IMG/VR virus record: IMGVR_UViG_3300044844_000854
Coordinates: 32,001 to 96,000 of that record
DNA length: 64,000 nt
Source: a virus
Reading direction: 5' to 3' (one strand)
Shown: positions 1-64,000 of the stretch, in pieces
How positions within the stretch are numbered: the stretch's first letter is position 1
How the letters are laid out: each line of letters starts with the position of its first letter
Notes under the pieces: model-generated
The model's database searches: none
Told to the model about the DNA's origin: nothing
Seen by the model: the letters and a program-made list of their open reading frames with translations, nothing else
Made by a program: the position numbers and the translations under genes

Positions 1-227
1 TTGAATGGGAAGTTATCCATTCCGATTTTTTAAGCTATTATGCGATTGATAGAGCAGATAATCCTTTGTTTGATAACTTTGTGCAGGAATGGATTACTTA
101 TGATAATCAAGTACATAAATATATCTCTAAAAATCTACCTTTAGGCACATACTACTTTAGATTAAGACTAATCAATACAAATGATTTAGAAAGCTATACA
201 CCTACAATGGAGATTGAAATTGTCTAA
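1..227 (+). CDS. Partial CDS (5' end outside window); virion/neck protein with possible FN3-like C-terminus
   Basis: Frame starting at nt 3 reads EWEVIHSDFL...LPLGTYYFRLRLINTNDLESYTPTMEIEIV to TAA 225-227. The L..GTYYFRLR pattern resembles FN3 strands. It lies directly upstream of neck/tail genes. Confidence 0.55.
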   Translation, partial: EWEVIHSDFLSYYAIDRADNPLFDNFVQEWITYDNQVHKYISKNLPLGTYYFRLRLINTNDLESYTPTMEIEIV

Positions 228-681
228 GTATTTTGGAACAAACCTAAAAGAAACAAACAAATTCATAGATGAGTTTGGCTCTATGATACAATATGTAAGA
301 TACAATAATACATCTAAACGAGCAGACTCACCATATCTTAGTGGTAGGAAAAACTACTTACCACCTGTTGATATTAAGGCACTTGTTGTAGCAGATAGAC
401 AATATTGGAAGGAAAATGTAAGCAAGATTGGTGAAGAGAGTAGAAGAACAATCATTGTCATGTTGTCACAGTCACAAGTGATACAATACTTAATTCCTGA
501 AGCAGAAGATGATCCACGATTACTAAATGACATTGACTTTAGTGATAAAATTCGTATGCAAGATAAATTTATCTATCAAGGTATTGAATACAAGATTGAT
601 ACAATTAGACCTAATGCAGATGATGGTAGTGGTGCAATCTTATTTGAATTCCAATGTAGAAGTGAGATAGGCAACAAATGA
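214..681 (+). CDS. Putative head-closure / head-tail joining protein
   Basis: 155 aa; C-terminal DKFIYQGIEYKIDTI pattern typical of head-closure beta-barrels; upstream of tail terminator and sheath. Confidence 0.45.
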   Translation: MKLSKYFGTNLKETNKFIDEFGSMIQYVRYNNTSKRADSPYLSGRKNYLPPVDIKALVVADRQYWKENVSKIGEESRRTIIVMLSQSQVIQYLIPEAEDDPRLLNDIDFSDKIRMQDKFIYQGIEYKIDTIRPNADDGSGAILFEFQCRSEIGNK

Positions 682-1058
682 ATGATACTACAAAACAACA
701 ACTTTTAGATATTTTTGATGGTATAAAAACTGATATTGTAGATGGTGTTGATAGAGCAGTACAAAAAACAATCCCATCTTTAGGTAGACGATATAATGGA
801 ACTAATGATTATATTAAGATCATTATGGATAATGGTATAGGTATTCGTAAAACTAAAAATACAATACAATACTTTGCAAATGGTAGTATGGATTTAAATA
901 CACTTGAACAAACATACCCTAGCTTACCAAGTGATGTAGATCAATCTATTCATGCTGTTGCAGATAGGCTATACCAAAATATACATGATCAATTTAAAAA
1001 TAAAAGACCAAGACAAGCAAAACCAATAGTGCAACCACCACCATTCATTAAACCTTGA
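678..1058 (+). CDS. Hypothetical virion morphogenesis protein (neck region)
   Basis: 126-aa ORF overlapping the previous stop codon (ATGA coupling); position only. Confidence 0.4.
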   Translation: MNDTTKQQLLDIFDGIKTDIVDGVDRAVQKTIPSLGRRYNGTNDYIKIIMDNGIGIRKTKNTIQYFANGSMDLNTLEQTYPSLPSDVDQSIHAVADRLYQNIHDQFKNKRPRQAKPIVQPPPFIKP

Positions 1059-1082
1059 TAGAAAAAAACGGAGATTACAAAA

Positions 1083-1775
1083 ATGGCTAAACAATTAAAA
1101 GAAATAGAAAAAGCAATCTATGACATATATAAAGATATAAAGCTAACATCTCTACTAGATAATGATAACACTCTTACAGATGTTACTGTATTTTTGGCAT
1201 ATCCTGAAACAGAGATACAACAAGATACAATCTATCCTGCAATTTCTATCAATCTTAGTGAAATGGAAATTGATTTTAAAATGGAACATGCATTACCTAG
1301 AACAGATATAGAAGTAGATTATACAACTACACCACCCACATATAGAACTAGAGAAACATCTCATTGGTATCGTTTAAGGTATTTGATAGAAACCTATGCA
1401 CTTACACCACAAGAAGATAGAGAACTTATTCGTAAGGTAGAGAATAGACTAAATATTCGTGATAGCTTAATTGTAGGTGATGAAGATTATTGGATTTTTC
1501 GCCTATCCTTTAGCACTCAAGACATAGAAGATACTGATCGTATTATCTACCATAAAATCTTTACATATGAAGTACTTGCAGATATTGATAATGAAGATAC
1601 TGACATCATTGAAAAAGGTGTTACAGAAATGCAATATACTTTTAAACAAGCTAAGACAATCGCAAACCAACCTGTTGATACACTAAATAGACCAACTACT
1701 GTAGAGAATGCAGTCAAATATACTGATAGAACTATGGCATTTAATGAAACTCAAATTTGGTTTCCTAGCAATTAA
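1083..1775 (+). CDS. Putative tail terminator / tail completion protein
   Basis: Immediately upstream of the sheath; YPAISI and LRYLIETYA motifs resemble tail-terminator (Pvc16/DUF4255-like) proteins. Confidence 0.55.
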   Translation: MAKQLKEIEKAIYDIYKDIKLTSLLDNDNTLTDVTVFLAYPETEIQQDTIYPAISINLSEMEIDFKMEHALPRTDIEVDYTTTPPTYRTRETSHWYRLRYLIETYALTPQEDRELIRKVENRLNIRDSLIVGDEDYWIFRLSFSTQDIEDTDRIIYHKIFTYEVLADIDNEDTDIIEKGVTEMQYTFKQAKTIANQPVDTLNRPTTVENAVKYTDRTMAFNETQIWFPSN

Positions 1776-1965
1776 CATAAATTTGACTAGACAATCACTT
1801 TTAAAACCTATATAACATAGATCATAAGCATACATATTAAATATATACTCTTAGACATCATAGCTACATTTTACTTGCTAAAATAGAATATATCTCACAA
1901 CAGTATTGATATATTTTACCATAATAGATAAGATTACTTATAAACCTAAAAATGGAGAATAACAA

Positions 1966-3798
1966 ATGGCAACAGTTTATGGCACTCCTGGAGTGTATAT
2001 TAAAGAAAGCAATCCTACAACTACCCCTATCATTACTGTGGGTACAGGTGTAACTGCTTTCTTTGGCTTTACAAAAAAAGGACCTGTACAAAAACCCGTA
2101 GCAGTAGCATCATATAAAGATTACCTAAAAGTATTTGGTGGTTGCTATAAGACAGAAAACCTTGATCTTTGTGTAAAAGCATTCTTTGATAACGGTGGCT
2201 CTAAAGCTTATATCGTTAGATTAACTGCAATCAATGGTGACTCACTTGTAGGTAGCCCATCTTCTGCTACTATTGGTGATTTTACTTTCAAAGCAGGTTA
2301 CAAAGGATTTCAAGCATTTGGTGAAGAAGGGGATAAATTAAAGGTATCTCTTAAACTTAACTCAAAATATGTAGCTAATGCAAATGGTGACCTAAAGGCA
2401 AATGCATCTATTGGTGCTTTGTTTATCTTGATGAAACAAGTAATTGGTATCTCTGCAGGTACTATCCTTAAAATTGCTGAAGGTGGCACTACTGAATATT
2501 TAGAAGTCACTAAGGTAGAAACTACTGTTGTTGCTGGTGCAGTACAAAATAAGGTATTCCTTGCATCTGCTCTTGACTCAGCATTTACTACAGCTTGCAC
2601 AATTAACTCTTTACACTATGATCTTAAAGTAAAAGATAATGCGGATAATGTACTTGAAACATTTAAGCAAGTATCTCTTAATCCATTTGCTAGCGATTAC
2701 ATTGGATTGGTTATCAATGATGATGTTGCAGGCTCTTCTTTCATTATGGTAGATGATGCTCAATTCGATTACTCTTTAGATGCACCTGAATTTGTAGGTG
2801 TTACTTCTCTTGCTGAAACTGTACAAGCATTTATCTTTGGTCAATCAGAAAAATTATCCTTTGACTCAGATAGCTTTATTGGTAATTCTACTATGGGATT
2901 TGGCTTACATGCTCTTGATAATGTCAATGACTTTAGCTTAATTGTAGCTCCACAATCTACAGATAATTCAGATGGACTTATTCGTGCAAATGAAATTTTC
3001 CATAGTGCATTATTAAGCTATGCTGAAACTCGTGGTAAATTTGCTATTTTAGATGCACCTAAAGGACTTACACCTTCTGAAATTGATAGCTATCGTAAAG
3101 CAACATTAGGTGTTGATAGCTATTGGGGTGCTTTATATTACCCACACATTAAGGTACAAGACCCTGCTCGTCCAGGTCAATCTGCTACCATTACTATCCC
3201 ACCTTGTGGACATATTGCAGGTTTATTTGCTAAGGTTGATGGTATTCCTGCCCCTGAAGGTGGTGTATCAAGTGCAGCCGCAGGCTTAAATAAATTTGGT
3301 CAATTGTCAGGACTTGTAGCACTTGAAAGAGTCGTATCTGATGCTGAACAAGAATTTTTAAATCCTGCAGGTGTAAATTGCATTCGCTTGCTTGATTTAG
3401 CAACAGGTGGTAAGGGTATTTTTGTATTTGGTGCTAGAACATTATCATCATTACCACAATATCTCTATATTCCCCTTAGAAGAACAATGAATTTTATTCA
3501 AGAAACAGTAAGACTTTCTACTAAACAATATCTGTTTCAAAAGAATAATCCTGCATTATGGTCAATTCTTAGCAATAACATTTCTGCATTCCTTACAGGT
3601 ATGTGGAATAATGGTCAACTTGCAGGCTCAAATGTTAAAGATGCATTCTTTGTAAAGATTGATGCAAGCACAAATTCACAAGAAGATATTAATCAAGGTA
3701 TCCTAAGTGGTGAAATTGGTGTTGCATTCCAAAGACCTGCAGAATTTATTGTCTTTACTTTCACACAAACACAATCAGGTGGTAGCATTCAAGAGTAA
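1966..3798 (+). CDS. Contractile tail sheath protein
   Basis: N-terminal TPGVYIKE, AFFDNGG, ALYYPHI, PPCGHIAG, LNPAGVNCIR, VFGARTL, C-terminal PAEFIVF: canonical sheath motifs. Confidence 0.95.
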   Translation: MATVYGTPGVYIKESNPTTTPIITVGTGVTAFFGFTKKGPVQKPVAVASYKDYLKVFGGCYKTENLDLCVKAFFDNGGSKAYIVRLTAINGDSLVGSPSSATIGDFTFKAGYKGFQAFGEEGDKLKVSLKLNSKYVANANGDLKANASIGALFILMKQVIGISAGTILKIAEGGTTEYLEVTKVETTVVAGAVQNKVFLASALDSAFTTACTINSLHYDLKVKDNADNVLETFKQVSLNPFASDYIGLVINDDVAGSSFIMVDDAQFDYSLDAPEFVGVTSLAETVQAFIFGQSEKLSFDSDSFIGNSTMGFGLHALDNVNDFSLIVAPQSTDNSDGLIRANEIFHSALLSYAETRGKFAILDAPKGLTPSEIDSYRKATLGVDSYWGALYYPHIKVQDPARPGQSATITIPPCGHIAGLFAKVDGIPAPEGGVSSAAAGLNKFGQLSGLVALERVVSDAEQEFLNPAGVNCIRLLDLATGGKGIFVFGARTLSSLPQYLYIPLRRTMNFIQETVRLSTKQYLFQKNNPALWSILSNNISAFLTGMWNNGQLAGSNVKDAFFVKIDASTNSQEDINQGILSGEIGVAFQRPAEFIVFTFTQTQSGGSIQE

Positions 3799-3838
3799 TA
3801 TCTTAGCTACATAAACACTAGATAAAGGAAAAACAAAA

Positions 3839-4327
3839 ATGGCAGATTTATTGATGAGAAACTTTAAGTTTGAAGTTGGTATTGCTGGTATTTCAACTAG
3901 TATTCAATTTCAATCTGTAACAGGTTTAGAAAAAACAATTGAAGAAATTGAATATCGTGAAGGTAGCGATAAATTAGTGGTTAGAAAATATCCTGGTCAA
4001 GCAAGCATTTCCAATGTTACTTTTGAACGTGGATTTTCAAGTGATAGTGATTTGATTGATTGGATCAATGCAAGCTATAATCCTGATATTGCAGCTAATG
4101 CACCAGCAGTACAAAATGCACCATCACCAATGAGAGATGTCAATATCAAGATTAAAGATCGTAACAATATCATTCAAAGAGAAATTGTACTTAAAGATTG
4201 TTTTGTTGTTAGTAGACAAATCGGTGATCTTGATGCAACAGGTAATGATATTCTTTTAGAAACACTAGAAGTTGCTTGTTCTGATATGATTGAAAGAAAA
4301 TATAGTGCTGAGGGCAGTACTAGATAA
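3839..4327 (+). CDS. Tail tube protein (T4 gp19-like / CIS tube)
   Basis: NFKFEV, FQSVTGL, IEYREG, KYPG, NVTFERG, LDATGNDILLETLEV; follows the sheath. Confidence 0.92.
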   Translation: MADLLMRNFKFEVGIAGISTSIQFQSVTGLEKTIEEIEYREGSDKLVVRKYPGQASISNVTFERGFSSDSDLIDWINASYNPDIAANAPAVQNAPSPMRDVNIKIKDRNNIIQREIVLKDCFVVSRQIGDLDATGNDILLETLEVACSDMIERKYSAEGSTR

Positions 4328-4435
4328 TCTCTTTAGCTTATACAATTATTGACAATCACTAATATAATTTATATAAACATAGCATAGAAAAAACGGAAAG
4401 TTAAAAAAACCATATCACAATGATAGGATAAAGCT

Positions 4436-5248
4436 ATGCTTACAATATCTAATGAAGTTGTATTACCTGTTGGTATTCGTATTGACGGTAAAGTATATAG
4501 AGAAATTACAATTGATGCAATGAATGGCTATGATGAAGAAAACATGTCATCTAAAGCAATCAAAAACAATGGTGCAAAAGCATTGACCATTTTACTAAGA
4601 AGATCAATTCAAGAAATCAAGGGCTTAATTCCTAAGAAAAGAAACTCTGCTGAATTGATTGATGAGAAGATTGTAAGAGAAATGTTTTCTTATGATAGAG
4701 ATTTCCTATTCTTTTGTATTCGTGCTTTAGGTGATACAGAGAAACTTGATTTAAGCAAGGTTGTATGCCCTGAATGTGATAGCGATAATGAATATGAAAT
4801 CGACATTACAGAGTTAGATGTATATGATTGGGCAGATACAGAAAATACACAACTTGACATTGAATTTTCCAAAGGATTTATGGAAAACGGTCAAAGACAT
4901 AAACTTGCTACATGGTCATTCCTTACAGGTAAGCAACAAGAACACTTGGCAACACTTGAAGGCTCACAAGTACTTACATCTTCACTTGCTTTAGGTTTAA
5001 AATCCGTTGTAGGACTTGATCATGTTCCTAGCGATGAACAAATTAGAAGAATGTCTAGTGATGAAAGAATGCATGCATTTAAACAAATTGCAGAACAAGC
5101 ACCTGGATTACAAACTGATATTGAATTAGAGTGTCAATCATGTGGTCATCGTCATAGATTTGGTATTGATGTAACAAGTTTTTTCAATTCAAAGGCGAAA
5201 GCAGTGACCAAAACTACTCAAAATGGCAAGAGAGTGCTGAGAAAATAA
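4436..5248 (+). CDS. Tail assembly chaperone with two CxxC motifs
   Basis: Between tube and tape measure; DRDFLF...IR, CPEC, APG...ELECQSCG...FF, as in T4 gp26/gp51-like and myophage chaperones. Confidence 0.75.
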   Translation: MLTISNEVVLPVGIRIDGKVYREITIDAMNGYDEENMSSKAIKNNGAKALTILLRRSIQEIKGLIPKKRNSAELIDEKIVREMFSYDRDFLFFCIRALGDTEKLDLSKVVCPECDSDNEYEIDITELDVYDWADTENTQLDIEFSKGFMENGQRHKLATWSFLTGKQQEHLATLEGSQVLTSSLALGLKSVVGLDHVPSDEQIRRMSSDERMHAFKQIAEQAPGLQTDIELECQSCGHRHRFGIDVTSFFNSKAKAVTKTTQNGKRVLRK

Positions 5249-5403
5249 GGCAAAATCTTACAAATACTGTGGTTGCTTTTGCTGAAAGATGGCATTGGTC
5301 GGAAACAGATACATTATCATTGCCTATTTATCGTAGAAATCGCTATGTAGAAGAACTACGACAAATTATACAAAAAGAACAACAAGCAATGAAAAAGAAA
5401 TAA
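5179..5403 (+). CDS. -1 frameshift extension of the tail assembly chaperone (gpE'/gpGT-like, DUF6760-like); not in ORF track
   Basis: The -1 frame from T6 (5179-5184) is open to TAA 5401-5403 and encodes ...VAFAERWHWSETDTLSLPIYRRNRYVEELRQIIQKEQQAMKKK, matching the (F/W)HWS..IL.LP...R..(W/Y) chaperone motif. Confidence 0.75.
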   Translation, partial: FFQFKGESSDQNYSKWQESAEKIRQNLTNTVVAFAERWHWSETDTLSLPIYRRNRYVEELRQIIQKEQQAMKKK

Positions 5404-5472
5404 TAAATCTCTAGTTTATATGCTATAAAATCATGTTAGATAATATACACTAAAAAAACGGAGATTTACAAA

Positions 5473-8400
5473 ATGGCAAATTATAACATAGCAATCAGTG
5501 TAGATACTGCAGGGGCAATACAATCACTAAATGCACTAAAAACATCACTAGATAATACACAAAAAGCACTAGACAATACTGAAAACGGTGCAAAAGATAC
5601 TGCTAAATCTATGGGTAATGCATTTGGTGATGTTGCTCAACAATTACAGAACTTTGATCAAGGTATTACAAGAATTGTTGAAAACTTTCTTAAACTTAAA
5701 GGTGTTGCAGATGAATTACTTAATAAATCCCTAGAACAATTTAAGAAAAATGAACAAGAAAGACTATCTTTAGATGTTGTGCTTAATACTCAAGGTGCAT
5801 TTGGTGATATGCAGAAATTTAAAGATAAAATATTGCCTACAATGAGCTTAAATATCTCTAATGATCTTGCTAAGGCTAAGGCTCTTGCAAATTCAGATCC
5901 CAAATATATGAAGGATTTTGATAGCTTAATTAAATCTATGCTATTTATAGGTGCTAAACAAGCAGATGTAGAGAACTTTAAAATTGAATATGCTAGTAAA
6001 ACAGGTACTGATTTAAACAATTTTATCAATGAAACATTAAGTAATGCACAACAATCTAGAATTGATATGGCTAAAAAAGCAGATACAGAAATTCAAAGAT
6101 TATACCAAACGACTAAATTCTCTCAAGGTCAAATTACAGCGATGTTCACTGATATGATCTCTAAGGGTATTGATCCAGGTGTACTTACAGAAAAGAATGT
6201 AAAAACTAAAGATGGTAATGTTAGTATGCTTGATAAAATCGTACAATTAGGTGCTACATTTACAGATGAACTTGGTGGAGCAGATACTGCATTACTTGAG
6301 GCAGGCAAACTTGTTCACCAAGTATTAAATGTAGCAAGTCCAGGTTACCAAACTGATTTTGCAGAAAATACACAACATTTAGGCACTTACCTTGATCAAA
6401 TGATTACTGCATTTAATAAGACACCTCTTACAATTAAGAATGTAGGCGATGTGTTGGTTAGAAATATGGGATTAAATCAAAAATTCTATGCGACTACATT
6501 CCCTGAATTTCTAGCGATGTCAGGTAAATTACTAAATGCAAAATCAGGTGCTGAAACAGGTGAATATTTACATGCATTCCAAAGAGGTTTTATCTTAATG
6601 CAACAAAATATTGATAGGCAAATTGAAGAAAAACAAGTTGAATTACAAACACAAGGTAAGCAAGGATTAACACTTCAACCTAAAGTTAGAAAAACTGCAA
6701 AAGCATTATCCACTGCAAATCTACAAAATGATGAGATTTTAAAACTTACAAATGCATCAGGATTTAAGCAATTACTAAATCAAATCATGTTAGATGAGAA
6801 TACTACCACTCAATTAAGTCAACTTGCAGGTACAGGTCAATTTAATCAAATACCAGCACTAATTGAAACATTTGCTAAAGGTAAAGGGATTACACTTGAA
6901 CAAGGCACAATGAACTCTATGTCACAGGTTATGCTTGGACTTAAAGGTGAAATGGATAGTTTAAGCAAAGGTCTACAATCACTTACACCTGAATTAGCAG
7001 CAGAACTTGTTCAATCAAATGTATTAAAAGATTTAGGTAATGGTGTATATGAACTAATTAGGGGTATAGGTGAAAACTCTAAGATTGTTGAAGAAAATGG
7101 TAAGAAATTCTATTCAGGTAAATCTATTGCTAATCAAGGTACTCAATATAAAATTGGCGAGCAAATGCCTATTATTGCTAAAGGTGTTTCAGGCAATTAT
7201 TCGTATGCTGATTTTGCAGGTAATCAAGAACTATTTATACAGAAACAATTAGATGAATTAGGTGCTCAATCATTTGCATACAATTTATTTGGTAATGATT
7301 TACTACTATCCTTCTTTAACTTGGTTACTTTAGGTGGTAATTTCCAAGAAATCTTATCAGGTATACAATCAGGTGTATTTACATTAGATGAGTCATATAA
7401 ACAATTTGAACAGACACTATCCAATGCAATACAAATTAATGAAGGTCTTATGGATGGTATGTTTAGAGCATTCTCAAACAATGTAGGTTTTGTAAATCTA
7501 TCTTTTGAGAAGCTAAAAACTACCTTAATGTCATCTTACTTAAATATAGATAAGGAAACTCGTTTAATGTCAGATGGTGCAACATCAAATGTTCTCTTAA
7601 TCTTATCAACAATAGGTAAGGTAGGTGCAATAATTGGTAGTGCATTAGCTTTATCTGCAAGTTATTCCTTGATTGTGCCTTATCTCACTATGAATGCTTT
7701 AGGTGAAAAAGTAGGTATGCTTGCTAATCTAAAAACTAGATTTATTGAGATGATACCATTCTTAAAATACCTTAGCATAGGTGCACTTGTTGTTGTAGGT
7801 CTTGCATTTGCATTCCAAAAACTATTTGCAAACGGCACTGATTTAGGTAAAAAATTCCAAGATATAGGCGGAATATTCAATAACTATATCATACCTGCAT
7901 TTGTAACAGGTAAAAAGAAAACTGATGGTGCATCTAAAGCAGTTATTGTTCTACAAGATGCAGCAATATCTATTAGAAGTGTATTGATAGGATTTATGGA
8001 CGGATTTTCTGATGCATTACTTGTAGCTGTTAAAGGTGTTACATTCTTCTGTATGCTTATTGGTTCTCTTATTGGATTGCTTTTTGGTGCATCTATGGGA
8101 CATGAAGAAGTATCAAAATATATTGGATATGTAGGCTATGCTTTAGGTATTTTACTACCACTCATCTTTTTATATAACAAGCTAACGGCTATAACTGCAT
8201 TCATCACTACATTCGCTACTAAGAGAGTATTTATATTTTTTGCAATTATTGGTGGACTTATCGCCATATTCTCACTTCTTCAAGAGTATGGCTTAGTTGT
8301 TGTAGGTATTGTTGGATTACTTGCTCTTGGATTTGGATTTTTTGGTAAAGCTACTTGGGGAGCAATGATACCTTTACTCAAATTTATTGGTATTGTTCTT

Positions 8401-8835
8401 GTAATGGTTGCAGGTATTGATCTTCTCATACAATTATTTTTAAAACTAGCAGAAGTAGCAGGTATCAAAACTGTAGCAGCATTTGGTGATGCTTATAATA
8501 AACAAAAAGAAAATCTTATGGCAAAAGGTAAAGAAATTATGAACTCTGTATCTACTGTTCCTGATATGGGTATGGGAAATATGGAATTACCTAAAGAATT
8601 GAATATATCACCTGATCAATTATCATCAAAATCCTTAGAAGTGCCAAGTGGTGCAGATATGATTGATTTTAAAGGATTGCCACAATTACAGTCATCTTCA
8701 CCTGTCACTGTAAATATTACACTTAAAGAAGCTATTATAGAGCCTACAAGTGATGTATTCTTAAAGAAAGTAGCTAATACACTTGTACCACATATTCAAG
8801 ATGCACTTAATAGAAACAATACATCTATTGGATAA
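5473..8835 (+). CDS. Tape measure protein
   Basis: 1120 aa, helical N-terminus, multiple hydrophobic segments in the C-terminal third, located after tube and chaperone. Confidence 0.85.
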   Translation: MANYNIAISVDTAGAIQSLNALKTSLDNTQKALDNTENGAKDTAKSMGNAFGDVAQQLQNFDQGITRIVENFLKLKGVADELLNKSLEQFKKNEQERLSLDVVLNTQGAFGDMQKFKDKILPTMSLNISNDLAKAKALANSDPKYMKDFDSLIKSMLFIGAKQADVENFKIEYASKTGTDLNNFINETLSNAQQSRIDMAKKADTEIQRLYQTTKFSQGQITAMFTDMISKGIDPGVLTEKNVKTKDGNVSMLDKIVQLGATFTDELGGADTALLEAGKLVHQVLNVASPGYQTDFAENTQHLGTYLDQMITAFNKTPLTIKNVGDVLVRNMGLNQKFYATTFPEFLAMSGKLLNAKSGAETGEYLHAFQRGFILMQQNIDRQIEEKQVELQTQGKQGLTLQPKVRKTAKALSTANLQNDEILKLTNASGFKQLLNQIMLDENTTTQLSQLAGTGQFNQIPALIETFAKGKGITLEQGTMNSMSQVMLGLKGEMDSLSKGLQSLTPELAAELVQSNVLKDLGNGVYELIRGIGENSKIVEENGKKFYSGKSIANQGTQYKIGEQMPIIAKGVSGNYSYADFAGNQELFIQKQLDELGAQSFAYNLFGNDLLLSFFNLVTLGGNFQEILSGIQSGVFTLDESYKQFEQTLSNAIQINEGLMDGMFRAFSNNVGFVNLSFEKLKTTLMSSYLNIDKETRLMSDGATSNVLLILSTIGKVGAIIGSALALSASYSLIVPYLTMNALGEKVGMLANLKTRFIEMIPFLKYLSIGALVVVGLAFAFQKLFANGTDLGKKFQDIGGIFNNYIIPAFVTGKKKTDGASKAVIVLQDAAISIRSVLIGFMDGFSDALLVAVKGVTFFCMLIGSLIGLLFGASMGHEEVSKYIGYVGYALGILLPLIFLYNKLTAITAFITTFATKRVFIFFAIIGGLIAIFSLLQEYGLVVVGIVGLLALGFGFFGKATWGAMIPLLKFIGIVLVMVAGIDLLIQLFLKLAEVAGIKTVAAFGDAYNKQKENLMAKGKEIMNSVSTVPDMGMGNMELPKELNISPDQLSSKSLEVPSGADMIDFKGLPQLQSSSPVTVNITLKEAIIEPTSDVFLKKVANTLVPHIQDALNRNNTSIG

Positions 8836-8925
8836 TGTATAAAAAACGGAATGTATAAAAAAAGGAATATAAAATCTCTTTAGTATGATATATTATGAAA
8901 ACAAAAATACTAAGGAGAATAAACA

Positions 8926-9540
8926 ATGGCAGACAATTTAGGTAGTAAGAATAGTTGGTTTAAAACTACACTCGAAAAAGGTAGTATAGAAGTATATGAT
9001 CCTTCACAAAGACAGATTAGAGATGAGATTGGGTTTCAATTTATCCCTAGAGATGTTGTGGTAAAATACAATCCAAACTATGAATTTTTATCTGCACCAC
9101 AAGGTTTAAGGAATTTTGCTCAATTTGGTAGCACTAAACCAAGAGTAATTTCATTTGAACTTATGTATATTGGATCTACTCAAGATAATGATCTTAAAGA
9201 GATAGATACTATACAAAAAAAATTAAAATCTTTAGTTACACCTACAAGCATAGATAATACTAAATTAAAAACAGATATTGTTACTTTCCAAAACATAAGA
9301 TTAGCACCACCACTTGTTAGATTAAAAATGGGTAATCTTGTTCAGGACACTACAGATAAATTGCCTATTGGTGTAATCTCTTCTCTTACAATTAAGGGAT
9401 TAAGTGTATCACCTAATGGACTTAAACTAAATCGCTTTAGTGCTGATATAGAATTTACAGAAAGCACAACAGATTATGGTTTAAACTTTGAAAATCAAGT
9501 CATATACCAAGAAATGAAGGCTAAAGGAATAATAAAATGA
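8926..9540 (+). CDS. Tail tube initiator (CIS tube / Afp7-like)
   Basis: FQFIP, QFGS..PRVISFEL, APPLVRL.MG, GVISSL motifs; follows the tape measure. Confidence 0.7.
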   Translation: MADNLGSKNSWFKTTLEKGSIEVYDPSQRQIRDEIGFQFIPRDVVVKYNPNYEFLSAPQGLRNFAQFGSTKPRVISFELMYIGSTQDNDLKEIDTIQKKLKSLVTPTSIDNTKLKTDIVTFQNIRLAPPLVRLKMGNLVQDTTDKLPIGVISSLTIKGLSVSPNGLKLNRFSADIEFTESTTDYGLNFENQVIYQEMKAKGIIK

Positions 9541-9842
9541 GATATGATACTTCTAGAATTAACTATACGAATTATGATCTTGATGATAGTAGTAAGAACA
9601 CTATTGATGTAGTAATACCTACTAGATATACTAATCCCTTTTTTAACTATTCCGTTTTTTCTATGGGATTATACACTACTCAATTTAGCGATACTTACCA
9701 ATCTATTGCACAGAAACTTTACAATAATCAATTGTCTTGGCATACCATTGCAGATTTAAATCCTGAGTATGATGCACTTGAATATTGTGATGGATTACCT
9801 GATAACATTACAATTAAGGTGATCATTACAGAAAGCAAATAA
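9537..9842 (+). CDS. LysM-like / tail X baseplate protein
   Basis: DTYQSIAQKLYNNQLSWHTIADLNP matches the LysM-like baseplate motif. Confidence 0.8.
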   Translation: MRYDTSRINYTNYDLDDSSKNTIDVVIPTRYTNPFFNYSVFSMGLYTTQFSDTYQSIAQKLYNNQLSWHTIADLNPEYDALEYCDGLPDNITIKVIITESK

Positions 9843-9867
9843 CATAGAAAAAAACGGACATTAAAAA

Positions 9868-11496
9868 ATGGGAACAATAAAAAAAACACAAAAACTACCT
9901 AACCTACCAATAGATGCTAAATCAATCTACTCTATCGACTTAATGACAGAGTATATTCCATATTTCTTAGTATATGTAAAACATACAGAAGATACAGAAT
10001 ATAGACCTATTGGTGATAAATTAATGGCAAGACTCACTGATTTAGAAATACAACTTACAGATAGGAAATCACCTCTTATAGAGATCACAATTGCACTTGA
10101 GAGTATGTTTATTTCTAGCAATGTCTTTGCTTATGACTCACAAGCACTTATAGGAACTTATTATAACTTAGACAATGCACCCAAATCAAATAAAGCTTTA
10201 CCTATTACAGATGATTTACTAAGAGATGAATTTGTTAGCTCTATTGATGGTATCACTAAATTCTTTGATTTAGGTAAAAAGGTAAAACTTGATTATGGAT
10301 ACAATGGATTTTACTCTACAATAGAGAACTATGATATTACTGACTTTAAACTACAGTTAAAGAATGGTGGTGTTGTTGCTACAATCATTGCTCAAAAATT
10401 GGGAAGAAGAAAAGACATCATATATCCTGCAATCGTATATACTAAAGGCACTGTTATAGATATTCTTAGAGATTTGGTATATCGCACAGGTATTGAACTT
10501 GATCCAAATATTATAGAAGATACACAAAAAGAACTTAAAGCATTAGAAAGTCAAATCTATGACGAAGAATTATCTTTAGATTTTCTTATCCAACAAGAAA
10601 GTGAACTTTACACTCAATACATAAATGAACTAGCTAAATCACCTATTAGTAGTAGCGATATTGAGGCTCAAATACCTACATCAAATGTAGATGATATAAA
10701 TGGTAGAGATATAGTTAAGGTAGATGCAACTGTATTTATCTTACTTTCCGATAAATTCTTAGAGATTATCCAATTAAGAAAAGATATTCTCACACAAAGA
10801 GAAACAATTGCAGAGATTAAAGCTACTGCTAAAAACACATCTGCATTCTCAGATACATTTAAACTTTATGAATATACAAGTGATGAACCATTTGTTGTAG
10901 AAAGTGCAACAATAAGAAAAACACTTTTGGATTTACTTAAAACACTAAACATTACACTAGAAGGCTCTCAGGATAAACTATCACTAACAAGAGAGAATGA
11001 CTATAAACTATCTTATGGTAAGCCTAATAGTGAAATTAAATCCATCACATTTAAAACAGAAGATTTACAAGAAAAAGCTAGATATTCAGGCAAACCTATA
11101 ATTACTAGAAATACTGTAAATCAAGGTACTGAAAAGATAAATTTAAATACATCTACAAGCCCAGCAGGTACTCAAAAGATAGATTTAAATCCATTGCCTA
11201 CTATCTCACAAAGAGGTGCTACTGCAAAAACAAGAAGTTCATATGAACAAGCTAAGATCAATCGTAATGCAAGAAATGTTTTGACTGCAAGTGTTGAAAT
11301 GCTTACAGGTTATCCTGCATTTTACCCTTTAGATAAAATTGAACTTGATTTAGGTAATTCATTTTACTCAGGTGTTTATGTTATAGATCATGTGATACAT
11401 GAATTTTCTGATAGTGGATTTAAGACAAAAATGGAATTAAACAAAGAAGCATCTAAAAAACTTAAACCTAAAGCTAAAGAAGGCACTCTTAGATAA
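9868..11496 (+). CDS. Baseplate hub protein (gp27 / P2 gpD-like)
   Basis: KVKLDYGY; C-terminal G.P....D.IEL.LG..YSG.YVI..V.H.F...GFKT; located before the spike gene. Confidence 0.75.
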   Translation: MGTIKKTQKLPNLPIDAKSIYSIDLMTEYIPYFLVYVKHTEDTEYRPIGDKLMARLTDLEIQLTDRKSPLIEITIALESMFISSNVFAYDSQALIGTYYNLDNAPKSNKALPITDDLLRDEFVSSIDGITKFFDLGKKVKLDYGYNGFYSTIENYDITDFKLQLKNGGVVATIIAQKLGRRKDIIYPAIVYTKGTVIDILRDLVYRTGIELDPNIIEDTQKELKALESQIYDEELSLDFLIQQESELYTQYINELAKSPISSSDIEAQIPTSNVDDINGRDIVKVDATVFILLSDKFLEIIQLRKDILTQRETIAEIKATAKNTSAFSDTFKLYEYTSDEPFVVESATIRKTLLDLLKTLNITLEGSQDKLSLTRENDYKLSYGKPNSEIKSITFKTEDLQEKARYSGKPIITRNTVNQGTEKINLNTSTSPAGTQKIDLNPLPTISQRGATAKTRSSYEQAKINRNARNVLTASVEMLTGYPAFYPLDKIELDLGNSFYSGVYVIDHVIHEFSDSGFKTKMELNKEASKKLKPKAKEGTLR

Positions 11497-11505
11497 GGAA
11501 TAGTC

Positions 11506-12921
11506 ATGGCAAGATTTACTAAAGGTTTAATGACCTACAAACAAGAAGAATATGAAACAAAACAATATGGTATATTTGCAGGTGTTGTTAAAGATACAAA
11601 TGATCCCCTTAAATTTGGTAGAGTAAAGGTATTTTGCCCATCTATCTATGCAGATCAACTTTCGCCCTGGTGTACACCATGCTTTCCAGGTGGTATGGGT
11701 ATGGAAAGTGGATTTGTAATTATACCAAGATTAGAAACTTATGTATGGGTAACATTTGAGGCAGGTGATGTATCTGCACCAATTTACTTAGGTGGATTTG
11801 CAGTAGAAACCCCTATAGGTAGAAATAGTGATAATTCAATTGTAGAGAATGATATTAAACACCAAGCAAATTCATCACCATTACCTACACATTCACAAGC
11901 AATCCCACAGGGTAGTGATGTATCTAGTATTCATACAACAGGTGCTACATTGCCACCTTCATTCAATTCTAGCTATGGTAGTAATATTGTATTTAAAACA
12001 CCTAGTGGCAACATGATTGAATTAGATGATACAGATGGTTATGAACGAATATCACTAAAGCATAATACAGATAGCTTAATGGAAATTAGAAATGATGGCA
12101 CAATCAATACTGTATCTACAGGTAACCAATACCAATATGTCGCAGGTGTGCTTAATCAAAAGATAGAAAAAGATAAAATTGTAGACACCAATATGTCTTT
12201 ATTTGAAACTGTTAATGGTAATGTTGTTAAGAATTACTTATCTAATTATTCACTAAATATAGGTGAAGATTTTTCACTTTCCGTTTTTTCAGGTGATGAG
12301 AATAAGGTTTGTAACTCACTTACTCATACTGTAAATGGTAGCTCTATCACATCTACATTAGGTGATCTTGAATTTTCTTCAGGCGGTAGCTTTAATCTTG
12401 CAGGTGCAAATAGCTTAAATCTATTCTCTATTGCAAATACTACAATCTTCTCTAGCAATTCACTAGATATTACAGGTTTAACTAAATCCATATCCATAAA
12501 GGGTAGCAATGGTGTTGCTGAATTAAATGCAAGTGATAGAACTAATCTTATATCCTATGGTGTAGAATGTATTGCTAATCCACAAACACTTACACAACAG
12601 GTATTTTTAGGTAATACTACTTTACCAAGTGCATCTCGTGTAGGTCCTACTACAATCCCTTTACTTAAAGAAGGTGTTGTTATGGGGACACAATTACAGA
12701 TTATGCTTACTGCTGTTATTCAAGCTATCTCTACCTATGCTAAACTACTATCTGCAGGTGGGAATGCACCAGGTCTTGGATTACCTGATCCCACACTAGC
12801 AGCAGCAAATATTGCACTTACTGTAGCACTAGATACAATTACTGCATTATACTTGACACCTATACCACCAAGTGGTAATCCTTTATTTGCTAGTGATAGT
12901 GTATTTGTATCTAAGAAATAA
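11506..12921 (+). CDS. Baseplate central spike (gp5/VgrG/gpV OB-fold)
   Basis: GVVKDTNDPLKFGRVKV, P....VWVTFEAGD...PIYLG, KTPSGNMIELDDT.G.ERI. Confidence 0.9.
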   Translation: MARFTKGLMTYKQEEYETKQYGIFAGVVKDTNDPLKFGRVKVFCPSIYADQLSPWCTPCFPGGMGMESGFVIIPRLETYVWVTFEAGDVSAPIYLGGFAVETPIGRNSDNSIVENDIKHQANSSPLPTHSQAIPQGSDVSSIHTTGATLPPSFNSSYGSNIVFKTPSGNMIELDDTDGYERISLKHNTDSLMEIRNDGTINTVSTGNQYQYVAGVLNQKIEKDKIVDTNMSLFETVNGNVVKNYLSNYSLNIGEDFSLSVFSGDENKVCNSLTHTVNGSSITSTLGDLEFSSGGSFNLAGANSLNLFSIANTTIFSSNSLDITGLTKSISIKGSNGVAELNASDRTNLISYGVECIANPQTLTQQVFLGNTTLPSASRVGPTTIPLLKEGVVMGTQLQIMLTAVIQAISTYAKLLSAGGNAPGLGLPDPTLAAANIALTVALDTITALYLTPIPPSGNPLFASDSVFVSKK

Positions 12922-12960
12922 CAATAACAATAACAATGATAAAAAACGGAATAGTAAAAA

Positions 12961-13155
12961 ATGACTAAACAAGAACTAATCGACTTACTAAACCAAGCAG
13001 ATAAAGATGCAATTGGATTTGATGTAGGTGCAGAAGGCGATAAGAAGATCAATGATAAAAACACTGCTTTAGCTGAAAACCTAATCAAATTTATGACAGA
13101 AAGCCTTGTGATAGATGTAGGTGGTATTACTTATCCTATAAAGGTGATACAATAA
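12961..13155 (+). CDS. Hypothetical small baseplate-region protein
   Basis: 64-aa ORF with a motif/RBS 11 nt upstream; follows the spike. Confidence 0.55.
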   Translation: MTKQELIDLLNQADKDAIGFDVGAEGDKKINDKNTALAENLIKFMTESLVIDVGGITYPIKVIQ

Positions 13156-13619
13156 TGAATGAGAAATTCCCCTTTACTGAATATATGGATAACCCTTTAG
13201 AATATATAAACAATTTACCTAGAAACCAATCAAATGCACTACAAGATCAAATCAAAACACTTGTAGATGAAATTGAAACTAAAAACAAACCATTTTGGGA
13301 AGAACAAGGCATTACAGAAGAGCAAGCATTACAACCAATTCTTGAAAGAACACTTGCAATGACTGAAATGATTAAAGGCACTGATAAAGGTAAGGAACTG
13401 CTAAAAAACGGAGATGTAAAAAAACAATTAAATCAAACACTCTTAGATATGAAAAATATGATAAATCTAGTAGGATATATTCAAAAGTCTAATGAAATAT
13501 CAAACCTAAAGCAAACTATGACAGGTCTTGCTAATGAGGTTGAAAGGAGTAAACATGAAATCCTACAAAGATTACCAATCCAACCAAACACCAATAGAAA
13601 AATCGGAACTACAAAATAG
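13155..13619 (+). CDS. Hypothetical helical protein
   Basis: 154-aa ORF coupled to the previous one (TAATG overlap). Confidence 0.55.
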   Translation: MNEKFPFTEYMDNPLEYINNLPRNQSNALQDQIKTLVDEIETKNKPFWEEQGITEEQALQPILERTLAMTEMIKGTDKGKELLKNGDVKKQLNQTLLDMKNMINLVGYIQKSNEISNLKQTMTGLANEVERSKHEILQRLPIQPNTNRKIGTTK

Positions 13620-15045
13620 TGTAAAAACGGAACAGATCAAAAAAGCCTTAGAAAACTCTTCTATTATTACAGGCACACCATCTGTAAACTACACAAAGGA
13701 ACAACCTTTAGGACAACAGGTATCTAATACATTATCCGACTATGCTAAAAACCAAATAGGGAAACAAATAGCAGATGGATTTACTAGTGATGTATATAAA
13801 GATAGTGCATTTAATCAAAGCTATAATGGTGTAGAAGATTTTGCCAACAATTTTGGTAATAAACTAGGAATGTCTTGGCAAAAAACCTCACCATTTGACT
13901 TCTTAGGACTTACGGATAATTTACAAGATGCAATCGACCCTGTTAAAGGTGGTATTGACACTATTAAGGGTATTATTGATCTTGTTGTAGCCGTTATTGA
14001 TTTTGTAGCTAATCTCTTAATACTTACTGCAAATCTAGTGCAAGCTATTTTGACTGCATTCATTAAACTACTAGAAGCAGTTAGAGATTTACTTGTGAAT
14101 ACTAATATGTTTGTCTTAAATGCAAGTGAAAAAGCACTTACAGATAGAAGTGTTTATAATCAACTAATGGAAAAGGCTGTTCCTAGCTTAAAAACAAATC
14201 AAGATATTATACCTGATTTACTTACAAGCAGATACTTTACACCTAGCGAAACCATAAGAAGAATTTCCCTTAGCTATGATGATGAATTTGATAAAAATAG
14301 ACCTATAGGTGTTACAGGTGGTGATATTCATTTGGTTGTTATGCCATATCTTTTAGCACCAAATATAGGTAACATTATCCAACTCTATACACAATTCTTA
14401 GCATTACTAGATAAAAAAGCATTTAAAGATATACTTGATAGAATAAATAATATGGCAAATCCCGATTATGTAAATAAATTAAAGGATAGACAATATCCCT
14501 ACTACCTTTATAAAGATGGTCAAGGTCAATCACCTAATTGGACTAAAAAAGGATTAAGTGACATTACAGGTGTAGATGCTATTGTTAATTCACTAAACAA
14601 ATTGATTGCTACACTAAAGGTTGCAAATAGTGCCGTAGAATTATTTAAACAAGCAGTACGACTATTCCAACAAAGAGTAAAACAAATTCAAGCAATTATA
14701 GATCGTATTCTTACTGCTATACAAGATTTAATTCAATTGACTACAATCCCTATAGGTGCTCTTACTATGTTTGGTACAGGTAGCATAGATACTGTTCAAC
14801 AAGCATTCTTAGACTCACTAAATCACCCTACATCACCACTACAAGAAAAAGATGATGAAGGAAATTTACTAATACAATCTCAAGCAAATGTATCTATGTT
14901 AGCTTATGTGATACACTTACAATTGGGTACAGGTAGTGCAATTGAATTTCTTAAAGCTCTATTCTCTGTTAGAGATGCAGCAGTTAATGTATATTCAGGT
15001 GCTACAAATACTTCAAACATTCAAGTTAGCTACGATAATATATAA
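13555..15045 (+). CDS. Hypothetical baseplate-region protein with long amphipathic helices
   Basis: Start moved from 13528 to ATG 13555, which has a strong RBS (GAAAGGAG); two long I/L/V-periodic helical segments. Confidence 0.6.
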   Translation: MKSYKDYQSNQTPIEKSELQNSVKTEQIKKALENSSIITGTPSVNYTKEQPLGQQVSNTLSDYAKNQIGKQIADGFTSDVYKDSAFNQSYNGVEDFANNFGNKLGMSWQKTSPFDFLGLTDNLQDAIDPVKGGIDTIKGIIDLVVAVIDFVANLLILTANLVQAILTAFIKLLEAVRDLLVNTNMFVLNASEKALTDRSVYNQLMEKAVPSLKTNQDIIPDLLTSRYFTPSETIRRISLSYDDEFDKNRPIGVTGGDIHLVVMPYLLAPNIGNIIQLYTQFLALLDKKAFKDILDRINNMANPDYVNKLKDRQYPYYLYKDGQGQSPNWTKKGLSDITGVDAIVNSLNKLIATLKVANSAVELFKQAVRLFQQRVKQIQAIIDRILTAIQDLIQLTTIPIGALTMFGTGSIDTVQQAFLDSLNHPTSPLQEKDDEGNLLIQSQANVSMLAYVIHLQLGTGSAIEFLKALFSVRDAAVNVYSGATNTSNIQVSYDNI

Positions 15046-15056
15046 GGATAAACAAA

Positions 15057-15437
15057 ATGAACATTACACAGATTAAGGGATTATCATTTCCCTTTAGATT
15101 TAATGCAAATGGTAGTACGGATACACAAACATCACTAGATAAGATTGGTGCAAATCTCAAAATGATTGCAATCACTACATTAGGTGAACGAATTTATAGA
15201 CCTACATTTGGTAATGAAATCACTAAATACCAATTTAGAAACATTGATTTACTAGATATTCCTGCAATCAAACAAGATTTAAAACTTGCATTTAATCGTT
15301 TTGAGCCTAGAGCAATCATTACAAACATTGAAATTACCAAACAAGGTAATCAAGGCACTGTATATGTAGATGTATCTTATGGTGTTACTCAAAATGGCTT
15401 ACAATTACAAGTAAGTAATATTACTTTTTCCCTTTAG
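15057..15437 (+). CDS. Baseplate wedge protein gp25/gpW-like
   Basis: GLSFPF, TTLGERIYRPTFG, RFEPR. Confidence 0.92.
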   Translation: MNITQIKGLSFPFRFNANGSTDTQTSLDKIGANLKMIAITTLGERIYRPTFGNEITKYQFRNIDLLDIPAIKQDLKLAFNRFEPRAIITNIEITKQGNQGTVYVDVSYGVTQNGLQLQVSNITFSL

Positions 15438-15486
15438 TAAATATATGATGTATAGTGAAAAAACGGAAAATAACAAAGGATAAAAC

Positions 15487-17385
15487 ATGAGAACACTAAA
15501 GACAAAATCACTAGGTAACTTACCAATACAACTAGAGCCTACATCTAAAGAATTTCTATCCATTAGACAATCTATGCTAGATACGATTGATCAAATTGCA
15601 CCTGAATGGACGGATAGATATGCAGGTGATTTAGGTATTGTGCTTGTAGAACTTATGGCATATATGGGGGATATTCTTTCATATAACATAGATAAAGCAC
15701 AAAATGAAAGCTACCTTGCTACTGCTCAAGAACGAAAAAATATCATCAAACTTTTAGAACTAATTGGCTATAATTTAAAATCAGGTAGTCCTGCACAAGT
15801 ACCTATGGCAATCATTACTACTCAAGACCTTGTTACTATCCCTAAAGGTACTATTGTAGAGAGTAATGTAGGTGGTTATAGGTTTGAGTCACTTGAAAAC
15901 ATTGTGCTACAGGAGGCTGGTGTATATTGCCAAGCTGAATATGCAAGCCAATTATCACTTGCTTTAGGTGTAGAAGTAAATGCAATTAACAATGCTATTT
16001 TCTCTAGTGGTATTACTAAAACTGCATTACTTGGTAAATCAAATGGAAAAGCTAATCAAACTTTTATCCTTAGCGATATTGGTATTGTTATTGGTAGTAA
16101 TAGCGACTTATCATTACAAATCAATGGTGCTACATGGACTGCACAAGAGTCATTTCTTGACACCGAGTCGGATAGTTTGGTTTATACTTATCGACTAAAT
16201 GATGATGATACGGTTACAATTACATTTGGTAATGATTTAAATGGGGCAATTCCTGCAATTAACCAAAATATCAACATTACTTATCGTGCAGGTGTTGGGC
16301 AAAAATACAATGCAATTGGTATAGGTGCAATTAGCAATCTAAAGAGTTCAATTCAAGGCATTGCTACAATTTACAATGTTGCACAACCAAGTGGTGGTAG
16401 TGATAGTGAGTCAAATGATAGTGCTAAAAGAAATGGACCATTATCACTTAAAGCACTTGATAGGGCAATCACACTACAAGACTTTGAAACATTAGCAATT
16501 AAAACACCAAATGCAGGTATCAAATCTGCTAGAGCTGTTGCAGGTGAAGGTGCTTATGATGTAGAAGTATATGTTGCTTGTGAAGGACAAAATCCAATCC
16601 CTAGTGGTAGGTGGTATCGTGATTTCAACACAGGCACAGGTATAGTAGGTATGGTAGGTAGGTATCTTTTTGATCGTAAGCCTATCCCTACACGATTACT
16701 TGTAGCACCTTGTAGAGCGGTACAAATTAAACTAAATGCTAAGATTGGTGCATTATCTAACTACTTAAATGCAGAAGTAAAACTAAATGTGCTAAACTCT
16801 ATTAGAACTGAATTGCTTAGATTATCTGATAGCTTTGGTAGATCATTGCCATTATCAAGGGTAATTCAAATCATTGAAAATAGTAGAGGTGTGGATTATT
16901 GTGATATTATTACACTACATAGGAAACCTGTGCTTGTATTTAAGAATGGTAGCAATCAAAATGCAATTGATTTAGCTACACTTGATTTTGACTATGCATC
17001 TATCAGTGAAACTACTGTAGAAGATACTTATTATATAGAGTGGCAATCTACATTATCCTTTTTTATCAAGTCCGAAAAAAACGGGTATATCAAAAATGAT
17101 AATACTAAGCTATTTGTAATGAATACACAGAGTAAAACATTCACAATATACACTTTACCTATAGTAGATACAGAAGATACACCTGAGAGATATAAGCAAT
17201 TTACATTTACTCTTACTTTAGGTAATTCACTACCTACACAAGATGATATTTGGGAATTAAAGGTATCTCGAAAGATTGATACAATTACACTATCACCTAA
17301 TGAGATCATTGTGCCTAGATTACTTGGTAACAATCTCTTACTTGATGAGAATGATATTAAAATCAATGTTGTTGGAGGTAAATGA
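15487..17385 (+). CDS. Baseplate J / gp6-like wedge protein
   Basis: PEWTD...DLGIVLVELMAYMGDILSYNID..QNESYLATA, FGN...GAIP, GGSD.ES, RAITLQDFE. Confidence 0.92.
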   Translation: MRTLKTKSLGNLPIQLEPTSKEFLSIRQSMLDTIDQIAPEWTDRYAGDLGIVLVELMAYMGDILSYNIDKAQNESYLATAQERKNIIKLLELIGYNLKSGSPAQVPMAIITTQDLVTIPKGTIVESNVGGYRFESLENIVLQEAGVYCQAEYASQLSLALGVEVNAINNAIFSSGITKTALLGKSNGKANQTFILSDIGIVIGSNSDLSLQINGATWTAQESFLDTESDSLVYTYRLNDDDTVTITFGNDLNGAIPAINQNINITYRAGVGQKYNAIGIGAISNLKSSIQGIATIYNVAQPSGGSDSESNDSAKRNGPLSLKALDRAITLQDFETLAIKTPNAGIKSARAVAGEGAYDVEVYVACEGQNPIPSGRWYRDFNTGTGIVGMVGRYLFDRKPIPTRLLVAPCRAVQIKLNAKIGALSNYLNAEVKLNVLNSIRTELLRLSDSFGRSLPLSRVIQIIENSRGVDYCDIITLHRKPVLVFKNGSNQNAIDLATLDFDYASISETTVEDTYYIEWQSTLSFFIKSEKNGYIKNDNTKLFVMNTQSKTFTIYTLPIVDTEDTPERYKQFTFTLTLGNSLPTQDDIWELKVSRKIDTITLSPNEIIVPRLLGNNLLLDENDIKINVVGGK

Positions 17386-18917
17386 TGAGAAAAATCTTAC
17401 AAGGTTGGCAATTCTCTAAGGTAAGAACTACTGAAATTGCAGATATTGTAGAAATAGGCAATCAAATCCCCCTACTAATCGAAGAAACTAATCTTCCTTT
17501 AGGTACAACTATTCATAGGGTAGTAGTAAGACAATCAATCATAAATGTAGGTGGTCAAATATCTTATGTACTTTCTAAAGCAATTGAAGATAGTCCACAA
17601 ATCACTACTGATTGTTTAATTGTTAAGGTTGGTATCCCTTTAGATACAGCTCAATTCACATTTACAGGTGATATTGCTATCCTATCTTCTGAAATTGAAT
17701 ACCCTAGAGCATATGATTTAAATAGATATAAGCTAGAATTTGAAGGATATGTAAATTCATACTCTACATATCGAGATGAATATATCACACAAATCATTTT
17801 ACCTAGCACAAGTGGTATTGTTAAATATATAACACTACTTTATAAGGTAAATTTGGTAGGTGTACAAAGTGATCCATTCTATATCTACTCTCAAGTAAAT
17901 TGCCTTAATAGTGGTGTTGCAAATAAACTCTACAATCCTTTAGAAAGTAAATTAGGTTTAAAGCTATTCAATCGCTTACCTGCATACCTTAAAAAAGAAG
18001 ATGAAAAAAACGGAAATGCAACAAAAAAACTACTTAATATATTAGGTAGAACACTTGATGATGTAGAAACTAAAGTAAATCAAATCAAAAATACATATGA
18101 TGTAGATAATGTAAATGCAGATAAAATACCATACATAGATAATCTTTTAGGTTGGGAAACAAATTTTGAACTAAATGAACAGATTAGAAGATTTGAAACA
18201 AAAACTGCTATAGATGTATATAAGACTAAATCAACAACTAGAAGTATTGAACTTATCCTACAAGAGATACTTGGTTGGAATGTAGAAATTCAAGAGGGCT
18301 ACCCTTATGTCTTTAGCTTAAATCAAAAACCTTATGAATTACTAGCTAAGCCTGATGATTGGAATGATACTACAGATGGTGATTGGGATCAATTGTTAGC
18401 AAACTCACCTTTATCTGTTACATATAATACAGATATGGGTATTGTTGATATAGGCTCTACATTCTCACCTATTGCAATCTTACCATCATTTTCAGATAAA
18501 AAAGATAACACAAGCAACAATTTTCAAAATCTAAATGGTGTACTTATTAAGCTATACCCACTACCTAATCGTAGGGTAAAATTAGGAAGAGATTTACTAG
18601 ATAAGCTAAATGTATTACTACCACAACTATTGGTACATTATGCAGACTATTTTATCTCTGTTCAAGATGTATTTGATGAAACTATTAGACTTGGTATTGC
18701 TGATGACTATGATGATTTCTTAGGTTATGTCAATGGTGAAACACTTGGGCTCAAATCTAAGAGTGGTACAAAAACACCATCACTTGTATTGTTTGAAACT
18801 TGGGGTGAAGATCGTGATTATGATAGCTTACTAAATGATGATTTTTATAGGCTATTCCATAATGCTATGGGTATTGCAGGTAGCAATGTGGACGGTGGTT
18901 ATACACCAAACGAATAA
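17382..18917 (+). CDS. Baseplate/tail protein I-like (P2 gpI domain) with N-terminal extension
   Basis: LFNRLPAYL..ED, IPYIDNLLGW, AIDVYKTK; follows baseplate J. Confidence 0.7.
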   Translation: MMRKILQGWQFSKVRTTEIADIVEIGNQIPLLIEETNLPLGTTIHRVVVRQSIINVGGQISYVLSKAIEDSPQITTDCLIVKVGIPLDTAQFTFTGDIAILSSEIEYPRAYDLNRYKLEFEGYVNSYSTYRDEYITQIILPSTSGIVKYITLLYKVNLVGVQSDPFYIYSQVNCLNSGVANKLYNPLESKLGLKLFNRLPAYLKKEDEKNGNATKKLLNILGRTLDDVETKVNQIKNTYDVDNVNADKIPYIDNLLGWETNFELNEQIRRFETKTAIDVYKTKSTTRSIELILQEILGWNVEIQEGYPYVFSLNQKPYELLAKPDDWNDTTDGDWDQLLANSPLSVTYNTDMGIVDIGSTFSPIAILPSFSDKKDNTSNNFQNLNGVLIKLYPLPNRRVKLGRDLLDKLNVLLPQLLVHYADYFISVQDVFDETIRLGIADDYDDFLGYVNGETLGLKSKSGTKTPSLVLFETWGEDRDYDSLLNDDFYRLFHNAMGIAGSNVDGGYTPNE

Positions 18918-19029
18918 CATTAAAATAGAATGATGAAAAAAAACGGAACATAAAAAAAAGATTATGCTATACACTACACCTTAGATATTATATAAAGAGA
19001 TACAAAGACATACACTAAAGGAATACAAT

Positions 19030-19584
19030 ATGAACAAAATTGCCTTAACAATTGTGGGTAAATACCAAGACACCTTGATTGATAAAAACGGAAATGTAAA
19101 AAAACATGAGATCAAAAACAATCAAGTACAACTAACTGCTCTAAAGCTAATATCTTCACTATTTAAAAACCAAGCAAATACAATTGGTATTCAATACATT
19201 GCTTTAGGTAGTGGAGATGCTACTTGGGATTTACTAACAAATAACAAACCTAGCCCAATGCTTAATAGCAACACTACACTTACAACAGAGATATTTAGAA
19301 AAGCTATCCCTATTACAGATATTGTATTTGTAGACCCTACGGCTGCTTTTGGTCAAGGTGCAATTTCTCAAACTGCCACTACAAGATTAAGAATTACTAC
19401 TCAAATTGAAGCTAGTGAAGCTAATGATTCTCTTAGAGAATTTGCTCTTTTTGGTGGTACTGCAACAGGTATGCAAAATAGTGGATTTATGATCAATTGG
19501 GTAGCACACCCCTTGATTGAAAAGACAGAAGATGTTGTTCTTAATCGTATGATTGAACTAGACTTTGTTCTAGTAAATAACTAA
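19030..19584 (+). CDS. Putative tail-fibre attachment / collar-like protein
   Basis: YIALGSGD, TTLTTEIFRK, EANDSLREFALFGG, F.INW..HP.IEKT: common myophage fibre-attachment domain pattern. Confidence 0.65.
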   Translation: MNKIALTIVGKYQDTLIDKNGNVKKHEIKNNQVQLTALKLISSLFKNQANTIGIQYIALGSGDATWDLLTNNKPSPMLNSNTTLTTEIFRKAIPITDIVFVDPTAAFGQGAISQTATTRLRITTQIEASEANDSLREFALFGGTATGMQNSGFMINWVAHPLIEKTEDVVLNRMIELDFVLVNN

Positions 19585-19634
19585 ACTAAACACACACTCT
19601 TAGAAAAAAACGGAAATTACAAAAAGGAAATAAT

Positions 19635-22600
19635 ATGACAGCTACACACAATACTAGCAAACAAAACAGTCATAAGCCTTATAAGAACTATACACAAGTA
19701 GCTTTCCAACAAGGCAAACCTGTATTAGATTATGAACTTAATGATGCACAATCAGTAGTTTTACAACAAATTACAAGTCACCTACAAACACTTGAACAAT
19801 TTTGTGGTATAGAAACATCACCTAGTGAATTTGCTATTGTTCCATTATCCTTTGCAGATCGTGGTAAGAATGATAGAAATATTTCAAACTTTGGTATCAC
19901 TCTTGGTAGATTACCTACTAAATTTGGTGTGATTGATACTACTCACCTAAAGGAAGTTGGTAAAGGTAATACTATTGCTTTTGACTACCATAGGTTAGAA
20001 TTAAATAACATTCATACAACAGAAGATCATGTTTATGAAAACTACCTACTTAAAGGTAAAATTACAGGATATGATAGTGCAACAAGAGTAATTACAGATG
20101 AACATAAGGACTTTTCTAAGACTCACCTTGATTTAGTTCAAACTACTAAGCAATACACTTTATCACATTCAGATACAGATAGTGTTACACTAAATGTAAT
20201 CTCTAATGGTGCAGATATTGTATTTACTAGTTGTGCAAATTCAGGTTTAAATGGAACTAGAAGATCAATCTTATCTATCCCTACAAGTAATTCTATCTAT
20301 ATTGGACTTCCAATTGGTCTTACAGTAGGCGATGAATATGTAATTATCCCCAAGAACAACTTTAGTGCAATTAAAAAATCATTTGATGATGAAACAACAT
20401 TTACAAACACAATTTCAGGTCAAGAGGCTAATCCCATTGTAATCACTTATGTTCAATCATTCATTGAAGATATTGCAAGTGAAGAAGATGAAGAAATTAA
20501 ATTAAGTGCAATTGGTATGGAAACTACTCACCGTAAACAACTTAGATGGTGTGTTAGAACTTCTAGAGCATTTTTAAGCTCAACTGATTTAGCAAAACTT
20601 GTATTACAAGAAAACAATGTAAATGTAGGTGTATATTCTAAATATTCAAGAGAATTACTTGGTGCATATACACCATTTGAACAACCTGTAGACACATTCT
20701 TAGACACATTCTTAAACACACAATCTGAACTACAAGAAAACGGGGATTTAAAAACACCTTTAGCAACACAGGTAATGCCTATATCATTAAAACTAGGCAA
20801 TTTAGAAGCACCTGAATTATCTCAAAGCTATAACAATGTATACCAAAGCAAAGGTATCTCTAGTCAATCCTTCTTTGTTAAGAATAGAGCAAGTGTATTA
20901 TCTATCAAAACACTAAAGGCAGTTCTATTACAGGTATTACAAGGCAACACATCACTTAATACAGAAGATGCTTTAGGTAGTGAATTTGACATCTCTATTC
21001 TACAGGTACATACTGCATCATCTAAAAGAGAAGGAAATAGCATAGTACGAAATGATACTCTTTCACCTTATTTGTATGCAGGTTTTGTGTATGAAACACC
21101 TACTGTAGCTAATACACCTATGGCTATCCCAATGTTTAACCCATTTAAACAAGGTGTACCTGAAGGTTTTCCTGTAATTGTAGATGGTTACTTCTACCAA
21201 CCACCTAGAATTTTTCAATCACAATCAGAAATCTCTACAGAATTATTGCAAGCTAAATCAATGACTTATTCTTTAGGTTATATGCCTGAAAGTGATGATT
21301 TGATTACTTCACTTATGCCATTTAGTGAAAACACAGTATTCCAACCATTCACATTTAGATCAATTGTTCAAAGACAAAATAGTGATCTACAAATTACACC
21401 TATTGCATTTGAAACACTTGGTCAAAAATTAGCATTTAATGATATTTCTGCCATTGCTATGCTAGGTATTGGTAGTGCTTTCTCTATCAGTAATAACACC
21501 ATATTTGACGGATTTACTACTATACCAACTATTTCTGCAACAGGCTTTGATGGAATTGATGTAGGTTTTTCTGGTCAATTATCCACAACACAAAATACTA
21601 TCTTAGGGCTAAACGAATATAGTAAGAATGTATTTGGTGGTATTGTTTTCTCAAATCCAATTCTTGCAGGTGATATTCCTAGCATTGCAACTCAAATCAA
21701 TCACAAAGATAGCACTGATCAAACTTTGGTAGGTTATTATCTTCCTAAGGCAGTTGAAGATCAAGATGGTAATCAAACTCACTTTGTTAGCTATAATGAT
21801 AAAAAACTAGGTTATTCTCTCTATAAAGATGAACAAACTTTAAGAATGAGAGAATTTGAAAATGGTATTTTACAAGCATCTGTTTTTGCAAATACATTCA
21901 ATTTAAGAAAATTAGCAATCAAAACACAAGCATCACTAGAAGCAGATTTATTTACTCTTGATGTTCCACATGCTTTAGATATTTTTAGATCAGGATCAAT
22001 TCAATCTGCTATTTCTCAAGCACAGTATGACAATGCAAATACTCTTTTAGACACTAATCCTGAATATAGTTCTATTGTATATAATGCTATTCAGTTATCT
22101 GCATTCTCTGAAATTGCATTATCTTATGGATCTTCAATATCTGCTTATTTTGGTGTATCTCAATTCCCTGCAATTAGATCATTTCTATCTAATTCAAAGA
22201 TTATGGGTAACTTTTCATCAAGTGCTAATCCACTTAGTAATCTATTTAGTAGCAATATCAATGCATTACCTAGTTTACCATTCACTTTTTGGGGTAATAC
22301 TAACACACTAATCTCATCAAGTAATATTGGCAATTTATCTACTACTACTGTTGATTTAGGTACTGGTACATTTGATGTTGAATCTGTAAATTATCAATCA
22401 GGCAGTGTTTCTTTACAGTCTACTTATCGTGCATTTGATAGATCATACATTCAAAGTAATGATGACTTAGATCAATTACATGATACTCTTTTAGATCATG
22501 AATTAGGTGCTTGGGCAGTAAAGCGAATTTCATTTGATCAATTCCATACAAACACTTCTTTAGATGCATTACAATCTACATCTACATTTAGCAATAGAAA

Positions 22601-25600
22601 TACATCTGCATCGCTAAGATACCATGTAGGCGATTTCTATCCAGGTGAAGTAGATGCAAGGGGTATTCCTAGAAATCTTTTGGTAGATACTCTTAATCTC
22701 TATGTTAAATTAGAGCCACTACCTTTAGTGCATTGGTATACTATGCCTAAACACCAACATTCTGTTCTTGAGGGTAGCTTAGATGTAAGTGAGGCTATTG
22801 CAACATTGCTTGATATTTCTCATTCAAGAGGTATTCCTGATCACTTATTTAATTTGGGTAAGCAATTTACAACTAAACATATTGATAGTCAAAACACAAT
22901 TGTAGATAAAGCAGCACTTAATGTTGACTATTTCTTAAATAAAGCAAACACAGATAATCTAAACCTTGCATCAGGTTTTGATCAAGCTAATGATAAGACA
23001 AGTGGATTTATCTCTTTTGAATTTTCAGGAACTAATAATTCTCAGAATGGATATAGTGTTGTTAAAAACATTATCCCATCTTGGTTAGGTAGTAATTTTG
23101 CAAGCACACTACCTGGATTTGGATTATCTGCAAGAACAACACTTAATGAATCAGAAAAACAAGACCTTAGAAATAGTACTGCATCTAATAGTTTACTTAG
23201 CTATGCAAACACTAATTTAAATGTAGGTGATATTGATCCTATGGGTATCTCATTACCTAATCAAGCACAACCATTTATTCATTGGTATCACCCAAATATG
23301 GATAATATTAAATCTAAGAGTGCTACGATCTATACAAGTCCTTCATTTACTATTCCTGAAATGCAGATGTATGCAAAATGGGGTAGAAGATCATTGGTTA
23401 TTCCTGCATTAGTGCCTATGTCAACTAGTAATGATATTGCACAAGCATCTTTTCAAGGTTTATTTCAATCTGTAGGTGGTGGATATTCTACAAATATTCC
23501 TGCTGATGGTGATAATGATGGTATTCTTATCAATAATGCAGGTATACCTACTACTGATGTATTCGATTTTACTTCTAGCATTGGTGGATTAAATGTAATT
23601 ACCAAGTTCGACGGTGTTGAGCTTAGAACTATTGACGATCCACAATTATTAGCAGATGGTTACAATGCATCTATATATGCTGATACTTATACACATCATT
23701 CTAGTGGTTTAAATGGTAAATTTATTTTATCAGATAGACAACCTGATGGCACAAATACAGATATTGCACAAAATCAGGACTACTACAATAAATTCCCAAT
23801 GACACTAAACACCACTAGATTAAAGGTACAACAATCATTAGATTATACACCAAGTCAGGTTAGTGGTTTCATTAAACAAATTACACAAAGATCAGGTAAT
23901 CCAAGACCTGTATATTTACCTGCAAGTGCATATTTTTATAATAATGCTGTTACAAATACGGATAATGCAGGCACACTAACTGTAGATGAAACAATTACTA
24001 ATGGATCTGCAATATCTTCTCGCGTAGATGCAATGCAAACAGGCATGGGATTTCACCCTGCAATCAATTGGATTGGTAAATCATTTGCTGATATTAGACA
24101 AACAATCGCTACATCAGTAGGATTTGATGCATATAACAAAAAAGAATTTGATTTTAGATCATTCCCAACAGATGAAGATCAATTAATTTTTGAGCCTGCA
24201 ATTAGAAATGCAAATCAAACAATTCATACTGGTATTGCATCATTCAAAGGTATGCTTGGCACAGAAGAAGCATGGTCTACACCTGCAATGAGAGCTTGCT
24301 TATCTACTGAAACTGTAGCTTACTTGAACTTTATGACTAAGACATACACATTTATTCCAGGTCATGATAGTATTCACCCTTATGATGATGTTAGCTATTT
24401 TGCTGACTCTAAGGCAACACCTGTATGGCTTACAACATTAAAATCAGGTCTTGATAAAGTACCAGGTAAAGGTGTTGCTAAGGATACTGATACTGCTTAT
24501 GCAGGTAGTATGGGTACAAATATGCATACAACAGGTGCATCATTATTTATTGATGATTTGGTCTTTGGTGTAAATCGTGGCACATATCGTGATGCAAATG
24601 GTAATCCTGCTAGTGATTTATTTGAACTTGCATCTAAGAAAATTATTGAAGGACTTGCAAGTGGCATACAATCTTTTCAAGCTAAAGCTATTAAATATAC
24701 ACCAATTATCAATGCATTCTCTAAGGGTAGTATGCAGACCAAATTGCTATATAATTGTTCTTTAAGAGTATTACACTCTAGACCAAATAGCTCTAAGGTA
24801 GGACAATCTACTGCACCTAGATCACTTACAGAGATGTTTTTATGTGTTGATGGTGAAAATAATAGATTGATTGCATTACCTAGATCAACTATGGATAAAG
24901 CAGAATACAAGCCATATATTCATGTTCAAGGTATCTCTAAGGCTCTCAATCATGATTATGTAGCAACTAGTGAAGATCACCCAAATCACAAGTATATGCA
25001 ACATTTAGATAGCATGATTAGTGATACACTTGGTATTGGTCAATCATTTGATAATGCTACACCATTTATCTCTGAGCAACCATTGGCATATAAGAATGCA
25101 ATTCCTTTAGCTAGTTTTGTTGAAACTGATCCTTGTAGTTGTGAAGGTGAACCATTAAGACAGGTAACATCACAAGATTATACTACTGCTAGAAATGGTG
25201 ATACATTCAATGCAGATCCATTTGATTTTGCATATGATAGATCAACTAAAGTAACACTAGATGAGACAAATTTAAGTGGCATCAATCCAATGATTTCTGC
25301 AAGTTCAAGCAATAGTGGTGTTGAATATGAATTGCTATCATCTCTTAGTGCTTTACACCAACAAGCTAGTGATATTGGATTGACTGCAAATATTGGTAAG
25401 AGTACTCATGCAAACTCATACACACTACAGGATTTAATTCCTACTGCAAATGAGATGACATTGCCAGGTGATCATGAGATTACATTTGTTCTCTACACAG
25501 GTAAGCATGGTCAAATGTATGTAGAAGATATGTTAGAGTCATTTAATCCCAATGTTGCAGGATGTCATATTAAGGCAACTATTGAGATCAACAGACCAAC

Positions 25601-25733
25601 ACAATACATTTCATCTACTGCACAAGAGAATGTACACTATGGTAAGACACTTGATGGACAACCAATTGAAACATACAAGATTGCAGGTGGTACACCACAA
25701 ATTCTTACAGATATGACTGTAGTTACTCTTTGA
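19635..25733 (+). CDS. Large tail/baseplate fibre-like structural protein (DUF6519-like N-terminus)
   Basis: 2032 aa; N-terminal Y..V.FQQGKPVLD.ELNDAQ and ETT.R.QL.W.V motifs typical of DUF6519-like CIS/phage tail proteins. Confidence 0.65.
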   Translation: MTATHNTSKQNSHKPYKNYTQVAFQQGKPVLDYELNDAQSVVLQQITSHLQTLEQFCGIETSPSEFAIVPLSFADRGKNDRNISNFGITLGRLPTKFGVIDTTHLKEVGKGNTIAFDYHRLELNNIHTTEDHVYENYLLKGKITGYDSATRVITDEHKDFSKTHLDLVQTTKQYTLSHSDTDSVTLNVISNGADIVFTSCANSGLNGTRRSILSIPTSNSIYIGLPIGLTVGDEYVIIPKNNFSAIKKSFDDETTFTNTISGQEANPIVITYVQSFIEDIASEEDEEIKLSAIGMETTHRKQLRWCVRTSRAFLSSTDLAKLVLQENNVNVGVYSKYSRELLGAYTPFEQPVDTFLDTFLNTQSELQENGDLKTPLATQVMPISLKLGNLEAPELSQSYNNVYQSKGISSQSFFVKNRASVLSIKTLKAVLLQVLQGNTSLNTEDALGSEFDISILQVHTASSKREGNSIVRNDTLSPYLYAGFVYETPTVANTPMAIPMFNPFKQGVPEGFPVIVDGYFYQPPRIFQSQSEISTELLQAKSMTYSLGYMPESDDLITSLMPFSENTVFQPFTFRSIVQRQNSDLQITPIAFETLGQKLAFNDISAIAMLGIGSAFSISNNTIFDGFTTIPTISATGFDGIDVGFSGQLSTTQNTILGLNEYSKNVFGGIVFSNPILAGDIPSIATQINHKDSTDQTLVGYYLPKAVEDQDGNQTHFVSYNDKKLGYSLYKDEQTLRMREFENGILQASVFANTFNLRKLAIKTQASLEADLFTLDVPHALDIFRSGSIQSAISQAQYDNANTLLDTNPEYSSIVYNAIQLSAFSEIALSYGSSISAYFGVSQFPAIRSFLSNSKIMGNFSSSANPLSNLFSSNINALPSLPFTFWGNTNTLISSSNIGNLSTTTVDLGTGTFDVESVNYQSGSVSLQSTYRAFDRSYIQSNDDLDQLHDTLLDHELGAWAVKRISFDQFHTNTSLDALQSTSTFSNRNTSASLRYHVGDFYPGEVDARGIPRNLLVDTLNLYVKLEPLPLVHWYTMPKHQHSVLEGSLDVSEAIATLLDISHSRGIPDHLFNLGKQFTTKHIDSQNTIVDKAALNVDYFLNKANTDNLNLASGFDQANDKTSGFISFEFSGTNNSQNGYSVVKNIIPSWLGSNFASTLPGFGLSARTTLNESEKQDLRNSTASNSLLSYANTNLNVGDIDPMGISLPNQAQPFIHWYHPNMDNIKSKSATIYTSPSFTIPEMQMYAKWGRRSLVIPALVPMSTSNDIAQASFQGLFQSVGGGYSTNIPADGDNDGILINNAGIPTTDVFDFTSSIGGLNVITKFDGVELRTIDDPQLLADGYNASIYADTYTHHSSGLNGKFILSDRQPDGTNTDIAQNQDYYNKFPMTLNTTRLKVQQSLDYTPSQVSGFIKQITQRSGNPRPVYLPASAYFYNNAVTNTDNAGTLTVDETITNGSAISSRVDAMQTGMGFHPAINWIGKSFADIRQTIATSVGFDAYNKKEFDFRSFPTDEDQLIFEPAIRNANQTIHTGIASFKGMLGTEEAWSTPAMRACLSTETVAYLNFMTKTYTFIPGHDSIHPYDDVSYFADSKATPVWLTTLKSGLDKVPGKGVAKDTDTAYAGSMGTNMHTTGASLFIDDLVFGVNRGTYRDANGNPASDLFELASKKIIEGLASGIQSFQAKAIKYTPIINAFSKGSMQTKLLYNCSLRVLHSRPNSSKVGQSTAPRSLTEMFLCVDGENNRLIALPRSTMDKAEYKPYIHVQGISKALNHDYVATSEDHPNHKYMQHLDSMISDTLGIGQSFDNATPFISEQPLAYKNAIPLASFVETDPCSCEGEPLRQVTSQDYTTARNGDTFNADPFDFAYDRSTKVTLDETNLSGINPMISASSSNSGVEYELLSSLSALHQQASDIGLTANIGKSTHANSYTLQDLIPTANEMTLPGDHEITFVLYTGKHGQMYVEDMLESFNPNVAGCHIKATIEINRPTQYISSTAQENVHYGKTLDGQPIETYKIAGGTPQILTDMTVVTL

Positions 25734-25822
25734 TAAATAAGCTAAAATAAGAATATTGATTGAATTTCTTTTAGATAAGGTATAATATCTCTGTATCACA
25801 TTAAAAAACGGAGATAGAAAAA

Positions 25823-26197
25823 ATGGCAGCAATTCCTTACGATAGTCCATATAAGGCTACAACTAAAGAAATTACATGGGATACAACAAATCCATTAAAC
25901 TTAACAACAGATGCAAAATTAGATGGCACAAGAGCATTTAGATTAGCCGTATCATCTTTGCCTGCAGGAGCAACAATCTCTTTACAAGGTGCATTGATTG
26001 AAACACCATCTTTAGATGCACATTGGTCAACCATTTCTAGCTTGACTTCAAGTGGATTTATTACTGATTTTGATAATCACTATAAGATTATGCCACATAA
26101 GGTTAGATTAAAACAAACTGCAGGTGCTACTACATCAAATGCTACTAAAGTGCTTGTTGTATCTAAGCATATTCCACCTGAATTAACTAAGCCTTAA
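25823..26197 (+). CDS. Hypothetical beta-rich virion protein
   Basis: 124 aa; motif/RBS upstream; in the structural region. Confidence 0.5.
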   Translation: MAAIPYDSPYKATTKEITWDTTNPLNLTTDAKLDGTRAFRLAVSSLPAGATISLQGALIETPSLDAHWSTISSLTSSGFITDFDNHYKIMPHKVRLKQTAGATTSNATKVLVVSKHIPPELTKP

Positions 26198-26227
26198 TAG
26201 ATAGCATAAAAAAACGGAGATTACAAA

Positions 26228-26824
26228 ATGGAAAAGATTTTAGAATTCTTAGCTAAACAATACTTAAAGACTAATAACATTGCACCTACTACAAGTGATT
26301 TGATTTCATTGTTAGAAATCTGTCAACAAGAAAGCACATACTCTCAAGCAGTGCAAGCAAAGATTTTGGATATTCAAAAACCTGTATCTGTTATTCAGCA
26401 AGTAGGTAGTAATGCGATTGCTAAATTTAAAACAATCATTGTAAATGGCAAGAAAGTACAAGTACCTGTTCAAGGTGGCACAACTACTACTGCTACTACT
26501 AAGGTTGTTGATAAGAGTAGCCCAAATGGTGCTATTGCATTGATTGATATTATTAAAGGTGCTACAGGTGATACACTAATCAATAGTGATGTATCTAAAT
26601 GGCTTGTGGATAGTCCAAAAACTATGGAACTTCCCTTTAGTGATTTTGTTCTTACTAGTGATATTGTTGTATTTACTCAAGGTAATACTACTTGTTTTGG
26701 TATTACTACTAAGCCTATTACAAGTGAATTACTAGAAGTATTTGTATGGATTTCTAAGCCACAAGTTTTATCCATTCCGTTTTCTTCTGTATCTAAAGTA
26801 TATCGTTTATTACAAGAACCATAA
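26228..26824 (+). CDS. Hypothetical protein
   Basis: 198 aa; motif/RBS upstream. Confidence 0.5.
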   Translation: MEKILEFLAKQYLKTNNIAPTTSDLISLLEICQQESTYSQAVQAKILDIQKPVSVIQQVGSNAIAKFKTIIVNGKKVQVPVQGGTTTTATTKVVDKSSPNGAIALIDIIKGATGDTLINSDVSKWLVDSPKTMELPFSDFVLTSDIVVFTQGNTTCFGITTKPITSELLEVFVWISKPQVLSIPFSSVSKVYRLLQEP

Positions 26825-26848
26825 GCATAAAAAACGGAGAATAACAAA

Positions 26849-27217
26849 ATGACTATGACTACAATATTAGAACAATTACTACCTATTATGGGTACTGTTG
26901 TAAGTGCAATTGTTTCTTATGTACTCACTCTTCTAGCTAAGAGATACCAACTACAATTAAGCAATGAACAAGAAACTCAATTAAGACTTACTGTTCGTTC
27001 TGCTATTGCAGGTGCTGAAGAATGGGGTGCAAGAAAAATGAATGTTGAAAAACTTGATTATGTTAGTGGTAAGGAAAAGGCAGATTATGCTTTAGCTATC
27101 ATTAAGAGTTTATACCCAAAAGCAGAACAAGAAGATATGTTAAAGCTGATTGACTGTGAAATTGCTACTATGCAAGACTTGGGTGCAACTAAAAGAAAAA
27201 TCGACATTGAAATCTAA
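26849..27217 (+). CDS. Putative holin (LL-H-like)
   Basis: One N-terminal TM helix, then V.SAI.GAEE and GKEK.DYA, the LL-H holin signature. Confidence 0.7.
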   Translation: MTMTTILEQLLPIMGTVVSAIVSYVLTLLAKRYQLQLSNEQETQLRLTVRSAIAGAEEWGARKMNVEKLDYVSGKEKADYALAIIKSLYPKAEQEDMLKLIDCEIATMQDLGATKRKIDIEI

Positions 27218-27227
27218 GGTATAATAA

Positions 27228-27359
27228 ATGATAACAAGCATTGTCACTATCTTAGCTACTGCACTTACACCTGTTATTGTTAAGGCTATTGAAAAAGCAC
27301 TTGATTTAGATAAGCCTACTACCAAAAAACCTACTAAAAAGAAAAAAACGGAAGGTTAA
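27228..27359 (+). CDS. Unannotated 43-aa peptide with hydrophobic N-terminus and Lys-rich C-terminus
   Basis: MITSIVTILATALTPVIVKAIEKALDLDKPTTKKPTKKKKTEG; AAGG upstream; fills the gap after the holin. Confidence 0.55.
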   Translation: MITSIVTILATALTPVIVKAIEKALDLDKPTTKKPTKKKKTEG

Positions 27360-27361
27360 AA

Positions 27362-27706
27362 ATGGCAGGATTACATAACATAGAAATCATACAAGGATCA
27401 ACATTTACACTAGAGATACAATGGAAAGATGCAGATGATACACCTATCTCTTTAGATGGATTTCAAATTCATATGCAAATTAGAAAATCTTTTGAAGATA
27501 ACTCTACACCACTTGTTGATTTATCTCTAGGTAATGGTATAACTCTTACAGGTGAAATTGGTGGACTTAAAATCACAATTCCACATACTGTTACTAGAAA
27601 TATTACACAATCCACAGCAAAGTATGATATAGAAATTACTACACCTGATGAAGTAATCAATCTTCTTCGTGGCAATGTAAATATCATAGGAGAAATTACA
27701 AGATGA
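27362..27706 (+). CDS. Ig-like tail-fibre adaptor protein (LtfC/BppU-like)
   Basis: I.QGSTF, LDG....MQIR, YDIEI, L.G.V.I..EITR. Confidence 0.65.
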   Translation: MAGLHNIEIIQGSTFTLEIQWKDADDTPISLDGFQIHMQIRKSFEDNSTPLVDLSLGNGITLTGEIGGLKITIPHTVTRNITQSTAKYDIEITTPDEVINLLRGNVNIIGEITR

Positions 27707-28041
27707 GTATCGTAACAAATCCATCTAAAGGTATTGTTGTTATTAAAGAACGAGGATTAAGAGGTGCTACAGGTCCATCTTCTGTATCTTCCGAACGGAT
27801 TGAGATTACGGTTTCAAATCCTATTCCACAACCATACACTTATGTTTTTCCTAAGAATATTAGTACAGATGCTAATATGTCACCCCTTGTTCAGGTAGAA
27901 TTGAATGGATTATCTGCTGTTCTTACAGATGATTTTACAGTCGATTTAAATACTAGAACATTTACTTGGACTTCACCTATTACACTTATCGCAAATGATA
28001 AGCTAGTTATTAGGTATGTTCCATCATCTATCCCTGTTTAA
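27703..28041 (+). CDS. Hypothetical fibre-associated protein
   Basis: Short collagen-like GLRGATGP segment; V.LNG...DF pattern. Confidence 0.5.
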   Translation: MSIVTNPSKGIVVIKERGLRGATGPSSVSSERIEITVSNPIPQPYTYVFPKNISTDANMSPLVQVELNGLSAVLTDDFTVDLNTRTFTWTSPITLIANDKLVIRYVPSSIPV

Positions 28042-28074
28042 AAGACAAACCCTTAAAAAAACGGAGCTTATAAA

Positions 28075-29436
28075 ATGGCACAAATTAGACCAGAGCAAAT
28101 TAAATTAACAGAGAATACACTCTTAGTTGGTGTACTTGAAAACGGTGCAGAAGTAGCTAAAGCATTACCATTAAATACAGACGGTAATGTATCTTTCTCT
28201 ATTGTAGATGGTGCTTTAAAATTATCTGTAGATGCAGGTGGTATTACTGCTACTGAAATTGCAGATGGTACAATCACATCAGAGAAATTCGCACAAGGTG
28301 CAATTACTACAGATGCTATTGATGATTATAGCATTTTACCTGTAAAGCTAACTGCTGATCCTGATGAAACATTTGTATTTCAAACATCAAATCAAGATTG
28401 GAATGATAAAGCAGTTCTTCAAGTTTATGGTATTCCTGTTTCTGATGAAGATGTTGTTAATAAAGCATATGTAGATAGTGTTGCAACAGGTCTTGATTTT
28501 AAAGAAAGTGTTATCCTTGCTTTAGATTATGATGTAGATGCATTAAATGGTCTTTTTGCAAATCCTGATCAATCCTTAATTACAAGTGCAGGTGCTGAAT
28601 ATCGTTTATTGCTTTTAGGTCAAAATAATCCTATTGAAAACGGTATCTATCAAGTACAAACATGGACTAACGGTGGTAATGATATTGCTATTATCAGAGC
28701 CCAAGATGCAGATTCATCTTCTGAATTAAATACAGGTGCATTTGTATATGTTGAAGCAGGAGAATATCAAGGTGCAGGCTATGTCTTACAAGCTAATCAA
28801 GACGGTACTTCACCACAAGTAGGTGTAGATGCAATTAACTTTGTTCAATTTAACGGTGCTACATCTCTTACTGCAGGTGAAGGTATCACTAAGCCAGCTG
28901 CAAATACAATTGCAGTAAAGATTGATGCAAATTCAAGTGCATTACAATTCTTAAATGATAACTCTTTAGCTTTAAGCATCAATTCAAATGCATTAAGTAT
29001 TGATCAAAATGGATTATCTATTATTTGTACTACAGGATCAGGTATTCAAGTAGGTGGTAATGGATTAGAACTTATCATTGATGAAAATTCTGTTATTGTA
29101 AATCAAGCTAATGAATTACAAGCAGCTATTATGCATTCATCTACACTTTCAGGTGCATTCCAATCAGGCACAGGTGTAACAGGTTATTCTGTATCTCGTG
29201 ATCCTATTAGCGATGGTAAATTCTTATTGCTTGTAAATGGTATTGCACAAAGACTTGGTGATGGCACTTCTGTTGGTTGTGATGCATTCTTCTGTGTAGG
29301 TGTAGGCAACCAATCACCACTCAATCTATCTCAAGTTCTTGCAGGTCATGCTCTTTATTGGAATACAAGTGTTGCAGGTTTTGCTCTTGAAGGTACTGAT
29401 TATATTGACTTAATCTATCAAACAAATGACTACTAA
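28075..29436 (+). CDS. Fibre/decoration-type structural protein
   Basis: NKAYVD..ATGLD.KESV, RLLL..Q....ENGIY, RA.DAD, GAFVYVE.G, F.QF.G repeats seen in phage fibre proteins. Confidence 0.65.
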   Translation: MAQIRPEQIKLTENTLLVGVLENGAEVAKALPLNTDGNVSFSIVDGALKLSVDAGGITATEIADGTITSEKFAQGAITTDAIDDYSILPVKLTADPDETFVFQTSNQDWNDKAVLQVYGIPVSDEDVVNKAYVDSVATGLDFKESVILALDYDVDALNGLFANPDQSLITSAGAEYRLLLLGQNNPIENGIYQVQTWTNGGNDIAIIRAQDADSSSELNTGAFVYVEAGEYQGAGYVLQANQDGTSPQVGVDAINFVQFNGATSLTAGEGITKPAANTIAVKIDANSSALQFLNDNSLALSINSNALSIDQNGLSIICTTGSGIQVGGNGLELIIDENSVIVNQANELQAAIMHSSTLSGAFQSGTGVTGYSVSRDPISDGKFLLLVNGIAQRLGDGTSVGCDAFFCVGVGNQSPLNLSQVLAGHALYWNTSVAGFALEGTDYIDLIYQTNDY

Positions 29437-29542
29437 TATTTAAGATAGATAGATTTAATAGCATAAAAACACAATATCATTTATAATCCCTTAGAAATAA
29501 TGCTATATATAAGACATTCTAAAAACAAACTAAGGAGATTAT

Positions 29543-30052
29543 ATGGCTATCGTCCCTGCAAAACAGATTGCACCATTTACAATGAAAACGGCATCATTTA
29601 CTACTAATCTATTGGATTTAAATAATTACTCACAGAGATCACATACACAAGTTCTTACACTTACTAATGTTCCTAGAGCATTTATTAGAACAATTAGATT
29701 AAGTAGAACACCTGCATCATTTAATACAGGAACTTATGGTGATTATACAGGTCAAAGTGGTTATAATATTGCAGTAAAACTATATGATTTCGTTACCATT
29801 TCTACTAATTACTCAGATATTTACTACACTAAAGATAGCTCTACATTAAGTTCAAATACAGGGTATGACGCATCTACATCAGGTATTGTATTAGATTTTA
29901 ATATGGATACATGGTATTCTAATCAAGCTATTGGAACAAATAATATCTACTTACCTATTGTCATTCAAGATAATACTGCTATTAGTGGTGGTCATGGCAC
30001 AAGTGTTAAGTATGATGTTGTTGTTTATTATGATAGTGTTAATGCTGTTTAA
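29543..30052 (+). CDS. Hypothetical beta-rich protein
   Basis: 169 aa; RBS AAGGAG. Confidence 0.55.
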   Translation: MAIVPAKQIAPFTMKTASFTTNLLDLNNYSQRSHTQVLTLTNVPRAFIRTIRLSRTPASFNTGTYGDYTGQSGYNIAVKLYDFVTISTNYSDIYYTKDSSTLSSNTGYDASTSGIVLDFNMDTWYSNQAIGTNNIYLPIVIQDNTAISGGHGTSVKYDVVVYYDSVNAV

Positions 30053-30067
30053 ACTAAGGAGATTATT

Positions 30068-30328
30068 ATGTTTGGCATTTTTTATAAGCCCGAAAAAATC
30101 AATAATGTGGAAACACTTATAGGCTACCCTGCTTGTATGATTTCTACAGAAAAAAAAGGAAATGAAAATAACTTGGGAACAAACTATTGTAAAGTTCTCA
30201 CAGGTATTGCAACTGATGATATTAAACCTATCTCTAGGGTAATTACTAATCCTACAGATAAATGTAGTCATGCTTTCCTTTGGTTACCATTAACAATTAC
30301 ACCACAAGATTTAGGCATTCAAATCTAA
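30068..30328 (+). CDS. Hypothetical protein
   Basis: 86 aa; RBS AAGGAG. Confidence 0.5.
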   Translation: MFGIFYKPEKINNVETLIGYPACMISTEKKGNENNLGTNYCKVLTGIATDDIKPISRVITNPTDKCSHAFLWLPLTITPQDLGIQI

Positions 30329-30339
30329 AGGATTAAACA

Positions 30340-30735
30340 ATGAAACAGAAAATGACACCATTTACTACTCATAGCAAACAAGGATTTACATCTAGGGATT
30401 TACCATATATTACAGGTAATAAAATCCTTGTAAGTGAATACTTTGTCAAACGACTTGGTGGTAAAGGATTTGTATATACAGGTGGCGAAACACTTGATTT
30501 CTCTCAAGGATTAAAAGAACCTACCACTGATACACCTAGCTATCTTGATTTGGATATGGTGCTAAAAACACTATTTGATGAGGTAGAACAACTTAAATTA
30601 CAAAATGCTTTACTTGCTGAATGTTTAGCTATTCGTGGGATTGAAATCGTAGCAAATAAAGCAATCTATCACCCTATTGGGAAAACAGAAAATACATTAC
30701 CTGCATTCTCTAGGTATGTTAAATCTGAAAAATAA
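30340..30735 (+). CDS. Hypothetical protein
   Basis: 131 aa; RBS AAGGA. Confidence 0.5.
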   Translation: MKQKMTPFTTHSKQGFTSRDLPYITGNKILVSEYFVKRLGGKGFVYTGGETLDFSQGLKEPTTDTPSYLDLDMVLKTLFDEVEQLKLQNALLAECLAIRGIEIVANKAIYHPIGKTENTLPAFSRYVKSEK

Positions 30736-30815
30736 TTAAGCTATATACATTGACAAATACAGACAATATTACTACATTGATCTAAAAGCTAAAGACACTC
30801 TCAGGACATGATAAG

Positions 30816-31109
30816 ATGTTTGAAACAATATACACAGTACAGATTAAGACATTATTATTTGAAATTAGTATTGTATGTTCACAATTACTAGATAATGATG
30901 AGCCTATTGCATTTGATTTATCCACAGAATTAAACCAATGGTGGATTGATGATAAAGATTATAAAACAACACCAAATGCAATCACTTTAGGTGTATGGCT
31001 TAAAACTATGGAATTACTTAAACAAGATAAATTATATTCAAGTAGAAATCTTACTTGTAAATCTGTGTTATTTGAGAGCCCATCTAAGATTGTTAGATTT
31101 ACACCATAA
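30816..31109 (+). CDS. Hypothetical protein
   Basis: 97 aa, downstream of a TTGACA-17-TACATT promoter-like site. Confidence 0.45.
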   Translation: MFETIYTVQIKTLLFEISIVCSQLLDNDEPIAFDLSTELNQWWIDDKDYKTTPNAITLGVWLKTMELLKQDKLYSSRNLTCKSVLFESPSKIVRFTP

Positions 31110-31160
31110 AAAACGGAATATTAAAAAACCAAACTACAAAAACACCATAGGAGATATACT

Positions 31161-31580
31161 ATGTCACAAGAAACACAAGAACAACAAGTAGAACAAGAAC
31201 AACCACAATCTACTACACAAGAAACACAAGAACAAGCTCAACAACAATCTCAAAATCCAAATGATGCTTTAGGTTTAACACCTGATGATGAGATTGAAAC
31301 TGCGGTATTACTTGTTATGACTAAGAAGGATAAGGCTATTTTGCCTGTTGTAAATATTGGTAGCTTAAAAACTGATAGAATTGCATCACCTAGAGAAGTA
31401 TATCGTATGTGCCTTGATGTTGCAGATCAAATCTCTTCTGTATCTCTTTTAGGTGAACTTACCAATGTACAGGTAGCATTACTTAAAGAAAGCAATCAAC
31501 AGGTATCAAACCTTACTGCTCAAAAGATTGCAATGGCATTAAATCGTGCAGTAGATGGTAGCAATAAACAAAATGGCTAA
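31161..31580 (+). CDS. Hypothetical protein with Q/E-rich N-terminus
   Basis: 139 aa; RBS AGGAG; QETQEQ repeated; overlaps the folE start. Confidence 0.55.
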
Positions 31581-32139
31581 AATCAATGAAGATAATTTAG
31601 AAGTCATTCGTGATTTAATCTCTATCATTGGAGATAATCCATTTAGAGAAGGCTTGATTGATACACCTAAAAGAGTGCTTAAATCTTATGATGAAATCTT
31701 TGCAGGATATTCACAGAATGCTAGAGAAATCCTATCTACTACATTTGAAGAAGATATAAGCTATAACCAAATCATTCTTTCTAGGGATATTCCATTCTCA
31801 TCATTTTGTGAGCATCATATGTTACCATTTACAGGTAAGGCTCATGTTGCCTATTTACCTAATAAAAAGGTTGTAGGATTATCCAAACTTGCAAGAGTAG
31901 TGGATATGTTTGCAAAGAGATTACAAATTCAAGAGAAAATGACTGATCAAATTGCAGATGCTATCTTTGATGTATTACAACCTAAAGGTGTAGGTGTTAT
32001 GATTACTGCACACCATACATGTATGAGTATGAGAGGTGTAAATAAGCAAGACTCTCAAATGCTTACTACTGCTCTTAGGGGTACATTTCTTACAGAAGAA
32101 CATAAGCAAGAATTTTATAATATGATCAATACTAGATAG
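31573..32139 (+). CDS. folE: GTP cyclohydrolase I
   Basis: [43 protein letters not shown]. Start moved to ATG 31573. Confidence 0.97.
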
Positions 32140-32185
32140 ATATTATTTCCTTTTTTAAACCACCGAAAAAAACGGGATATATAAA

Positions 32186-32581
32186 ATGAGTAGAAAAGTA
32201 ATAGCAATAGACTTTGATGGAACTCTTACTCATCTACAAGATAACTATCATAATATGGAAATACATGAATTAAGACCTAATGAAACAATTATCAATTATG
32301 TAAGAGCATTGCATAGTGAGTATCATTTCATTGTGATCTTTACTGCTAGATTATCTCACTATAGGGAAGAGATCGCAGCATACTTGAATTTCCATAAGAT
32401 ACCTTTTGATCTTATTCATACAGAGAAATTAAGGTTTGATGTGTTAATTGATGATAGAACTCTACACCCTAGCTTGATTGAGGCATTTGCAAACGATACT
32501 CATCATCAACTTGTGGATAAGATTAGACTAGAAACATTATCTCTAAACCTTAATCTAAGTGATGTAAATAAAAATGAATGA
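32186..32581 (+). CDS. HAD-superfamily phosphatase (capless)
   Basis: Motif I IAIDFDGTL, motif II FTAR, Lys, motif IV IDDR. Confidence 0.8.
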   Translation: MSRKVIAIDFDGTLTHLQDNYHNMEIHELRPNETIINYVRALHSEYHFIVIFTARLSHYREEIAAYLNFHKIPFDLIHTEKLRFDVLIDDRTLHPSLIEAFANDTHHQLVDKIRLETLSLNLNLSDVNKNE

Positions 32582-32972
32582 GAAGAAAAAGACAGATGAA
32601 GTTCAATTTGAATATGATATTAAAGAACTTGAATTCTATTGGGATTTACTTATGGAAACATATCTTTCTATCCATTCTAGATTGAATTACCAAAGGGAAA
32701 AAACACCTTATGATTTAAATAGCCTTATGATGACTATCAACTCAGCTACAAACTATTTACTTGGTGAAATCTCTTATAAAGATAAAGAAGATGAAATCTA
32801 TGTATGTAAGCATTGTAGAAAGCTATATGTAGATCAATTCCCTTGCTATGAACGAAGAAAGAATAATCCATCACTTCTACTTAAATGTGAGAAAGCCGAT
32901 CAACCTATAGATAAAGATACTGACTTTAGCGACTATCTTGATTATGCAAAAAACGGAAAGTTTAAAAAATAA
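32574..32972 (+). CDS. Hypothetical protein with CxxC...C...C
   Basis: 132 aa; CKHC plus two more Cys; translationally coupled within the modification cluster. Confidence 0.5.
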   Translation: MNEKKKTDEVQFEYDIKELEFYWDLLMETYLSIHSRLNYQREKTPYDLNSLMMTINSATNYLLGEISYKDKEDEIYVCKHCRKLYVDQFPCYERRKNNPSLLLKCEKADQPIDKDTDFSDYLDYAKNGKFKK

Positions 32973-34084
32973 TGTTAAAAATATGCTATATCCAAAGACC
33001 TGATTACCAAATAGAACTATCTGGTCCATATATTAAAAGACAAGCATACCATAAAATGCTAGATAGCTTATCTCTACTTACAATCATTAAACTAGAAGAA
33101 ACAGATTATAAAGTACCTAATTGTGTTAAGCCTGATTTTCTTGATCTTACATATTACCAACAGGTGTTAGATTTACGACTTGAACAATATGACTTAGTAT
33201 TTAATGAGAGATACACATTACTACCTATACTTGATCAAATTGGTGTAAGACATGTATTTTTACCACATATGACTTGGGAATGTAATGATGGATTTGCCCA
33301 TGACTTAGAGAAATATGCACCTTTTAGTGATATTGTTATTTGTGAAACTTCTCTTATTAAGGGTATGTTTATTAGATTTACTAAGAATTGCTTTGTATTA
33401 CCAAATCCCAACACTATTAAAGAGTTTAGATATAATCATACTTTAAGTGATGTAAATAATAATGTCATTATGGTAGGTAGAGATGATGATGTTAAACAAA
33501 TGTATTTAGGTATAGATGCATTCAACAATGCTAGATTACCTTGTAAATTGGATATTTATTCATCTATCCCTTTAAGTAAAAAAACGGAAAGTAAAATAAA
33601 TCCTAAAACAACAAGAGTACATATCGGCAAACCAACAAACTATGATAGATCAAGTATATTACTACATACATCTATCCATGAAACAGCTTGTATTACTATT
33701 CAAGAAGCAATCTCTAATGGACTTACATTGGTTATCCCTAGAGAATTTGGGTATGATCACTATGTAGAGAATGAATATACATTTAAATTTAATAGATCAA
33801 ATATCTACTCTAAACAGGTTAAACTGATTATTGATACTCTTAACTATGCACATATGATGCAGACTACAGATAAATCTTCACAGTTAGATTTCCACAATAA
33901 ACATACTATGAGTGTAATTTGTAGACTACTTAAAGGCATACTTGATCAAATCAAAATACTTTTAGATGAACAGGCTAGAGATAAACACCTTGATTGTGAT
34001 ACTAGCTTAAAACTAACACAATTGATCTATAGGGAACTAAAAGAAGATAACAAGATAAAACTTGATAAAAAAACGGAACAGTAA
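32972..34084 (+). CDS. Glycosyltransferase, GT-B fold (GT4-like)
   Basis: VLPNP, MVGR...K, LHTSIHETACITIQEAISNG (E-x7-E motif). Confidence 0.75.
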   Translation: MLKICYIQRPDYQIELSGPYIKRQAYHKMLDSLSLLTIIKLEETDYKVPNCVKPDFLDLTYYQQVLDLRLEQYDLVFNERYTLLPILDQIGVRHVFLPHMTWECNDGFAHDLEKYAPFSDIVICETSLIKGMFIRFTKNCFVLPNPNTIKEFRYNHTLSDVNNNVIMVGRDDDVKQMYLGIDAFNNARLPCKLDIYSSIPLSKKTESKINPKTTRVHIGKPTNYDRSSILLHTSIHETACITIQEAISNGLTLVIPREFGYDHYVENEYTFKFNRSNIYSKQVKLIIDTLNYAHMMQTTDKSSQLDFHNKHTMSVICRLLKGILDQIKILLDEQARDKHLDCDTSLKLTQLIYRELKEDNKIKLDKKTEQ

Positions 34085-34086
34085 AA

Positions 34087-34713
34087 ATGTTTTTAGACAA
34101 ATACAAATCAAATATAGATACAAATATCCATAGATCACTATACAACAAAGATGATAATGGTAGATCAATGGAAAATGAAGATCATATTAGATTAGCAGTA
34201 AATCACTTTATCCGTAAATGTAGACCAGGTGTTAGAGCTAGATTTTTTGATATTGGTGCTGATTATGGATTTGCTATGCATATTGCTAAGACAAGATTTA
34301 TAGATGTTTATGGTATTGAGCCATACCCGCATATTGATCCCATAGACCCTATGATTAAGATTGATCAAGATACAATAGAAACACTTGATTTTGCCCAATA
34401 TCCTAGCGGTGAGTATCATGTATTTTTAAACCATGTCTTAGAACATTTGGAAAATCCCATAGGTGCATTGAATAAGCTAAGTGCATTTACAGATTGCCAA
34501 TATCTCTTTATCTCTACACCTAATGGATTATGTCAAGATATGGATTGGGTATTCCCAAGAGGGCATTTACATTCATTTATTCCTGAATTTTTTTCTATTG
34601 TAGTGCCTAGAGAAACACGATTTAAACTTATGGAACAACAAATTGTGTGCTTTAGAAACGGTTGGGAAGAAATTTGGAATGTATACCAAAGAAAATCAAC
34701 AACGGAAGAATAA
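34087..34713 (+). CDS. Class I SAM-dependent methyltransferase (Methyltransf_23-like)
   Basis: FFDIGADYG, GIEP, NHVLEHLENP, ISTPN, HLHSF. Confidence 0.85.
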   Translation: MFLDKYKSNIDTNIHRSLYNKDDNGRSMENEDHIRLAVNHFIRKCRPGVRARFFDIGADYGFAMHIAKTRFIDVYGIEPYPHIDPIDPMIKIDQDTIETLDFAQYPSGEYHVFLNHVLEHLENPIGALNKLSAFTDCQYLFISTPNGLCQDMDWVFPRGHLHSFIPEFFSIVVPRETRFKLMEQQIVCFRNGWEEIWNVYQRKSTTEE

Positions 34714-34714
34714 G

Positions 34715-35023
34715 ATGAAAAACACTTTTGATAACATTGCTAGTGATCTTGCTAGATTACTTACTGCTAAGAATGATGCTTATGGTAATGCATTTGATAA
34801 GACTACTCAAATCTTAACATTACTATATCCTAAAGGCATTCCCTTATCTAGCTATAAAGATGTACATGTCATTATTAGAATGCTTGATAAACTTTCAAGG
34901 ATTGCACAAAACAATGATCCATTTGGTGAGTCACCATACCAAGACATTGCAGGCTATTCATTACTTGCTTTAAAATCACACCTAGACACTCAAGAAAAAA
35001 CGGAAGTTAAAAAAGATGAATAA
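34715..35023 (+). CDS. Nucleotide modification associated domain 1 (NMAD1/DUF1599-like, all-alpha NTP-PPase-like)
   Basis: KN..YG.AF, R.LDKLSRI, DIAGY. Start moved to ATG 34715. Confidence 0.7.
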   Translation: MKNTFDNIASDLARLLTAKNDAYGNAFDKTTQILTLLYPKGIPLSSYKDVHVIIRMLDKLSRIAQNNDPFGESPYQDIAGYSLLALKSHLDTQEKTEVKKDE

Positions 35024-35792
35024 ATACCAATTAGCAATCATGATGAGTGGTGGATTAGATAGCTTTGTTGCCTATCACTATGCACAGAAAGAACTAAACA
35101 TTCCTAAAGATCAAATTGTATGTGTATGGGTAAATTTGGGACAACCATATAACCATAAAGAAAAACAAGCAATAGATCACCTACAACAATCTCACTCTTT
35201 AGATAATGTTAGAATAATCACTTGTGATATATTAAGAGCTGAATGGGATAATCTACCACAGGTTAAAGAGCCTAAACAAATCATACCTGCACGAAATCTA
35301 CTACTTTCTAGCATAGGTGCAATGTATGGTAATACTGTATGGATTTGTGCCTTAGAAAGTGAAATGCATGATAAAAATCCACTACAATTAGATAAGAGTC
35401 ATAAATTCTACCAACTAGCTACAGATACTCTTACTGCTACACATGGCATTCCTATTAAGGTTGAAACACCATTCTCTAAGATGTCTAAAACTGATTTGAT
35501 TGCATGGTCAATAAAAAACGGAATATCAAAAGAAGAACTTTTAAGTACATCTACCTGCTATGATGAAAATATTAGAAATTGTGGAAGATGTGGAACTTGC
35601 TTTAAGAGAAAGATTGGATTTATTCTAAATAATATAGAAGAACATTATGAAAATGATCCATTTACAAGTGATTTTGCAGAGCCATATCTTAGAAAACTAC
35701 TTGATGCACAAGCTAAACAAGATTATTCTCACTATACACAAAAACGAGTAGAAGAAACTATATTAGCTATGTCTAAAAACAAAAAGGAATAA
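35016..35792 (+). CDS. queC: 7-cyano-7-deazaguanine synthase (QueC-like)
   Basis: PP-loop SGGLDS, IPARNLLL, SK..LI, TSTCY, CGRCGTCFKR. Confidence 0.9.
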   Translation: MNKYQLAIMMSGGLDSFVAYHYAQKELNIPKDQIVCVWVNLGQPYNHKEKQAIDHLQQSHSLDNVRIITCDILRAEWDNLPQVKEPKQIIPARNLLLSSIGAMYGNTVWICALESEMHDKNPLQLDKSHKFYQLATDTLTATHGIPIKVETPFSKMSKTDLIAWSIKNGISKEELLSTSTCYDENIRNCGRCGTCFKRKIGFILNNIEEHYENDPFTSDFAEPYLRKLLDAQAKQDYSHYTQKRVEETILAMSKNKKE

Positions 35793-35795
35793 CAA

Positions 35796-37415
35796 ATGAA
35801 AGTCGTTCTTGCAGGTGCACAATCTAAAAATGCTATGGAAGATTTACTATGGGCAGGCACACCCAATGTACTTGTTTCATATGAATATCTTAAAGATCAA
35901 AAAAATAAGGGTATAGAAGTCCTTAAAACATTCAAATCAGCAGAACGATGGATACTTGTTGACTCTGGTGCATTTACATTTAAGGTAAAATATAAATTTT
36001 TAAACTCAGCTTATTTTGATACAGATACATTTCCACCTAAACCTAAGGCATCTTTTGAACAACAATCTGTAGATCAAATTGTAGAATACTTTAAAGAACA
36101 ACAAATACCATTTGATCCTAGAACACAATGGGAACAAGCTAAAGAATATGCAATTAAAGATGTAACAAACTACTTTTTAGAACATTTAGATTGGATTAGA
36201 CAAGCAGCACCTTATGCTAATGCATTTGCAGAACTAGATGTTGAATGGCTTATAGGTGATACTATTTGGCAATGGCGAGATCAATATAAAAAGGTGCTAG
36301 ATGAAAACAATCCTGATGCAGAACTCATTTGTACACCACACATTTATAATTCAGATGAAGATTTAAAAAACATTGCTACCAAAATCACTAGATATATTGG
36401 ATCTGACTTTTTAAATGCTAGAAAAGATAGTAGGCTATGGACTACACAAATGCCTATCTTAAAGGAACATCGTATTAGGGTACATGGTTGGGCTCTCACA
36501 GGTCATATCTCTATGAGAGAGCTACCGTTCTATAGCATTGACTCTACAACATGGCTTGGTGGCGCTAAATATGGGACAACATATCACTATAGGGGTAATT
36601 GGGATATTGTTACTTATGATCACACAAGAAAGGTAGAGAATAGACAACAATTCAAGGGATTTTGTAAGGAACATGAAATCGACTTTGATCAATTTATAGC
36701 TGATCATATCCCTACTGTAAATCGTTTTAATGCTAAGATGTGGACACTATGTGCGATAGACTTGGAACGAGATATATCTAGAGCATATTGGTTATCTGAA
36801 GAAGAATTACAAAATGCAATCTCTACACAAAGATCAGAATTTGGACTTGATAAACCTTTAGAAGTTAGACATAGACTTGATTTGATTTCACCTGAAGAGG
36901 CAAGATTACAATCTATCAATTATACAAGAATGTGTAATGCTTGCTTTCTAAACACAAAGTGCCCTGTATTTAAAAAAGATGCAACCTGCTCTATTGATAC
37001 AGGTATCTCTATAGATAATAAAGATGCTATGATGCAATTACTAAATAAAGTGATTGAATTACAAGGTCAACGAGTAATGTTCGGTGTATTTGCAGAAAGA
37101 ATACAAGGTGGTGTGATCGACCCTATGGTTGGTAAAGAAATGTCTTTATTATTCAAATTAGGTGAGCAAGCTAAAGCAATTGAACAAGAAAACACTACTG
37201 CTACAATCTCTTTCTCTAGTGGTGAAAAGAAACCTGCAGGTGGTATCCTATCTCAACTGTTTGGTGGGTATGGTAGAAATGGTGGTGGTGGATCTAAACC
37301 ATCTCAATCTGAGAAAGTGATTGATGTTCAACCTATAGAACAATTAGAATTCCAAGAATTAAAACAAATTGAAAATCAAGTAGTTATAAGATCAAAACCT
37401 GACAGTGAAAAATAA
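35796..37415 (+). CDS. dpdA: DpdA-like / TGT-fold DNA base-exchange enzyme with Cys-rich C-terminal extension
   Basis: LVDSGAFTF, ELDV, VHGW, PFYSIDSTTW.GG.KYG are TGT/DpdA-family motifs; adjacent to queC and in the same cluster as folE. Confidence 0.75.
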   Translation: MKVVLAGAQSKNAMEDLLWAGTPNVLVSYEYLKDQKNKGIEVLKTFKSAERWILVDSGAFTFKVKYKFLNSAYFDTDTFPPKPKASFEQQSVDQIVEYFKEQQIPFDPRTQWEQAKEYAIKDVTNYFLEHLDWIRQAAPYANAFAELDVEWLIGDTIWQWRDQYKKVLDENNPDAELICTPHIYNSDEDLKNIATKITRYIGSDFLNARKDSRLWTTQMPILKEHRIRVHGWALTGHISMRELPFYSIDSTTWLGGAKYGTTYHYRGNWDIVTYDHTRKVENRQQFKGFCKEHEIDFDQFIADHIPTVNRFNAKMWTLCAIDLERDISRAYWLSEEELQNAISTQRSEFGLDKPLEVRHRLDLISPEEARLQSINYTRMCNACFLNTKCPVFKKDATCSIDTGISIDNKDAMMQLLNKVIELQGQRVMFGVFAERIQGGVIDPMVGKEMSLLFKLGEQAKAIEQENTTATISFSSGEKKPAGGILSQLFGGYGRNGGGGSKPSQSEKVIDVQPIEQLEFQELKQIENQVVIRSKPDSEK

Positions 37416-37523
37416 ATAATTGACCTTTAGGTGTTATTCATCTAGCTTATTGCAAATTTTCCTATTGCTAGGTATCTATCAAAAAACGGGATATTAAAAA
37501 ACCAAACAACAAGAGAAGGTAAA

Positions 37524-39491
37524 ATGAAACAATCATTTACACTAGATACATCATTTGTAGAAACATATAAATCTAAAAAAGTAAGATGGGGTGGACTTGG
37601 GTATGTTGTATTTAAGAGAACATATGCTAGATCACTTGAAAATGGAAATACAGAAGAATGGTATCAAACAATTGAAAGAGTAGTTAATGGCACATACTCT
37701 CTACAGAAAAATCACTGTAAATCTCTCAATCTCTATTGGAATGAAGAAAAATCTCAAGCATCTGCTAAAGAAATGTATGATCGTATCTTTAATTTCAAAT
37801 TCCTACCACCTGGTCGTGGATTATGGGCTATGGGTACAGATATGATCTACAAGCAAGGATCAGCATCACTCAATAATTGTGCATTTGTATCTACAGAAGA
37901 TTTAGAAAGTGATCCTGTTGAGCCATTTATGTTCCTTATGGATATGGAAATGCTTGGTGTAGGTGTAGGGGCTGATACACTAGGTAAAGGTAAAATCAAT
38001 GTCAACAAAAAAACGGTGGTAGAAGAAACCCATATCGTACCTGATACAAGAGAAGGTTGGGTAGAATTACTTGGTATTATTCTAAAGGCATACTTTGTTA
38101 AAGGTGCAACATATCCTAGCACAATTGACTATTCACTCATTAGACCTGCAGGATTACCAATTAAAGGCTTTGGTGGTGTAAGTAGTGGTAAAGACCCACT
38201 TGAATTACTTGTTAAAGAAATCACTACACTACTTGATACATTCTTAGGTGACCTAGATAGCAAGCCAATCTCATCTACAATCATTGTGGATATTTGTAAT
38301 TATATTGGTAAATGTGTAGTAGCAGGTAATGTAAGAAGAACTGCTGAGATTATGTTTGGTACACCTGATGATGAAGAATTTCTTGATCTAAAAACGGACA
38401 TGGAAAAACTATCTTCACACAGATGGGCATCAAACAATTCTGTATTAGCACATGTAGGTATGGATTATACTCAAATTGCAAAACGAATTGAAATCAATGG
38501 TGAGCCAGGACTCATTTGGCTAGATAATGCTAGAACATTTGGAAGATCAAAAGATAAAAATACAGATGATTTTCGTGTTAAGGGAACAAATCCATGTGGT
38601 GAACAATTCTTAGAGAGTTATGAATTATGTAATCTTGTAGAAACATTTCCTGCACATCATGATAGCTTAGAAGATTTTATGCTTACACTCAAGTATGCAT
38701 ATCTCTATGCAAAGTCAGTAACACTTACACCTACACACAATGCTAGAACAAATCAAGTAATGATGAGAAATCGTAGAATTGGTTGTTCTATGTCAGGCAT
38801 TGTTCAAGCAATCAATAAATTTGGATTAGATACATTTAGAACATTCTGTGATCAAGGCTATAAAAAGGTAAAGGAATATGATCGCCAATATTCTGAATGG
38901 TTATGTATTCCTAGATCAGTAAGAATGACAACTGTAAAACCAAGTGGCACTGTATCACTACTTTGTGGAGCAACACCAGGTGTACACCAAGAGCATTCAG
39001 AGTATTATATTAGAAGAGTAAGATTAAGCAAAAACTCACCATTGCTAGAAGTCCTTACTAAAGCAGGCTACCATACAGAGCCATGTAAATACCAACCAGG
39101 AAGTATTGTTGTATCCTTTCCAATGAAGGTAGAGAATTTTAAGAAAGCTAAAGCAGATGTAACACTATGGGAACAGGTTGCACTATGTTCATTTATGCAA
39201 CAACATTGGAGTGATAATAGTGTTAGCAATACAATTACATTTACAAAGCAAGAAGCTAAAGACATTCCTATCTTGTTATCATTCTATGAAGATAAATTGA
39301 AGAGTGTATCTATGCTACCACTAAATGATCATAGCTATGAGCAAGCCCCTTATGAGTCAATTACACAAGAACAGTATTTAGAAATGATTAAGCCAATTGT
39401 AGATATTGATGATGTGCTTGTTAAAGATACACATGAAGAAACAGAAAAATTCTGTGATGGTGATAAGTGTACAATCAAGTTAAACCAATAA
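37524..39491 (+). CDS. nrdJ: Class II (B12-dependent) ribonucleotide reductase, monomeric RTPR type
   Basis: RTYAR, PPGRGLW, NNCAF, VAGNVRR, GTNPCGE...CNL, TVKPSGTVSL, C-terminal CDGDKC; no NrdB nearby. Confidence 0.93.
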   Translation: MKQSFTLDTSFVETYKSKKVRWGGLGYVVFKRTYARSLENGNTEEWYQTIERVVNGTYSLQKNHCKSLNLYWNEEKSQASAKEMYDRIFNFKFLPPGRGLWAMGTDMIYKQGSASLNNCAFVSTEDLESDPVEPFMFLMDMEMLGVGVGADTLGKGKINVNKKTVVEETHIVPDTREGWVELLGIILKAYFVKGATYPSTIDYSLIRPAGLPIKGFGGVSSGKDPLELLVKEITTLLDTFLGDLDSKPISSTIIVDICNYIGKCVVAGNVRRTAEIMFGTPDDEEFLDLKTDMEKLSSHRWASNNSVLAHVGMDYTQIAKRIEINGEPGLIWLDNARTFGRSKDKNTDDFRVKGTNPCGEQFLESYELCNLVETFPAHHDSLEDFMLTLKYAYLYAKSVTLTPTHNARTNQVMMRNRRIGCSMSGIVQAINKFGLDTFRTFCDQGYKKVKEYDRQYSEWLCIPRSVRMTTVKPSGTVSLLCGATPGVHQEHSEYYIRRVRLSKNSPLLEVLTKAGYHTEPCKYQPGSIVVSFPMKVENFKKAKADVTLWEQVALCSFMQQHWSDNSVSNTITFTKQEAKDIPILLSFYEDKLKSVSMLPLNDHSYEQAPYESITQEQYLEMIKPIVDIDDVLVKDTHEETEKFCDGDKCTIKLNQ

Positions 39492-39622
39492 TTTAAACCA
39501 ATATCGTATAGTAAAAAAACGGGATTTTTAAAAAAGATATACTTAGAACATATACAAAGAAATGACAATATACCTTATTATATATATATATGCAAATTTT
39601 CACTTTTTAAACCGTCCTGTAA

Positions 39623-39901
39623 TCACAAAGACTTTTCTCTTAGTTCATGTAATTCATGATTAAGCCTTGAAATCAAATGATCAATATGACTAAGGTATTC
39701 TTCTCTTATAGGCTTGTTCTTTAGCATTGTGGTAGCAATATCCTTGATCAATTTAAGACTTTCAATATCAAGATTAATCTCATCTAGTAAAGGTACATCT
39801 CTAAAGATTGTGCCATCATTCTTACAATTACAGGTATATAAACCATCGTGGGTATGGGTATTTAGATTTAACATAGCATGATTTCCTTTCTTTATGCTCA
39901 T
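39623..39901 (-). CDS. Hypothetical protein (only convincing minus-strand gene; likely start 39874)
   Basis: Fills a gap with no + strand ORF; AAGGA precedes the internal Met at 39874; divergent from 40100. Confidence 0.55.
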   Translation of the reverse strand: MSIKKGNHAMLNLNTHTHDGLYTCNCKNDGTIFRDVPLLDEINLDIESLKLIKDIATTMLKNKPIREEYLSHIDHLISRLNHELHELREKSL

Positions 39902-40001
39902 TACATTATAACAGATTACTTTAAACTTTTCATTAACATTGACAATTTAAACTTAGATTTACATATATACATTTTAATAAAAATACACAAATTGCTAGAT
40001 A

Positions 40002-40030
40002 TTTACACTATTCACTAAGATTGCTATTCT
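40002..40030 (+). promoter_or_regulatory. sigma70-like promoter, CACTAAG-spacer family
   Basis: TTTACA-17 bp-TATTCT with CACTAAG at 40013-40019. Confidence 0.7.
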
Positions 40031-40099
40031 TATATTATCATTTTGATATTGCATTTTTTCGCAAATCAATTTTTTCTTCAACAACAAAAGGTATAGATT

Positions 40100-40576
40100 A
40101 TGTTAGATTTTGACATTATTCTAAATGCTAAAGCTAGATTACCTAAAGATGCTCAAATTCGACTTGAAAATAGAGCTAAATCTTTACTCGATCAGATTAC
40201 AACTTTGCAAATCCCATTGCTATGGTTAAAAGATAACCTTTATGCAAGCATCTCTGAGCAAATTCATAATACTTATCGTTATGGTAATGAATTTAATGGT
40301 GATCCTGAAGGTTATGAAACTGTTAGAGAATTTTACACAAACAATCAAACTGTTGTGGAATTACTTTCAAGTGCAGAAATTCGTACATGTTGGATTAACA
40401 ACGGACACAATGGTTATGTAATTGCTTGTCCTTCATCACAAAAAGATGGTTTACTCTTTTATTTAGAAGCAGGGATTATTCTTTGTGATCATCGTGATGC
40501 ACTCAATGATGCAGAAACAGAAATCTACACCTATTTACACACTCTAGAAAAAAGTGGTGAACATAATGAGCCTTAA
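40100..40576 (+). CDS. Hypothetical (early-type) protein
   Basis: 158 aa downstream of a promoter. Confidence 0.55.
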   Translation: MLDFDIILNAKARLPKDAQIRLENRAKSLLDQITTLQIPLLWLKDNLYASISEQIHNTYRYGNEFNGDPEGYETVREFYTNNQTVVELLSSAEIRTCWINNGHNGYVIACPSSQKDGLLFYLEAGIILCDHRDALNDAETEIYTYLHTLEKSGEHNEP

Positions 40577-41183
40577 CAGTCAAGAAAAGAAATCATTGCT
40601 ACTCTACCAACTTGATAGCGATAAATTAAAGAGTCGCTTTGAACAAGAGTATGCAACTAGAGATATTGATACTGTAAATCAAGAATTAGAAACAATCATT
40701 GATATTGCAAGCAGTCATTTCAAAAGATGTATTGAATTTCCAATCAATCTAAGATGCATTGAAGAAATTCATACTATGGAACTTGATCGTGATTTCTATC
40801 GCACAAGTCAAAGTAAAACACACACTGATAACTTTTCTGAAGGTTATGATCTGTTTCTCTTTAGTATTGATCAAGTGCATTCATTCTCAGATGCTCATGG
40901 ATTAAATCAATCAAGCTCATGGACTTCACCAATGTTAGAAACATTAAAGCTATATCGTTATGCAGTATCAACACCTGAATGGCTAAATAGTTCATACCAT
41001 TGTATTCTAGCTTTGGAAGTAAATGTTGGACTAAGAGAATTGACACAAATCATTATTGCTCACATTCATGGTTATTCTACATGGTCATATATTACTGAAG
41101 ATGAATTTAGTGATTTTGATTGTGTTGATGATATTCACAAAGAAGAACTACACCTTAGTGATGATATTGTGTTTGTCATTTAA
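40554..41183 (+). CDS. Hypothetical protein (probable start ATG 40566)
   Basis: About 205 aa, overlapping the previous ORF end. Confidence 0.55.
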   Translation: MVNIMSLNSQEKKSLLLYQLDSDKLKSRFEQEYATRDIDTVNQELETIIDIASSHFKRCIEFPINLRCIEEIHTMELDRDFYRTSQSKTHTDNFSEGYDLFLFSIDQVHSFSDAHGLNQSSSWTSPMLETLKLYRYAVSTPEWLNSSYHCILALEVNVGLRELTQIIIAHIHGYSTWSYITEDEFSDFDCVDDIHKEELHLSDDIVFVI

Positions 41184-41426
41184 AGACTAAAAAAACGGAA
41201 CATTAAAAACACTGTTAAAAACAAAGACACTAAACACCTTAGATTATATTTAAGGCAATAAACATCAATGATAATTTATGATATAGGTTATCACAAAAAC
41301 ATACTTGGTATATGGTCAAGGTATCTTTTCCATTCGGTTTAAATACTTGTATATTAAATGGTTTGTAGATTATAAACTATTGAAATATATGATGATTTAT
41401 AGATACAAAATATTTTGTAAAAGATA

Positions 41427-41455
41427 TATACATATTACATATAGTATGCTATTCT
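41427..41455 (+). promoter_or_regulatory. sigma70-like promoter, spacer variant CATATAG
   Basis: TATACA-17 bp-TATTCT, with CATATAG at the same spacer position as CACTAAG in the other promoters. Confidence 0.55.
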
Positions 41456-41553
41456 ATGACTACTGATTAAATGAATGTGATTAAACACTAAATCGACATG
41501 ATACATCACACTAGAAAATCAGTTTCTTTTCTCTCACTCTTAGGAGTAAAAAA

Positions 41554-42273
41554 ATGAGTTGGTATAATAACTCTGAACAAACTCAAGCAACCGATAAGGT
41601 AGGTCGCTTTCTCTTGATGCAAAACAATGGTGCTGAAATCACTTTCTTAGATGAAGCTACCGTAACCATTGATGGCAACACAGTCGCAACACCAATCAAA
41701 TATGGTGAATACAGAATTCAAATTCCTTATGGTTTTATCACAAAATTACCAGATTCAAAGAGAATGTCTGCTGAAAACACCTTAGCTGCACTTGGTTTCA
41801 AAGAAGGTTGGAATAACTATGCTACATCAACACCTAGTTGCCCATTAAGCTCAATTGCCAAGCCATCAGCCGTTGCCGTATTTTCCGTAATCGACCACTC
41901 TTCTTGGACTAGCCCAAAAGGCAAAGTGTACAAAGACCTTGTTAAGTTGTTTGTCGTAAAGCGATCATCACCTACTTGGGGTATCCTTCAAAAGCAACAG
42001 GAAAAACGTGGTGGCTCACTTCGTGGCTGTCGCTATTCTGTTGAACGAGTTGGTGACAAATCCCCAAGTGTCGGTAATGTCTTTGAATTTTTGGAAAAAG
42101 TAGATGCTACAAATCTTCCCAAAGCAGTCGATTATGGCAAGGTGCTTACACCAAAGAATGAATTTGAATTATCTAAATTGATCACTCTCTTAGGTGGTCA
42201 AGGTGCTGAAGATAATGAAGATGCTCACAATACCTTTGCAACAGATGATGATGATGGTGATGTGCCTTTTTAA
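41554..42273 (+). CDS. Putative single-stranded DNA-binding protein
   Basis: RF.L......ITFLD, FSVIDH, acidic tail DDDDGDVPF; strong RBS AGGAG. Confidence 0.7.
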   Translation: MSWYNNSEQTQATDKVGRFLLMQNNGAEITFLDEATVTIDGNTVATPIKYGEYRIQIPYGFITKLPDSKRMSAENTLAALGFKEGWNNYATSTPSCPLSSIAKPSAVAVFSVIDHSSWTSPKGKVYKDLVKLFVVKRSSPTWGILQKQQEKRGGSLRGCRYSVERVGDKSPSVGNVFEFLEKVDATNLPKAVDYGKVLTPKNEFELSKLITLLGGQGAEDNEDAHNTFATDDDDGDVPF

Positions 42274-42317
42274 GTCATAATCCAATCAGCTCTCTCTCAC
42301 GATTAACCCATAGAAAT

Positions 42318-42355
42318 AGGTGACTTGTCAATAAAATGATAGGTTGCCTTTTTTT
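42318..42355 (+). terminator. Rho-independent terminator
   Basis: AGGTGACTTGTCA-ataaaa-TGATAGGTTGCCT (with G-U pairs) followed by a T run. Confidence 0.75.
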
Positions 42356-42394
42356 ATATCTAGAAACTACCTTAAAAAAACGGAATAGTAAAAA

Positions 42395-42805
42395 ATGCCA
42401 TATCCTAGATTACAGGTAAATGAAACAATATCTAAAAATAAAGAAAACCAAATACAAATCACTAAATGGGGATTTATTACAGATAACATTATCTATGGAA
42501 CATTTAGCACAAAACACAAATACATGGATATTAGTCATTATTATTCACATGGTAATGGAATGTATCAAATTGTAATGATAGCAGCTAAAGATAATCATAG
42601 TGAGAGTGTAGAATTACAAGTGCCAAATGAATACACAATTGAGAGTGTAAATTTTGTAGCACTAAAATGGGAATACCAAATCTATGTAATTGTATCTAGC
42701 AAGAACAATGAATTGAACTACAATTTAGCAGATAGCTTAGATATTGCATCATACTGTGATGATACCTTTAGTGATGAAGAAATTGAAAAGATGAATAATA
42801 GGTAA
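42395..42805 (+). CDS. Hypothetical protein
   Basis: 136 aa; motif/RBS 11 nt upstream. Confidence 0.5.
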   Translation: MPYPRLQVNETISKNKENQIQITKWGFITDNIIYGTFSTKHKYMDISHYYSHGNGMYQIVMIAAKDNHSESVELQVPNEYTIESVNFVALKWEYQIYVIVSSKNNELNYNLADSLDIASYCDDTFSDEEIEKMNNR

Positions 42806-42935
42806 TTTACTGTTTTTCCATATAGCTAAGAAATACACCTTGACAAATAATTTTAAAAAGATATATATATAATAGCTTTTGCAAAAAAGCAACTGCGAAT
42901 GCAGGATAACATTTAATTCTAGCTATGGAAAACAG

Positions 42936-43859
42936 ATGAAAAAAATTGATTTATTTAATGGTGGATATGTAGAATTATTGCACCAATATGGAACTGAACT
43001 TGATGTAATCAATGTAGCTAAGGTGTCATTTGATAATTCAGCAAATGAATGGCAATCACCATCTATGGATAAGCTATTTAATTATTTATGGCAACATGGT
43101 CATACATCACCATTTAGACATGTATTTTTATCATTTAGAGTACATGCACCTATATCCATTGTAAGACAGTGGGAAAAATATCGTGTAGGATCACCAATAG
43201 ATACACCAAGCAATGAAGTAAGTGGTCGCTATGTTGAACTAAAAGAAGAATTCTTTATCCCTAGCGAATGGCGAATACAATCTAAGAGTAATAAGCAAGG
43301 CTCATTTGGATCACTACCTGAAGAATTACAGCAGCAGATAGATGAAAAAACCAATGATCACTATAAGAATTGCCATGATTATTATGAAGAATTACTACAA
43401 TCAGGTGTAGCTAAAGAACAAGCAAGATTTGTATTACCTAATGGATTATACACTACATTTATTTGGACACCATCTTTACAAGCATTGATGCATTTCCTTG
43501 AGCAAAGATTATCTCATGATGCCCAAAAGGAATTACAGGAATATGCCAAAGCAGTATATGAAATTGCTAAAACAATCTATCCTAGATCAATGAATGTATT
43601 GTTAGATAAGATTGTGCCTAAGCACCACCATGTGATGACAATTCAAGAACAAAGTGTAGAAGAATTAAACCTTATCCCAATTCTACATGAAGGCTACCAA
43701 CTCTATGTAGAAAAAACGGAACTTGAAAAAATGGGTAAGAAAGAAACAAATAAGATAAGCCATATTATATATAAGATAGCTAAAGAAGATATAACTGCAT
43801 ATTGCTTAGGTAAAGACTTAAATCGCTTTAAAGAACATGGTTGGAAGGTTGTTGAATGA
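42936..43859 (+). CDS. thyX: Flavin-dependent thymidylate synthase with C-terminal extension
   Basis: A.VSF, HTSPFRH, RQW, NEVSGRY, GVAKEQARFVLP, R...AQKE. Start moved to ATG 42936. Confidence 0.92.
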   Translation: MKKIDLFNGGYVELLHQYGTELDVINVAKVSFDNSANEWQSPSMDKLFNYLWQHGHTSPFRHVFLSFRVHAPISIVRQWEKYRVGSPIDTPSNEVSGRYVELKEEFFIPSEWRIQSKSNKQGSFGSLPEELQQQIDEKTNDHYKNCHDYYEELLQSGVAKEQARFVLPNGLYTTFIWTPSLQALMHFLEQRLSHDAQKELQEYAKAVYEIAKTIYPRSMNVLLDKIVPKHHHVMTIQEQSVEELNLIPILHEGYQLYVEKTELEKMGKKETNKISHIIYKIAKEDITAYCLGKDLNRFKEHGWKVVE

Positions 43860-43904
43860 TTGCTTAACTGATTAAAAATTGATTTTTCTTTTATTTTCTA
43901 GCTA

Positions 43905-43943
43905 TTTACACAATTCACTAAGATTACTATACTGATATTATCA
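43905..43943 (+). promoter_or_regulatory. sigma70-like promoter (CACTAAG family) plus palindrome TGATATTATCA
   Basis: TTTACA-17-TATACT; CACTAAG at 43916-43922; palindrome at 43933-43943. Confidence 0.72.
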
Positions 43944-43991
43944 TTTGAAAATTGATGATTTCTTTAACCTATCACTGCACAGGAAAATCAA

Positions 43992-44345
43992 ATGGTTGCA
44001 CACGATAATGATCAAGAAGTTCTTTTACTTCAACCTAGCTATAATGCTCTTGAAAGTGTTTGCAAAACAACTGATGGTGTTGCTTACATTGATCAAAGCT
44101 CTTTTATCCTTTACACAGCTTATAATGGCTCTGTCTCTCAAATGTCTTGGTGGTATTATGTTGTATCATACAGCATCAATACAAAATCTTTAGGTCAATA
44201 TGATCTCGAAATGGTTATTGATGCAGGTGCATTTGATGCTTATGTGGTTTACCAAAATGTTTCTCTAGCATTTGTTGCTGATTTTGTAAAAAATGAAGCC
44301 TCAAATCCATACAATAAAGAGGTATATCAACGAACTTTAGTATAA
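43992..44345 (+). CDS. Hypothetical cassette gene
   Basis: 117 aa; RBS AGGA; flanked by a promoter and a terminator. Confidence 0.6.
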   Translation: MVAHDNDQEVLLLQPSYNALESVCKTTDGVAYIDQSSFILYTAYNGSVSQMSWWYYVVSYSINTKSLGQYDLEMVIDAGAFDAYVVYQNVSLAFVADFVKNEASNPYNKEVYQRTLV

Positions 44346-44431
44346 AAAATGTATTCAGCTTATTAAATAATACTTGGCTATACTGATTAGCTTATATTTA
44401 CCAAATAAGTAATTTTTAAATAAAAAATCTC

Positions 44432-44460
44432 AACCACTGACTTTTGTTGGTGGTTTTTTT
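44432..44460 (+). terminator. Rho-independent terminator
   Basis: AACCACTGAC-tttt-GTTGGTGGTT followed by a T run. Confidence 0.75.
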
Positions 44461-44506
44461 ATACCTTATTTAGTAATACCTAGTAAAAATTATACTTATA
44501 TAGAAC

Positions 44507-44545
44507 TATACCTATATCACTAAGATCACTATACTGATTTTATCA
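44507..44545 (+). promoter_or_regulatory. Promoter (CACTAAG family)
   Basis: CACTAAG 44518-44524, TATACT 44530-44535, TGATTTTATCA 44535-44545; weak -35. Confidence 0.6.
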
Positions 44546-44558
44546 TTTTGATTGATCT

Positions 44559-44945
44559 ATGAATGATCAATTTTTATCAACAACTTTTCAAAAGAGAACA
44601 CAAATGTACACTCTAGAAAAAACCTGTGGCATTTTGACCACCAAAAAAGAATTCTTAGCAGTAAAAAATGCTGAAACTATGGCATTCATCAAGCACAATT
44701 TTGAAACATTTGAAAGTGTATACCAAGAAGTCGCTTATGCTCAAAAGAACACAGATGGCACTTATCATGTAGAAATCATTGCTTGTTGGGTATCTCATGG
44801 ACCTACAAATAGCCTTGTTGCAGTAGAACCTGTAAGCAAATTACAAAATCCTGATTGTGAAAGAACTGTTGCAAATGTAAAAGCTAAGTCACCTAAAGAA
44901 GCTATTCTATCTGTTGTTAAGCCCATTGTGTACAATCGTGGATAA
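44559..44945 (+). CDS. Hypothetical cassette gene (start possibly ATG 44604)
   Basis: ORF between a promoter and a terminator. Confidence 0.55.
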   Translation: MNDQFLSTTFQKRTQMYTLEKTCGILTTKKEFLAVKNAETMAFIKHNFETFESVYQEVAYAQKNTDGTYHVEIIACWVSHGPTNSLVAVEPVSKLQNPDCERTVANVKAKSPKEAILSVVKPIVYNRG

Positions 44946-45013
44946 ATAGTAATTCACTTAGCATTGCTAATCTATTGTGATGCTTACCATTATCTAGCAA
45001 CCAAATATTAGAC

Positions 45014-45042
45014 GACCCCCTGATTATATTGGGGGTTTTTTT
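45014..45042 (+). terminator. Rho-independent terminator
   Basis: GACCCCC...GGGGGTT followed by a T run. Confidence 0.75.
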
Positions 45043-45073
45043 ATACCTAGAATTTAAATAAAAATGACAGTGT

Positions 45074-45102
45074 TTTACATTTATCATATAGAATGATATA
45101 CT
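45074..45102 (+). promoter_or_regulatory. sigma70-like promoter for the DNA polymerase gene
   Basis: TTTACA-17-TATACT with extended -10 TG and CATATAG in the spacer. Confidence 0.65.
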
Positions 45103-45151
45103 TATTATATCAAAAACCAACCACCACCGAAAAAACGGAGGATTACAAAAG

Positions 45152-47062
45152 GTGATCAACAAACTAAAGAAAACAATCATCTCTAGTGATACTGATTTAC
45201 AATTACTAGAAGATGAACTATCAAGCTATGATACATATTGCTTTGATACAGAAACAACAAATGATAATGGTGATGGTCTTGCATTTAATCGTTATATGTT
45301 TGGTTGCTCTATTGCAGTTAAACACAATGATAGGTGGAAAGGCTATTACATTTCTGTAAGACACAAAACTAACAATCAAGTTAGCTTATTTGATAACAAT
45401 CATTGTGAGAATTGCACACCTGAGAAAGTATCTAAAACAATACAAAATCTACTAAGCAATAAGCGAGTGATTATTCACAATAGCCAATTTGAACGAGGTG
45501 TATTCAAAAACGAAAACATTGACTATAGCACCTTTAACATCATTGACACACTACCTTTAGCATGGTTACTTGATCCTGAGAGGGAAGGTGGCAATGGTCT
45601 TAAAAATCTTGTTAAGCAACAACTCAAATATAAAATGACAGAGTTTTCTGCATTCAAAGAGTTTAAAGATGCAAGCCTAGCACCACAATCTACTATGTCT
45701 TTATATGCCGTAGACGATGTTGTTCAATTAGGTAAGCTATATGACAAACTATATCCTATGCTACTTAAAGATAGCCGTATGGCTAAAATATATCACGAGA
45801 TATACCTAGAGTTAGTTAGCATCGCTTTTGAGATGCACTATGAAGGCATTGAAGTAGATACAGAAAAACTATCTTCACTTGCAAATGTTTGGGATATTGA
45901 ATGTAGACAAATTGAACAAACAATCAAAGATAGTGTTAGACCAATGCTAAGCGACTCAGACATATCTGTGGATAAATTAAATATGGGTAGCTCTAAGCAA
46001 CTATCCGAATTATTTATAGATACCTTGTGCCTATGGCAACCACTAGAGAATGATCGTGGTGGTAATGGTAGCTGGTCAACTGCTACAGATAATCTTAAAA
46101 CATGGACAAAATCAAAATCTACACCTTTAGGTAAAGAGATTGCTACACATATTTTAAGACATCGTGAAATATCCAAACTATGCTCTACCTATGCAGAGCC
46201 ACTTGCACAACTTGGTAATAGTGATGTAAGAAAGCGAATACATTGCTCACTTAATCCAATAGGCACAGCGACAGGTAGATTTTCCTGTACCAACCCCAAC
46301 CTACAAACCATTCCTAGTAAATCCAAAGATGGTAAAATTATTAGAGAATGTTTTGTTGCTCAAAAAGGGTATAAGCTAATAGGTTGTGACTATTCACAAA
46401 TTGAGCTTAGATTACTTGCACATTTCACTAAATCTAAACCACTTGTAGATGCATATCATGATGGTAAAGATGTACATTCTGCCACTGCAAGTTCCATATT
46501 TCAAATACCTATTGATCAAGTAGATGAACAGAAGAGAAGAATTGGTAAAGGTATTAACTTTGCACTTATCTATGGTCAAGGTCCACGAGCCCTTGCAGAA
46601 AGTGTAGGTGTATCTGAGAGTGATGCAAAATTGTTTATCCAAAGATACTTTGACAATGTTAAAGGTGTTAAGGAATGGAAATCATCTTATATAGAAGAAT
46701 GTAGATCAAACCTAAACACTAAAACAATCTTAGGTAGAACACGATTATTGCCTGAATTTACAACTAAAGATCGTGAATTGGTAGCAAGAGCAGAAAGAGT
46801 ATCTGTAAATACTCGTATTCAAGGTAGTGCAGCAGATTTGTGTAATTTAGCTATTCGTAATTTTTATCGTAAGCTACAAGAGTTAAAGATTGATGCAAAA
46901 CTTCTCTTACAGGTACATGATGAAATCGTTGTAGAGTGTCGTGAAGATATTGTAGAGTATGTTAAGGATTTACTTGTAGACACAATGCAGAGTGTTGTTA
47001 AACTAGAAGTGCCACTTATAGCTGATCCTGCTATTGGTAATAATCTAAGAGAAACAAAATAA
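45152..47062 (+). CDS. polA: Family A DNA polymerase (3'-5' exonuclease plus polymerase, no 5' nuclease)
   Basis: FDTET, HNSQFE, YAVDD, TATGRFS..PNLQ, DYSQIELR, KGINFALIYG, IQGSAAD, QVHDE. Confidence 0.96.
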   Translation: MINKLKKTIISSDTDLQLLEDELSSYDTYCFDTETTNDNGDGLAFNRYMFGCSIAVKHNDRWKGYYISVRHKTNNQVSLFDNNHCENCTPEKVSKTIQNLLSNKRVIIHNSQFERGVFKNENIDYSTFNIIDTLPLAWLLDPEREGGNGLKNLVKQQLKYKMTEFSAFKEFKDASLAPQSTMSLYAVDDVVQLGKLYDKLYPMLLKDSRMAKIYHEIYLELVSIAFEMHYEGIEVDTEKLSSLANVWDIECRQIEQTIKDSVRPMLSDSDISVDKLNMGSSKQLSELFIDTLCLWQPLENDRGGNGSWSTATDNLKTWTKSKSTPLGKEIATHILRHREISKLCSTYAEPLAQLGNSDVRKRIHCSLNPIGTATGRFSCTNPNLQTIPSKSKDGKIIRECFVAQKGYKLIGCDYSQIELRLLAHFTKSKPLVDAYHDGKDVHSATASSIFQIPIDQVDEQKRRIGKGINFALIYGQGPRALAESVGVSESDAKLFIQRYFDNVKGVKEWKSSYIEECRSNLNTKTILGRTRLLPEFTTKDRELVARAERVSVNTRIQGSAADLCNLAIRNFYRKLQELKIDAKLLLQVHDEIVVECREDIVEYVKDLLVDTMQSVVKLEVPLIADPAIGNNLRETK

Positions 47063-47144
47063 TATAATCTAAGATAAGTGTTTAATAAATAAGGAAAAAC
47101 TGATATAATAGGTATTGCAAAAAAGATACCTTTAAGGAGCTTAA

Positions 47145-48455
47145 ATGAATACAACAGGCATGATATGTATGGCAAAAAACGGAATGTTAAAAAAAGATTT
47201 AGATAAGATCAAAAAAGACTTAACATTCATAGACTATACAGATGAACAATTTCCACAATATAAGCTATATATAGATACAAGTGATTTTATTTATATACCT
47301 AGAGGATATGATGATTTTAAATACTACCAAGTAGAAAGCATAGACATACCAAACACTATGCAAGAAAAAACGGAATTTAAAATCACCCTTAGAGAATATC
47401 AAAATAAAGCAGTAGATACACTATATGAAAATGTAATAGCTAAAGGTGGTGCAACTCTTATAGGTGGTTGTGGTACAGGTAAAACAATTATGGGAATTGC
47501 AACTGCTATGAGAATAAAACATAAAACTTGTATCTTAGTGCATAAAGAGTTTTTGATTGAACAATGGATTGAACGAATAGAGATGTCATGCTCAAATTGT
47601 AAGATAGGAATATGGCAACAAGATAAAATACCTGATGATGATTGTGATTTTGTAATAGCAATGGTGCAATCTCTATATGCTAGAACATATCCAAGTGAAG
47701 TATATGATAGATTTGATTTGGTAATTACAGATGAAGTCCATAGGTTTTCTGCACCTACATGGCAAAACATTATTAGTAATTTTAAAGCTAGGTATAGAAT
47801 AGGACTTACTGCCACACCCAATAGAAGAGATGGATTACAAGAAATATTTTACAATCATATAGGGAAATCTGTATATGAAATTCAAGGCACACTATTACAA
47901 CCAACAATCTTTAGGTATGAAACTAAGATAGGGATAGCAATCAATAAATACACTGATTTTAAAGGTGGATTAAACAATGCTAAACTACTTACAATCCTAG
48001 CAGAAAATAAAGATAGAAATACACAAATAGCAACACTACTTACCAATGCAAAAAAACGGAATAGGAAAATACTATTATTATCAGATAGAATAACAATGCT
48101 AGATAACTTACTAGATATACTTACAGGTGGTATAGGTGAAACAGAAGATGTAAGGAAATATGTAGGTGGATTATCTAGTAATGAGCGAGAACAAGCAAGT
48201 AAAGCTAAAATCATACTTGCCACTTATGGTATGGCACAGGAAGGACTTGATATTCCTGATATTGATACACTATTTCTAGCTACACCTAAAGCAGATGTTG
48301 TGCAAGCAGTAGGTAGAATATTAAGACCACACCCTGATAAACTTGAGCCTATTGTTATGGATTTTGTAGATCATACACCACTAACCTATGCTTTATACAA
48401 GAAGAGGAAAACAATGTATGAAACTAGCAACTATCTTATAAGAGATTATAAATGA
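47145..48455 (+). CDS. Superfamily 2 DNA helicase (UvsW/XPB-like)
   Basis: LREYQ, GCGTGKT, DEVH, LTAT, EGLDIP, QAVGRILR. Confidence 0.92.
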   Translation: MNTTGMICMAKNGMLKKDLDKIKKDLTFIDYTDEQFPQYKLYIDTSDFIYIPRGYDDFKYYQVESIDIPNTMQEKTEFKITLREYQNKAVDTLYENVIAKGGATLIGGCGTGKTIMGIATAMRIKHKTCILVHKEFLIEQWIERIEMSCSNCKIGIWQQDKIPDDDCDFVIAMVQSLYARTYPSEVYDRFDLVITDEVHRFSAPTWQNIISNFKARYRIGLTATPNRRDGLQEIFYNHIGKSVYEIQGTLLQPTIFRYETKIGIAINKYTDFKGGLNNAKLLTILAENKDRNTQIATLLTNAKKRNRKILLLSDRITMLDNLLDILTGGIGETEDVRKYVGGLSSNEREQASKAKIILATYGMAQEGLDIPDIDTLFLATPKADVVQAVGRILRPHPDKLEPIVMDFVDHTPLTYALYKKRKTMYETSNYLIRDYK

Positions 48456-48496
48456 CTATGCTTAAATAAAAACATATATAAATAAAATCATAGCAC

Positions 48497-48525
48497 TTGA
48501 AAACTGATACTAAGTATGCTATTCT
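48497..48525 (+). promoter_or_regulatory. sigma70-like promoter (TACTAAG variant)
   Basis: TTGAAA-17-TATTCT; TACTAAG at 48508-48514. Confidence 0.65.
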
Positions 48526-48616
48526 TTTACTATATGAATTTGATTAACTGATTAACTTTTCTTATGTGATCACTTTCATAGAAAACAACAACAACAAAAA
48601 CATTAGGAGTAGCCAA

Positions 48617-49075
48617 ATGGCAGAACTAATTCTTGCAAATGACTTGCCACAACCAAGCAGTATCGTGGCTAAATTGCTCAAAATCAAGGTACTCAAGGAT
48701 CAACTCGATCAACTCGAAGAAGAACTTAGAGCAGAATACAAATCAACAAATCCACCTAAGAAACAACAAACATCTTCAGGTGAAATCAGTGTTACAGAAA
48801 CCCAAAGGCTCACATTCAACAATGATTTAGTATTAGCAGTTGCAACTGCAAAAGGCATTGATCCATGTGTTCTTGGTGAATTTGCTTTTAAGGCTGATGA
48901 AAAGAAAATCCAAGCAAGTATTTCTGCAGGCTTAATTACAAACGAAGAATTGAGTGGTGCCGTAAAAATTAGCACCTTCGATAGATTCACCATCAAGCCA
49001 ACTGAAAATGTTGTAAGTAGTCTTTCTGTACAAGCTAAATCTGTTTTATTACAGTTAGCATCTGAAAAGATTTAA
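48617..49075 (+). CDS. Hypothetical protein (N-terminal coiled coil)
   Basis: Start moved to ATG 48617 after RBS AGGAG. Confidence 0.6.
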   Translation: MAELILANDLPQPSSIVAKLLKIKVLKDQLDQLEEELRAEYKSTNPPKKQQTSSGEISVTETQRLTFNNDLVLAVATAKGIDPCVLGEFAFKADEKKIQASISAGLITNEELSGAVKISTFDRFTIKPTENVVSSLSVQAKSVLLQLASEKI

Positions 49076-49140
49076 GTGTTCTGCATAGGTTTTTCTTCTA
49101 CCAAGCACTACAATCACTTAAAAAAACGGAGTATTACAAA

Positions 49141-49839
49141 ATGGTAGTAGAAAAACCAATCCAACCAATCCAGCCACAAACAGTTAAAAATCCTGTGTTC
49201 TTTGAAGATGATGCACCTATTACTTCTATAGAAAAAGATAGCATTAAGAAGAAACAAAATTCTGCTTATTTTAGATCCTACTATTTGAAGAATAAAGAGA
49301 AAATCCTACAAAGAAGAAAACACAGGTACTTAAACGACCCTGATTATAGAGAAATCATTCAAAGGTCTAAAGAGTTTGCTAAACTAAGAAACCTTGAAGT
49401 ATCAAATAATCTAGAGTCTACTACTATTTCCCCTGTTGCTACAGGTAATCCACTTGCAAATAGAGCTAAGAAACTCAAAATCAAATCACCTACTTTAGGT
49501 GAGGCTGTTGTCAAATTCTTAACGATTGGGCAACTTGCAGAGGCTATTGGCATTGCTGTGGCTACTTGTAGAAAATGGGAACGAATGAATATTTTACCCC
49601 CTAGCAATTATCGAAATGAAGGTGGTCATAGATTATACTCTATTGATCAAGCACAACTTGCTACTGATATTTATCATAAGCACCTAAATAAATTTGCAGA
49701 TAAATGTGAAAAATGGCGATTGACAGAAGATTTTCAAAAAGAACTCTTTGACTCTTGGCAATCTTTACATATGGGGGTAAATCCAAATCGCTTTAAGCAC
49801 ACTGATCTATCTAAGCTAAACGATGCTTTAGATGAATAA
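49141..49839 (+). CDS. DNA-binding protein with MerR-like HTH
   Basis: TIGQLAEAIGIAVATCRKWERMNILP...R.EGGHRLYS; basic N-terminal helix. Confidence 0.75.
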   Translation: MVVEKPIQPIQPQTVKNPVFFEDDAPITSIEKDSIKKKQNSAYFRSYYLKNKEKILQRRKHRYLNDPDYREIIQRSKEFAKLRNLEVSNNLESTTISPVATGNPLANRAKKLKIKSPTLGEAVVKFLTIGQLAEAIGIAVATCRKWERMNILPPSNYRNEGGHRLYSIDQAQLATDIYHKHLNKFADKCEKWRLTEDFQKELFDSWQSLHMGVNPNRFKHTDLSKLNDALDE

Positions 49840-50137
49840 ACAACACACTAAACAAGGATATACCATGACAACAGGTAAATCTTGGGTACAAGTAGGCGAT
49901 AAAGCCGAACAAAAGACAATCCCAAACGAACAAATCAGCACACCAGCTACAATCACTGTATCTTCAGGTATCACACTCAATCTTGGCAACTATGAGTCAC
50001 TTAGAGTAGATGTTGGTATCTCTTTACCATGCAAACCTACTAAGAAAGATGTAGAAGAAACTTATACTAAAGCATTGCAATTTGTAGAAGAAAAACTTGC
50101 TGAACAGGTAGCTGAAATCAAATCAAATAAGAAGTAA
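49832..50137 (+). CDS. Conserved phage hypothetical protein
   Basis: TLNLGNYESLRVDVG motif, recurrent in phage replication regions; probable start 49865. Confidence 0.55.
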   Translation: MNKQHTKQGYTMTTGKSWVQVGDKAEQKTIPNEQISTPATITVSSGITLNLGNYESLRVDVGISLPCKPTKKDVEETYTKALQFVEEKLAEQVAEIKSNKK

Positions 50138-50145
50138 TATAATTA

Positions 50146-50174
50146 TTGACAAGTAAGTACATATCAAGTATGAT
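50146..50174 (+). promoter_or_regulatory. sigma70-like promoter for recA
   Basis: TTGACA-17-TATGAT. Confidence 0.7.
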
Positions 50175-50213
50175 AAATAGCCAACTATGAAATAGACAAA
50201 CAAAGGCTATTAA

Positions 50214-51413
50214 ATGATGTTTAAAAAACCAAATAAAACGGATGTAGAAAAAACAACAGAAACTACACCTAAACCAATCGAAACAAAGACAAGTGATACT
50301 TTTAATTCTTTATTGAAAGACATCAACAAGAGATATGGTGGAATGACTATTGTAAATGCTAAAACAAGTGCAGTACTCAATAGAAGAAATCGTATCAAAA
50401 CAGGGATATTTGCATTTGATCTTGCTTTAGGTGGTGGAATACCAACAGGCACAATCACTACAATCAAAGGTGAATATTCAAGTGGTAAATCTGCAATTTC
50501 ACATAAGATTGCATCTGCATTTCAAAGAGTGTGTAGAAATTGTGGTAATCCATTAGAAGAATGGAATGAAAGTAAAATGCAAGCTAAACTCATTCACTGT
50601 TGTGATCAACCTGAAAGAATGAGAGTTGTATGGTTTGATGCAGAAGGCTCATTTGATAATAATTGGGCATCTCGTCTTGGTATGCATTTAGATAGCACAT
50701 TTGTTATTCGTACTGAATTTGCAGAACAAGGGATTGATGTTGCTGACACTGTTCTTAGATCAGGTGATTGTGATTTACTTGTATTAGATAGTGTTGCACA
50801 ACTTACACCATCTACAGAAATTGAAAATTCTGCTGAGAAATGGCAACAAGGATTACTTGCAAGACTAATGAATAAGGCTATGCGAAAATGGGTATCTGCT
50901 CAAAATGCAGGCTCACTTAATCGAGCATACTCACCTACAATTTTACTAATCAATCAAGTAAGATTAAACATTGGTGTAATGTATGGAAATCCTGAAACAT
51001 CACCAGGTGGTAAGGGTATTGAATTTGCATCATCTGTTATTCTTAGGTGTAAGAGAAAAGGCTACAAGATGAATAATGTTGATATGCCTATCGGACATGA
51101 GATGGAAATTGCAATTCAAAAAAATAAGACTGCACCACCTAACAGATCATGTGAGCTTACAATCCATATTCAAAATGCAGACAATTACAGAGCAGGCTCT
51201 ACTGATGAAATTGCTCAAGTGATTGCTCATGCTGAAAAATGGGGTGTGATTGAACGAAAAGGTGCTTGGTATCAACTGTCTAAAGATCATAAAGCACAAG
51301 GGATTGAACAATCATCTATTCTTTTAGCTGAAACACCTGCATTACTACAAGCAATCAAAGATGCAACATGGCAAGCAGAAATGAAATACTTAGGTAATAT
51401 TGACGATGAGTGA
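50214..51413 (+). CDS. recA: RecA/UvsX-like recombinase
   Basis: TG...DLALGGGIP.G, Walker A GEYSSGKS, DAEG, Walker B LVLDSVA, INQVR, ETSPGGK, KNKTAPP, KGAWY. Confidence 0.93.
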   Translation: MMFKKPNKTDVEKTTETTPKPIETKTSDTFNSLLKDINKRYGGMTIVNAKTSAVLNRRNRIKTGIFAFDLALGGGIPTGTITTIKGEYSSGKSAISHKIASAFQRVCRNCGNPLEEWNESKMQAKLIHCCDQPERMRVVWFDAEGSFDNNWASRLGMHLDSTFVIRTEFAEQGIDVADTVLRSGDCDLLVLDSVAQLTPSTEIENSAEKWQQGLLARLMNKAMRKWVSAQNAGSLNRAYSPTILLINQVRLNIGVMYGNPETSPGGKGIEFASSVILRCKRKGYKMNNVDMPIGHEMEIAIQKNKTAPPNRSCELTIHIQNADNYRAGSTDEIAQVIAHAEKWGVIERKGAWYQLSKDHKAQGIEQSSILLAETPALLQAIKDATWQAEMKYLGNIDDE

Positions 51414-51795
51414 ATTATCAAAAAAATTGGGGATTAAAAAACCTAAGCCTAATCTATTTGAAACTGAACAAAAGACAAATAGACAAAGAGGTGATAAACA
51501 CGAACAAGATACTGCAAATGAAATCAATGGTAATACACAACCAAATTCAGGTGCAACTGCATGGCAACGATATAAAGGAGATGTATCTAGTGATAACTTT
51601 TTATATCAATGCAAACTAACAGATAAGAATAGATTTACGATCAATGAAACGATCTTAGCTGAAATCACAAGACAAGCTAGAGTAAATCATAAAGACCCTG
51701 TTGTTGTGATCAAAATGGAAAGCATACAGAAACCAACACCTAATGAATGGTGTATGATACCTATGGAAGTGTATAAATATTTAATAGGTGAATGA
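51400..51795 (+). CDS. Holliday junction resolvase-like PD-(D/E)XK nuclease
   Basis: G.KHE, NSGA, KGDV, YQCKLT; follows recA. Confidence 0.7.
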   Translation: MTMSELSKKLGIKKPKPNLFETEQKTNRQRGDKHEQDTANEINGNTQPNSGATAWQRYKGDVSSDNFLYQCKLTDKNRFTINETILAEITRQARVNHKDPVVVIKMESIQKPTPNEWCMIPMEVYKYLIGE

Positions 51796-51801
51796 AACTT
51801 T

Positions 51802-51830
51802 TTGACAAGTAAAATCAAACTAGATATGAT
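51802..51830 (+). promoter_or_regulatory. sigma70-like promoter for the parB-like gene
   Basis: TTGACA-17-TATGAT. Confidence 0.65.
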
Positions 51831-51891
51831 CTGATTGTTCATGTCTAAATACATGATATAAAAAAACGGAATAGCTAAAAAAGGATTTAAA

Positions 51892-52854
51892 ATGATTGAA
51901 TACTCAAGAAGAAATGTAGATATATCTTTAGATAAAATCACTACTACATTTATCAGCAATCCAAGACAATCTTATGATGAAGATTATATCACATCACTTA
52001 TGCAGAGTATTGCAAGTATTGGTCAACAACAAGCAGTATGTGTATATGAAATTACTAAAGGTAAATATGGACTTGTATGGGGATTTTGTAGATTTAAAGC
52101 GATAGAAGAACTATCCAAGCATGGTGAAGGTGATAATACCATTCGTGCAGATATTTTAGATCCCAAGACTAATATGGGGGATTTACTATTACTTAACCTA
52201 CAAGAGAATGTTGTAAGAAAACAATTGACACCTTTAGAAGAGGCTAAGGCAATTGAATACCTACAAGATCATAAAACACAAGATGAAATTTGTGATGCTT
52301 TAGGTTGGTCAAAATCCCTATTTACACAAAGATCAAAAATCCTTAGCTATTCTGAAATCCTACAACAAGCTATTCAAGATGGATTACCTACTAGAGCAGC
52401 ATCTCTTATCTCTGAATTACCAGAAGAATTACATGAGAAGTATATTGATATTGCAATGACTACATCTGTAGTTAAATTAAGAGAATTGATTGATGCTTAT
52501 CTTAACTCTAATCAAGATGAAAGAGAGCCTGTTGATGTATCTAGCATTACACTTGATACAAATGATGAAGAAGAAGAACAAGAAGATAATGATACTGATT
52601 ATATTGAGTCACCTACATTATCTAGAGCAGGTGATTTAAGGGATTTACTATTATCCTTACTATCTCAAGTTACAGATAGTGATGATCAAATTATGGCAGT
52701 TCAATCCATTGATTTTACAAGACTACTATCCGTTGATCAAGATCGCTTATTATCCGTCCTACAATTCTTAGCTAGTGATGATGATGATATTGAATATGAA
52801 GAAGTAGATGATGATGATGATGATGACTTTGATGATGATGATGATGATGAGTAA
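51892..52854 (+). CDS. parB: ParB/Spo0J-like protein with HTH and poly-Asp tail
   Basis: NPRQ, L..SI...GQQQ.V.V, G..R, ENVVRKQLTPLEEA, TQDEI..ALGWS. Confidence 0.8.
   Translation: MIEYSRRNVDISLDKITTTFISNPRQSYDEDYITSLMQSIASIGQQQAVCVYEITKGKYGLVWGFCRFKAIEELSKHGEGDNTIRADILDPKTNMGDLLLLNLQENVVRKQLTPLEEAKAIEYLQDHKTQDEICDALGWSKSLFTQRSKILSYSEILQQAIQDGLPTRAASLISELPEELHEKYIDIAMTTSVVKLRELIDAYLNSNQDEREPVDVSSITLDTNDEEEEQEDNDTDYIESPTLSRAGDLRDLLLSLLSQVTDSDDQIMAVQSIDFTRLLSVDQDRLLSVLQFLASDDDDIEYEEVDDDDDDDFDDDDDDE
52775..52850 (+). repeat. (GAT)n trinucleotide tract encoding poly-Asp
   Basis: Several runs of GATGATGAT at the end of the parB-like ORF. Confidence 0.85.
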
Positions 52855-52857
52855 TAA

Positions 52858-53562
52858 ATGATTACGGTAGCTATTCCTGTATTTAATACTAAGCCTGCAT
52901 ATTTACTTGAGGCTATTCAATCAATCATATCACAAACATATACAGAATTTGAGTTAATGATACTTAATGATGGCTCTACATATCGAGATACACTTGCATT
53001 TTTAACTATTGTTGAAACACTTGATCCTAGAATTAGGTATATCAACTTTAAACAAAATCAAGGTATTGCAAAAATAGGTAATGCAATCTTCTCTTTAGCT
53101 AAATATGATTTAATTGCAAGATTAGATAGTGATGATATTGCACTACCTACAAGACTTGAAAAACAAGTTAAATACATGAATGAAAATCCAAATGTAGATA
53201 TACTTGGAACAGGATTACACTTTTACCAATATGATGAAAAAAACGGTTGGTATAAAGGACAATCCCAAATATTCTACCCACAAATAGACAAACAGATTGC
53301 AACTAATTCTATGTGGTTTATCCACCAACCTTGTTGTATGTTTAGAAAAAGTAAAGACTTATACTATGATGAAACTATAGAATACTTTGCAGAAGATTTT
53401 GATCTATTTATTCGTGCAATTAAACAAGGTAAGATACTACACAATTTAGATGATTACTTAAACCTATATCGCATACATAGTAATAGTTTATCTGCTCATC
53501 ACTTTTCAAATCCTAAGCATTATGATAGAATGTTATTACTTAGAAAAACACTGTTAGGATAA
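52858..53562 (+). CDS. Glycosyltransferase family 2 (GT-A)
   Basis: ITVAIPVFN, SI.SQTY, NDGS, ARLDSDD, EDFDL, YRIH. Confidence 0.9.
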   Translation: MITVAIPVFNTKPAYLLEAIQSIISQTYTEFELMILNDGSTYRDTLAFLTIVETLDPRIRYINFKQNQGIAKIGNAIFSLAKYDLIARLDSDDIALPTRLEKQVKYMNENPNVDILGTGLHFYQYDEKNGWYKGQSQIFYPQIDKQIATNSMWFIHQPCCMFRKSKDLYYDETIEYFAEDFDLFIRAIKQGKILHNLDDYLNLYRIHSNSLSAHHFSNPKHYDRMLLLRKTLLG

Positions 53563-53566
53563 TAAA

Positions 53567-54574
53567 ATGCTAGACCAATCACTACTTGATAGGGTAATGC
53601 CAAGAATATCTAAATATGATAAATTTGAGCAGAAAATAAGATTATCTCATCTTAGGTATACAGATGATGGGTATATGGTTACACAAAAACCAATCAATGA
53701 TAGGAAATACTTTAATCTTACTGATTATGCTAAAGACAATCTATTAGGTAAATTAGGAATACCTAAGAATTACTTTGCAAAAATTTCGGAAAGAAACAAA
53801 AAACTATCTGTAGAAATGATCAATGATGGATTATTAAGTGATAAAGAACACTACACAATTAAATTCATGGACGATCATATTCGTGGTGTTCTTAATAGTG
53901 ATGTAAAAACACTTGATGATATGACTATGCTAGCAGCAGTACAACAAGGTTTAAATGATACTGATTATGAATTAAGATCACTACATGTAGACCATAATGG
54001 ATTATTCTTAAAACTATTATTTAAAGATACATACAATGACACATCTGTATATGCTAGATCATCTTCTCTTAGAGGTGGAATTACAATTACAAATTCAGAT
54101 AACCTATATGCTGAAACAAGTGTAAAACCATTTTTATTTAGACAGGTATGTACAAATGATGCAACAATGAATAGTGAGAAATCATTTATTCTTAAAAACA
54201 ATGTAGGGTATTCTAAAGAAGATTTATCATATAGAATTGCATCACTTGTAGCTTATTCTGTACTTAATGGTGGTGAATATGCAAGAGTTGCACTTGGATT
54301 AAATACCCTATCCATACCTAAGGATAAAATTAAAGGTATTATTGAGCAACTATGTAATCAAAATGATCTTAGTGTAAATGAAATTAAGCAGATTATTGTA
54401 TCATTCAATAAAGAGCCACTCTACACACCTTTTGGGATATGTAATGCATTTACAGATTGTGCTAAGAATTTTGAAACTACTGATCTATTTAAGAAACAAA
54501 AACTTGAAGATATAGGTGGACAATATTTCAACTTACCAAAAGATAATTGGAAAGAATTACTAAAAATAGCATAG
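53567..54574 (+). CDS. DUF932-like protein
   Basis: L...LGIP..Y, IRGVL, GITITNS, FRQVCTN, G..NAFT. Confidence 0.65.
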   Translation: MLDQSLLDRVMPRISKYDKFEQKIRLSHLRYTDDGYMVTQKPINDRKYFNLTDYAKDNLLGKLGIPKNYFAKISERNKKLSVEMINDGLLSDKEHYTIKFMDDHIRGVLNSDVKTLDDMTMLAAVQQGLNDTDYELRSLHVDHNGLFLKLLFKDTYNDTSVYARSSSLRGGITITNSDNLYAETSVKPFLFRQVCTNDATMNSEKSFILKNNVGYSKEDLSYRIASLVAYSVLNGGEYARVALGLNTLSIPKDKIKGIIEQLCNQNDLSVNEIKQIIVSFNKEPLYTPFGICNAFTDCAKNFETTDLFKKQKLEDIGGQYFNLPKDNWKELLKIA

Positions 54575-54577
54575 CTA

Positions 54578-55681
54578 ATGTGTTTATATGCAAACAGCAT
54601 TGACACAGAAAAGACAGACAAAGATATGAAAAACATACTTAAAGAACTTTACAATCCTGAGAACTATACAAAATCAGCAGTAGCTAAAGAAGATGCACAA
54701 CAAAAAACGGAAGTTAAAAAAGAAGAAGAACAACCAAAATACAAAAAAGGAACATTCTTCTCTAACATTGACCTAAGTAATAAAGAAGTAAAACAATCTA
54801 AAGCATACACTGAATATCCTGTAAAATCTTTAGGGATTATATCTGTAATAGATAAGCATATTGAACAGAAAAAGAATGAGCCACGATTTGGATTTCACCC
54901 ATCTTCAATTTCTTTAGAAGATCCATTTTGTGCAAGGTATCATGCATTCCGTCATACAAGAGATGCACTATTCCAAACAGGTATCTTTGAAACCATTGAA
55001 GAAGCAAATCAAGCATTATCCATTCGTGGTAGATCAATAGATGTAGCATTACAAAGAGTATTTGATACAGGTCATGCACTACACTCTATGTATCAAAATG
55101 ATTATCTTTCTAGCATTCTTTGGGGTAAATGGGAAAGATATAATAAGGAAACAAAACTTGCAGAAGAACACATTGGTCATAAACCCGAAGGCAGGGGATG
55201 GGAATATATTGAGCCTACAATCAAAAATTCTGAATATGAAATTACAGGTCATACAGATGGTATTCTTAGAATAAATGATGAATGGTATCTACTAGAGATT
55301 AAAAGTGCAAATGATGCAAGTTGGTCATTTATGCATTCACCTAGAGATGCACACCAAAAACAAGCACAGTTATATTTACACTCTACATTGATTGGGTTTG
55401 AAGAGATAGAGCCAAAAGGTGTTGTATTTTTGTATGTAAATAAGAATACATCTAAGGAAAAGGAATTTCTTGTATTAAAAGATAGCACAATGATACAACC
55501 AATCTTTGACGGCTTAAAGCTATTCTATGATTGCCTAGATAAACAAGAACTACCATCTAAGGTATGTTTAAGAAAGAAATGCCCTAGAGCAAATGATTGT
55601 CCTGCTCAAGAACTATGCTTTATGCTAGATGCAGGTATTGTAGGTGCAAAACAATTACAAAACATGATTTCCAACAGGTAA
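54578..55681 (+). CDS. Cas4-like PD-(D/E)XK exonuclease
   Basis: HPS...C.R, G.ALH, GHTDG, LEIKS, Q.QLY, C-terminal Cys cluster; probable start 54626. Confidence 0.8.
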   Translation: MCLYANSIDTEKTDKDMKNILKELYNPENYTKSAVAKEDAQQKTEVKKEEEQPKYKKGTFFSNIDLSNKEVKQSKAYTEYPVKSLGIISVIDKHIEQKKNEPRFGFHPSSISLEDPFCARYHAFRHTRDALFQTGIFETIEEANQALSIRGRSIDVALQRVFDTGHALHSMYQNDYLSSILWGKWERYNKETKLAEEHIGHKPEGRGWEYIEPTIKNSEYEITGHTDGILRINDEWYLLEIKSANDASWSFMHSPRDAHQKQAQLYLHSTLIGFEEIEPKGVVFLYVNKNTSKEKEFLVLKDSTMIQPIFDGLKLFYDCLDKQELPSKVCLRKKCPRANDCPAQELCFMLDAGIVGAKQLQNMISNR

Positions 55682-55732
55682 AAAACGGAACATTAAAAAA
55701 CCAAACAGATAAGACACTACAAAGGAAACACT

Positions 55733-56236
55733 ATGTCATTCTATGAAAACAAACCAATTACAAAGAAACAACAAAATACAAGTGAATACACTACAACATC
55801 TCTAGACACACAGATGGTATTTAAAGTACCACAAATGCCTACAATGACAGATGAAGAATTACAATCACTTGAATTACCTTTAGATTTATCACAATGCCCA
55901 ACAGACCAGCTTGTAGCATTATTCACCTACTATACACACCTTGTAGCAACTACAGGGTATCAACTCTCACTGATTGCAGGTAATGAATTACAATTACAGG
56001 TAGAGGTAGAGAGTGAAACTGCAATTCAATACTCTCAAGCAAGCTCAACTAAAGTAGGTGATAGAAAGCAGCAAGCAAGTGCATCTTTATCCGTTGTTAG
56101 CCTTAAACAAGAACTAATTCAAGCAACTAAAGATAAAATCATTGTAAATGCATTGCTAGAGGGTTATAAGACTAAATACTATTCTATTAAGAATGAACTT
56201 GATAGACGAGTACATATTAGGTACGAACATTCCTAA
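55733..56236 (+). CDS. Putative recombination mediator (UvsY-like helical protein)
   Basis: All-helical, ending ...ELDRR; next to the exonuclease in the recA region. Inference from context. Confidence 0.35.
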   Translation: MSFYENKPITKKQQNTSEYTTTSLDTQMVFKVPQMPTMTDEELQSLELPLDLSQCPTDQLVALFTYYTHLVATTGYQLSLIAGNELQLQVEVESETAIQYSQASSTKVGDRKQQASASLSVVSLKQELIQATKDKIIVNALLEGYKTKYYSIKNELDRRVHIRYEHS

Positions 56237-56272
56237 ACCAACCATAACACAAGAAAAACGGAACAAACAAAA

Positions 56273-56560
56273 ATGGAAGAAAAACAAATTATCAACTTAA
56301 AGGTTAGTGGTAAATCTGATCCATCTAAAGTAGCAGGTGCTATTGTAAAATATATGCATGAAGGTAATGAAGTAGAAATCACTACTATTGGTGCAAGTGC
56401 AATCAATCAAGCAGTAAAAGCTCTAGCAATTGCAAGGGGAATGGTAGGAACAAGTGGCTATGATTTATCATTTATTGTAGGTTTTGCAGAAGAAACAATT
56501 GATGATGAATTAAGAACAGCAATTAAATTCTTCCCTATCAAGACTAAATTTGGTAAATAA
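56273..56560 (+). CDS. spoVS: SpoVS family (Alba-like) protein
   Basis: LKVS.KS.P..VAGAI, IGA.A.NQAVKA.AIARG, F....ID..RTAIK: near-canonical SpoVS. Confidence 0.93.
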   Translation: MEEKQIINLKVSGKSDPSKVAGAIVKYMHEGNEVEITTIGASAINQAVKALAIARGMVGTSGYDLSFIVGFAEETIDDELRTAIKFFPIKTKFGK

Positions 56561-56603
56561 TAACTACTCACTACTCACTCACTAAAAAAACGGACATTTA
56601 AAA

Positions 56604-56663
56604 ATGGCTAAAACACAAATGCCTACTAAAGATAAAGGCACAACCAAACCAAAGAAATGCTAA
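56604..56663 (+). CDS. Possible 19-aa basic peptide
   Basis: MAKTQMPTKDKGTTKPKKC; ATG lies 10 nt after a motif CGG, the same spacing as at genuine gene starts. Confidence 0.35.
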   Translation: MAKTQMPTKDKGTTKPKKC

Positions 56664-56717
56664 ACACTAATCTATACACTCTTTAGATATAGATAAGAAA
56701 AAACGGAAGATACAAAA

Positions 56718-57422
56718 ATGACAAAAGAAAAAACATATAAAATTGTAGAGATGTATGAAACAATACAAGGTGAAGGCTTTTGGTCAGGTCACTCTATATT
56801 CATCATTAGATTTAAAGGTTGTAATGTATGGACAGGTAAAGAAAGTGATCGACATAAAGCTAAAGCAATGTGTGGATTATGGTGTGATACAAACTTTGTA
56901 GATACCAAAAAGGAAAAGAAAGGTGGTACATATACCCTAGATGAATTAGAAGAATATGTACTAACCAATGTATCACCTGAAAGAACACCTATCATTCTAC
57001 TTACAGGTGGTGAACCAATGTTACAGGTAGATGCTGAATTGATTACTTCATTTATTGATATGGATTTTAGAGTACATATTGAAACCAATGGAAGTCAGTC
57101 AGTAGAAGAAGTTCTAAAGGTAATCAATGAAAATCCACCATTTATGATTAGTACGGTATGGGTAACAGTATCACCTAAGCCACCATTACCATTACATAAG
57201 AGTTTATTTGATTTACCACCATTTGCATTAGAGTTAAAGTGTGTGTTTGATAAACAGATGGATTTACATGCTTATGATGATTTAGAATGTTATGCTAGAT
57301 ATATCCAACCTGTTGAAATTGATGGTAAGACTAATCTACAACAGTGTATTGATTTTGTTATGAATAATGGCAATAGATTTGCACTTACAACACAAGCCCA
57401 TAAAGTTTGGAAAATTGAATAA
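56718..57422 (+). CDS. queE: 7-carboxy-7-deazaguanine synthase (radical SAM)
   Basis: E.YETIQGEG..SG, IRF.GCN, CDT, LTGGEP, IETNG, VTVSPK, QP, Q.HK. Confidence 0.93.
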   Translation: MTKEKTYKIVEMYETIQGEGFWSGHSIFIIRFKGCNVWTGKESDRHKAKAMCGLWCDTNFVDTKKEKKGGTYTLDELEEYVLTNVSPERTPIILLTGGEPMLQVDAELITSFIDMDFRVHIETNGSQSVEEVLKVINENPPFMISTVWVTVSPKPPLPLHKSLFDLPPFALELKCVFDKQMDLHAYDDLECYARYIQPVEIDGKTNLQQCIDFVMNNGNRFALTTQAHKVWKIE

Positions 57423-57492
57423 AATTAAGCAATAATCACAATAAACTTGATACATAGAGTGTTTAATGTTAAGGTTTTATGGTTGTTGTTGA

Positions 57493-57545
57493 AGTAGCTC
57501 ATTTGATCTCTTATCCTTGGGGGATTGAATGGGCTATTTTATTTT
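57493..57545 (+). terminator. Probable terminator hairpin after queE
   Basis: TAGCTCATT...AATGGGCTA stem, extendable with G-U pairs, followed by TTTTATTTT. Confidence 0.55.
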
Positions 57546-57556
57546 AATCTCTTTAT

Positions 57557-57710
57557 ATGCTTTAAAATGCTTTAATTTGATCATTCTATACTTGTTTAAT
57601 ACTTACCTATCTAAAACATATAATCTATTCTTAAAATGCTTTAAATCATGCTTAAAATGAATTTTTATCTTTAATCTATATCAATCATTCATACTTGTTT
57701 TTTTACCTAT
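57557..57710. repeat. Degenerate direct repeats in an AT-rich intergenic region
   Basis: ATGCTTTAA at 57557, 57567 and 57636 (variant at 57648); ATCATTC(T)ATACTTGTTT...TTACCTAT at 57580 and 57684. Confidence 0.65.
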
Positions 57711-57856
57711 ATCAATTTTTAATATACCTGATCAAATTCTAATGATACCAATTTTATAGTAAAAATAAATAAATATCAGCACTTTACAATTTACACTTTC
57801 TCAATACTCATTTATAAAATCACTATATATTTCAATACCTTAGACAATATAGAAAT

Positions 57857-57885
57857 TTGATTTTTTCACTAAGAAATGATATAAT
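57857..57885 (+). promoter_or_regulatory. sigma70-like promoter (CACTAAG family)
   Basis: TTGATT-17-TATAAT with extended TG; CACTAAG at 57867-57873. Confidence 0.72.
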
Positions 57886-57946
57886 GACTTTGCTTTAAAT
57901 GATCACTTGATCAAAACCACCTACATGATGACGGAGAAAAGTCAAA

Positions 57947-58474
57947 ATGAGAACAAAAAGAACAACCGTTTCAGGTGTCTATTGGGACATCTTGGTAAAA
58001 AATCACCACAACGGCACAAATACCATTCCTAAGAAACCATTCAATTCAAATTGGAATGACAGTCATACACCTGTTGTAGATCACTCTTGGAACAAATACT
58101 CAAAAACAATTAGAGTTATGTTTGATGTTATTAGCAATGGTGAAGATTATCCTGATCGACAATATCAGATCAATGTCGTCAATGTTTGGACATCATGCCC
58201 TGATAGTAGTAAATTCAATGACTACACAGATACACAACTTGCTTGGCTACATAAACTTATGACAGTATGTGTGATCTTAAACGAACTTGTAGTTAGCGAT
58301 AGTAGTTTAAATCGTGATATTGTTAAGATCAACTCTATCTTAGACACTTTATATGCTAAGCAAGATGATGTATCTAAGATCAAATTAAATGATGCACAAA
58401 GAGAAAATGCATTGATGCTTTTAGATCAATATAAGGCTCACCCCAAAATGTTAAGGCTATCCACAATCAAATAA
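57947..58474 (+). CDS. Hypothetical protein
   Basis: 175 aa; RBS GGAG. Confidence 0.6.
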   Translation: MRTKRTTVSGVYWDILVKNHHNGTNTIPKKPFNSNWNDSHTPVVDHSWNKYSKTIRVMFDVISNGEDYPDRQYQINVVNVWTSCPDSSKFNDYTDTQLAWLHKLMTVCVILNELVVSDSSLNRDIVKINSILDTLYAKQDDVSKIKLNDAQRENALMLLDQYKAHPKMLRLSTIK

Positions 58475-58480
58475 TGGATA

Positions 58481-58509
58481 TTTACGATATACACTAAGTA
58501 ATCTATACT
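58481..58509 (+). promoter_or_regulatory. sigma70-like promoter (CACTAAG family)
   Basis: TTTACG-17-TATACT; CACTAAG at 58492-58498. Confidence 0.7.
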
Positions 58510-58558
58510 TGTATCATAAATTCTTTCATAAACCACACTTGCAACAAACGAGATTAAA

Positions 58559-59593
58559 ATGCGAGAACTCACTTTTGAAGAAGAAACAGCAATCACTTTA
58601 CTAGAAACTGCTGTAAGACTAAAACCCAAAGCAACTGCACTCAAAAACGGAGCAGAAAAACTTTTGTCATTTTTAAACTCTAACAGATCAGAACGACCAA
58701 AACTGACTGAAAAGAATATTGAAGAACTTGACAATGTGTTAGCTAAACATGGTATCAACTTGGCAGTATTGTTAAAGACACAACCTACTACACAAGCTAA
58801 ACAGACACCTATCGTAAATCCTGCAATGGAAGCATATAAACAAGCATTTGCGATTGCAACACCTATTGTTAGTGATAGTAGTGTTGAACAACCAAAGGCA
58901 ACTGTTACTGTGCTAAATAGCCAAATCGAAACAATTAAGAGTAAATTGTTAAAGTTAAGACTACAATTCAAACTTGATGATAAAGCAAACAAAAACAAGA
59001 ATGAATGGCTTGATACCTTTTCTAGTGATTGTTTAGATCGTATTGCAAAATATGGTGATCGCACAAAATTTACAGATAAGCAGATTGATGTGATCAACAA
59101 ATATGTACAAGATGATGATAACAATCTTAGCTACACACCACAGACAAACTACACACTTGCAGATGTTAGTGGTAATAAGCTAAGAGAACTTATCCTACAT
59201 ACTCGTGATGTAATGGGCAAATATGCTATTGTAGGTGATACAATTCAGCACAACTACTCTATGTTATGGAATACACAAAGTGCTACAATCAACAAGCTAC
59301 TTACACTTGAACTTACAGATGCACAAATTGTTTGGATTGTAGACTTTATGATCAAACTACAAGAAAATAGTCGTATTGTTGCTAAGGATCACAAAGAAGA
59401 TGATCGTAGAAAAAACTATTTCAAATGTGTAGAACTACTTAAAAAACTTGTAGATGGTTTAGCTACCAAACAAGACTTACTTACTAAAGAAGATCGTGTG
59501 TTTTTACAAAGCTATGTTAAAAATACTTGGTCAAATGAGCCAATCCAAGAAGTAATCAACAGAACTGTTGAAACACAAAGAGAAAGACAATAA
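58559..59593 (+). CDS. Hypothetical protein with repeated helical T.KQI/T.KNI motifs
   Basis: 344 aa; LTEKNI, FTDKQI and LTDAQI repeats. Confidence 0.6.
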   Translation: MRELTFEEETAITLLETAVRLKPKATALKNGAEKLLSFLNSNRSERPKLTEKNIEELDNVLAKHGINLAVLLKTQPTTQAKQTPIVNPAMEAYKQAFAIATPIVSDSSVEQPKATVTVLNSQIETIKSKLLKLRLQFKLDDKANKNKNEWLDTFSSDCLDRIAKYGDRTKFTDKQIDVINKYVQDDDNNLSYTPQTNYTLADVSGNKLRELILHTRDVMGKYAIVGDTIQHNYSMLWNTQSATINKLLTLELTDAQIVWIVDFMIKLQENSRIVAKDHKEDDRRKNYFKCVELLKKLVDGLATKQDLLTKEDRVFLQSYVKNTWSNEPIQEVINRTVETQRERQ

Positions 59594-59599
59594 CAACAA

Positions 59600-60013
59600 A
59601 TGTCAGACACAAAATACAAAACAAGGTTAAGATTAAGAGTATTCAACATTGAAAAAGAAAAGCTCTATTTCTTAAATGTGGATTATAGCTACAATTCTAT
59701 GACTATTGCTAAACAACATCAGCAATCAACATATGAAGAATGTGAAGAAATTTGTGCTACCTTAGCACTGATTGCAAAATCAAATGGACTTGACAATGAT
59801 GAGCTACAGGCAATTGTAATTCCTTTAGTGGATTATATGTATATGAACCATGCAAGCTATGATCGTAAGGAATTTAAAGATGATGTGCCTAGAACTACTG
59901 CACTATGTAGAATGATTGAAATCACAAATATCTACAAGTATTTAGGTGATATTAAGACAAACACAATCTTTAGTGATTATCTCAAATCCAAAGATATGTT
60001 ATGGGGTATTTAA
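59600..60013 (+). CDS. Hypothetical protein
   Basis: 137 aa. Confidence 0.5.
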   Translation: MSDTKYKTRLRLRVFNIEKEKLYFLNVDYSYNSMTIAKQHQQSTYEECEEICATLALIAKSNGLDNDELQAIVIPLVDYMYMNHASYDRKEFKDDVPRTTALCRMIEITNIYKYLGDIKTNTIFSDYLKSKDMLWGI

Positions 60014-60101
60014 GATCATACTAAACTAGACTAAAAAAAACGGAATTTAAAAAAAAGGCAATAGGTAAAAAAATACGAACATATTTATATATGTTTAGAT
60101 A

Positions 60102-60130
60102 TTTATAACACTCACTAAGAACATTATAAT
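60102..60130 (+). promoter_or_regulatory. sigma70-like promoter (CACTAAG family)
   Basis: TTTATA-17-TATAAT; CACTAAG at 60113-60119. Confidence 0.7.
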
Positions 60131-60178
60131 TGATTATATCTTTTATGATATTCTTTTTTTCAACAACAAGGAGATATT

Positions 60179-61090
60179 GTGCAAGCACTTATCAAATTCT
60201 TAGCTACATACCATTCAGTTATAGGTGAGATCGTACCCCAACACTCTCTTATGCTATGTGTATGCTTGGCAGATAAAATCATTGGTATCAACACTACTGT
60301 AGATAACCTTACTACTAGATGTTGTGTCAATAAATATGCAGTAGACTTACTTGCATCTCGTACAGGTTATGTTGTCGTTCAAGGTAATAACATTTACTTA
60401 CAAGATACATTCTTTAAGGATTTCAACATTGTTCAACAAGAACTAGCTATGGAAGTCGTATACATTGATAAATATGTAGCACCTGAACAACCAATCGTTA
60501 GAACAGAGCAATCACCACCTGCAATCATGCTTACAACAGATAGTGGTGAACAACGATACATTGAACTTGTGCCTGCTGGTAGCACAGAAAAACCTATCCA
60601 ACTGATCAATAATACAGATGCTTTAGGTACACTTACTAAAACACTCATGGCTACTGCTGATAAAAAGGCAAGCACACGAAAGGCAGCACCAAAACAAAAA
60701 GCTACACAAGAAGGTAGCACTAATGCTGTTATTGTTGCTTTAGAGTTGTTTGATGAGTTATATCGCACTAAGTTTGCTGATTTGCCACCACCTAAGCATT
60801 CAATGAAAGATCGCACATCACTTAAAGAACTTGCTGATCACTTTGGTGGCAAGGTTTTGTCAGATACAATTCAATGGTTTTTCACCAATTACGAAGAACT
60901 AAAGAAGAAATATAATTGGTCTTATCCTAGTGTTGGACTATTCTACGGTTTCAGAAATTCAATCTTCCCATTAGCTATCAAGAACGAAAAGGTTGATAAC
61001 AATGTAAAATGGGGATCACACCACAAGGAAGATAATGAGAGAGATGATGGTGATGAAGTTGGATTTGGTATCAAGTTAGATGATGAATAA
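60179..61090 (+). CDS. Putative replication initiator
   Basis: Possible N-terminal winged helix, low-complexity linker, C-terminal helical domain (F.ELY..KF, K.L..HFG, WFF.NY); upstream of the DnaC-like and DnaB genes. Mostly inferred from context. Confidence 0.4.
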   Translation: MQALIKFLATYHSVIGEIVPQHSLMLCVCLADKIIGINTTVDNLTTRCCVNKYAVDLLASRTGYVVVQGNNIYLQDTFFKDFNIVQQELAMEVVYIDKYVAPEQPIVRTEQSPPAIMLTTDSGEQRYIELVPAGSTEKPIQLINNTDALGTLTKTLMATADKKASTRKAAPKQKATQEGSTNAVIVALELFDELYRTKFADLPPPKHSMKDRTSLKELADHFGGKVLSDTIQWFFTNYEELKKKYNWSYPSVGLFYGFRNSIFPLAIKNEKVDNNVKWGSHHKEDNERDDGDEVGFGIKLDDE

Positions 61091-61119
61091 TTGACAGATT
61101 ATATTTGTTTATATATAGT
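61091..61119 (+). promoter_or_regulatory. sigma70-like promoter
   Basis: TTGACA-17-TATAGT. Confidence 0.65.
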
Positions 61120-61156
61120 ATGACTACTTGCATAATACAACATAGGAGTAGTCATA

Positions 61157-61459
61157 ATGCAAATCACTACATTAAATTTAAAAGGTTGCTTGATTGATCA
61201 ATTATTGGTAGATGAAGAAAAACCAAGACACAAGCTAATGAAAACATACTCATATAAAAATAAATGGTTTGTGGAAATCTATGAGGCATTTAATTCACGA
61301 ACTAATTCAAGAACAAGAGTATTTGCAAATCTTTTAGCACCTGATGATGCTTTTAGAACAATCCCTACACTTGCAACTAAGCATAGAATTTTTACATCTA
61401 TGTATGAACATAAGAATATAGATGAATTGGAATACCAAGATTTAGTTAAAGGTATGTAA
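61157..61459 (+). CDS. Hypothetical protein
   Basis: 100 aa; RBS AGGAG. Confidence 0.55.
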   Translation: MQITTLNLKGCLIDQLLVDEEKPRHKLMKTYSYKNKWFVEIYEAFNSRTNSRTRVFANLLAPDDAFRTIPTLATKHRIFTSMYEHKNIDELEYQDLVKGM

Positions 61460-61524
61460 GATAATCTATCAAACTTAAACATAACAACAACAAAAAAACG
61501 GGAATTTAAAAAATACCTTAGATA

Positions 61525-61553
61525 TATACTAACAACACTTAGATCGTTATACT
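61525..61553 (+). promoter_or_regulatory. Promoter (CACTTAG variant) for the helicase loader gene
   Basis: TAGATA-TATACT-17-TATACT with CACTTAG at 61536-61542. Confidence 0.55.
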
Positions 61554-61612
61554 CTATACCATATCAATCATTGATATATTTTTTCTATTCCGTTTTTCTC
61601 AAGGAAACACAG

Positions 61613-62254
61613 ATGACACAACAACAATACTCAAGACCTAGAGTTGAACTTACACCAAAGGTACTTGATAGATTAAACATCGGTAAACGATATTGGCAAT
61701 CGTCCTTAGATACCTTGCCTAAAGAAAGCAAACACTATTCAATCACTAAAGAATATGTTAAGGAATTTGCACTTAAATATGAGCCTAAAGGTATTGGCTT
61801 GTTTCTATGGGGTAACAATTCCACAGGTAAAACATGGACTGCTACTGCTATCCTTAAAGAACTTGCTCATATTGGCTACACTGCATACACTATCTTAGGT
61901 GATGAACTTCGAGCAATTTATATAAACAATCAGATGTTCGATCCTGATAACTCTATCATTAGATGGGTAGAGAATGTCGAAATCCTTTTGATTGAAGATA
62001 TTGGTAAAGAGTATAATGCTAGTGGCAGTGGTTGGGCAGAACTATGCTTTGAAAACCTGCTTAGAAAGCGATCACGAAATCTAAAGGTAACTATCATTAC
62101 TACAAATTTGTCACCAGATGAATTTAAAGATAGGTACAAAAACTCTGCTATGGCTATCTTACTAGAGTCAATGATAGCTATACAAGTGAAATCAACTGAC
62201 AATCGTGCTAAAATCCAAGCAGAGATACAAAAAACAATCGTTAATCCTAGCTAA
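61613..62254 (+). CDS. dnaC: DnaC/IstB-like AAA+ helicase loader
   Basis: GLFLWGNNSTGKT, LLIEDIGKE, TIITTNL. Start moved to ATG 61613 (RBS AAGGA). Confidence 0.8.
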   Translation: MTQQQYSRPRVELTPKVLDRLNIGKRYWQSSLDTLPKESKHYSITKEYVKEFALKYEPKGIGLFLWGNNSTGKTWTATAILKELAHIGYTAYTILGDELRAIYINNQMFDPDNSIIRWVENVEILLIEDIGKEYNASGSGWAELCFENLLRKRSRNLKVTIITTNLSPDEFKDRYKNSAMAILLESMIAIQVKSTDNRAKIQAEIQKTIVNPS

Positions 62255-62283
62255 AAAAACGGAACATATAAAAAGGCATAGTA

Positions 62284-62673
62284 ATGTTAAAAGGTAATTT
62301 AGATTTTAAATCACTAAATGATAGCTTAGTATTATGGTTTGAGATAAATACATTATTTACTCTAGATCATACTAAGAATTGCTATGTCATCAACAAAGAA
62401 CGAATATTATTTATACATAGTGTACTTATTAAGCACTCGATCACTATCGTTAAGTATGATAATATAAATGTATGCTTTGATGATCTAAACATTAAACTAG
62501 ATATTCTTGTTTTTAATAATCGTTTAGATTGTCAAGCTACTCTTTTAAGAACACCAATCCCATTCCACTTGGTAACATTAGATGAGGAAAATCCAAGTAA
62601 AGAAACAACAACATTCACAGATAGCCTTTTATCAACATATAAGGTTTCTCGTTCTCACCTACGACAAGGATAA
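62284..62673 (+). CDS. Hypothetical protein
   Basis: 129 aa between loader and helicase. Confidence 0.5.
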   Translation: MLKGNLDFKSLNDSLVLWFEINTLFTLDHTKNCYVINKERILFIHSVLIKHSITIVKYDNINVCFDDLNIKLDILVFNNRLDCQATLLRTPIPFHLVTLDEENPSKETTTFTDSLLSTYKVSRSHLRQG

Positions 62674-62679
62674 CACTAA

Positions 62680-64000
62680 ATGGACATTTCAGGTCACATT
62701 TTTTCAAGGATCATTTTAGATGATCAAACTACAATTCAAAAGGTTATTGATAGCTTATCACCTGAAGTATTTGTAGATAAGGATAGGGATATTTATACCT
62801 TTATCCAAGATTATTATCGTAACTACGGTAGCCAACCATCAGCAGATGTATTGTGTTCAGAATTCCCCACCTTTACCGATAGGTATGTAGAGTGTGATGA
62901 GCCTATTGAATTTTACATTGCTAAAGCTAAAAAACAATTCCTTAGTAATCTACTACTCACATTATCCAAAGACATTGCAATCAATCTCAAAGGTAACAAA
63001 GACCCTTTTGTAATTCTTGATGATAAATTAAGATCAGCAATTGCTAAAGCAGACATTCTTGCTACTGAAACACGAGATGATAATTGGAGCTCAAGTGGTT
63101 TAGATCGCTTTGATGAATACAAACAAATTCAATCAAAACATGGTATTGAAGGTATCATCACACCTTTCCCTAGCCTTAATGGTTATATGCAACTTGTAGA
63201 TGGCACACTTAATTACATTGTTGCTAGACAAGGTGTGGGTAAAACCTGGTTACTTTGTAGACTAGCAATTCATGCTCATGAGTGTTCAAATAAGATCGTT
63301 ATGTTTGACACTAGGGAAATGCCAATCAATCAAATCGGTAGAAGATTAGATGCACTCAAATTCAATCTATCCTATGAAGAACTTCGTAAAGGTGATCTAA
63401 ACTCTTCTGAAGAACAGAGATGGCAGATTGAATTACAAAAACAATCTCAGCTTAATTACCAACCTTTTCACCTACTTGAAGAGAGTGGTGGTGTTATGGC
63501 ACTTGCATCTAAGATTGACAAATACAAAGGTGGTATTCTATTTATAGATGGTGCATATATGATACCTGATGATAGATCAAAAAATCAAAATGCACCTGAG
63601 TGGCAAAGAATTACCAATGTCATGAGAGATTTAAAGCGACTTGCTAAACAGAAAAACATTCCCATTGTTGTATCATTACAATTCTCTAAAGAAGCATCCA
63701 ACACAAATGGTAATGCATCAAATATTGCTTTAGGTGATGTTGCAAAAGAAGCTGATTGTATCTTAGGTTTATTCCGTTCAGAAGATCAAAAAAATTCCGA
63801 ACGAGCTACAATCAAAATTCTTAAAAATCGTGAAGGCACAGAGATGGGGCAAATTGAACTTGATTGGCTATTATCCAAAGGTGTAATCAAAGAAGTTGAT
63901 CATGATGTTGACTATTCTGTTGTAGAGCCTAAAGCACAACAACCTATCACTTGGGATCACAAACCTATCATTGAGCCTGTTAAACCTATACAGACCAATA
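62680..64000 (+). CDS. dnaB: DnaB-like replicative helicase (runs off the window end; not in ORF track)
   Basis: ATG 62680; translation contains ARQGVGKT, REM, LFIDGAY, LKRLAKQKNIPIVVSLQ, ADCILGL, KNREG; no stop seen before 64000. Confidence 0.9.
   Translation, partial: MDISGHIFSRIILDDQTTIQKVIDSLSPEVFVDKDRDIYTFIQDYYRNYGSQPSADVLCSEFPTFTDRYVECDEPIEFYIAKAKKQFLSNLLLTLSKDIAINLKGNKDPFVILDDKLRSAIAKADILATETRDDNWSSSGLDRFDEYKQIQSKHGIEGIITPFPSLNGYMQLVDGTLNYIVARQGVGKTWLLCRLAIHAHECSNKIVMFDTREMPINQIGRRLDALKFNLSYEELRKGDLNSSEEQRWQIELQKQSQLNYQPFHLLEESGGVMALASKIDKYKGGILFIDGAYMIPDDRSKNQNAPEWQRITNVMRDLKRLAKQKNIPIVVSLQFSKEASNTNGNASNIALGDVAKEADCILGLFRSEDQKNSERATIKILKNREGTEMGQIELDWLLSKGVIKEVDHDVDYSVVEPKAQQPITWDHKPIIEPVKPIQTN

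What the first reader, a model, noticed from the sequence alone, without database searches (positions are those of the whole stretch)
1062..62274. Genome-wide polar DNA motif AAAAAACGG-R-N4-6-AAAAA: candidate undescribed cis-acting system
Seen: about 50 + strand copies in 64 kb (roughly one per 1.3 kb) against 4 reversed, spread over structural, modification and replication modules, in a genome where CG looks scarce. A rough estimate with assumed base frequencies (A~0.39, C~0.15, G~0.16) gives only about 2 chance copies of AAAAACGG. The second A-tract downstream is conserved in most copies, so the site is about 20 bp and bipartite. The A-tracts are about 14-15 bp apart centre to centre, which is not the in-phase spacing of a static bend. 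Known analogues: mycobacteriophage stoperators and start-associated sequences, Chi/KOPS polar signals, DNA uptake sequences. I recognise none with this sequence. Inference: a binding site for a phage protein (candidates here: ParB-HTH 51892, MerR-like HTH 49141, SpoVS, the DpdA C-terminal domain) or a phage-specific promoter, antitermination, packaging or modification signal.
Basis: partly seen in the sequence, partly recalled or inferred. Interest (0 to 1): 0.9.

Follow-up and report, generated by a model that had tools for sequence, protein, structure and literature searches.

The report
Oriented 21-base signal across phage genome
An uncultured 104.6-kb freshwater phage carries about 85 copies of one 21-base signal that points along its genes; a third of the copies serve as ribosome-binding sites, the rest have no known role, and the factor that reads the signal is unknown.

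Summary
AAAAACGG occurs 49 times on + and 3 times on - in the window, against 0.7 expected. In the whole 104,574-bp phage genome it occurs 83+/7-. It is the core of a 21-nt asymmetric motif, A6-CGG-A-R-n-w-T-w-A6.

27 copies have a start codon 9-13 nt after GG (10-11 nt in 24), with no other Shine-Dalgarno sequence. These copies prefer CGGAG (15/27 against 3/56, p=7e-7), so there the motif is the ribosome-binding site.

The other 56 copies keep the full motif without a start codon. Some sit just after stop codons, often 20-50 nt before -10-like promoter elements. Others lie inside genes, written with rare codons (32 copies against 5.4 in codon-preserving shuffles).

Orientation follows the gene: the one clear minus-strand gene has a reversed copy, and a relative keeps it. 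That relative (terminase 88% identical) keeps the motif. Relatives at or below 67% lack it and use ordinary AAGGAG sites.

No phage RNA polymerase or sigma factor was recognised. Function is not shown.

My best guess (0.35) is a stoperator-like operator network for a phage DNA-binding protein, co-opted as RBS. Rivals are an RNA-level SAS-like element (0.25), a promoter (0.15) and other DNA marks (0.1).

The scan's other first-stage notes describe the same motif in overlapping windows of this genome.

The parts
1063..1083 (+). motif copy, class I: RBS of ORF 1083-1775
   Evidence: 24.1 bits; ATG 11 nt after GG; CGGAG
4388..4408 (+). motif copy, class IIa: intergenic, next start 39 nt on, which has its own AGGA
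   Evidence: 25.2 bits
5453..5473 (+). motif copy, class I: RBS of ORF 5473-8835 (1120 aa)
   Evidence: 24.2 bits; ATG at 11 nt; CGGAG
8841..8861 (+). motif copy, class IIa: begins in the stop codon of ORF 5473-8835; next start 76 nt on
   Evidence: 22.9 bits
9640..9660 (-). reversed full copy, antisense inside ORF 9537-9842
   Evidence: 22.7 bits
9849..9869 (+). motif copy, class I: RBS of ORF 9868-11496
   Evidence: 21.7 bits; ATG at 10 nt
12269..12289 (-). reversed full copy, antisense inside ORF 11506-12921
   Evidence: 23.2 bits
12941..12961 (+). motif copy, class I: RBS of ORF 12961-13155
   Evidence: 25.1 bits; ATG at 11 nt
13403..13423 (+). motif copy, class IIb: inside ORF 13155-13619
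   Evidence: 24.5 bits
13622..13642 (+). motif copy, class IIb: 4 nt after the stop of ORF 13155-13619, inside the long reading of ORF 13534-15045
   Evidence: 18.1 bits
15458..15478 (+). motif copy, class IIa: AGGA follows directly, ATG 20 nt after GG (ORF 15487-17385)
   Evidence: 21.7 bits
17076..17096 (+). motif copy, class IIb: inside ORF 15487-17385
   Evidence: 16.9 bits
18005..18025 (+). motif copy, class IIb: inside ORF 17382-18917
   Evidence: 20.0 bits
18938..18958 (+). motif copy, class IIa: after a stop; CCTTAGAT-ATTA-TATAAA promoter-like element 40 nt on
   Evidence: 25.5 bits
19083..19103 (+). motif copy, class IIb: 54 nt into ORF 19030-19584
   Evidence: 21.9 bits
19605..19625 (+). 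motif copy, class IIa: preceded by CTTAGA, followed by AGGA; ATG 21 nt after GG (ORF 19635-25733)
   Evidence: 24.8 bits
25803..25823 (+). motif copy, class I: RBS of ORF 25823-26197
   Evidence: 21.6 bits; ATG at 11 nt; CGGAG
26209..26229 (+). motif copy, class I: RBS of ORF 26228-26824
   Evidence: 22.5 bits; ATG at 10 nt; CGGAG
26829..26849 (+). motif copy, class I: RBS of ORF 26849-27217
   Evidence: 23.2 bits; ATG at 11 nt; CGGAG
27343..27363 (+). motif copy, class I: RBS of ORF 27362-27706
   Evidence: 23.7 bits; ATG at 10 nt
28056..28076 (+). motif copy, class I: RBS of ORF 28075-29436
   Evidence: 22.3 bits; ATG at 10 nt; CGGAG
31108..31128 (+). motif copy, class IIa: begins in the stop codon of ORF 30816-31109; next start 44 nt on with AGGAG
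   Evidence: 26.4 bits
32167..32187 (+). motif copy, class I: RBS of ORF 32186-32581
   Evidence: 20.2 bits; ATG at 10 nt
32948..32968 (+). motif copy at the 3' end of ORF 32574-32972; ATG of ORF 32972-34084 is 15 nt after GG
   Evidence: 23.2 bits
33579..33599 (+). motif copy, class IIb: inside ORF 32972-34084
   Evidence: 20.2 bits
34068..34088 (+). motif copy, class I: RBS of ORF 34087-34713, overlapping the end of the upstream ORF
   Evidence: 24.0 bits; ATG at 10 nt
34995..35015 (+). motif copy, class I: RBS of ORF 35016-35792 (QueC-like)
   Evidence: 22.9 bits; ATG at 12 nt
35513..35533 (+). motif copy, class IIb: inside ORF 35016-35792
   Evidence: 20.8 bits
37481..37501 (+). motif copy, class IIa: 34 nt before the ATG of the ribonucleotide reductase gene 37524-39491
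   Evidence: 25.0 bits
38008..38028 (+). core copy with a weak 3' half, inside ORF 37524-39491
   Evidence: 15.0 bits
38389..38409 (+). motif copy, class IIb: inside ORF 37524-39491
   Evidence: 17.3 bits
39514..39534 (+). motif copy, class IIa: right after a stop; CTTAGA 27 nt on
   Evidence: 22.6 bits
41190..41210 (+). motif copy, class IIa: right after a stop; CCTTAGAT-TATATT 46 nt on
   Evidence: 24.2 bits
42375..42395 (+). motif copy, class I: RBS of ORF 42395-42805
   Evidence: 25.1 bits; ATG at 11 nt
43711..43731 (+). motif copy inside the thyX-like ORF 42936-43859; ATG at 11 nt opens only a 42-codon frame (doubtful start)
   Evidence: 26.0 bits
45130..45150 (+). motif copy, class I: RBS of the DNA polymerase A gene (GTG 45152); core strengthened to CGGAGGA
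   Evidence: 23.7 bits; GTG at 13 nt
47174..47194 (+). motif copy, class IIb: 30 nt into helicase ORF 47145-48455, which has its own TAAGGAG
   Evidence: 25.4 bits
47365..47385 (+). motif copy, class IIb: inside ORF 47145-48455
   Evidence: 19.4 bits
48051..48071 (+). motif copy, class IIb: inside ORF 47145-48455
   Evidence: 20.4 bits
49121..49141 (+). motif copy, class I: RBS of ORF 49141-49839
   Evidence: 24.0 bits; ATG at 11 nt; CGGAG
51861..51881 (+). motif copy, class IIa: AGGA follows; ATG of the ParB-like gene 22 nt after GG
   Evidence: 20.7 bits
53238..53258 (+). core only, no 3' half, inside ORF 52858-53562; possibly a chance copy
   Evidence: 10.2 bits
54702..54722 (+). motif copy, class IIb: inside exonuclease ORF 54578-55681
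   Evidence: 22.9 bits
55680..55700 (+). motif copy, class IIa: begins in the stop codon of ORF 54578-55681; next start 44 nt on
   Evidence: 27.0 bits, the best copy
56253..56273 (+). motif copy, class I: RBS of the SpoVS-like gene 56273-56560
   Evidence: 17.5 bits; ATG at 11 nt
56585..56605 (+). motif copy, intergenic; ATG at 10 nt opens only a 19-codon frame
   Evidence: 22.3 bits
56698..56718 (+). motif copy, class I: RBS of radical-SAM ORF 56718-57422
   Evidence: 23.9 bits; ATG at 11 nt
58642..58662 (+). motif copy, class IIb: 84 nt into ORF 58559-59593
   Evidence: 16.2 bits
60035..60055 (+). motif copy, class IIa: right after a stop; next start 207 nt on
   Evidence: 25.5 bits
61493..61513 (+). 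motif copy, class IIa: followed by two CTTAGAT-N-TATACT elements; faces the reversed copy at 61578-61598
   Evidence: 24.7 bits
61578..61598 (-). reversed copy in the same intergenic region, just before ORF 61613-62254
   Evidence: 18.2 bits
62254..62274 (+). motif copy, class IIa: starts in the last base of the stop codon; AGGC follows; ATG 21 nt after GG
   Evidence: 24.1 bits
49141..49839 (+). candidate reader of the motif (not shown): 232-aa protein with two HTH-like segments
   Evidence: Pfam MerR at 128-172; phrog_19880 'transcriptional regulator', 2 stretches, best at 39-83; structure model unusable
51892..52854 (+). candidate reader (not shown): ParB-like N domain plus ParB HTH, with an acidic tail
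   Evidence: Pfam PF02195 and PF17762; PHROG ParB-like families
56273..56560 (+). candidate reader (not shown): SpoVS-family protein
   Evidence: Pfam PF04232, E 7e-27

Best explanation
The motif is the recognition site of a sequence-specific factor encoded by this phage lineage, and it is laid down in the direction of transcription throughout the genome. I think it most likely works on double-stranded DNA as a network of asymmetric operators, like the stoperators of Cluster A mycobacteriophages. A monomeric protein with two DNA-binding parts would sit on each 21-bp site and act on the host RNA polymerase in an orientation-dependent way. One candidate is the 232-aa protein with two HTH-like segments at 49141-49839. 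Because intergenic gaps are short and the invariant core contains GGA, 27 copies have been built into the ribosome-binding site of the next gene. In those, the start codon is packed directly against the 3' A-tract and position 9 is tuned to G, giving GGAG. Shown here: the motif itself, its excess, its orientation rule, its RBS use, its selection inside genes and its restriction to one clade. Inferred: that a protein reads it, that it is read on DNA, and what the effect on transcription is.
For: (1) The excess is extreme and the definition sharp: 84 + sites of 16 bits or more against 0.2 expected, with few degenerate copies. This fits a specific macromolecular reader rather than composition. 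(2) All 21 positions are kept alike in copies with and without a start codon. Two thirds of the copies (56/83) are not at starts, so translation initiation cannot be the primary role. (3) The C and both A-tracts cannot be explained by pairing with the usual 16S rRNA 3' end; only GGAG pairs (my own alignment to the standard anti-SD, not a tool result). (4) The motif is selected at nucleotide level inside genes: 32 copies against 5.4 +/- 1.9 in codon-preserving shuffles, K-N-G is written AAAAACGG in 14 of 18 cases although AAT is three times commoner than AAC, and 16 of the 48 ACG codons lie in the motif. In the giant ORF the two related phages have 3 and 4 copies at non-orthologous places, made by substitutions rather than insertions. 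(5) Orientation follows the gene. The only clear minus-strand gene (genome 16473-16862) has a reversed full copy 26 nt before its ATG, and the relative L197 conserves it. (6) Five full reversed copies against 0.2 expected, three of them antisense within genes, are easier to accept for a DNA site than for a sense-RNA site. (7) Copies lie both just downstream of -10-like elements (TATACT ... CTTAGA-motif-ATG) and 22-47 nt upstream of them at no fixed register. This resembles operators plus stoperators rather than a promoter part. (8) The motif is clade-specific. It is kept in a relative with 88% TerL identity, where intergenic sites are conserved while flanks diverge. It is absent from 78 loci of relatives at 39-67% identity, which use AAGGAG(G). 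(9) Known precedent: L5-type repressors bind more than twenty asymmetric 13-mers in promoters and short intergenic spaces, oriented with transcription, using two domains of a monomer (PMC9283540).
Against: No binding was tested and no candidate has a confident structure (pLDDT 45). No immunity repressor, integrase or ParA was recognised, so there is no sign of the lysogeny that gives stoperators their purpose. Many small ORFs remain unassigned. The invariant GGA in every copy could mean that ribosome or RNA recognition is primary. Metatranscriptome contigs run across copies at genome 29875 and 31088, so in those samples the sites did not stop transcription. Density is not enforced: the 2032-aa gene has none over 6.2 kb, and spacing is not more regular than chance (CV 0.84, p 0.07).
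Confidence: 0.35

Rival explanations
1. RNA-level element of the start-associated-sequence kind. The motif acts in the mRNA as a specialised leader or intercistronic signal containing the Shine-Dalgarno core. It would be read by the ribosome together with a phage- or host-encoded RNA-binding factor: a translational activator or repressor in the manner of T4 RegA, an endoribonuclease in the manner of T4 RegB, or a CsrA-type protein whose core site is A-N-GGA. Copies away from starts would serve as standby or decoy ribosome sites, or as processing or stability sites.
For: 27 copies are the only possible SD of their gene, at 9-13 nt (10-11 nt in 24). They prefer GGAG (15/27 against 3/56, p 6.7e-7), and the GTG-started polymerase gene has GGAGGA. 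8 of 9 intergenic gaps of 20-39 nt consist of the motif. GGA is invariant in all copies. Sense orientation holds, including at the minus-strand gene. RNA contigs cover the copies, so they are transcribed. Precedent: Cluster K SAS, a 13-mer with AGGAG whose flanks cannot pair with rRNA, in one orientation and of unknown function (PMC3203893, PMC12699233).
Against: Two thirds of the copies are not at starts, and about 25 lie inside ORFs, where a ribosome-binding or cleavage site should be harmful or masked by translation. Full reversed copies inside genes (3) are unexplained. The most highly expressed virion genes (capsid, tube, portal) use ordinary AAGGA(G) sites 4-8 nt from ATG, and the motif's SD sits at a long 8-9 nt. 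Class II copies carry only GGAA, a weak SD.
Confidence: 0.25
2. Phage-specific promoter. The motif would be an extended -10-type element (G-A-R-n-w-T read as a minimal -10 with A-11 and T-7, and the A-rich stretch as discriminator). It would be read by host RNA polymerase carrying an unrecognised phage factor, or by an unrecognised phage polymerase. Transcription would start at or just after the 3' A-tract, giving leaderless mRNAs at the 27 start-adjacent copies and short SD-led leaders elsewhere. Intragenic copies would be internal promoters.
For: Spacing to ATG is sharp, at 10-11 nt. Other copies lie 20-111 nt upstream of genes that have their own SD, like leaders of ordinary length. Copies occur at most junctions that are not translationally coupled. 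Each lineage having its own sequence is typical of phage promoter and polymerase pairs. An earlier report of this scan (e1-3438119) read a different oriented motif in about 90-kb myophages as a promoter with leaderless starts; that is a lead only.
Against: The GGAG/GGAGGA preference at start-adjacent copies shows that the motif is part of the translated mRNA there, and a GTG start is a poor leaderless start. No RNA polymerase or sigma factor was recognised in about 85 ORFs scanned against Pfam and/or PHROGs. Host-type promoters exist: TTGACT-17-TATAAT at the left end, TTGACT-17-TATAAA before the capsid operon, and about 14 CTTAGA/TATAMT elements. One sheath-region RNA contig starts at such an element, 116 nt before the ATG, though a contig end cannot show a transcript start. 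The motif occurs in early, replication and structural modules alike, and three copies sit a few nt downstream of a -10-like box. No base upstream of the A-run is conserved.
Confidence: 0.15
3. A DNA mark unrelated to gene expression. Possibilities are the target of site-specific 7-deazaguanine (hyper)modification by the phage's DpdA-like enzyme, perhaps aimed by the ParB-like protein as DpdB aids DpdA in bacteria; a strand-specific nick site as in T5; or a Chi/KOPS/uptake-type polar signal for a DNA translocase or recombinase.
For: The excess is oriented and genome-wide, with turnover of intragenic copies, as for Chi, KOPS or uptake signals. In most class II copies the core CGG is the only G/C in the motif, within a CpG-poor genome. 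The phage encodes FolE, QueD, QueC, QueE-like and DpdA-like proteins plus glycosyltransferases. Bacterial DpdA needs the ParB-like ATPase DpdB (PMC10164549).
Against: Orientation flips with the single minus-strand gene in two phages. The spacing to start codons is sharp. 61% of copies lie in the 12% of the genome that is non-coding. Spacing is not regular, and one gap reaches 6.2 kb. Known phage DpdA targets are 2-3 nt long: GA, and GA with GGC (PMC10484667, PMC7544227).
Confidence: 0.1
4. A by-product of composition, codon usage or assembly with no function.
For: The genome is A-rich and lysine-rich, so A-runs are common.
Against: Expected 0.7 against 52 observed in dinucleotide shuffles, 5.4 against 32 in codon shuffles, and 0.2 against 84 for the full matrix. 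The motif recurs at orthologous junctions of an independent assembly with diverged flanks.
Confidence: 0.01

Closest known systems
Start-associated sequences (SAS) of Cluster K mycobacteriophages (Pope et al. 2011, PMC3203893)
   Same: An asymmetric conserved oligomer that contains the Shine-Dalgarno core and sits at a fixed short distance before start codons of many unrelated genes. Flanking positions are conserved but cannot pair with 16S rRNA. Nearly all copies share one orientation, with a rare reversed copy. It is specific to one phage cluster and not found in hosts, and its function is still unknown (PMC12699233).
   Different: SAS is a 13-mer (GGGATAGGAGCCC) 3-7 bp from the start, with about 15 copies per genome, confined to the non-structural arm and almost always at starts. 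Here the motif is a 21-mer with two A-tracts and 83-90 copies in every module. Only a third are at starts (10-11 nt after GG) and about 25 lie inside genes. There is no sequence similarity.
Operators and stoperators of Cluster A mycobacteriophages (L5 gp71; TipsytheTRex repressor, PMC9283540)
   Same: Many copies of an asymmetric site lie in promoters and in short intergenic spaces across the genome, oriented with transcription. The sequence is lineage-specific. A monomer with two DNA-binding parts is a workable reader for a non-palindromic site.
   Different: Stoperators are 13-mers with 20-36 copies per genome, belong to temperate phages with a known repressor, and do not double as ribosome-binding sites. 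Here no repressor, integrase or lysogeny module was recognised, copies are about three times denser, and many are written into coding sequence.
T4 RegA and RegB targets (own knowledge, not checked in a paper here)
   Same: A phage-encoded protein recognises a short sequence in the translation-initiation regions of many phage mRNAs. RegB cuts within GGAG.
   Different: Those sites are short and degenerate and limited to one temporal class. No RegA or RegB homologue was recognised here.
Genome-wide polar oligomers of bacteria (Chi, KOPS, DNA uptake sequences; own knowledge)
   Same: Strong over-representation at about one copy per kb, strand bias, copies tolerated in coding sequence, and turnover between relatives. 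The Haemophilus uptake signal also has a core followed by A/T-rich tracts.
   Different: Those signals belong to the host genome and follow replication or DNA-end polarity, not the direction of the local gene. They have no fixed relation to start codons.

Membership tests
Start-associated sequences (Cluster K) | 13-bp consensus GGGATAGGAGCCC | tested here: not met
   The consensus here is A6-CGG-A-R-n-w-T-w-A6; only GGAG is shared.
Start-associated sequences (Cluster K) | Virtually all copies lie within a few nt upstream of a start codon | tested here: not met
   27 of 83 copies have a start 9-13 nt after GG; 56 do not.
Start-associated sequences (Cluster K) | Contains the SD core, with conserved flanks that cannot pair with rRNA | tested here: met
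   CGGAG occurs in 15/27 start-adjacent copies. C5 and the A-tracts do not extend pairing with the usual anti-SD (own alignment).
Start-associated sequences (Cluster K) | One orientation; absent from other phages and from hosts | tested here: inconclusive
   83+/7-. Absent from 78 relatives' loci. The host is unknown.
Stoperator networks (Cluster A) | Many asymmetric sites in promoters and short intergenic spaces, oriented with transcription | tested here: met
   51 of 83 copies are non-coding, 8 of 9 gaps of 20-39 nt carry one, and orientation flips with the minus-strand gene.
Stoperator networks (Cluster A) | A cognate immunity repressor and a temperate life style | tested here: not met
   No repressor, integrase or ParA appeared in Pfam/PHROG scans of about 85 ORFs. 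A protein with two HTH-like segments exists but is unassigned.
Stoperator networks (Cluster A) | Protein binding that blocks elongation in one orientation only | not testable with these tools
   Needs EMSA and reporter assays.
Phage-specific promoters (T7-type, T4 late or middle type) | A cognate phage RNA polymerase, sigma factor or activator | tested here: not met
   None was recognised (same scans). D-x-D-x-D strings occur in the two giant ORFs, but in acidic low-complexity contexts. The Atlas search of the 2826-aa ORF gave nothing.
Phage-specific promoters (T7-type, T4 late or middle type) | Transcripts start at a fixed distance from the motif | tested here: inconclusive
   Only assembled RNA contigs were available. 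They bridge copies and cannot show starts.
Chi / KOPS / uptake-type polar signals | Orientation tied to replication or DNA ends, and the signal shared with the host chromosome | tested here: not met
   Orientation follows the local gene.
DpdA target motif | Guanines of the site carry a 7-deazaguanine | not testable with these tools
   Needs native DNA. Known targets are GA and GGC (PMC10484667, PMC7544227).

The most novel reading that the evidence does not exclude
One 21-nt element serves two layers at once. On DNA it would be the docking site of a phage protein that controls elongating host RNA polymerase genome-wide and directionally. On the mRNA made from the same site it is the Shine-Dalgarno region. 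A single factor could then gate both transcription and translation of a lytic phage's genes at about 85 places. In a variant, the sites are the defined targets of the phage's expanded 7-deazaguanine pathway, a site-specific epigenetic self-mark rather than bulk anti-restriction modification.
Probability: 0.12. Interest if true: 0.85.

Novelty: new variant of a known kind. Interest (0 to 1): 0.6.

Why it matters
Genome-wide oriented repeats are known in a few phage groups. The mechanism is understood for the stoperators, while the start-associated sequences have been unexplained since 2011.

This phage offers an unusually dense and clean case. It has about 85 near-identical 21-mers in a 104.6-kb genome, one per 1.26 kb. 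They show clear selection even inside genes, a sharp split between copies that are ribosome-binding sites and copies that are not, and a sister genome for comparison.

It would also offer a way to test whether SAS-like elements act on DNA or on RNA.

For annotation, the motif fixes the start codons of a quarter of the genes in an uncultured phage lineage.

Tried and rejected
- **Close relatives in cultured phages:** none (megablast of 25 kb). The sheath protein reaches at most about 32% identity.
- **Host-derived or widespread motif:** exact-pattern scans of IMG/VR and of 185,579 species genomes returned only scattered single matches apart from this phage's own contigs. One 43%-GC contig (L095) had 7 + copies of the 8-mer, but without the 3' half.
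- **Equivalent motif in relatives:** 8-mer counts and k-mers upstream of starts in 78 loci with TerL 39-67% identity gave only ordinary SD words, tandem iterons and early promoters. The TCGTGAC motif of an earlier report is not enriched in them.
- **RNA evidence:** four metatranscriptome runs (freshwater, estuary) hold only short assembled contigs of the capsid-sheath region. There is no information on transcript ends, and parts without cover say nothing.
- **Closed or unavailable look-ups:** The whole record behind L197 is not held.
- **Intrinsic terminators and sigma-70 consensus promoters:** neither is enriched in window 1-20000.
- **Regular spacing** (Okazaki or packaging idea): CV 0.84 against 0.98 for random placement, p 0.07.
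- **Insertion origin of intragenic copies:** rejected. Alignments show substitutions.
- **Rfam and tRNAs:** no Rfam family in the window, and no tRNA in the genome parts outside the window (the window was not scanned).
- **Literature search for the sequence:** only primers.
- **Structure of the protein with two HTH-like segments:** single-sequence model at pLDDT 45, so no fold search was made. Its homologues in IMG/VR are only itself.
- **Atlas search of the middle of the 2826-aa ORF:** nothing usable.
- **Look-alike windows in this scan:** none.

Full report
**What the window is.** The window is bases 32001-96000 of a single 104,574-bp contig. The last 55 or so bases of the contig repeat the first ones, so the genome is probably complete. 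It is a contractile-tailed phage. Profile searches found:
- tail sheath, baseplate J and a gp5-like hub;
- T4-type large terminase and an SPP1-type portal;
- family A DNA polymerase, helicases, RecA, class II ribonucleotide reductase and ThyX;
- DnaB- and DnaG-like proteins;
- a 7-deazaguanine set: FolE, QueD, QueC, a radical-SAM QueE-like protein and a DpdA-like transglycosylase.

All long ORFs but one are on the + strand. GC is 32% and CpG is at 0.27 of expectation. No cultured phage is close. Identical contigs are in IMG/VR. RNA contigs of its capsid and sheath genes occur in freshwater and estuary metatranscriptomes.

**The observation.** AAAAACGG occurs 49 times on + and 3 times on - in the window, against 0.69 expected. 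It occurs 83 and 7 times in the genome. It is the most frequent 8-mer, and near-variants are rare.

Aligning the 83 copies gives a 21-nt asymmetric motif:
- A at -1 (90%), then AAAAACGG (positions 0-7, invariant by definition);
- A at position 8 (82%) and A/G at position 9;
- two loose positions, T at position 12 (70%), one loose position;
- six positions of A at 73-98%.

Nothing upstream of the A-run is conserved. A weight matrix finds 84 sites of 16 bits or more on +, 5 on -, and 0.2 in shuffles, with only about ten weaker look-alikes.

**Where the copies lie.** I called ORFs crudely: longest ATG-started frames on + of at least 45 codons, made non-overlapping. By that call, 51 copies lie in the 12% of the genome that is non-coding and 32 lie in ORFs. 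There are three situations.

*Class I (27 copies, 18 in the window).* A start codon that opens a real ORF follows 9-13 nt after GG, nearly always 10 or 11 nt, so the ATG abuts or shares the last A of the 3' A-tract. These genes have no other purine-rich element, so the motif's GGA(G) must be their Shine-Dalgarno sequence. Position 9 is G in 15 of 27 class I copies but in 3 of 56 others (Fisher p 6.7e-7). The GTG-started polymerase gene has CGGAGGA. Selection for a better SD exactly where a start follows means that the motif is transcribed and used as a ribosome-binding site there. Genes without the motif have ordinary AAGGA(G) 4-8 nt from ATG, including the capsid, portal and tube genes.

*Class IIa (about 26 copies).* These are intergenic copies not at a start. 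They often begin in or a few nt after the upstream stop codon, and the next gene, 20-355 nt on, has its own SD. In the left 8 kb every gene is followed by such a copy. In several gaps the copy is followed after 22-47 nt, at no fixed register, by CTTAGA(T/A)-N3-5-TATAMT, often with TGn. This looks like an extended -10 promoter. In three gaps the order is the reverse: -10-like box, CTTAGA, motif, ATG.

*Class IIb (about 25 copies).* These lie inside ORFs, mostly in two reading frames (K-N-G and K-T-x). A codon-preserving shuffle gives 5.4 +/- 1.9 copies against 32 observed. K-N-G is encoded AAAAACGG in 14 of 18 cases although AAT is three times commoner than AAC. One third of all ACG codons of the genome lie in the motif.

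Both classes keep the 3' half equally well. Eight of nine gaps of 20-39 nt consist of the motif.

**Orientation.** Five of the seven reversed copies are full motifs. One of them lies 26 nt before the ATG of the only clear minus-strand gene (129 aa, genome 16473-16862, outside the window). The same arrangement is conserved in the relative L197. Orientation therefore follows the local gene rather than the genome as a whole. That speaks against a replication, packaging or Chi-type polarity signal. Three other reversed copies are antisense inside genes and remain unexplained.

**Relatives.** The terminase has more than a thousand uncultured homologues.
- In 78 IMG/VR loci with 39-67% identity the 8-mer is not enriched, and upstream regions show only AAGGAG(G).
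- One metagenome contig of 104,176 bp (L197, 88% terminase identity, 67-87% nucleotide identity in patches) has 20 + and 3 - copies in 21.7 kb, with the same bipartite form.
- Where the two genomes align, all five intergenic copies are conserved while their flanks have diverged or carry indels. Intragenic copies come and go.
- In the giant ORF (2826 aa here) the two phages have three and four copies at different places, created by substitutions.

The motif is thus young, restricted to one narrow lineage, maintained at junctions and repeatedly created in coding sequence.

**What it is not.**
- *Composition* is excluded by the shuffles.
- *A pure ribosome-binding site* is excluded because two thirds of the copies have no start. 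In addition, C5 and the A-tracts add nothing to pairing with the usual anti-SD (own alignment).
- *A terminator of the usual kind* is excluded, as there is no hairpin or T-run. Such terminators are not enriched at all, and RNA contigs run across two copies.
- *A promoter* is not excluded but is weakened. The SD preference shows read-through mRNAs matter. No phage polymerase or sigma factor was recognised in about 85 ORFs scanned. Host-type promoters are present, with one RNA contig beginning at such an element 116 nt before the sheath ATG, though a contig end cannot show a transcript start. The motif is spread over early, replication and virion modules.

**Most likely mechanism.** What remains is a site for a lineage-specific reader. 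I favour a DNA-binding protein and a stoperator-like network (0.35), for four reasons. The site is long, asymmetric and sharply defined. It lies in and near promoters and in short gaps, always pointing with transcription. It tolerates a few reversed copies. It can be written into genes at flexible positions.

The start-adjacent third is then explained by economy. A 21-nt site that contains GGA and must sit in a 20-40-nt gap can only coexist with a ribosome-binding site by becoming it. The closest packing of ATG against the 3' A-tract gives exactly the 10-11 nt observed.

A candidate reader is the 232-aa protein with two HTH-like segments, whose own gene is preceded by a class I copy. The ParB-like and SpoVS proteins are alternatives. 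None was tested, and the one structure model was unusable.

A promoter (0.15) and a DNA mark tied to the 7-deazaguanine pathway or to nicking (0.1) follow. The remaining 0.15 covers the composition rival (0.01) and mechanisms not considered here.

**Comparison with known systems and novelty.** By behaviour it stands between SAS and stoperators. Like SAS, an SD is embedded in a conserved asymmetric oligomer at starts. Like stoperators, asymmetric sites in promoters and gaps are oriented with transcription and read by a two-domain monomer (PMC9283540). It is a member of neither family. The sequences are unrelated, most copies are not at starts, no repressor or lysogeny genes were recognised, and the density and the coding-sequence copies are unusual. 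I rate it a new variant of a known kind of system, of moderate to high interest, with the mechanism open.

Other first-stage notes of this scan describe the same motif in overlapping windows of this genome. I found no follow-up and no look-alike elsewhere in the scan.

Noticed in passing
window 18979-18996, 41237-41252, 61516-61555, 29489-29512; also genome 6332, 17849, 96154, 99972, 100663, 101886: A second recurrent intergenic element, CTTAGA(T/A)-N3-5-TATAMT (often TGnTATACT), occurs about 14 times. It is probably a set of extended -10 promoters for the host polymerase. CTTAGA also occurs right after a TATACT box. One RNA contig starts exactly at such a CTTAGA, 116 nt before the sheath ATG.
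   Followed up: partly
genome 1-55 and 104520-104574 (outside the window): The contig ends repeat each other (ATATAATAAATAATCCATAATCTAAA... followed by 11-bp GATCTAAACTT repeats). The assembly is therefore probably a complete, circularly closed or terminally redundant genome. TTGACA/TTGACT-17-TATAAT promoters follow at 108-195.
   Followed up: partly
genome 10283-12455 (outside the window): A 2.2-kb non-coding region holds a long CTGTYG microsatellite facing ACAGC repeats, and many short repeats such as GATAAATG and AAAATGG. It is a likely replication origin or iteron region. Relatives carry different tandem iterons at the same place (L122, L135).
   Followed up: no
genome 16473-16862, minus strand (outside the window): This is the only clear minus-strand gene (129 aa, coiled-coil-like, no family). 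It is conserved in the relative L197 together with its reversed motif copy.
   Followed up: partly
genome 19661-28141 (outside the window) and window 19635-25733: Two giant ORFs (2826 and 2032 aa) have no Pfam or PHROG match. The first diverges fast (34% identity to the homologue in a phage whose terminase is 88% identical).
   Followed up: partly
window 31161-37415, 56718-57422; genome 12455-12892: A 7-deazaguanine pathway is present: GTP cyclohydrolase, QueD, QueC, a radical-SAM protein, and a 539-aa DpdA-like protein that matches only PHROG 887. It is interleaved with a HAD/heptose-isomerase-like protein, a glycosyltransferase and unassigned ORFs. A family 2 glycosyltransferase lies at 52858-53562.
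   Followed up: partly
whole window: CpG is at 0.27 of expectation, and 11% of all CpG in the window lie in the motif. Several terminase relatives with 35-40% GC are equally CpG-poor (0.29-0.43).
   Followed up: no
window 1948-1968 and genome 28837-28856: One-base variants of the motif serve as ribosome-binding sites of the sheath gene (AAAAATGGAGAATAACAA-ATG) and of a 73-aa gene (AAAAAATCGGAGCTTACAAA-ATG).
   Followed up: partly
window 56585-56665: A full motif copy is followed at 10 nt by an ATG that opens only a 19-codon frame. This may be a small leader peptide upstream of the radical-SAM gene.
   Followed up: no

Follow-up and report, generated by a model that had tools for sequence, protein, structure and literature searches.

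A one-directional DNA word at the gene junctions and inside the genes of a freshwater phage

A word of about 21 bp recurs along the genome of an uncultured freshwater phage of ~105 kb (104,574 bp), between genes as well as inside them, and the question is what reads it. The initial annotation held that selection acts on the nucleotide sequence of this motif, rather than on the encoded peptide or on the ribosome-binding site only, and took this to favour a dsDNA-binding site. Coordinates below refer to the window, i.e., the whole stretch of 64,000 nucleotides that was analysed, unless the genome is named.

The motif and its conservation as nucleotide sequence

The window holds 52 copies of the sequence AAAAACGG (49 plus, 3 minus), against 0.69 expected from shuffles, and the whole genome holds 90 (83 plus, 7 minus). 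The full element is a single block of ~21 bp (A6-CGG-AA-n-w-T-w-A5-6) with an information content of ~23 bits and no conservation upstream of the block; it accounts for 83 of the 179 CGG trinucleotides on the plus strand (CpG observed/expected = 0.32). The copies are co-oriented with all genes (83 of 90 along the gene direction), and this strand ratio of 12:1 points to a directional, transcription-linked role. Density is ~0.8–0.9 per kb and even over the early, virion and replication modules (5–12 copies per 10 kb).

The motif is a one-directional DNA word placed at gene junctions and, in every frame, inside genes. Its occurrence within genes in all three frames, sometimes reversed, had been noted initially, and every coordinate, frame and peptide then listed is correct: K-N-G (position of the C at 13409, 18011, 19089, 35519 and 58648), K-T-E/D (13628, 33585, 38395, 43717, 47371 and 54708), K-K-R-N (48057), and the CCG-A6/7-CGG form at 17072, 32163 and 45127. 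Additional intragenic copies were found at 17082 and 47180 (both K-N-G), together with half-motifs at 38014 (K-T-V) and 53244 (K-N-G-W).

Intragenic copies:
13403–13423 (+), K-N-G, codon 84 of 154 in gene 13155–13619; 3' half at the 100th percentile of the coding background
13622–13642 (+), K-T-E, codon 23 of gene 13555–15045, 4 nt past the stop of the overlapping gene 13155–13619
17076–17096 (+), K-N-G, CCG-A7-CGG form, codon 531 of the baseplate-J gene 15487–17385; KNG in relatives at 91% and 79%, KFG in one at 73%
18005–18025 (+), K-N-G, codon 209 of gene 17382–18917
19083–19103 (+), K-N-G, codon 19 of gene 19030–19584
33579–33599 (+), K-T-E, codon 203 of gene 32972–34084
35513–35533 (+), K-N-G, codon 167 of gene 35016–35792; unchanged in L004
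38008–38028 (+), half-motif K-T-V in the ribonucleotide reductase gene, limited to the 8-mer, with a poor 3' half
38389–38409 (+), K-T-D, codon 289 of the class II ribonucleotide reductase gene 37524–39491
43711–43731 (+), K-T-E, close to where the ThyX ORF ends; an ATG in frame (43731) follows 11 nt on, as usual
47174–47194 (+), K-N-G, codon 11 of the SF2 helicase gene 47145–48455; conserved in L004, L084 and L085
47365–47385 (+), K-T-E, codon 74 of the SF2 helicase gene
48051–48071 (+), K-K-R-N, using CGG, codon 303 of the SF2 helicase gene
53238–53258 (+), half-motif K-N-G-W in the glycosyltransferase gene 52858–53562
54702–54722 (+), K-T-E, codon 42 of the Cas4-like exonuclease gene 54578–55681; identical in L085, CTG for CGG in L004
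58642–58662 (+), K-N-G, codon 29 of gene 58559–59593

Codon choice after lysine departs strongly from the background. ACG makes up 15% of the Thr codons after AAA vs. 1.5% elsewhere (odds ratio 12, P = 1e-12), and the ratio of AAA-AAC-GGN to AAA-AAT-GGN is 14:1 vs. 14:103 elsewhere (AAC-GGN, P = 2e-10); motif copies hold 16 ACG and 2 CGG codons, with 32 and 6, respectively, outside them. In an 84%-identical relative, the intragenic copies were retained, with 0/80 differences across four of them (12 expected) and 0/27 substitutions at third codon positions (7.2 expected, P = 2e-4). Within genes, the element also retains its 3' half (21 of 26 copies above the 95th percentile of the coding background; Mann-Whitney P = 4e-16), while the K and N of the KNG at 17077 are not conserved among distant homologues. 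Codon bias and synonymous conservation thus bear out the proposal of selection on nucleotides, neither on the peptide nor on a ribosome site only, and the motif is preserved at the level of DNA and not of protein. The further step to a dsDNA-binding site is supported only in part, given the strand bias and the placement at gene boundaries.

The reversed copies are real, and the seven found genome-wide compare with ~0.2 expected in a position-weight scan. Being non-random, they mildly favour recognition at the DNA level. Those in the window are:
9640–9660 (−), inside the plus-strand gene 9537–9842, position-weight score 23.4
12269–12289 (−), inside the gp5-like gene 11506–12921, score 23.8
26765–26785 (−), a weaker A4-CGG copy inside gene 26228–26824, score 13.9
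61578–61598 (−), in the gap 61459–61613, facing the plus-strand copy at 61493

Placement relative to stop and start codons

Non-coding DNA makes up 13% of the genome, yet it holds ~58 of the 83 plus-strand copies (~70%), which makes the motif ~15 times denser there than in coding DNA. A strand-specific site for DNA transactions unrelated to gene expression (T5-type nicks, priming or helicase loading on the lagging-strand template, or a Chi/KOPS-like guide for a polar translocase or exonuclease) would be mainly non-coding only because fitting there is easier. The strong strand polarity, the use of all frames and the even density in every module agree with such a site, and the phage encodes DnaB, DnaG, a DnaC-like protein, a family A polymerase and a RecA-like protein. 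The intervals between copies vary a little less than expected at random (CV 0.84 vs. a random mean of 0.98), but this CV lies inside the random 5–95% interval, and there is no copy in genes of 6.1 kb and 3.4 kb. The words known for primases, Chi and KOPS have 3–8 nt, far fewer than the motif; no nickase was recognised in the phage, and exact placement at stop and start codons would be unexpected. We regard this reading as very improbable. Polar chromosomal words (Chi, KOPS/SRS; 5–8 nt) resemble the motif in their strong strand skew, their presence in coding sequence in any frame and their nucleotide-level selection, whereas they are mostly intragenic and unrelated to gene borders, unlike a 21-bp element enriched in non-coding DNA.

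At the downstream side of the junctions, 26 copies adjoin a start codon with a spacing of CGG-10/11 nt-ATG. GGAG is enriched only in these (14/26 vs. 4/57, P = 5e-6), and their CGGAG doubles as a Shine-Dalgarno sequence. Other copies are followed by a separate ribosome site.

Copies at or near start codons:
1063–1083 (+), start-abutting, CGGAG, 11 nt to ATG 1083; occupies the whole 24-nt junction
5453–5473 (+), start-abutting, 5' of a 1120-aa gene
9849–9869 (+), start-abutting, 25-nt junction
12941–12961 (+), start-abutting
25803–25823 (+), start-abutting, CGGAG
26209–26229 (+), start-abutting, CGGAG, 30-nt junction
26829–26849 (+), start-abutting, CGGAG, 5' of a holin-like gene, 24-nt junction
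27343–27363 (+), start-abutting
28056–28076 (+), start-abutting, CGGAG
32167–32187 (+), start-abutting, CCG-A7-CGG form
32948–32968 (+), in the final codons of gene 32574–32972; the overlapping start 32972 is 15 nt on
34068–34088 (+), start-abutting, overlaps the 3' end of gene 32972–34084
34995–35015 (+), start-abutting, overlaps the end of the upstream ORF
42375–42395 (+), start-abutting, 27 nt past a strong intrinsic terminator (42318–42349)
45130–45150 (+), CCG-A6-CGG form, adjoins the GTG that starts the family A DNA polymerase gene; sigma-70-like promoter upstream
49121–49141 (+), start-abutting, 5' of the gene for a 232-aa MerR-HTH protein
56253–56273 (+), start-abutting, 5' of a SpoVS/Alba-like gene
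56585–56605 (+), in the gap 56560–56718, adjoins an ATG that opens a very short ORF
56698–56718 (+), start-abutting, 5' of a radical-SAM gene
15458–15478 (+), with a separate Shine-Dalgarno (AGGA) and ATG 15487 downstream
19605–19625 (+), followed by AGGA and ATG 19635 of a 2032-aa gene
51861–51881 (+), followed by AGGA and ATG 51892 of a ParB-like gene, with a TTGACA-17-TATGAT promoter upstream; the L085 counterpart adjoins the ATG
62254–62274 (+), over the upstream stop, with AGG and ATG 62284 downstream

In long gaps, 17 of 23 copies sit directly past the upstream stop and not by the downstream start. Intragenic copies show no concentration near gene 3' ends.

Stop-hugging and other non-coding copies:
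4388–4408 (+), non-coding; ATG 4436, with a Shine-Dalgarno of its own, is 39 nt on
8841–8861 (+), stop-hugging, 5 nt past stop 8835, next start 76 nt away
18938–18958 (+), stop-hugging, stop 18 nt back and start 83 nt ahead
31108–31128 (+), over the stop codon of gene 30816–31109
37481–37501 (+), non-coding, ribonucleotide reductase start 34 nt downstream
39514–39534 (+), stop-hugging, past the ribonucleotide reductase gene and facing the convergent minus-strand ORF 39623–39901
41190–41210 (+), stop-hugging, 5 nt past the stop, early-type promoter 47 nt later
55680–55700 (+), over the stop codon of gene 54578–55681
60035–60055 (+), stop-hugging, early-type promoter 79 nt downstream
61493–61513 (+), non-coding, two early-type promoters 23 and 44 nt later

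Strand bias, placement, density and the distribution of GGAG show a directional signal tied to gene boundaries, which could be read as a promoter, as a stoperator-like protein site or as an element of sense RNA. The last of these would act in sense transcripts as a ribosome-binding or translation-control site, e.g., one like the start-associated sequences (SAS) of Cluster K mycobacteriophages, or as the target of a sequence-specific RNA-binding protein or endoribonuclease that cuts polycistronic RNA at cistron borders. The almost exclusively sense orientation agrees with this, as do the 26 copies exactly at the ribosome-site position with their fixed spacing and GGAG enrichment, the upstream stop often lying in or against the motif, as in SAS (PMC3203893), and the post-stop and pre-start positions, which are the pattern of an intercistronic processing site. 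On the other hand, ~25 copies lie in ORFs with no start codon after them, yet their synonymous sites are conserved; ~30 non-coding copies are 14–577 nt from a next start that has its own Shine-Dalgarno, the five high-scoring minus-strand copies would have no role in sense RNA, and a gene for an S21-type ribosomal protein was not found in the phage. We regard an RNA-level role as improbable.

SAS/ESAS are 13 bp long, confined to the non-structural half of the genome, and virtually all 3–7 bp before a start codon (PMC3203893). They share with the motif a single orientation, the ribosome-binding-site position, a Shine-Dalgarno-like core and an upstream stop that is sometimes inside, but only ~31 of the 83 copies here closely precede a start, and the motif is also found in all modules, after stops and inside genes.

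Promoter-type and stoperator-like readings

The motif is most likely a transcription signal, and to its being a phage-specific promoter overlaid on ribosome sites and ORFs we assign a probability of about 0.4. We infer that its reader is the transcription machinery and that transcripts begin within or just past it. It would be the phage's own promoter-type signal, recognised on duplex DNA by host RNA polymerase redirected by a putative phage factor, or by an unrecognised phage polymerase; a promoter would itself be a duplex-DNA site for RNA polymerase. Because the genome is tightly packed and almost entirely one-directional, the signal would be written wherever room exists. In junctions of 24–35 nt it spans from stop to start, with CGGA(G) serving also as the next gene's Shine-Dalgarno, which would account for the constant CGG-10/11 nt-ATG distance. 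Where gaps are longer, it lies directly past the upstream stop, ahead of host-type early promoters, and inside genes it is written as K-N-G, K-T-E/D or K-K-R via otherwise avoided codons and would form an internal promoter.

The promoter reading draws on the size and information content of the block, on its orientation, non-coding placement, synonymous conservation and the kept 3' half of the intragenic copies. Host-type promoters (CTWAGA-N4-5-TATAMT) are confined to 7 kb at the left end and 30 kb at the right, and the ~50-kb virion module has no host-type promoters, terminators at or below chance and no other over-represented word; the motif has no rival there as a late signal. Gene 1 carries the strongest host-type promoter, and the first motif copies of the genome lie at its end and directly after it. 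No host-type promoter was found between the terminator at 42318–42349 and the copy 27 nt on that adjoins the next ATG. The restriction of GGAG to start-abutting copies fits read-through mRNAs that use the overlaid signal as a ribosome site. Against a promoter, the ATG directly past the motif in 26 copies would leave transcripts nearly leaderless for that gene, stop-hugging in 17 of the 23 long-gap copies is no promoter requirement, the even density over modules is unlike a class-specific promoter, and intragenic copies lack concentration at 3' ends. A search of the phage proteins for sigma-70 region 2 or 4, a T7-type RNA polymerase or a catalytic DxDxD candidate found none, and the gene 1 product has no recognisable fold.

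An alternative is an oriented, stoperator-like site, at which a phage protein bound genome-wide would, in one orientation only, halt or insulate transcription where genes meet, as the repressor of Cluster A mycobacteriophages does; the overlap with ribosome sites and ORFs would then simply follow from genome compaction. The traits published for stoperators (asymmetric, dispersed, in short junctions over stop and start codons, oriented with transcription) recur here (PMC9283540, PMC6550527), and the density is of the same order and even over modules. In long gaps, the motif lies past the upstream stop and ahead of the next host-type promoter in 7 cases vs. 1 among those that match the early-promoter pattern; copy 13622 hugs the upstream stop despite falling in the next ORF; six copies are clustered at genome positions 7285–7769, two of them overlapping at a 15-nt offset; and a leaderless minus-strand ORF lies within a divergent promoter region. 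Candidate binders would be the 232-aa protein (basic N-terminal region and MerR-type helix-turn-helix), the SpoVS/Alba-like and the ParB-like proteins. Nevertheless, neither an integrase nor an immunity repressor was recognised in the phage, no close prophage relative was found in 185,579 species genomes (best match 37% identical), and the genes present suggest a lytic phage (full replisome, ribonucleotide reductase, ThyX, a DNA hypermodification operon). A roadblock before nearly every virion gene would also require a separate release mechanism, and we regard this reading as unlikely.

The array is real phage punctuation of a kind that has precedents. Stoperators of Cluster A mycobacteriophages (L5 gp71, Bxb1, TipsytheTRex repressor) are sites of 13–14 bp, 20–36 per temperate genome of ~50 kb, with a known repressor (PMC9283540, PMC6550527). 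They share with the motif asymmetry, genome-wide occurrence mostly in short intergenic spaces, orientation with transcription and few opposite exceptions, whereas the motif has 21 bp (nearly twice their length) and ~90 copies (3–4 times their number) in a 105-kb lytic-looking genome with no repressor or integrase recognised, ~30% of its copies in ORFs and a third fused with a ribosome site.

The preferred reading as a phage promoter also has its precedents. Single-block phage promoters, such as the 23-bp T7-type promoters and the T4 late promoter TATAAATA, also occur inside coding sequence, and those of T7 type consist of an AT-rich part, a specificity part, a TA-rich melting part and conserved first transcribed bases. 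The motif differs from T7-type and T4 late promoters in its unrelated sequence, in that no cognate polymerase or sigma-like factor was found in the phage, and in the many copies that touch a start codon and so leave no room for a leader. It resembles them in being compact, strictly oriented, present many times per genome and located in the ends and interiors of upstream genes, as well as in its overall span and its AT-rich, specific, TA-rich and conserved-start layout.

Form and placement of the motif

The sequence AAAAACGG occurs in 52 copies in the window (49 on the + strand, 3 on the - strand) against 0.69 expected, and over the whole 104,574-bp viral contig that contains the window at 32,001-96,000 and is rated complete by CheckV (the genome, L001; coordinates without prefix are those of the window) the motif was counted 90 times, with 83 copies on the + strand, the direction of nearly all genes, and 7 on the - strand. 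The form AAAAACGGA is found 68 times on the + strand, and each of its single-base variants at most 10 times. Alignment of the + copies defined A6-CGG-A-A-n-w-T-w-A5-6, a block spanning about 21 bp, and the 20 bp upstream of it showed no conservation. A position-weight scan of the genome, with the threshold set at 0.2 expected copies per strand under a Markov model, returned 89 + and 7 - copies. The initial annotation had described copies written inside genes in all three reading frames and occasionally reversed; the positions of the C, the frames and the peptides that it gave were all correct, a few intragenic copies having escaped it, and its reversed copies (three exact, the fourth weaker) as well as its three CCG-A6/7-CGG forms are present. 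A hairpin reading of the CCG-A7-CGG forms was rejected because the stem has only 3 bp. A literature search for the motif sequence retrieved primers only, and in a strict-pattern scan of viral contigs several copies occurred together only in fragments of the same lineage, all other matches being single. The motif is absent from L198, a 37% baseplate relative with 57% GC. Apparent joints in assembled contigs of four sequencing runs, two of them metatranscriptomes represented by short pieces only, turned out to be spurious 20-nt matches between motif copies.

Among the 83 + copies of the genome, 26 abut a start codon with a spacing of 10 or 11 nt between CGG and ATG, about 30 are non-coding without abutting a start, and about 25 are truly intragenic and evenly distributed along genes. 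In total, about 58 are non-coding, and many run across a stop codon or directly adjoin a start. As 87% of the genome is coding, the motif density is about 0.27 per kb in genes vs. 4.3 per kb between them (chance, about 0.01 per kb), i.e., an approximately 15-fold non-coding enrichment of the 21-bp element. Genes without the motif carry an ordinary TAAGGAG-type Shine-Dalgarno sequence at similar spacing. Among the 26 abutting copies, 14 have G at position 9 and so contain GGAG, vs. 4 of the 57 elsewhere (P = 5e-6); these 14 read CGGAG, a putative Shine-Dalgarno core, where the default is CGGAA. The motif in abutting copies probably doubles as a ribosome site. Five further copies have a separate AGGA and a start directly downstream. 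In gaps of at least 80 nt, 17 of the 23 non-abutting copies are located in the first 30%, typically 5-25 nt after the upstream stop, and the copy at 13622 lies 4 nt after a stop, yet within the overlapping next gene, at codon 23.

Chi/KOPS-like words are 5-8 nt long, mostly intragenic and skewed with replication, unlike this 21-bp element with its preference for non-coding sequence. A nick, priming or translocase site would fit the polarity of the motif but neither its length nor its codon-level placement, and we regard it as very improbable. The motif resembles Cluster A stoperators (PMC9283540, PMC6550527) in several traits: it is likewise asymmetric and non-palindromic (its logo has no dyad symmetry), dispersed in many copies oriented with transcription at an even density over all modules (5-12 per 10 kb), and found mostly where stop and start codons border short intergenic spaces. 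A stoperator-like site of a putative phage protein would agree with the copies that hug stops, with the even density and with what has been published on stoperators, but it would have to operate here without a recognised repressor and in a phage that does not look temperate. Integrase and repressor families gave no match, and no close prophage was found in species genomes; HTH, ParB-like and SpoVS-like proteins and a leaderless minus-strand ORF are present, however, and may include a binder. Such a site seems rather unlikely, if better placed than the other alternatives to the promoter reading set out below. Copy spacing is near-random (CV 0.84), and a regular-spacing model was rejected, this value being within the random range.

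Two local arrangements stand apart. Six copies fall within 500 bp at genome 7285-7769 (region L001:7285-8237), those at L001 7688 and 7703 overlapping at a 15-nt offset, and 3' of this cluster there is a 470-nt ORF-free stretch with segments rich in G+C and, at 8190, a reversed copy. In the ThyX ORF (43711-43859) a copy lies the standard 11 nt ahead of an in-frame ATG (43731), 42 codons before the ThyX stop; this ATG may be an internal start or the start of a nested small protein.

Selection on the nucleotide sequence

The proposal that selection acts on the nucleotide sequence of the intragenic copies was borne out by codon choice, retention of the 3' half, conservation in relatives and an unconstrained peptide. 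ACG and CGG codons, suspected to be rare outside the motif, were counted on both sides: ACG occurs 16 times within copies and 32 times outside (among about 2,040 Thr codons), and CGG 2 times within and 6 times outside (among about 1,175 Arg codons). Of the 132 Thr codons that follow AAA, 20 are ACG, compared with 28 of the remaining 1,921 (odds ratio 12, P = 1e-12). Similarly, the ratio of AAA-AAC-GGN to AAA-AAT-GGN is 14:1, and elsewhere that of AAC-GGN to AAT-GGN is 14:103 (P = 2e-10). On the + strand, 83 of the 179 CGG trinucleotides belong to the motif. When scored with a matrix trained on non-intragenic copies only, the 3' half was above the 95th percentile of the coding background in 21 of 26 intragenic copies.

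DNA of relatives covers part of the genome and includes four intragenic copies at useful divergence. These four, in a metagenome contig (L085) with 84% identity to 45,187-57,946, show 0/80 differences (12 expected, P = 2e-6), and the synonymous-site comparison suggested by the initial annotation gave 0/27 changed third codon positions (7.2 expected, P = 2e-4). All eight early-region copies are kept in a viral contig piece with 86% identity (L112; 0/155 differences, 24.6 expected), and the intragenic copies have 1/180 differences in a 95-96% relative (7.2 expected). In the K-N-G encoded at 17077, G alone is conserved among distant baseplate-J homologues; judging from these homologues, the peptide of this copy is not constrained. 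Turnover was also observed: one copy (54703) has changed from CGG to CTG in L004 (DNA of a relative), KNG becomes KFG in a 73% relative, and L085 has a new reversed copy and a new start-abutting one, the latter where a glycosyltransferase gene is missing. The missing gene belongs to family 2 (52858-53562); at the junction (L085:7649-7672) the new copy abuts the next gene, which in its window version uses an ordinary Shine-Dalgarno sequence.

These data establish the motif as an oriented, gene-boundary-associated signal under nucleotide-level selection that is overlaid on ribosome sites and ORFs. An element acting at the RNA level would explain the start-abutting class and resembles the start-associated sequences of Cluster K (PMC3203893). 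Virtually all of the latter, however, lie just upstream of starts, whereas about 52 of the 83 copies here do not (those close to a start being the 26 abutting copies and about five before a Shine-Dalgarno sequence plus start), and the conserved intragenic, stop-hugging and reversed copies do not fit. We consider this explanation improbable.

Promoters, terminators and candidate readers

A separate host-type promoter family, CTWAGA-N4-5-TATAMT, is represented on the + strand by at least 14 sites, all intergenic, in which TTGACA often lies about 17 nt upstream of the -10 box. Its sites are confined to the leftmost 7 kb and the rightmost 30 kb of the genome. These promoters probably mark early regions. 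Intrinsic terminators are few, and those in the replication region are listed together with the promoters.

Host-type promoters (pattern matches) and strong intrinsic terminators
Window 41238, 43918, 44520, 57869, 58494, 60115, 61517 and 61538, + strand: CTWAGA-N4-5-TATAMT promoters
Genome 175, 3368, 4295, 6332, 96154, 100663 and 101886, + strand: CTWAGA-N4-5-TATAMT promoters
42318-42349, 44432-44455 and 45017-45035: strong intrinsic terminators of the replication region

In gaps shared with a pattern-matching promoter, the motif precedes the promoter in seven cases and follows it in one; it also follows two looser sigma-70-like promoters, one ahead of the DNA polymerase gene and the other ahead of the ParB-like gene. 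Pairing of the motif, as -35 and -10 elements, with downstream TTAGAT/TATA words was rejected because the distances vary and TTAGAT-type words partly reflect codon bias, though such words do define a separate early-promoter family. The virion module (about 50 kb) has no intrinsic terminators above chance, no CTWAGA-N4-5-TATAMT promoter and no other over-represented word. A motif copy that abuts the next ATG stands 27 nt beyond the strong terminator at 42318-42349, and no host-type promoter separates the two.

We favor, at a probability of roughly 40%, the reading of the motif as a candidate phage-specific promoter. This preference rests on the size of the single block, on how strictly it is oriented, on the absence of another candidate late signal, on the terminator-motif-ATG arrangement and on the fact that phage promoters ordinarily occur within genes too. 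Read-through mRNAs would use the overlaid promoter block as their ribosome site, which would account for the GGAG enrichment and the fixed spacing to ATG. T7-type and T4-late-type promoters are likewise oriented conserved blocks upstream of genes and also inside upstream ORFs, but a cognate phage RNA polymerase or sigma-like factor was not found in this phage genome, although one of an unrecognisable kind may be encoded. Profiles of sigma-70 regions 2/4 (PF04542, PF04545) and of T7-type RNA polymerase (PF00940) had no match in its six frames, the PF00940 negative being weak because this profile matched in no control genome either. Pfam and PHROG scans of about 75 proteins revealed no phage RNA polymerase or sigma-like factor, no ribosomal protein S21 was found in the genome, and a scan for the DxDxD catalytic motif gave one unconvincing match.

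Gene 1, the first of the genome, lies downstream of the best host-type promoter and is alone in preceding every motif copy. As an orphan it has three relatives in 1.8 billion clusters and no atlas, PDB sequence or fold match. Four other products are candidate nucleic-acid binders.

Candidate nucleic-acid binders
49141-49839: 232-aa protein with basic N-terminal region and MerR-type helix-turn-helix (HTH)
51892-52854: ParB-like 320-aa protein
56273-56560: SpoVS/Alba-like 95-aa protein
39623-39901, - strand: 92-aa ORF with His/Cys-rich N-terminus and two C-terminal helices

A motif copy precedes each of the first three genes, and no internal duplication was detected in the 232-aa protein. The 92-aa ORF looks like the only convincing minus-strand gene. 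Its mRNA would be leaderless because a TGnTATAAT box lies 4 nt before the ATG, and its predicted model is of low confidence. The adjoining region (39902-40100) is a divergent promoter region, whose + strand promoter resembles those of the left end of the genome.

The motif might, though this too is rather unlikely, be the site of a transcription-control system without recognisable components, as either a retargeting factor or a stoperator-type gate. In the first form, a new phage factor, for which gene 1 and the 232-aa basic-plus-HTH protein are the candidates, would redirect transcription to a single-block promoter of 21 bp that is fused to ribosome sites. In the second, an orientation-dependent, genome-wide gate of the stoperator type would operate in a large, apparently lytic, DNA-hypermodifying freshwater myovirus. 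Identifying the reader of the motif could hence reveal a new promoter-specificity factor or, instead, a stoperator-like gate outside actinobacterial temperate phages. One 21-bp word provides nearly half of the coding-strand CGG in a CpG-depleted genome, a clean natural case of overlapping codes in which a signal is written over Shine-Dalgarno sequences and codons, and it offers a direct handle on transcription organisation in an uncultured lineage with almost no annotated regulators. In practice, the motif aids the calling of gene starts in this phage and might help to recognise contigs of the lineage.

Genome and lineage of the phage

The genome has a GC content of 32%, and its long ORFs add up to 80.7 kb on the + strand vs. 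2.7 kb on the - strand. It is that of a myovirus, with recognised virion genes for the large terminase, portal, tail sheath, gp5-like spike and baseplate J. Genes for nucleotide metabolism (class II ribonucleotide reductase, ThyX) and replication (family A DNA polymerase, DnaB, DnaC-like protein, DnaG, RecA-like protein) were recognised too, together with a queuosine-precursor gene. The phage carries a 7-deazaguanine pathway, and CpG is strongly depleted throughout its genome (observed/expected 0.32). Among phage records none is close: a DNA search with the 2032-aa gene gave no match, and protein matches of the DNA polymerase and the sheath in phage records were all < 35% identical. The 2826-aa protein had no PDB sequence match, an Rfam scan of the phage sequence returned nothing, and no tRNA was found. 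Matching DNA is present in public sequencing runs of lake and other freshwater metagenomes.

Over-represented words in L086, L087, L089 and L090, which are distant relatives of the SF2 helicase, were tandem iteron-like arrays and not dispersed motifs. In two of them (L086:9165-9640 and L087:4137-4240), tandem 10-11-bp arrays (AATTAWGCAAAA, 8-10 units) lie beside SF2 helicase homologues with 33-37% identity and look like replication-origin iterons. The two ends of the phage contig (genome 1-60 and 104525-104574) share a repeated sequence that begins ATATAATAAATAATCCATAATCTAAA, which suggests a terminal repeat or a circular assembly, and three direct ATCTAAACTTG units are present at the left end.
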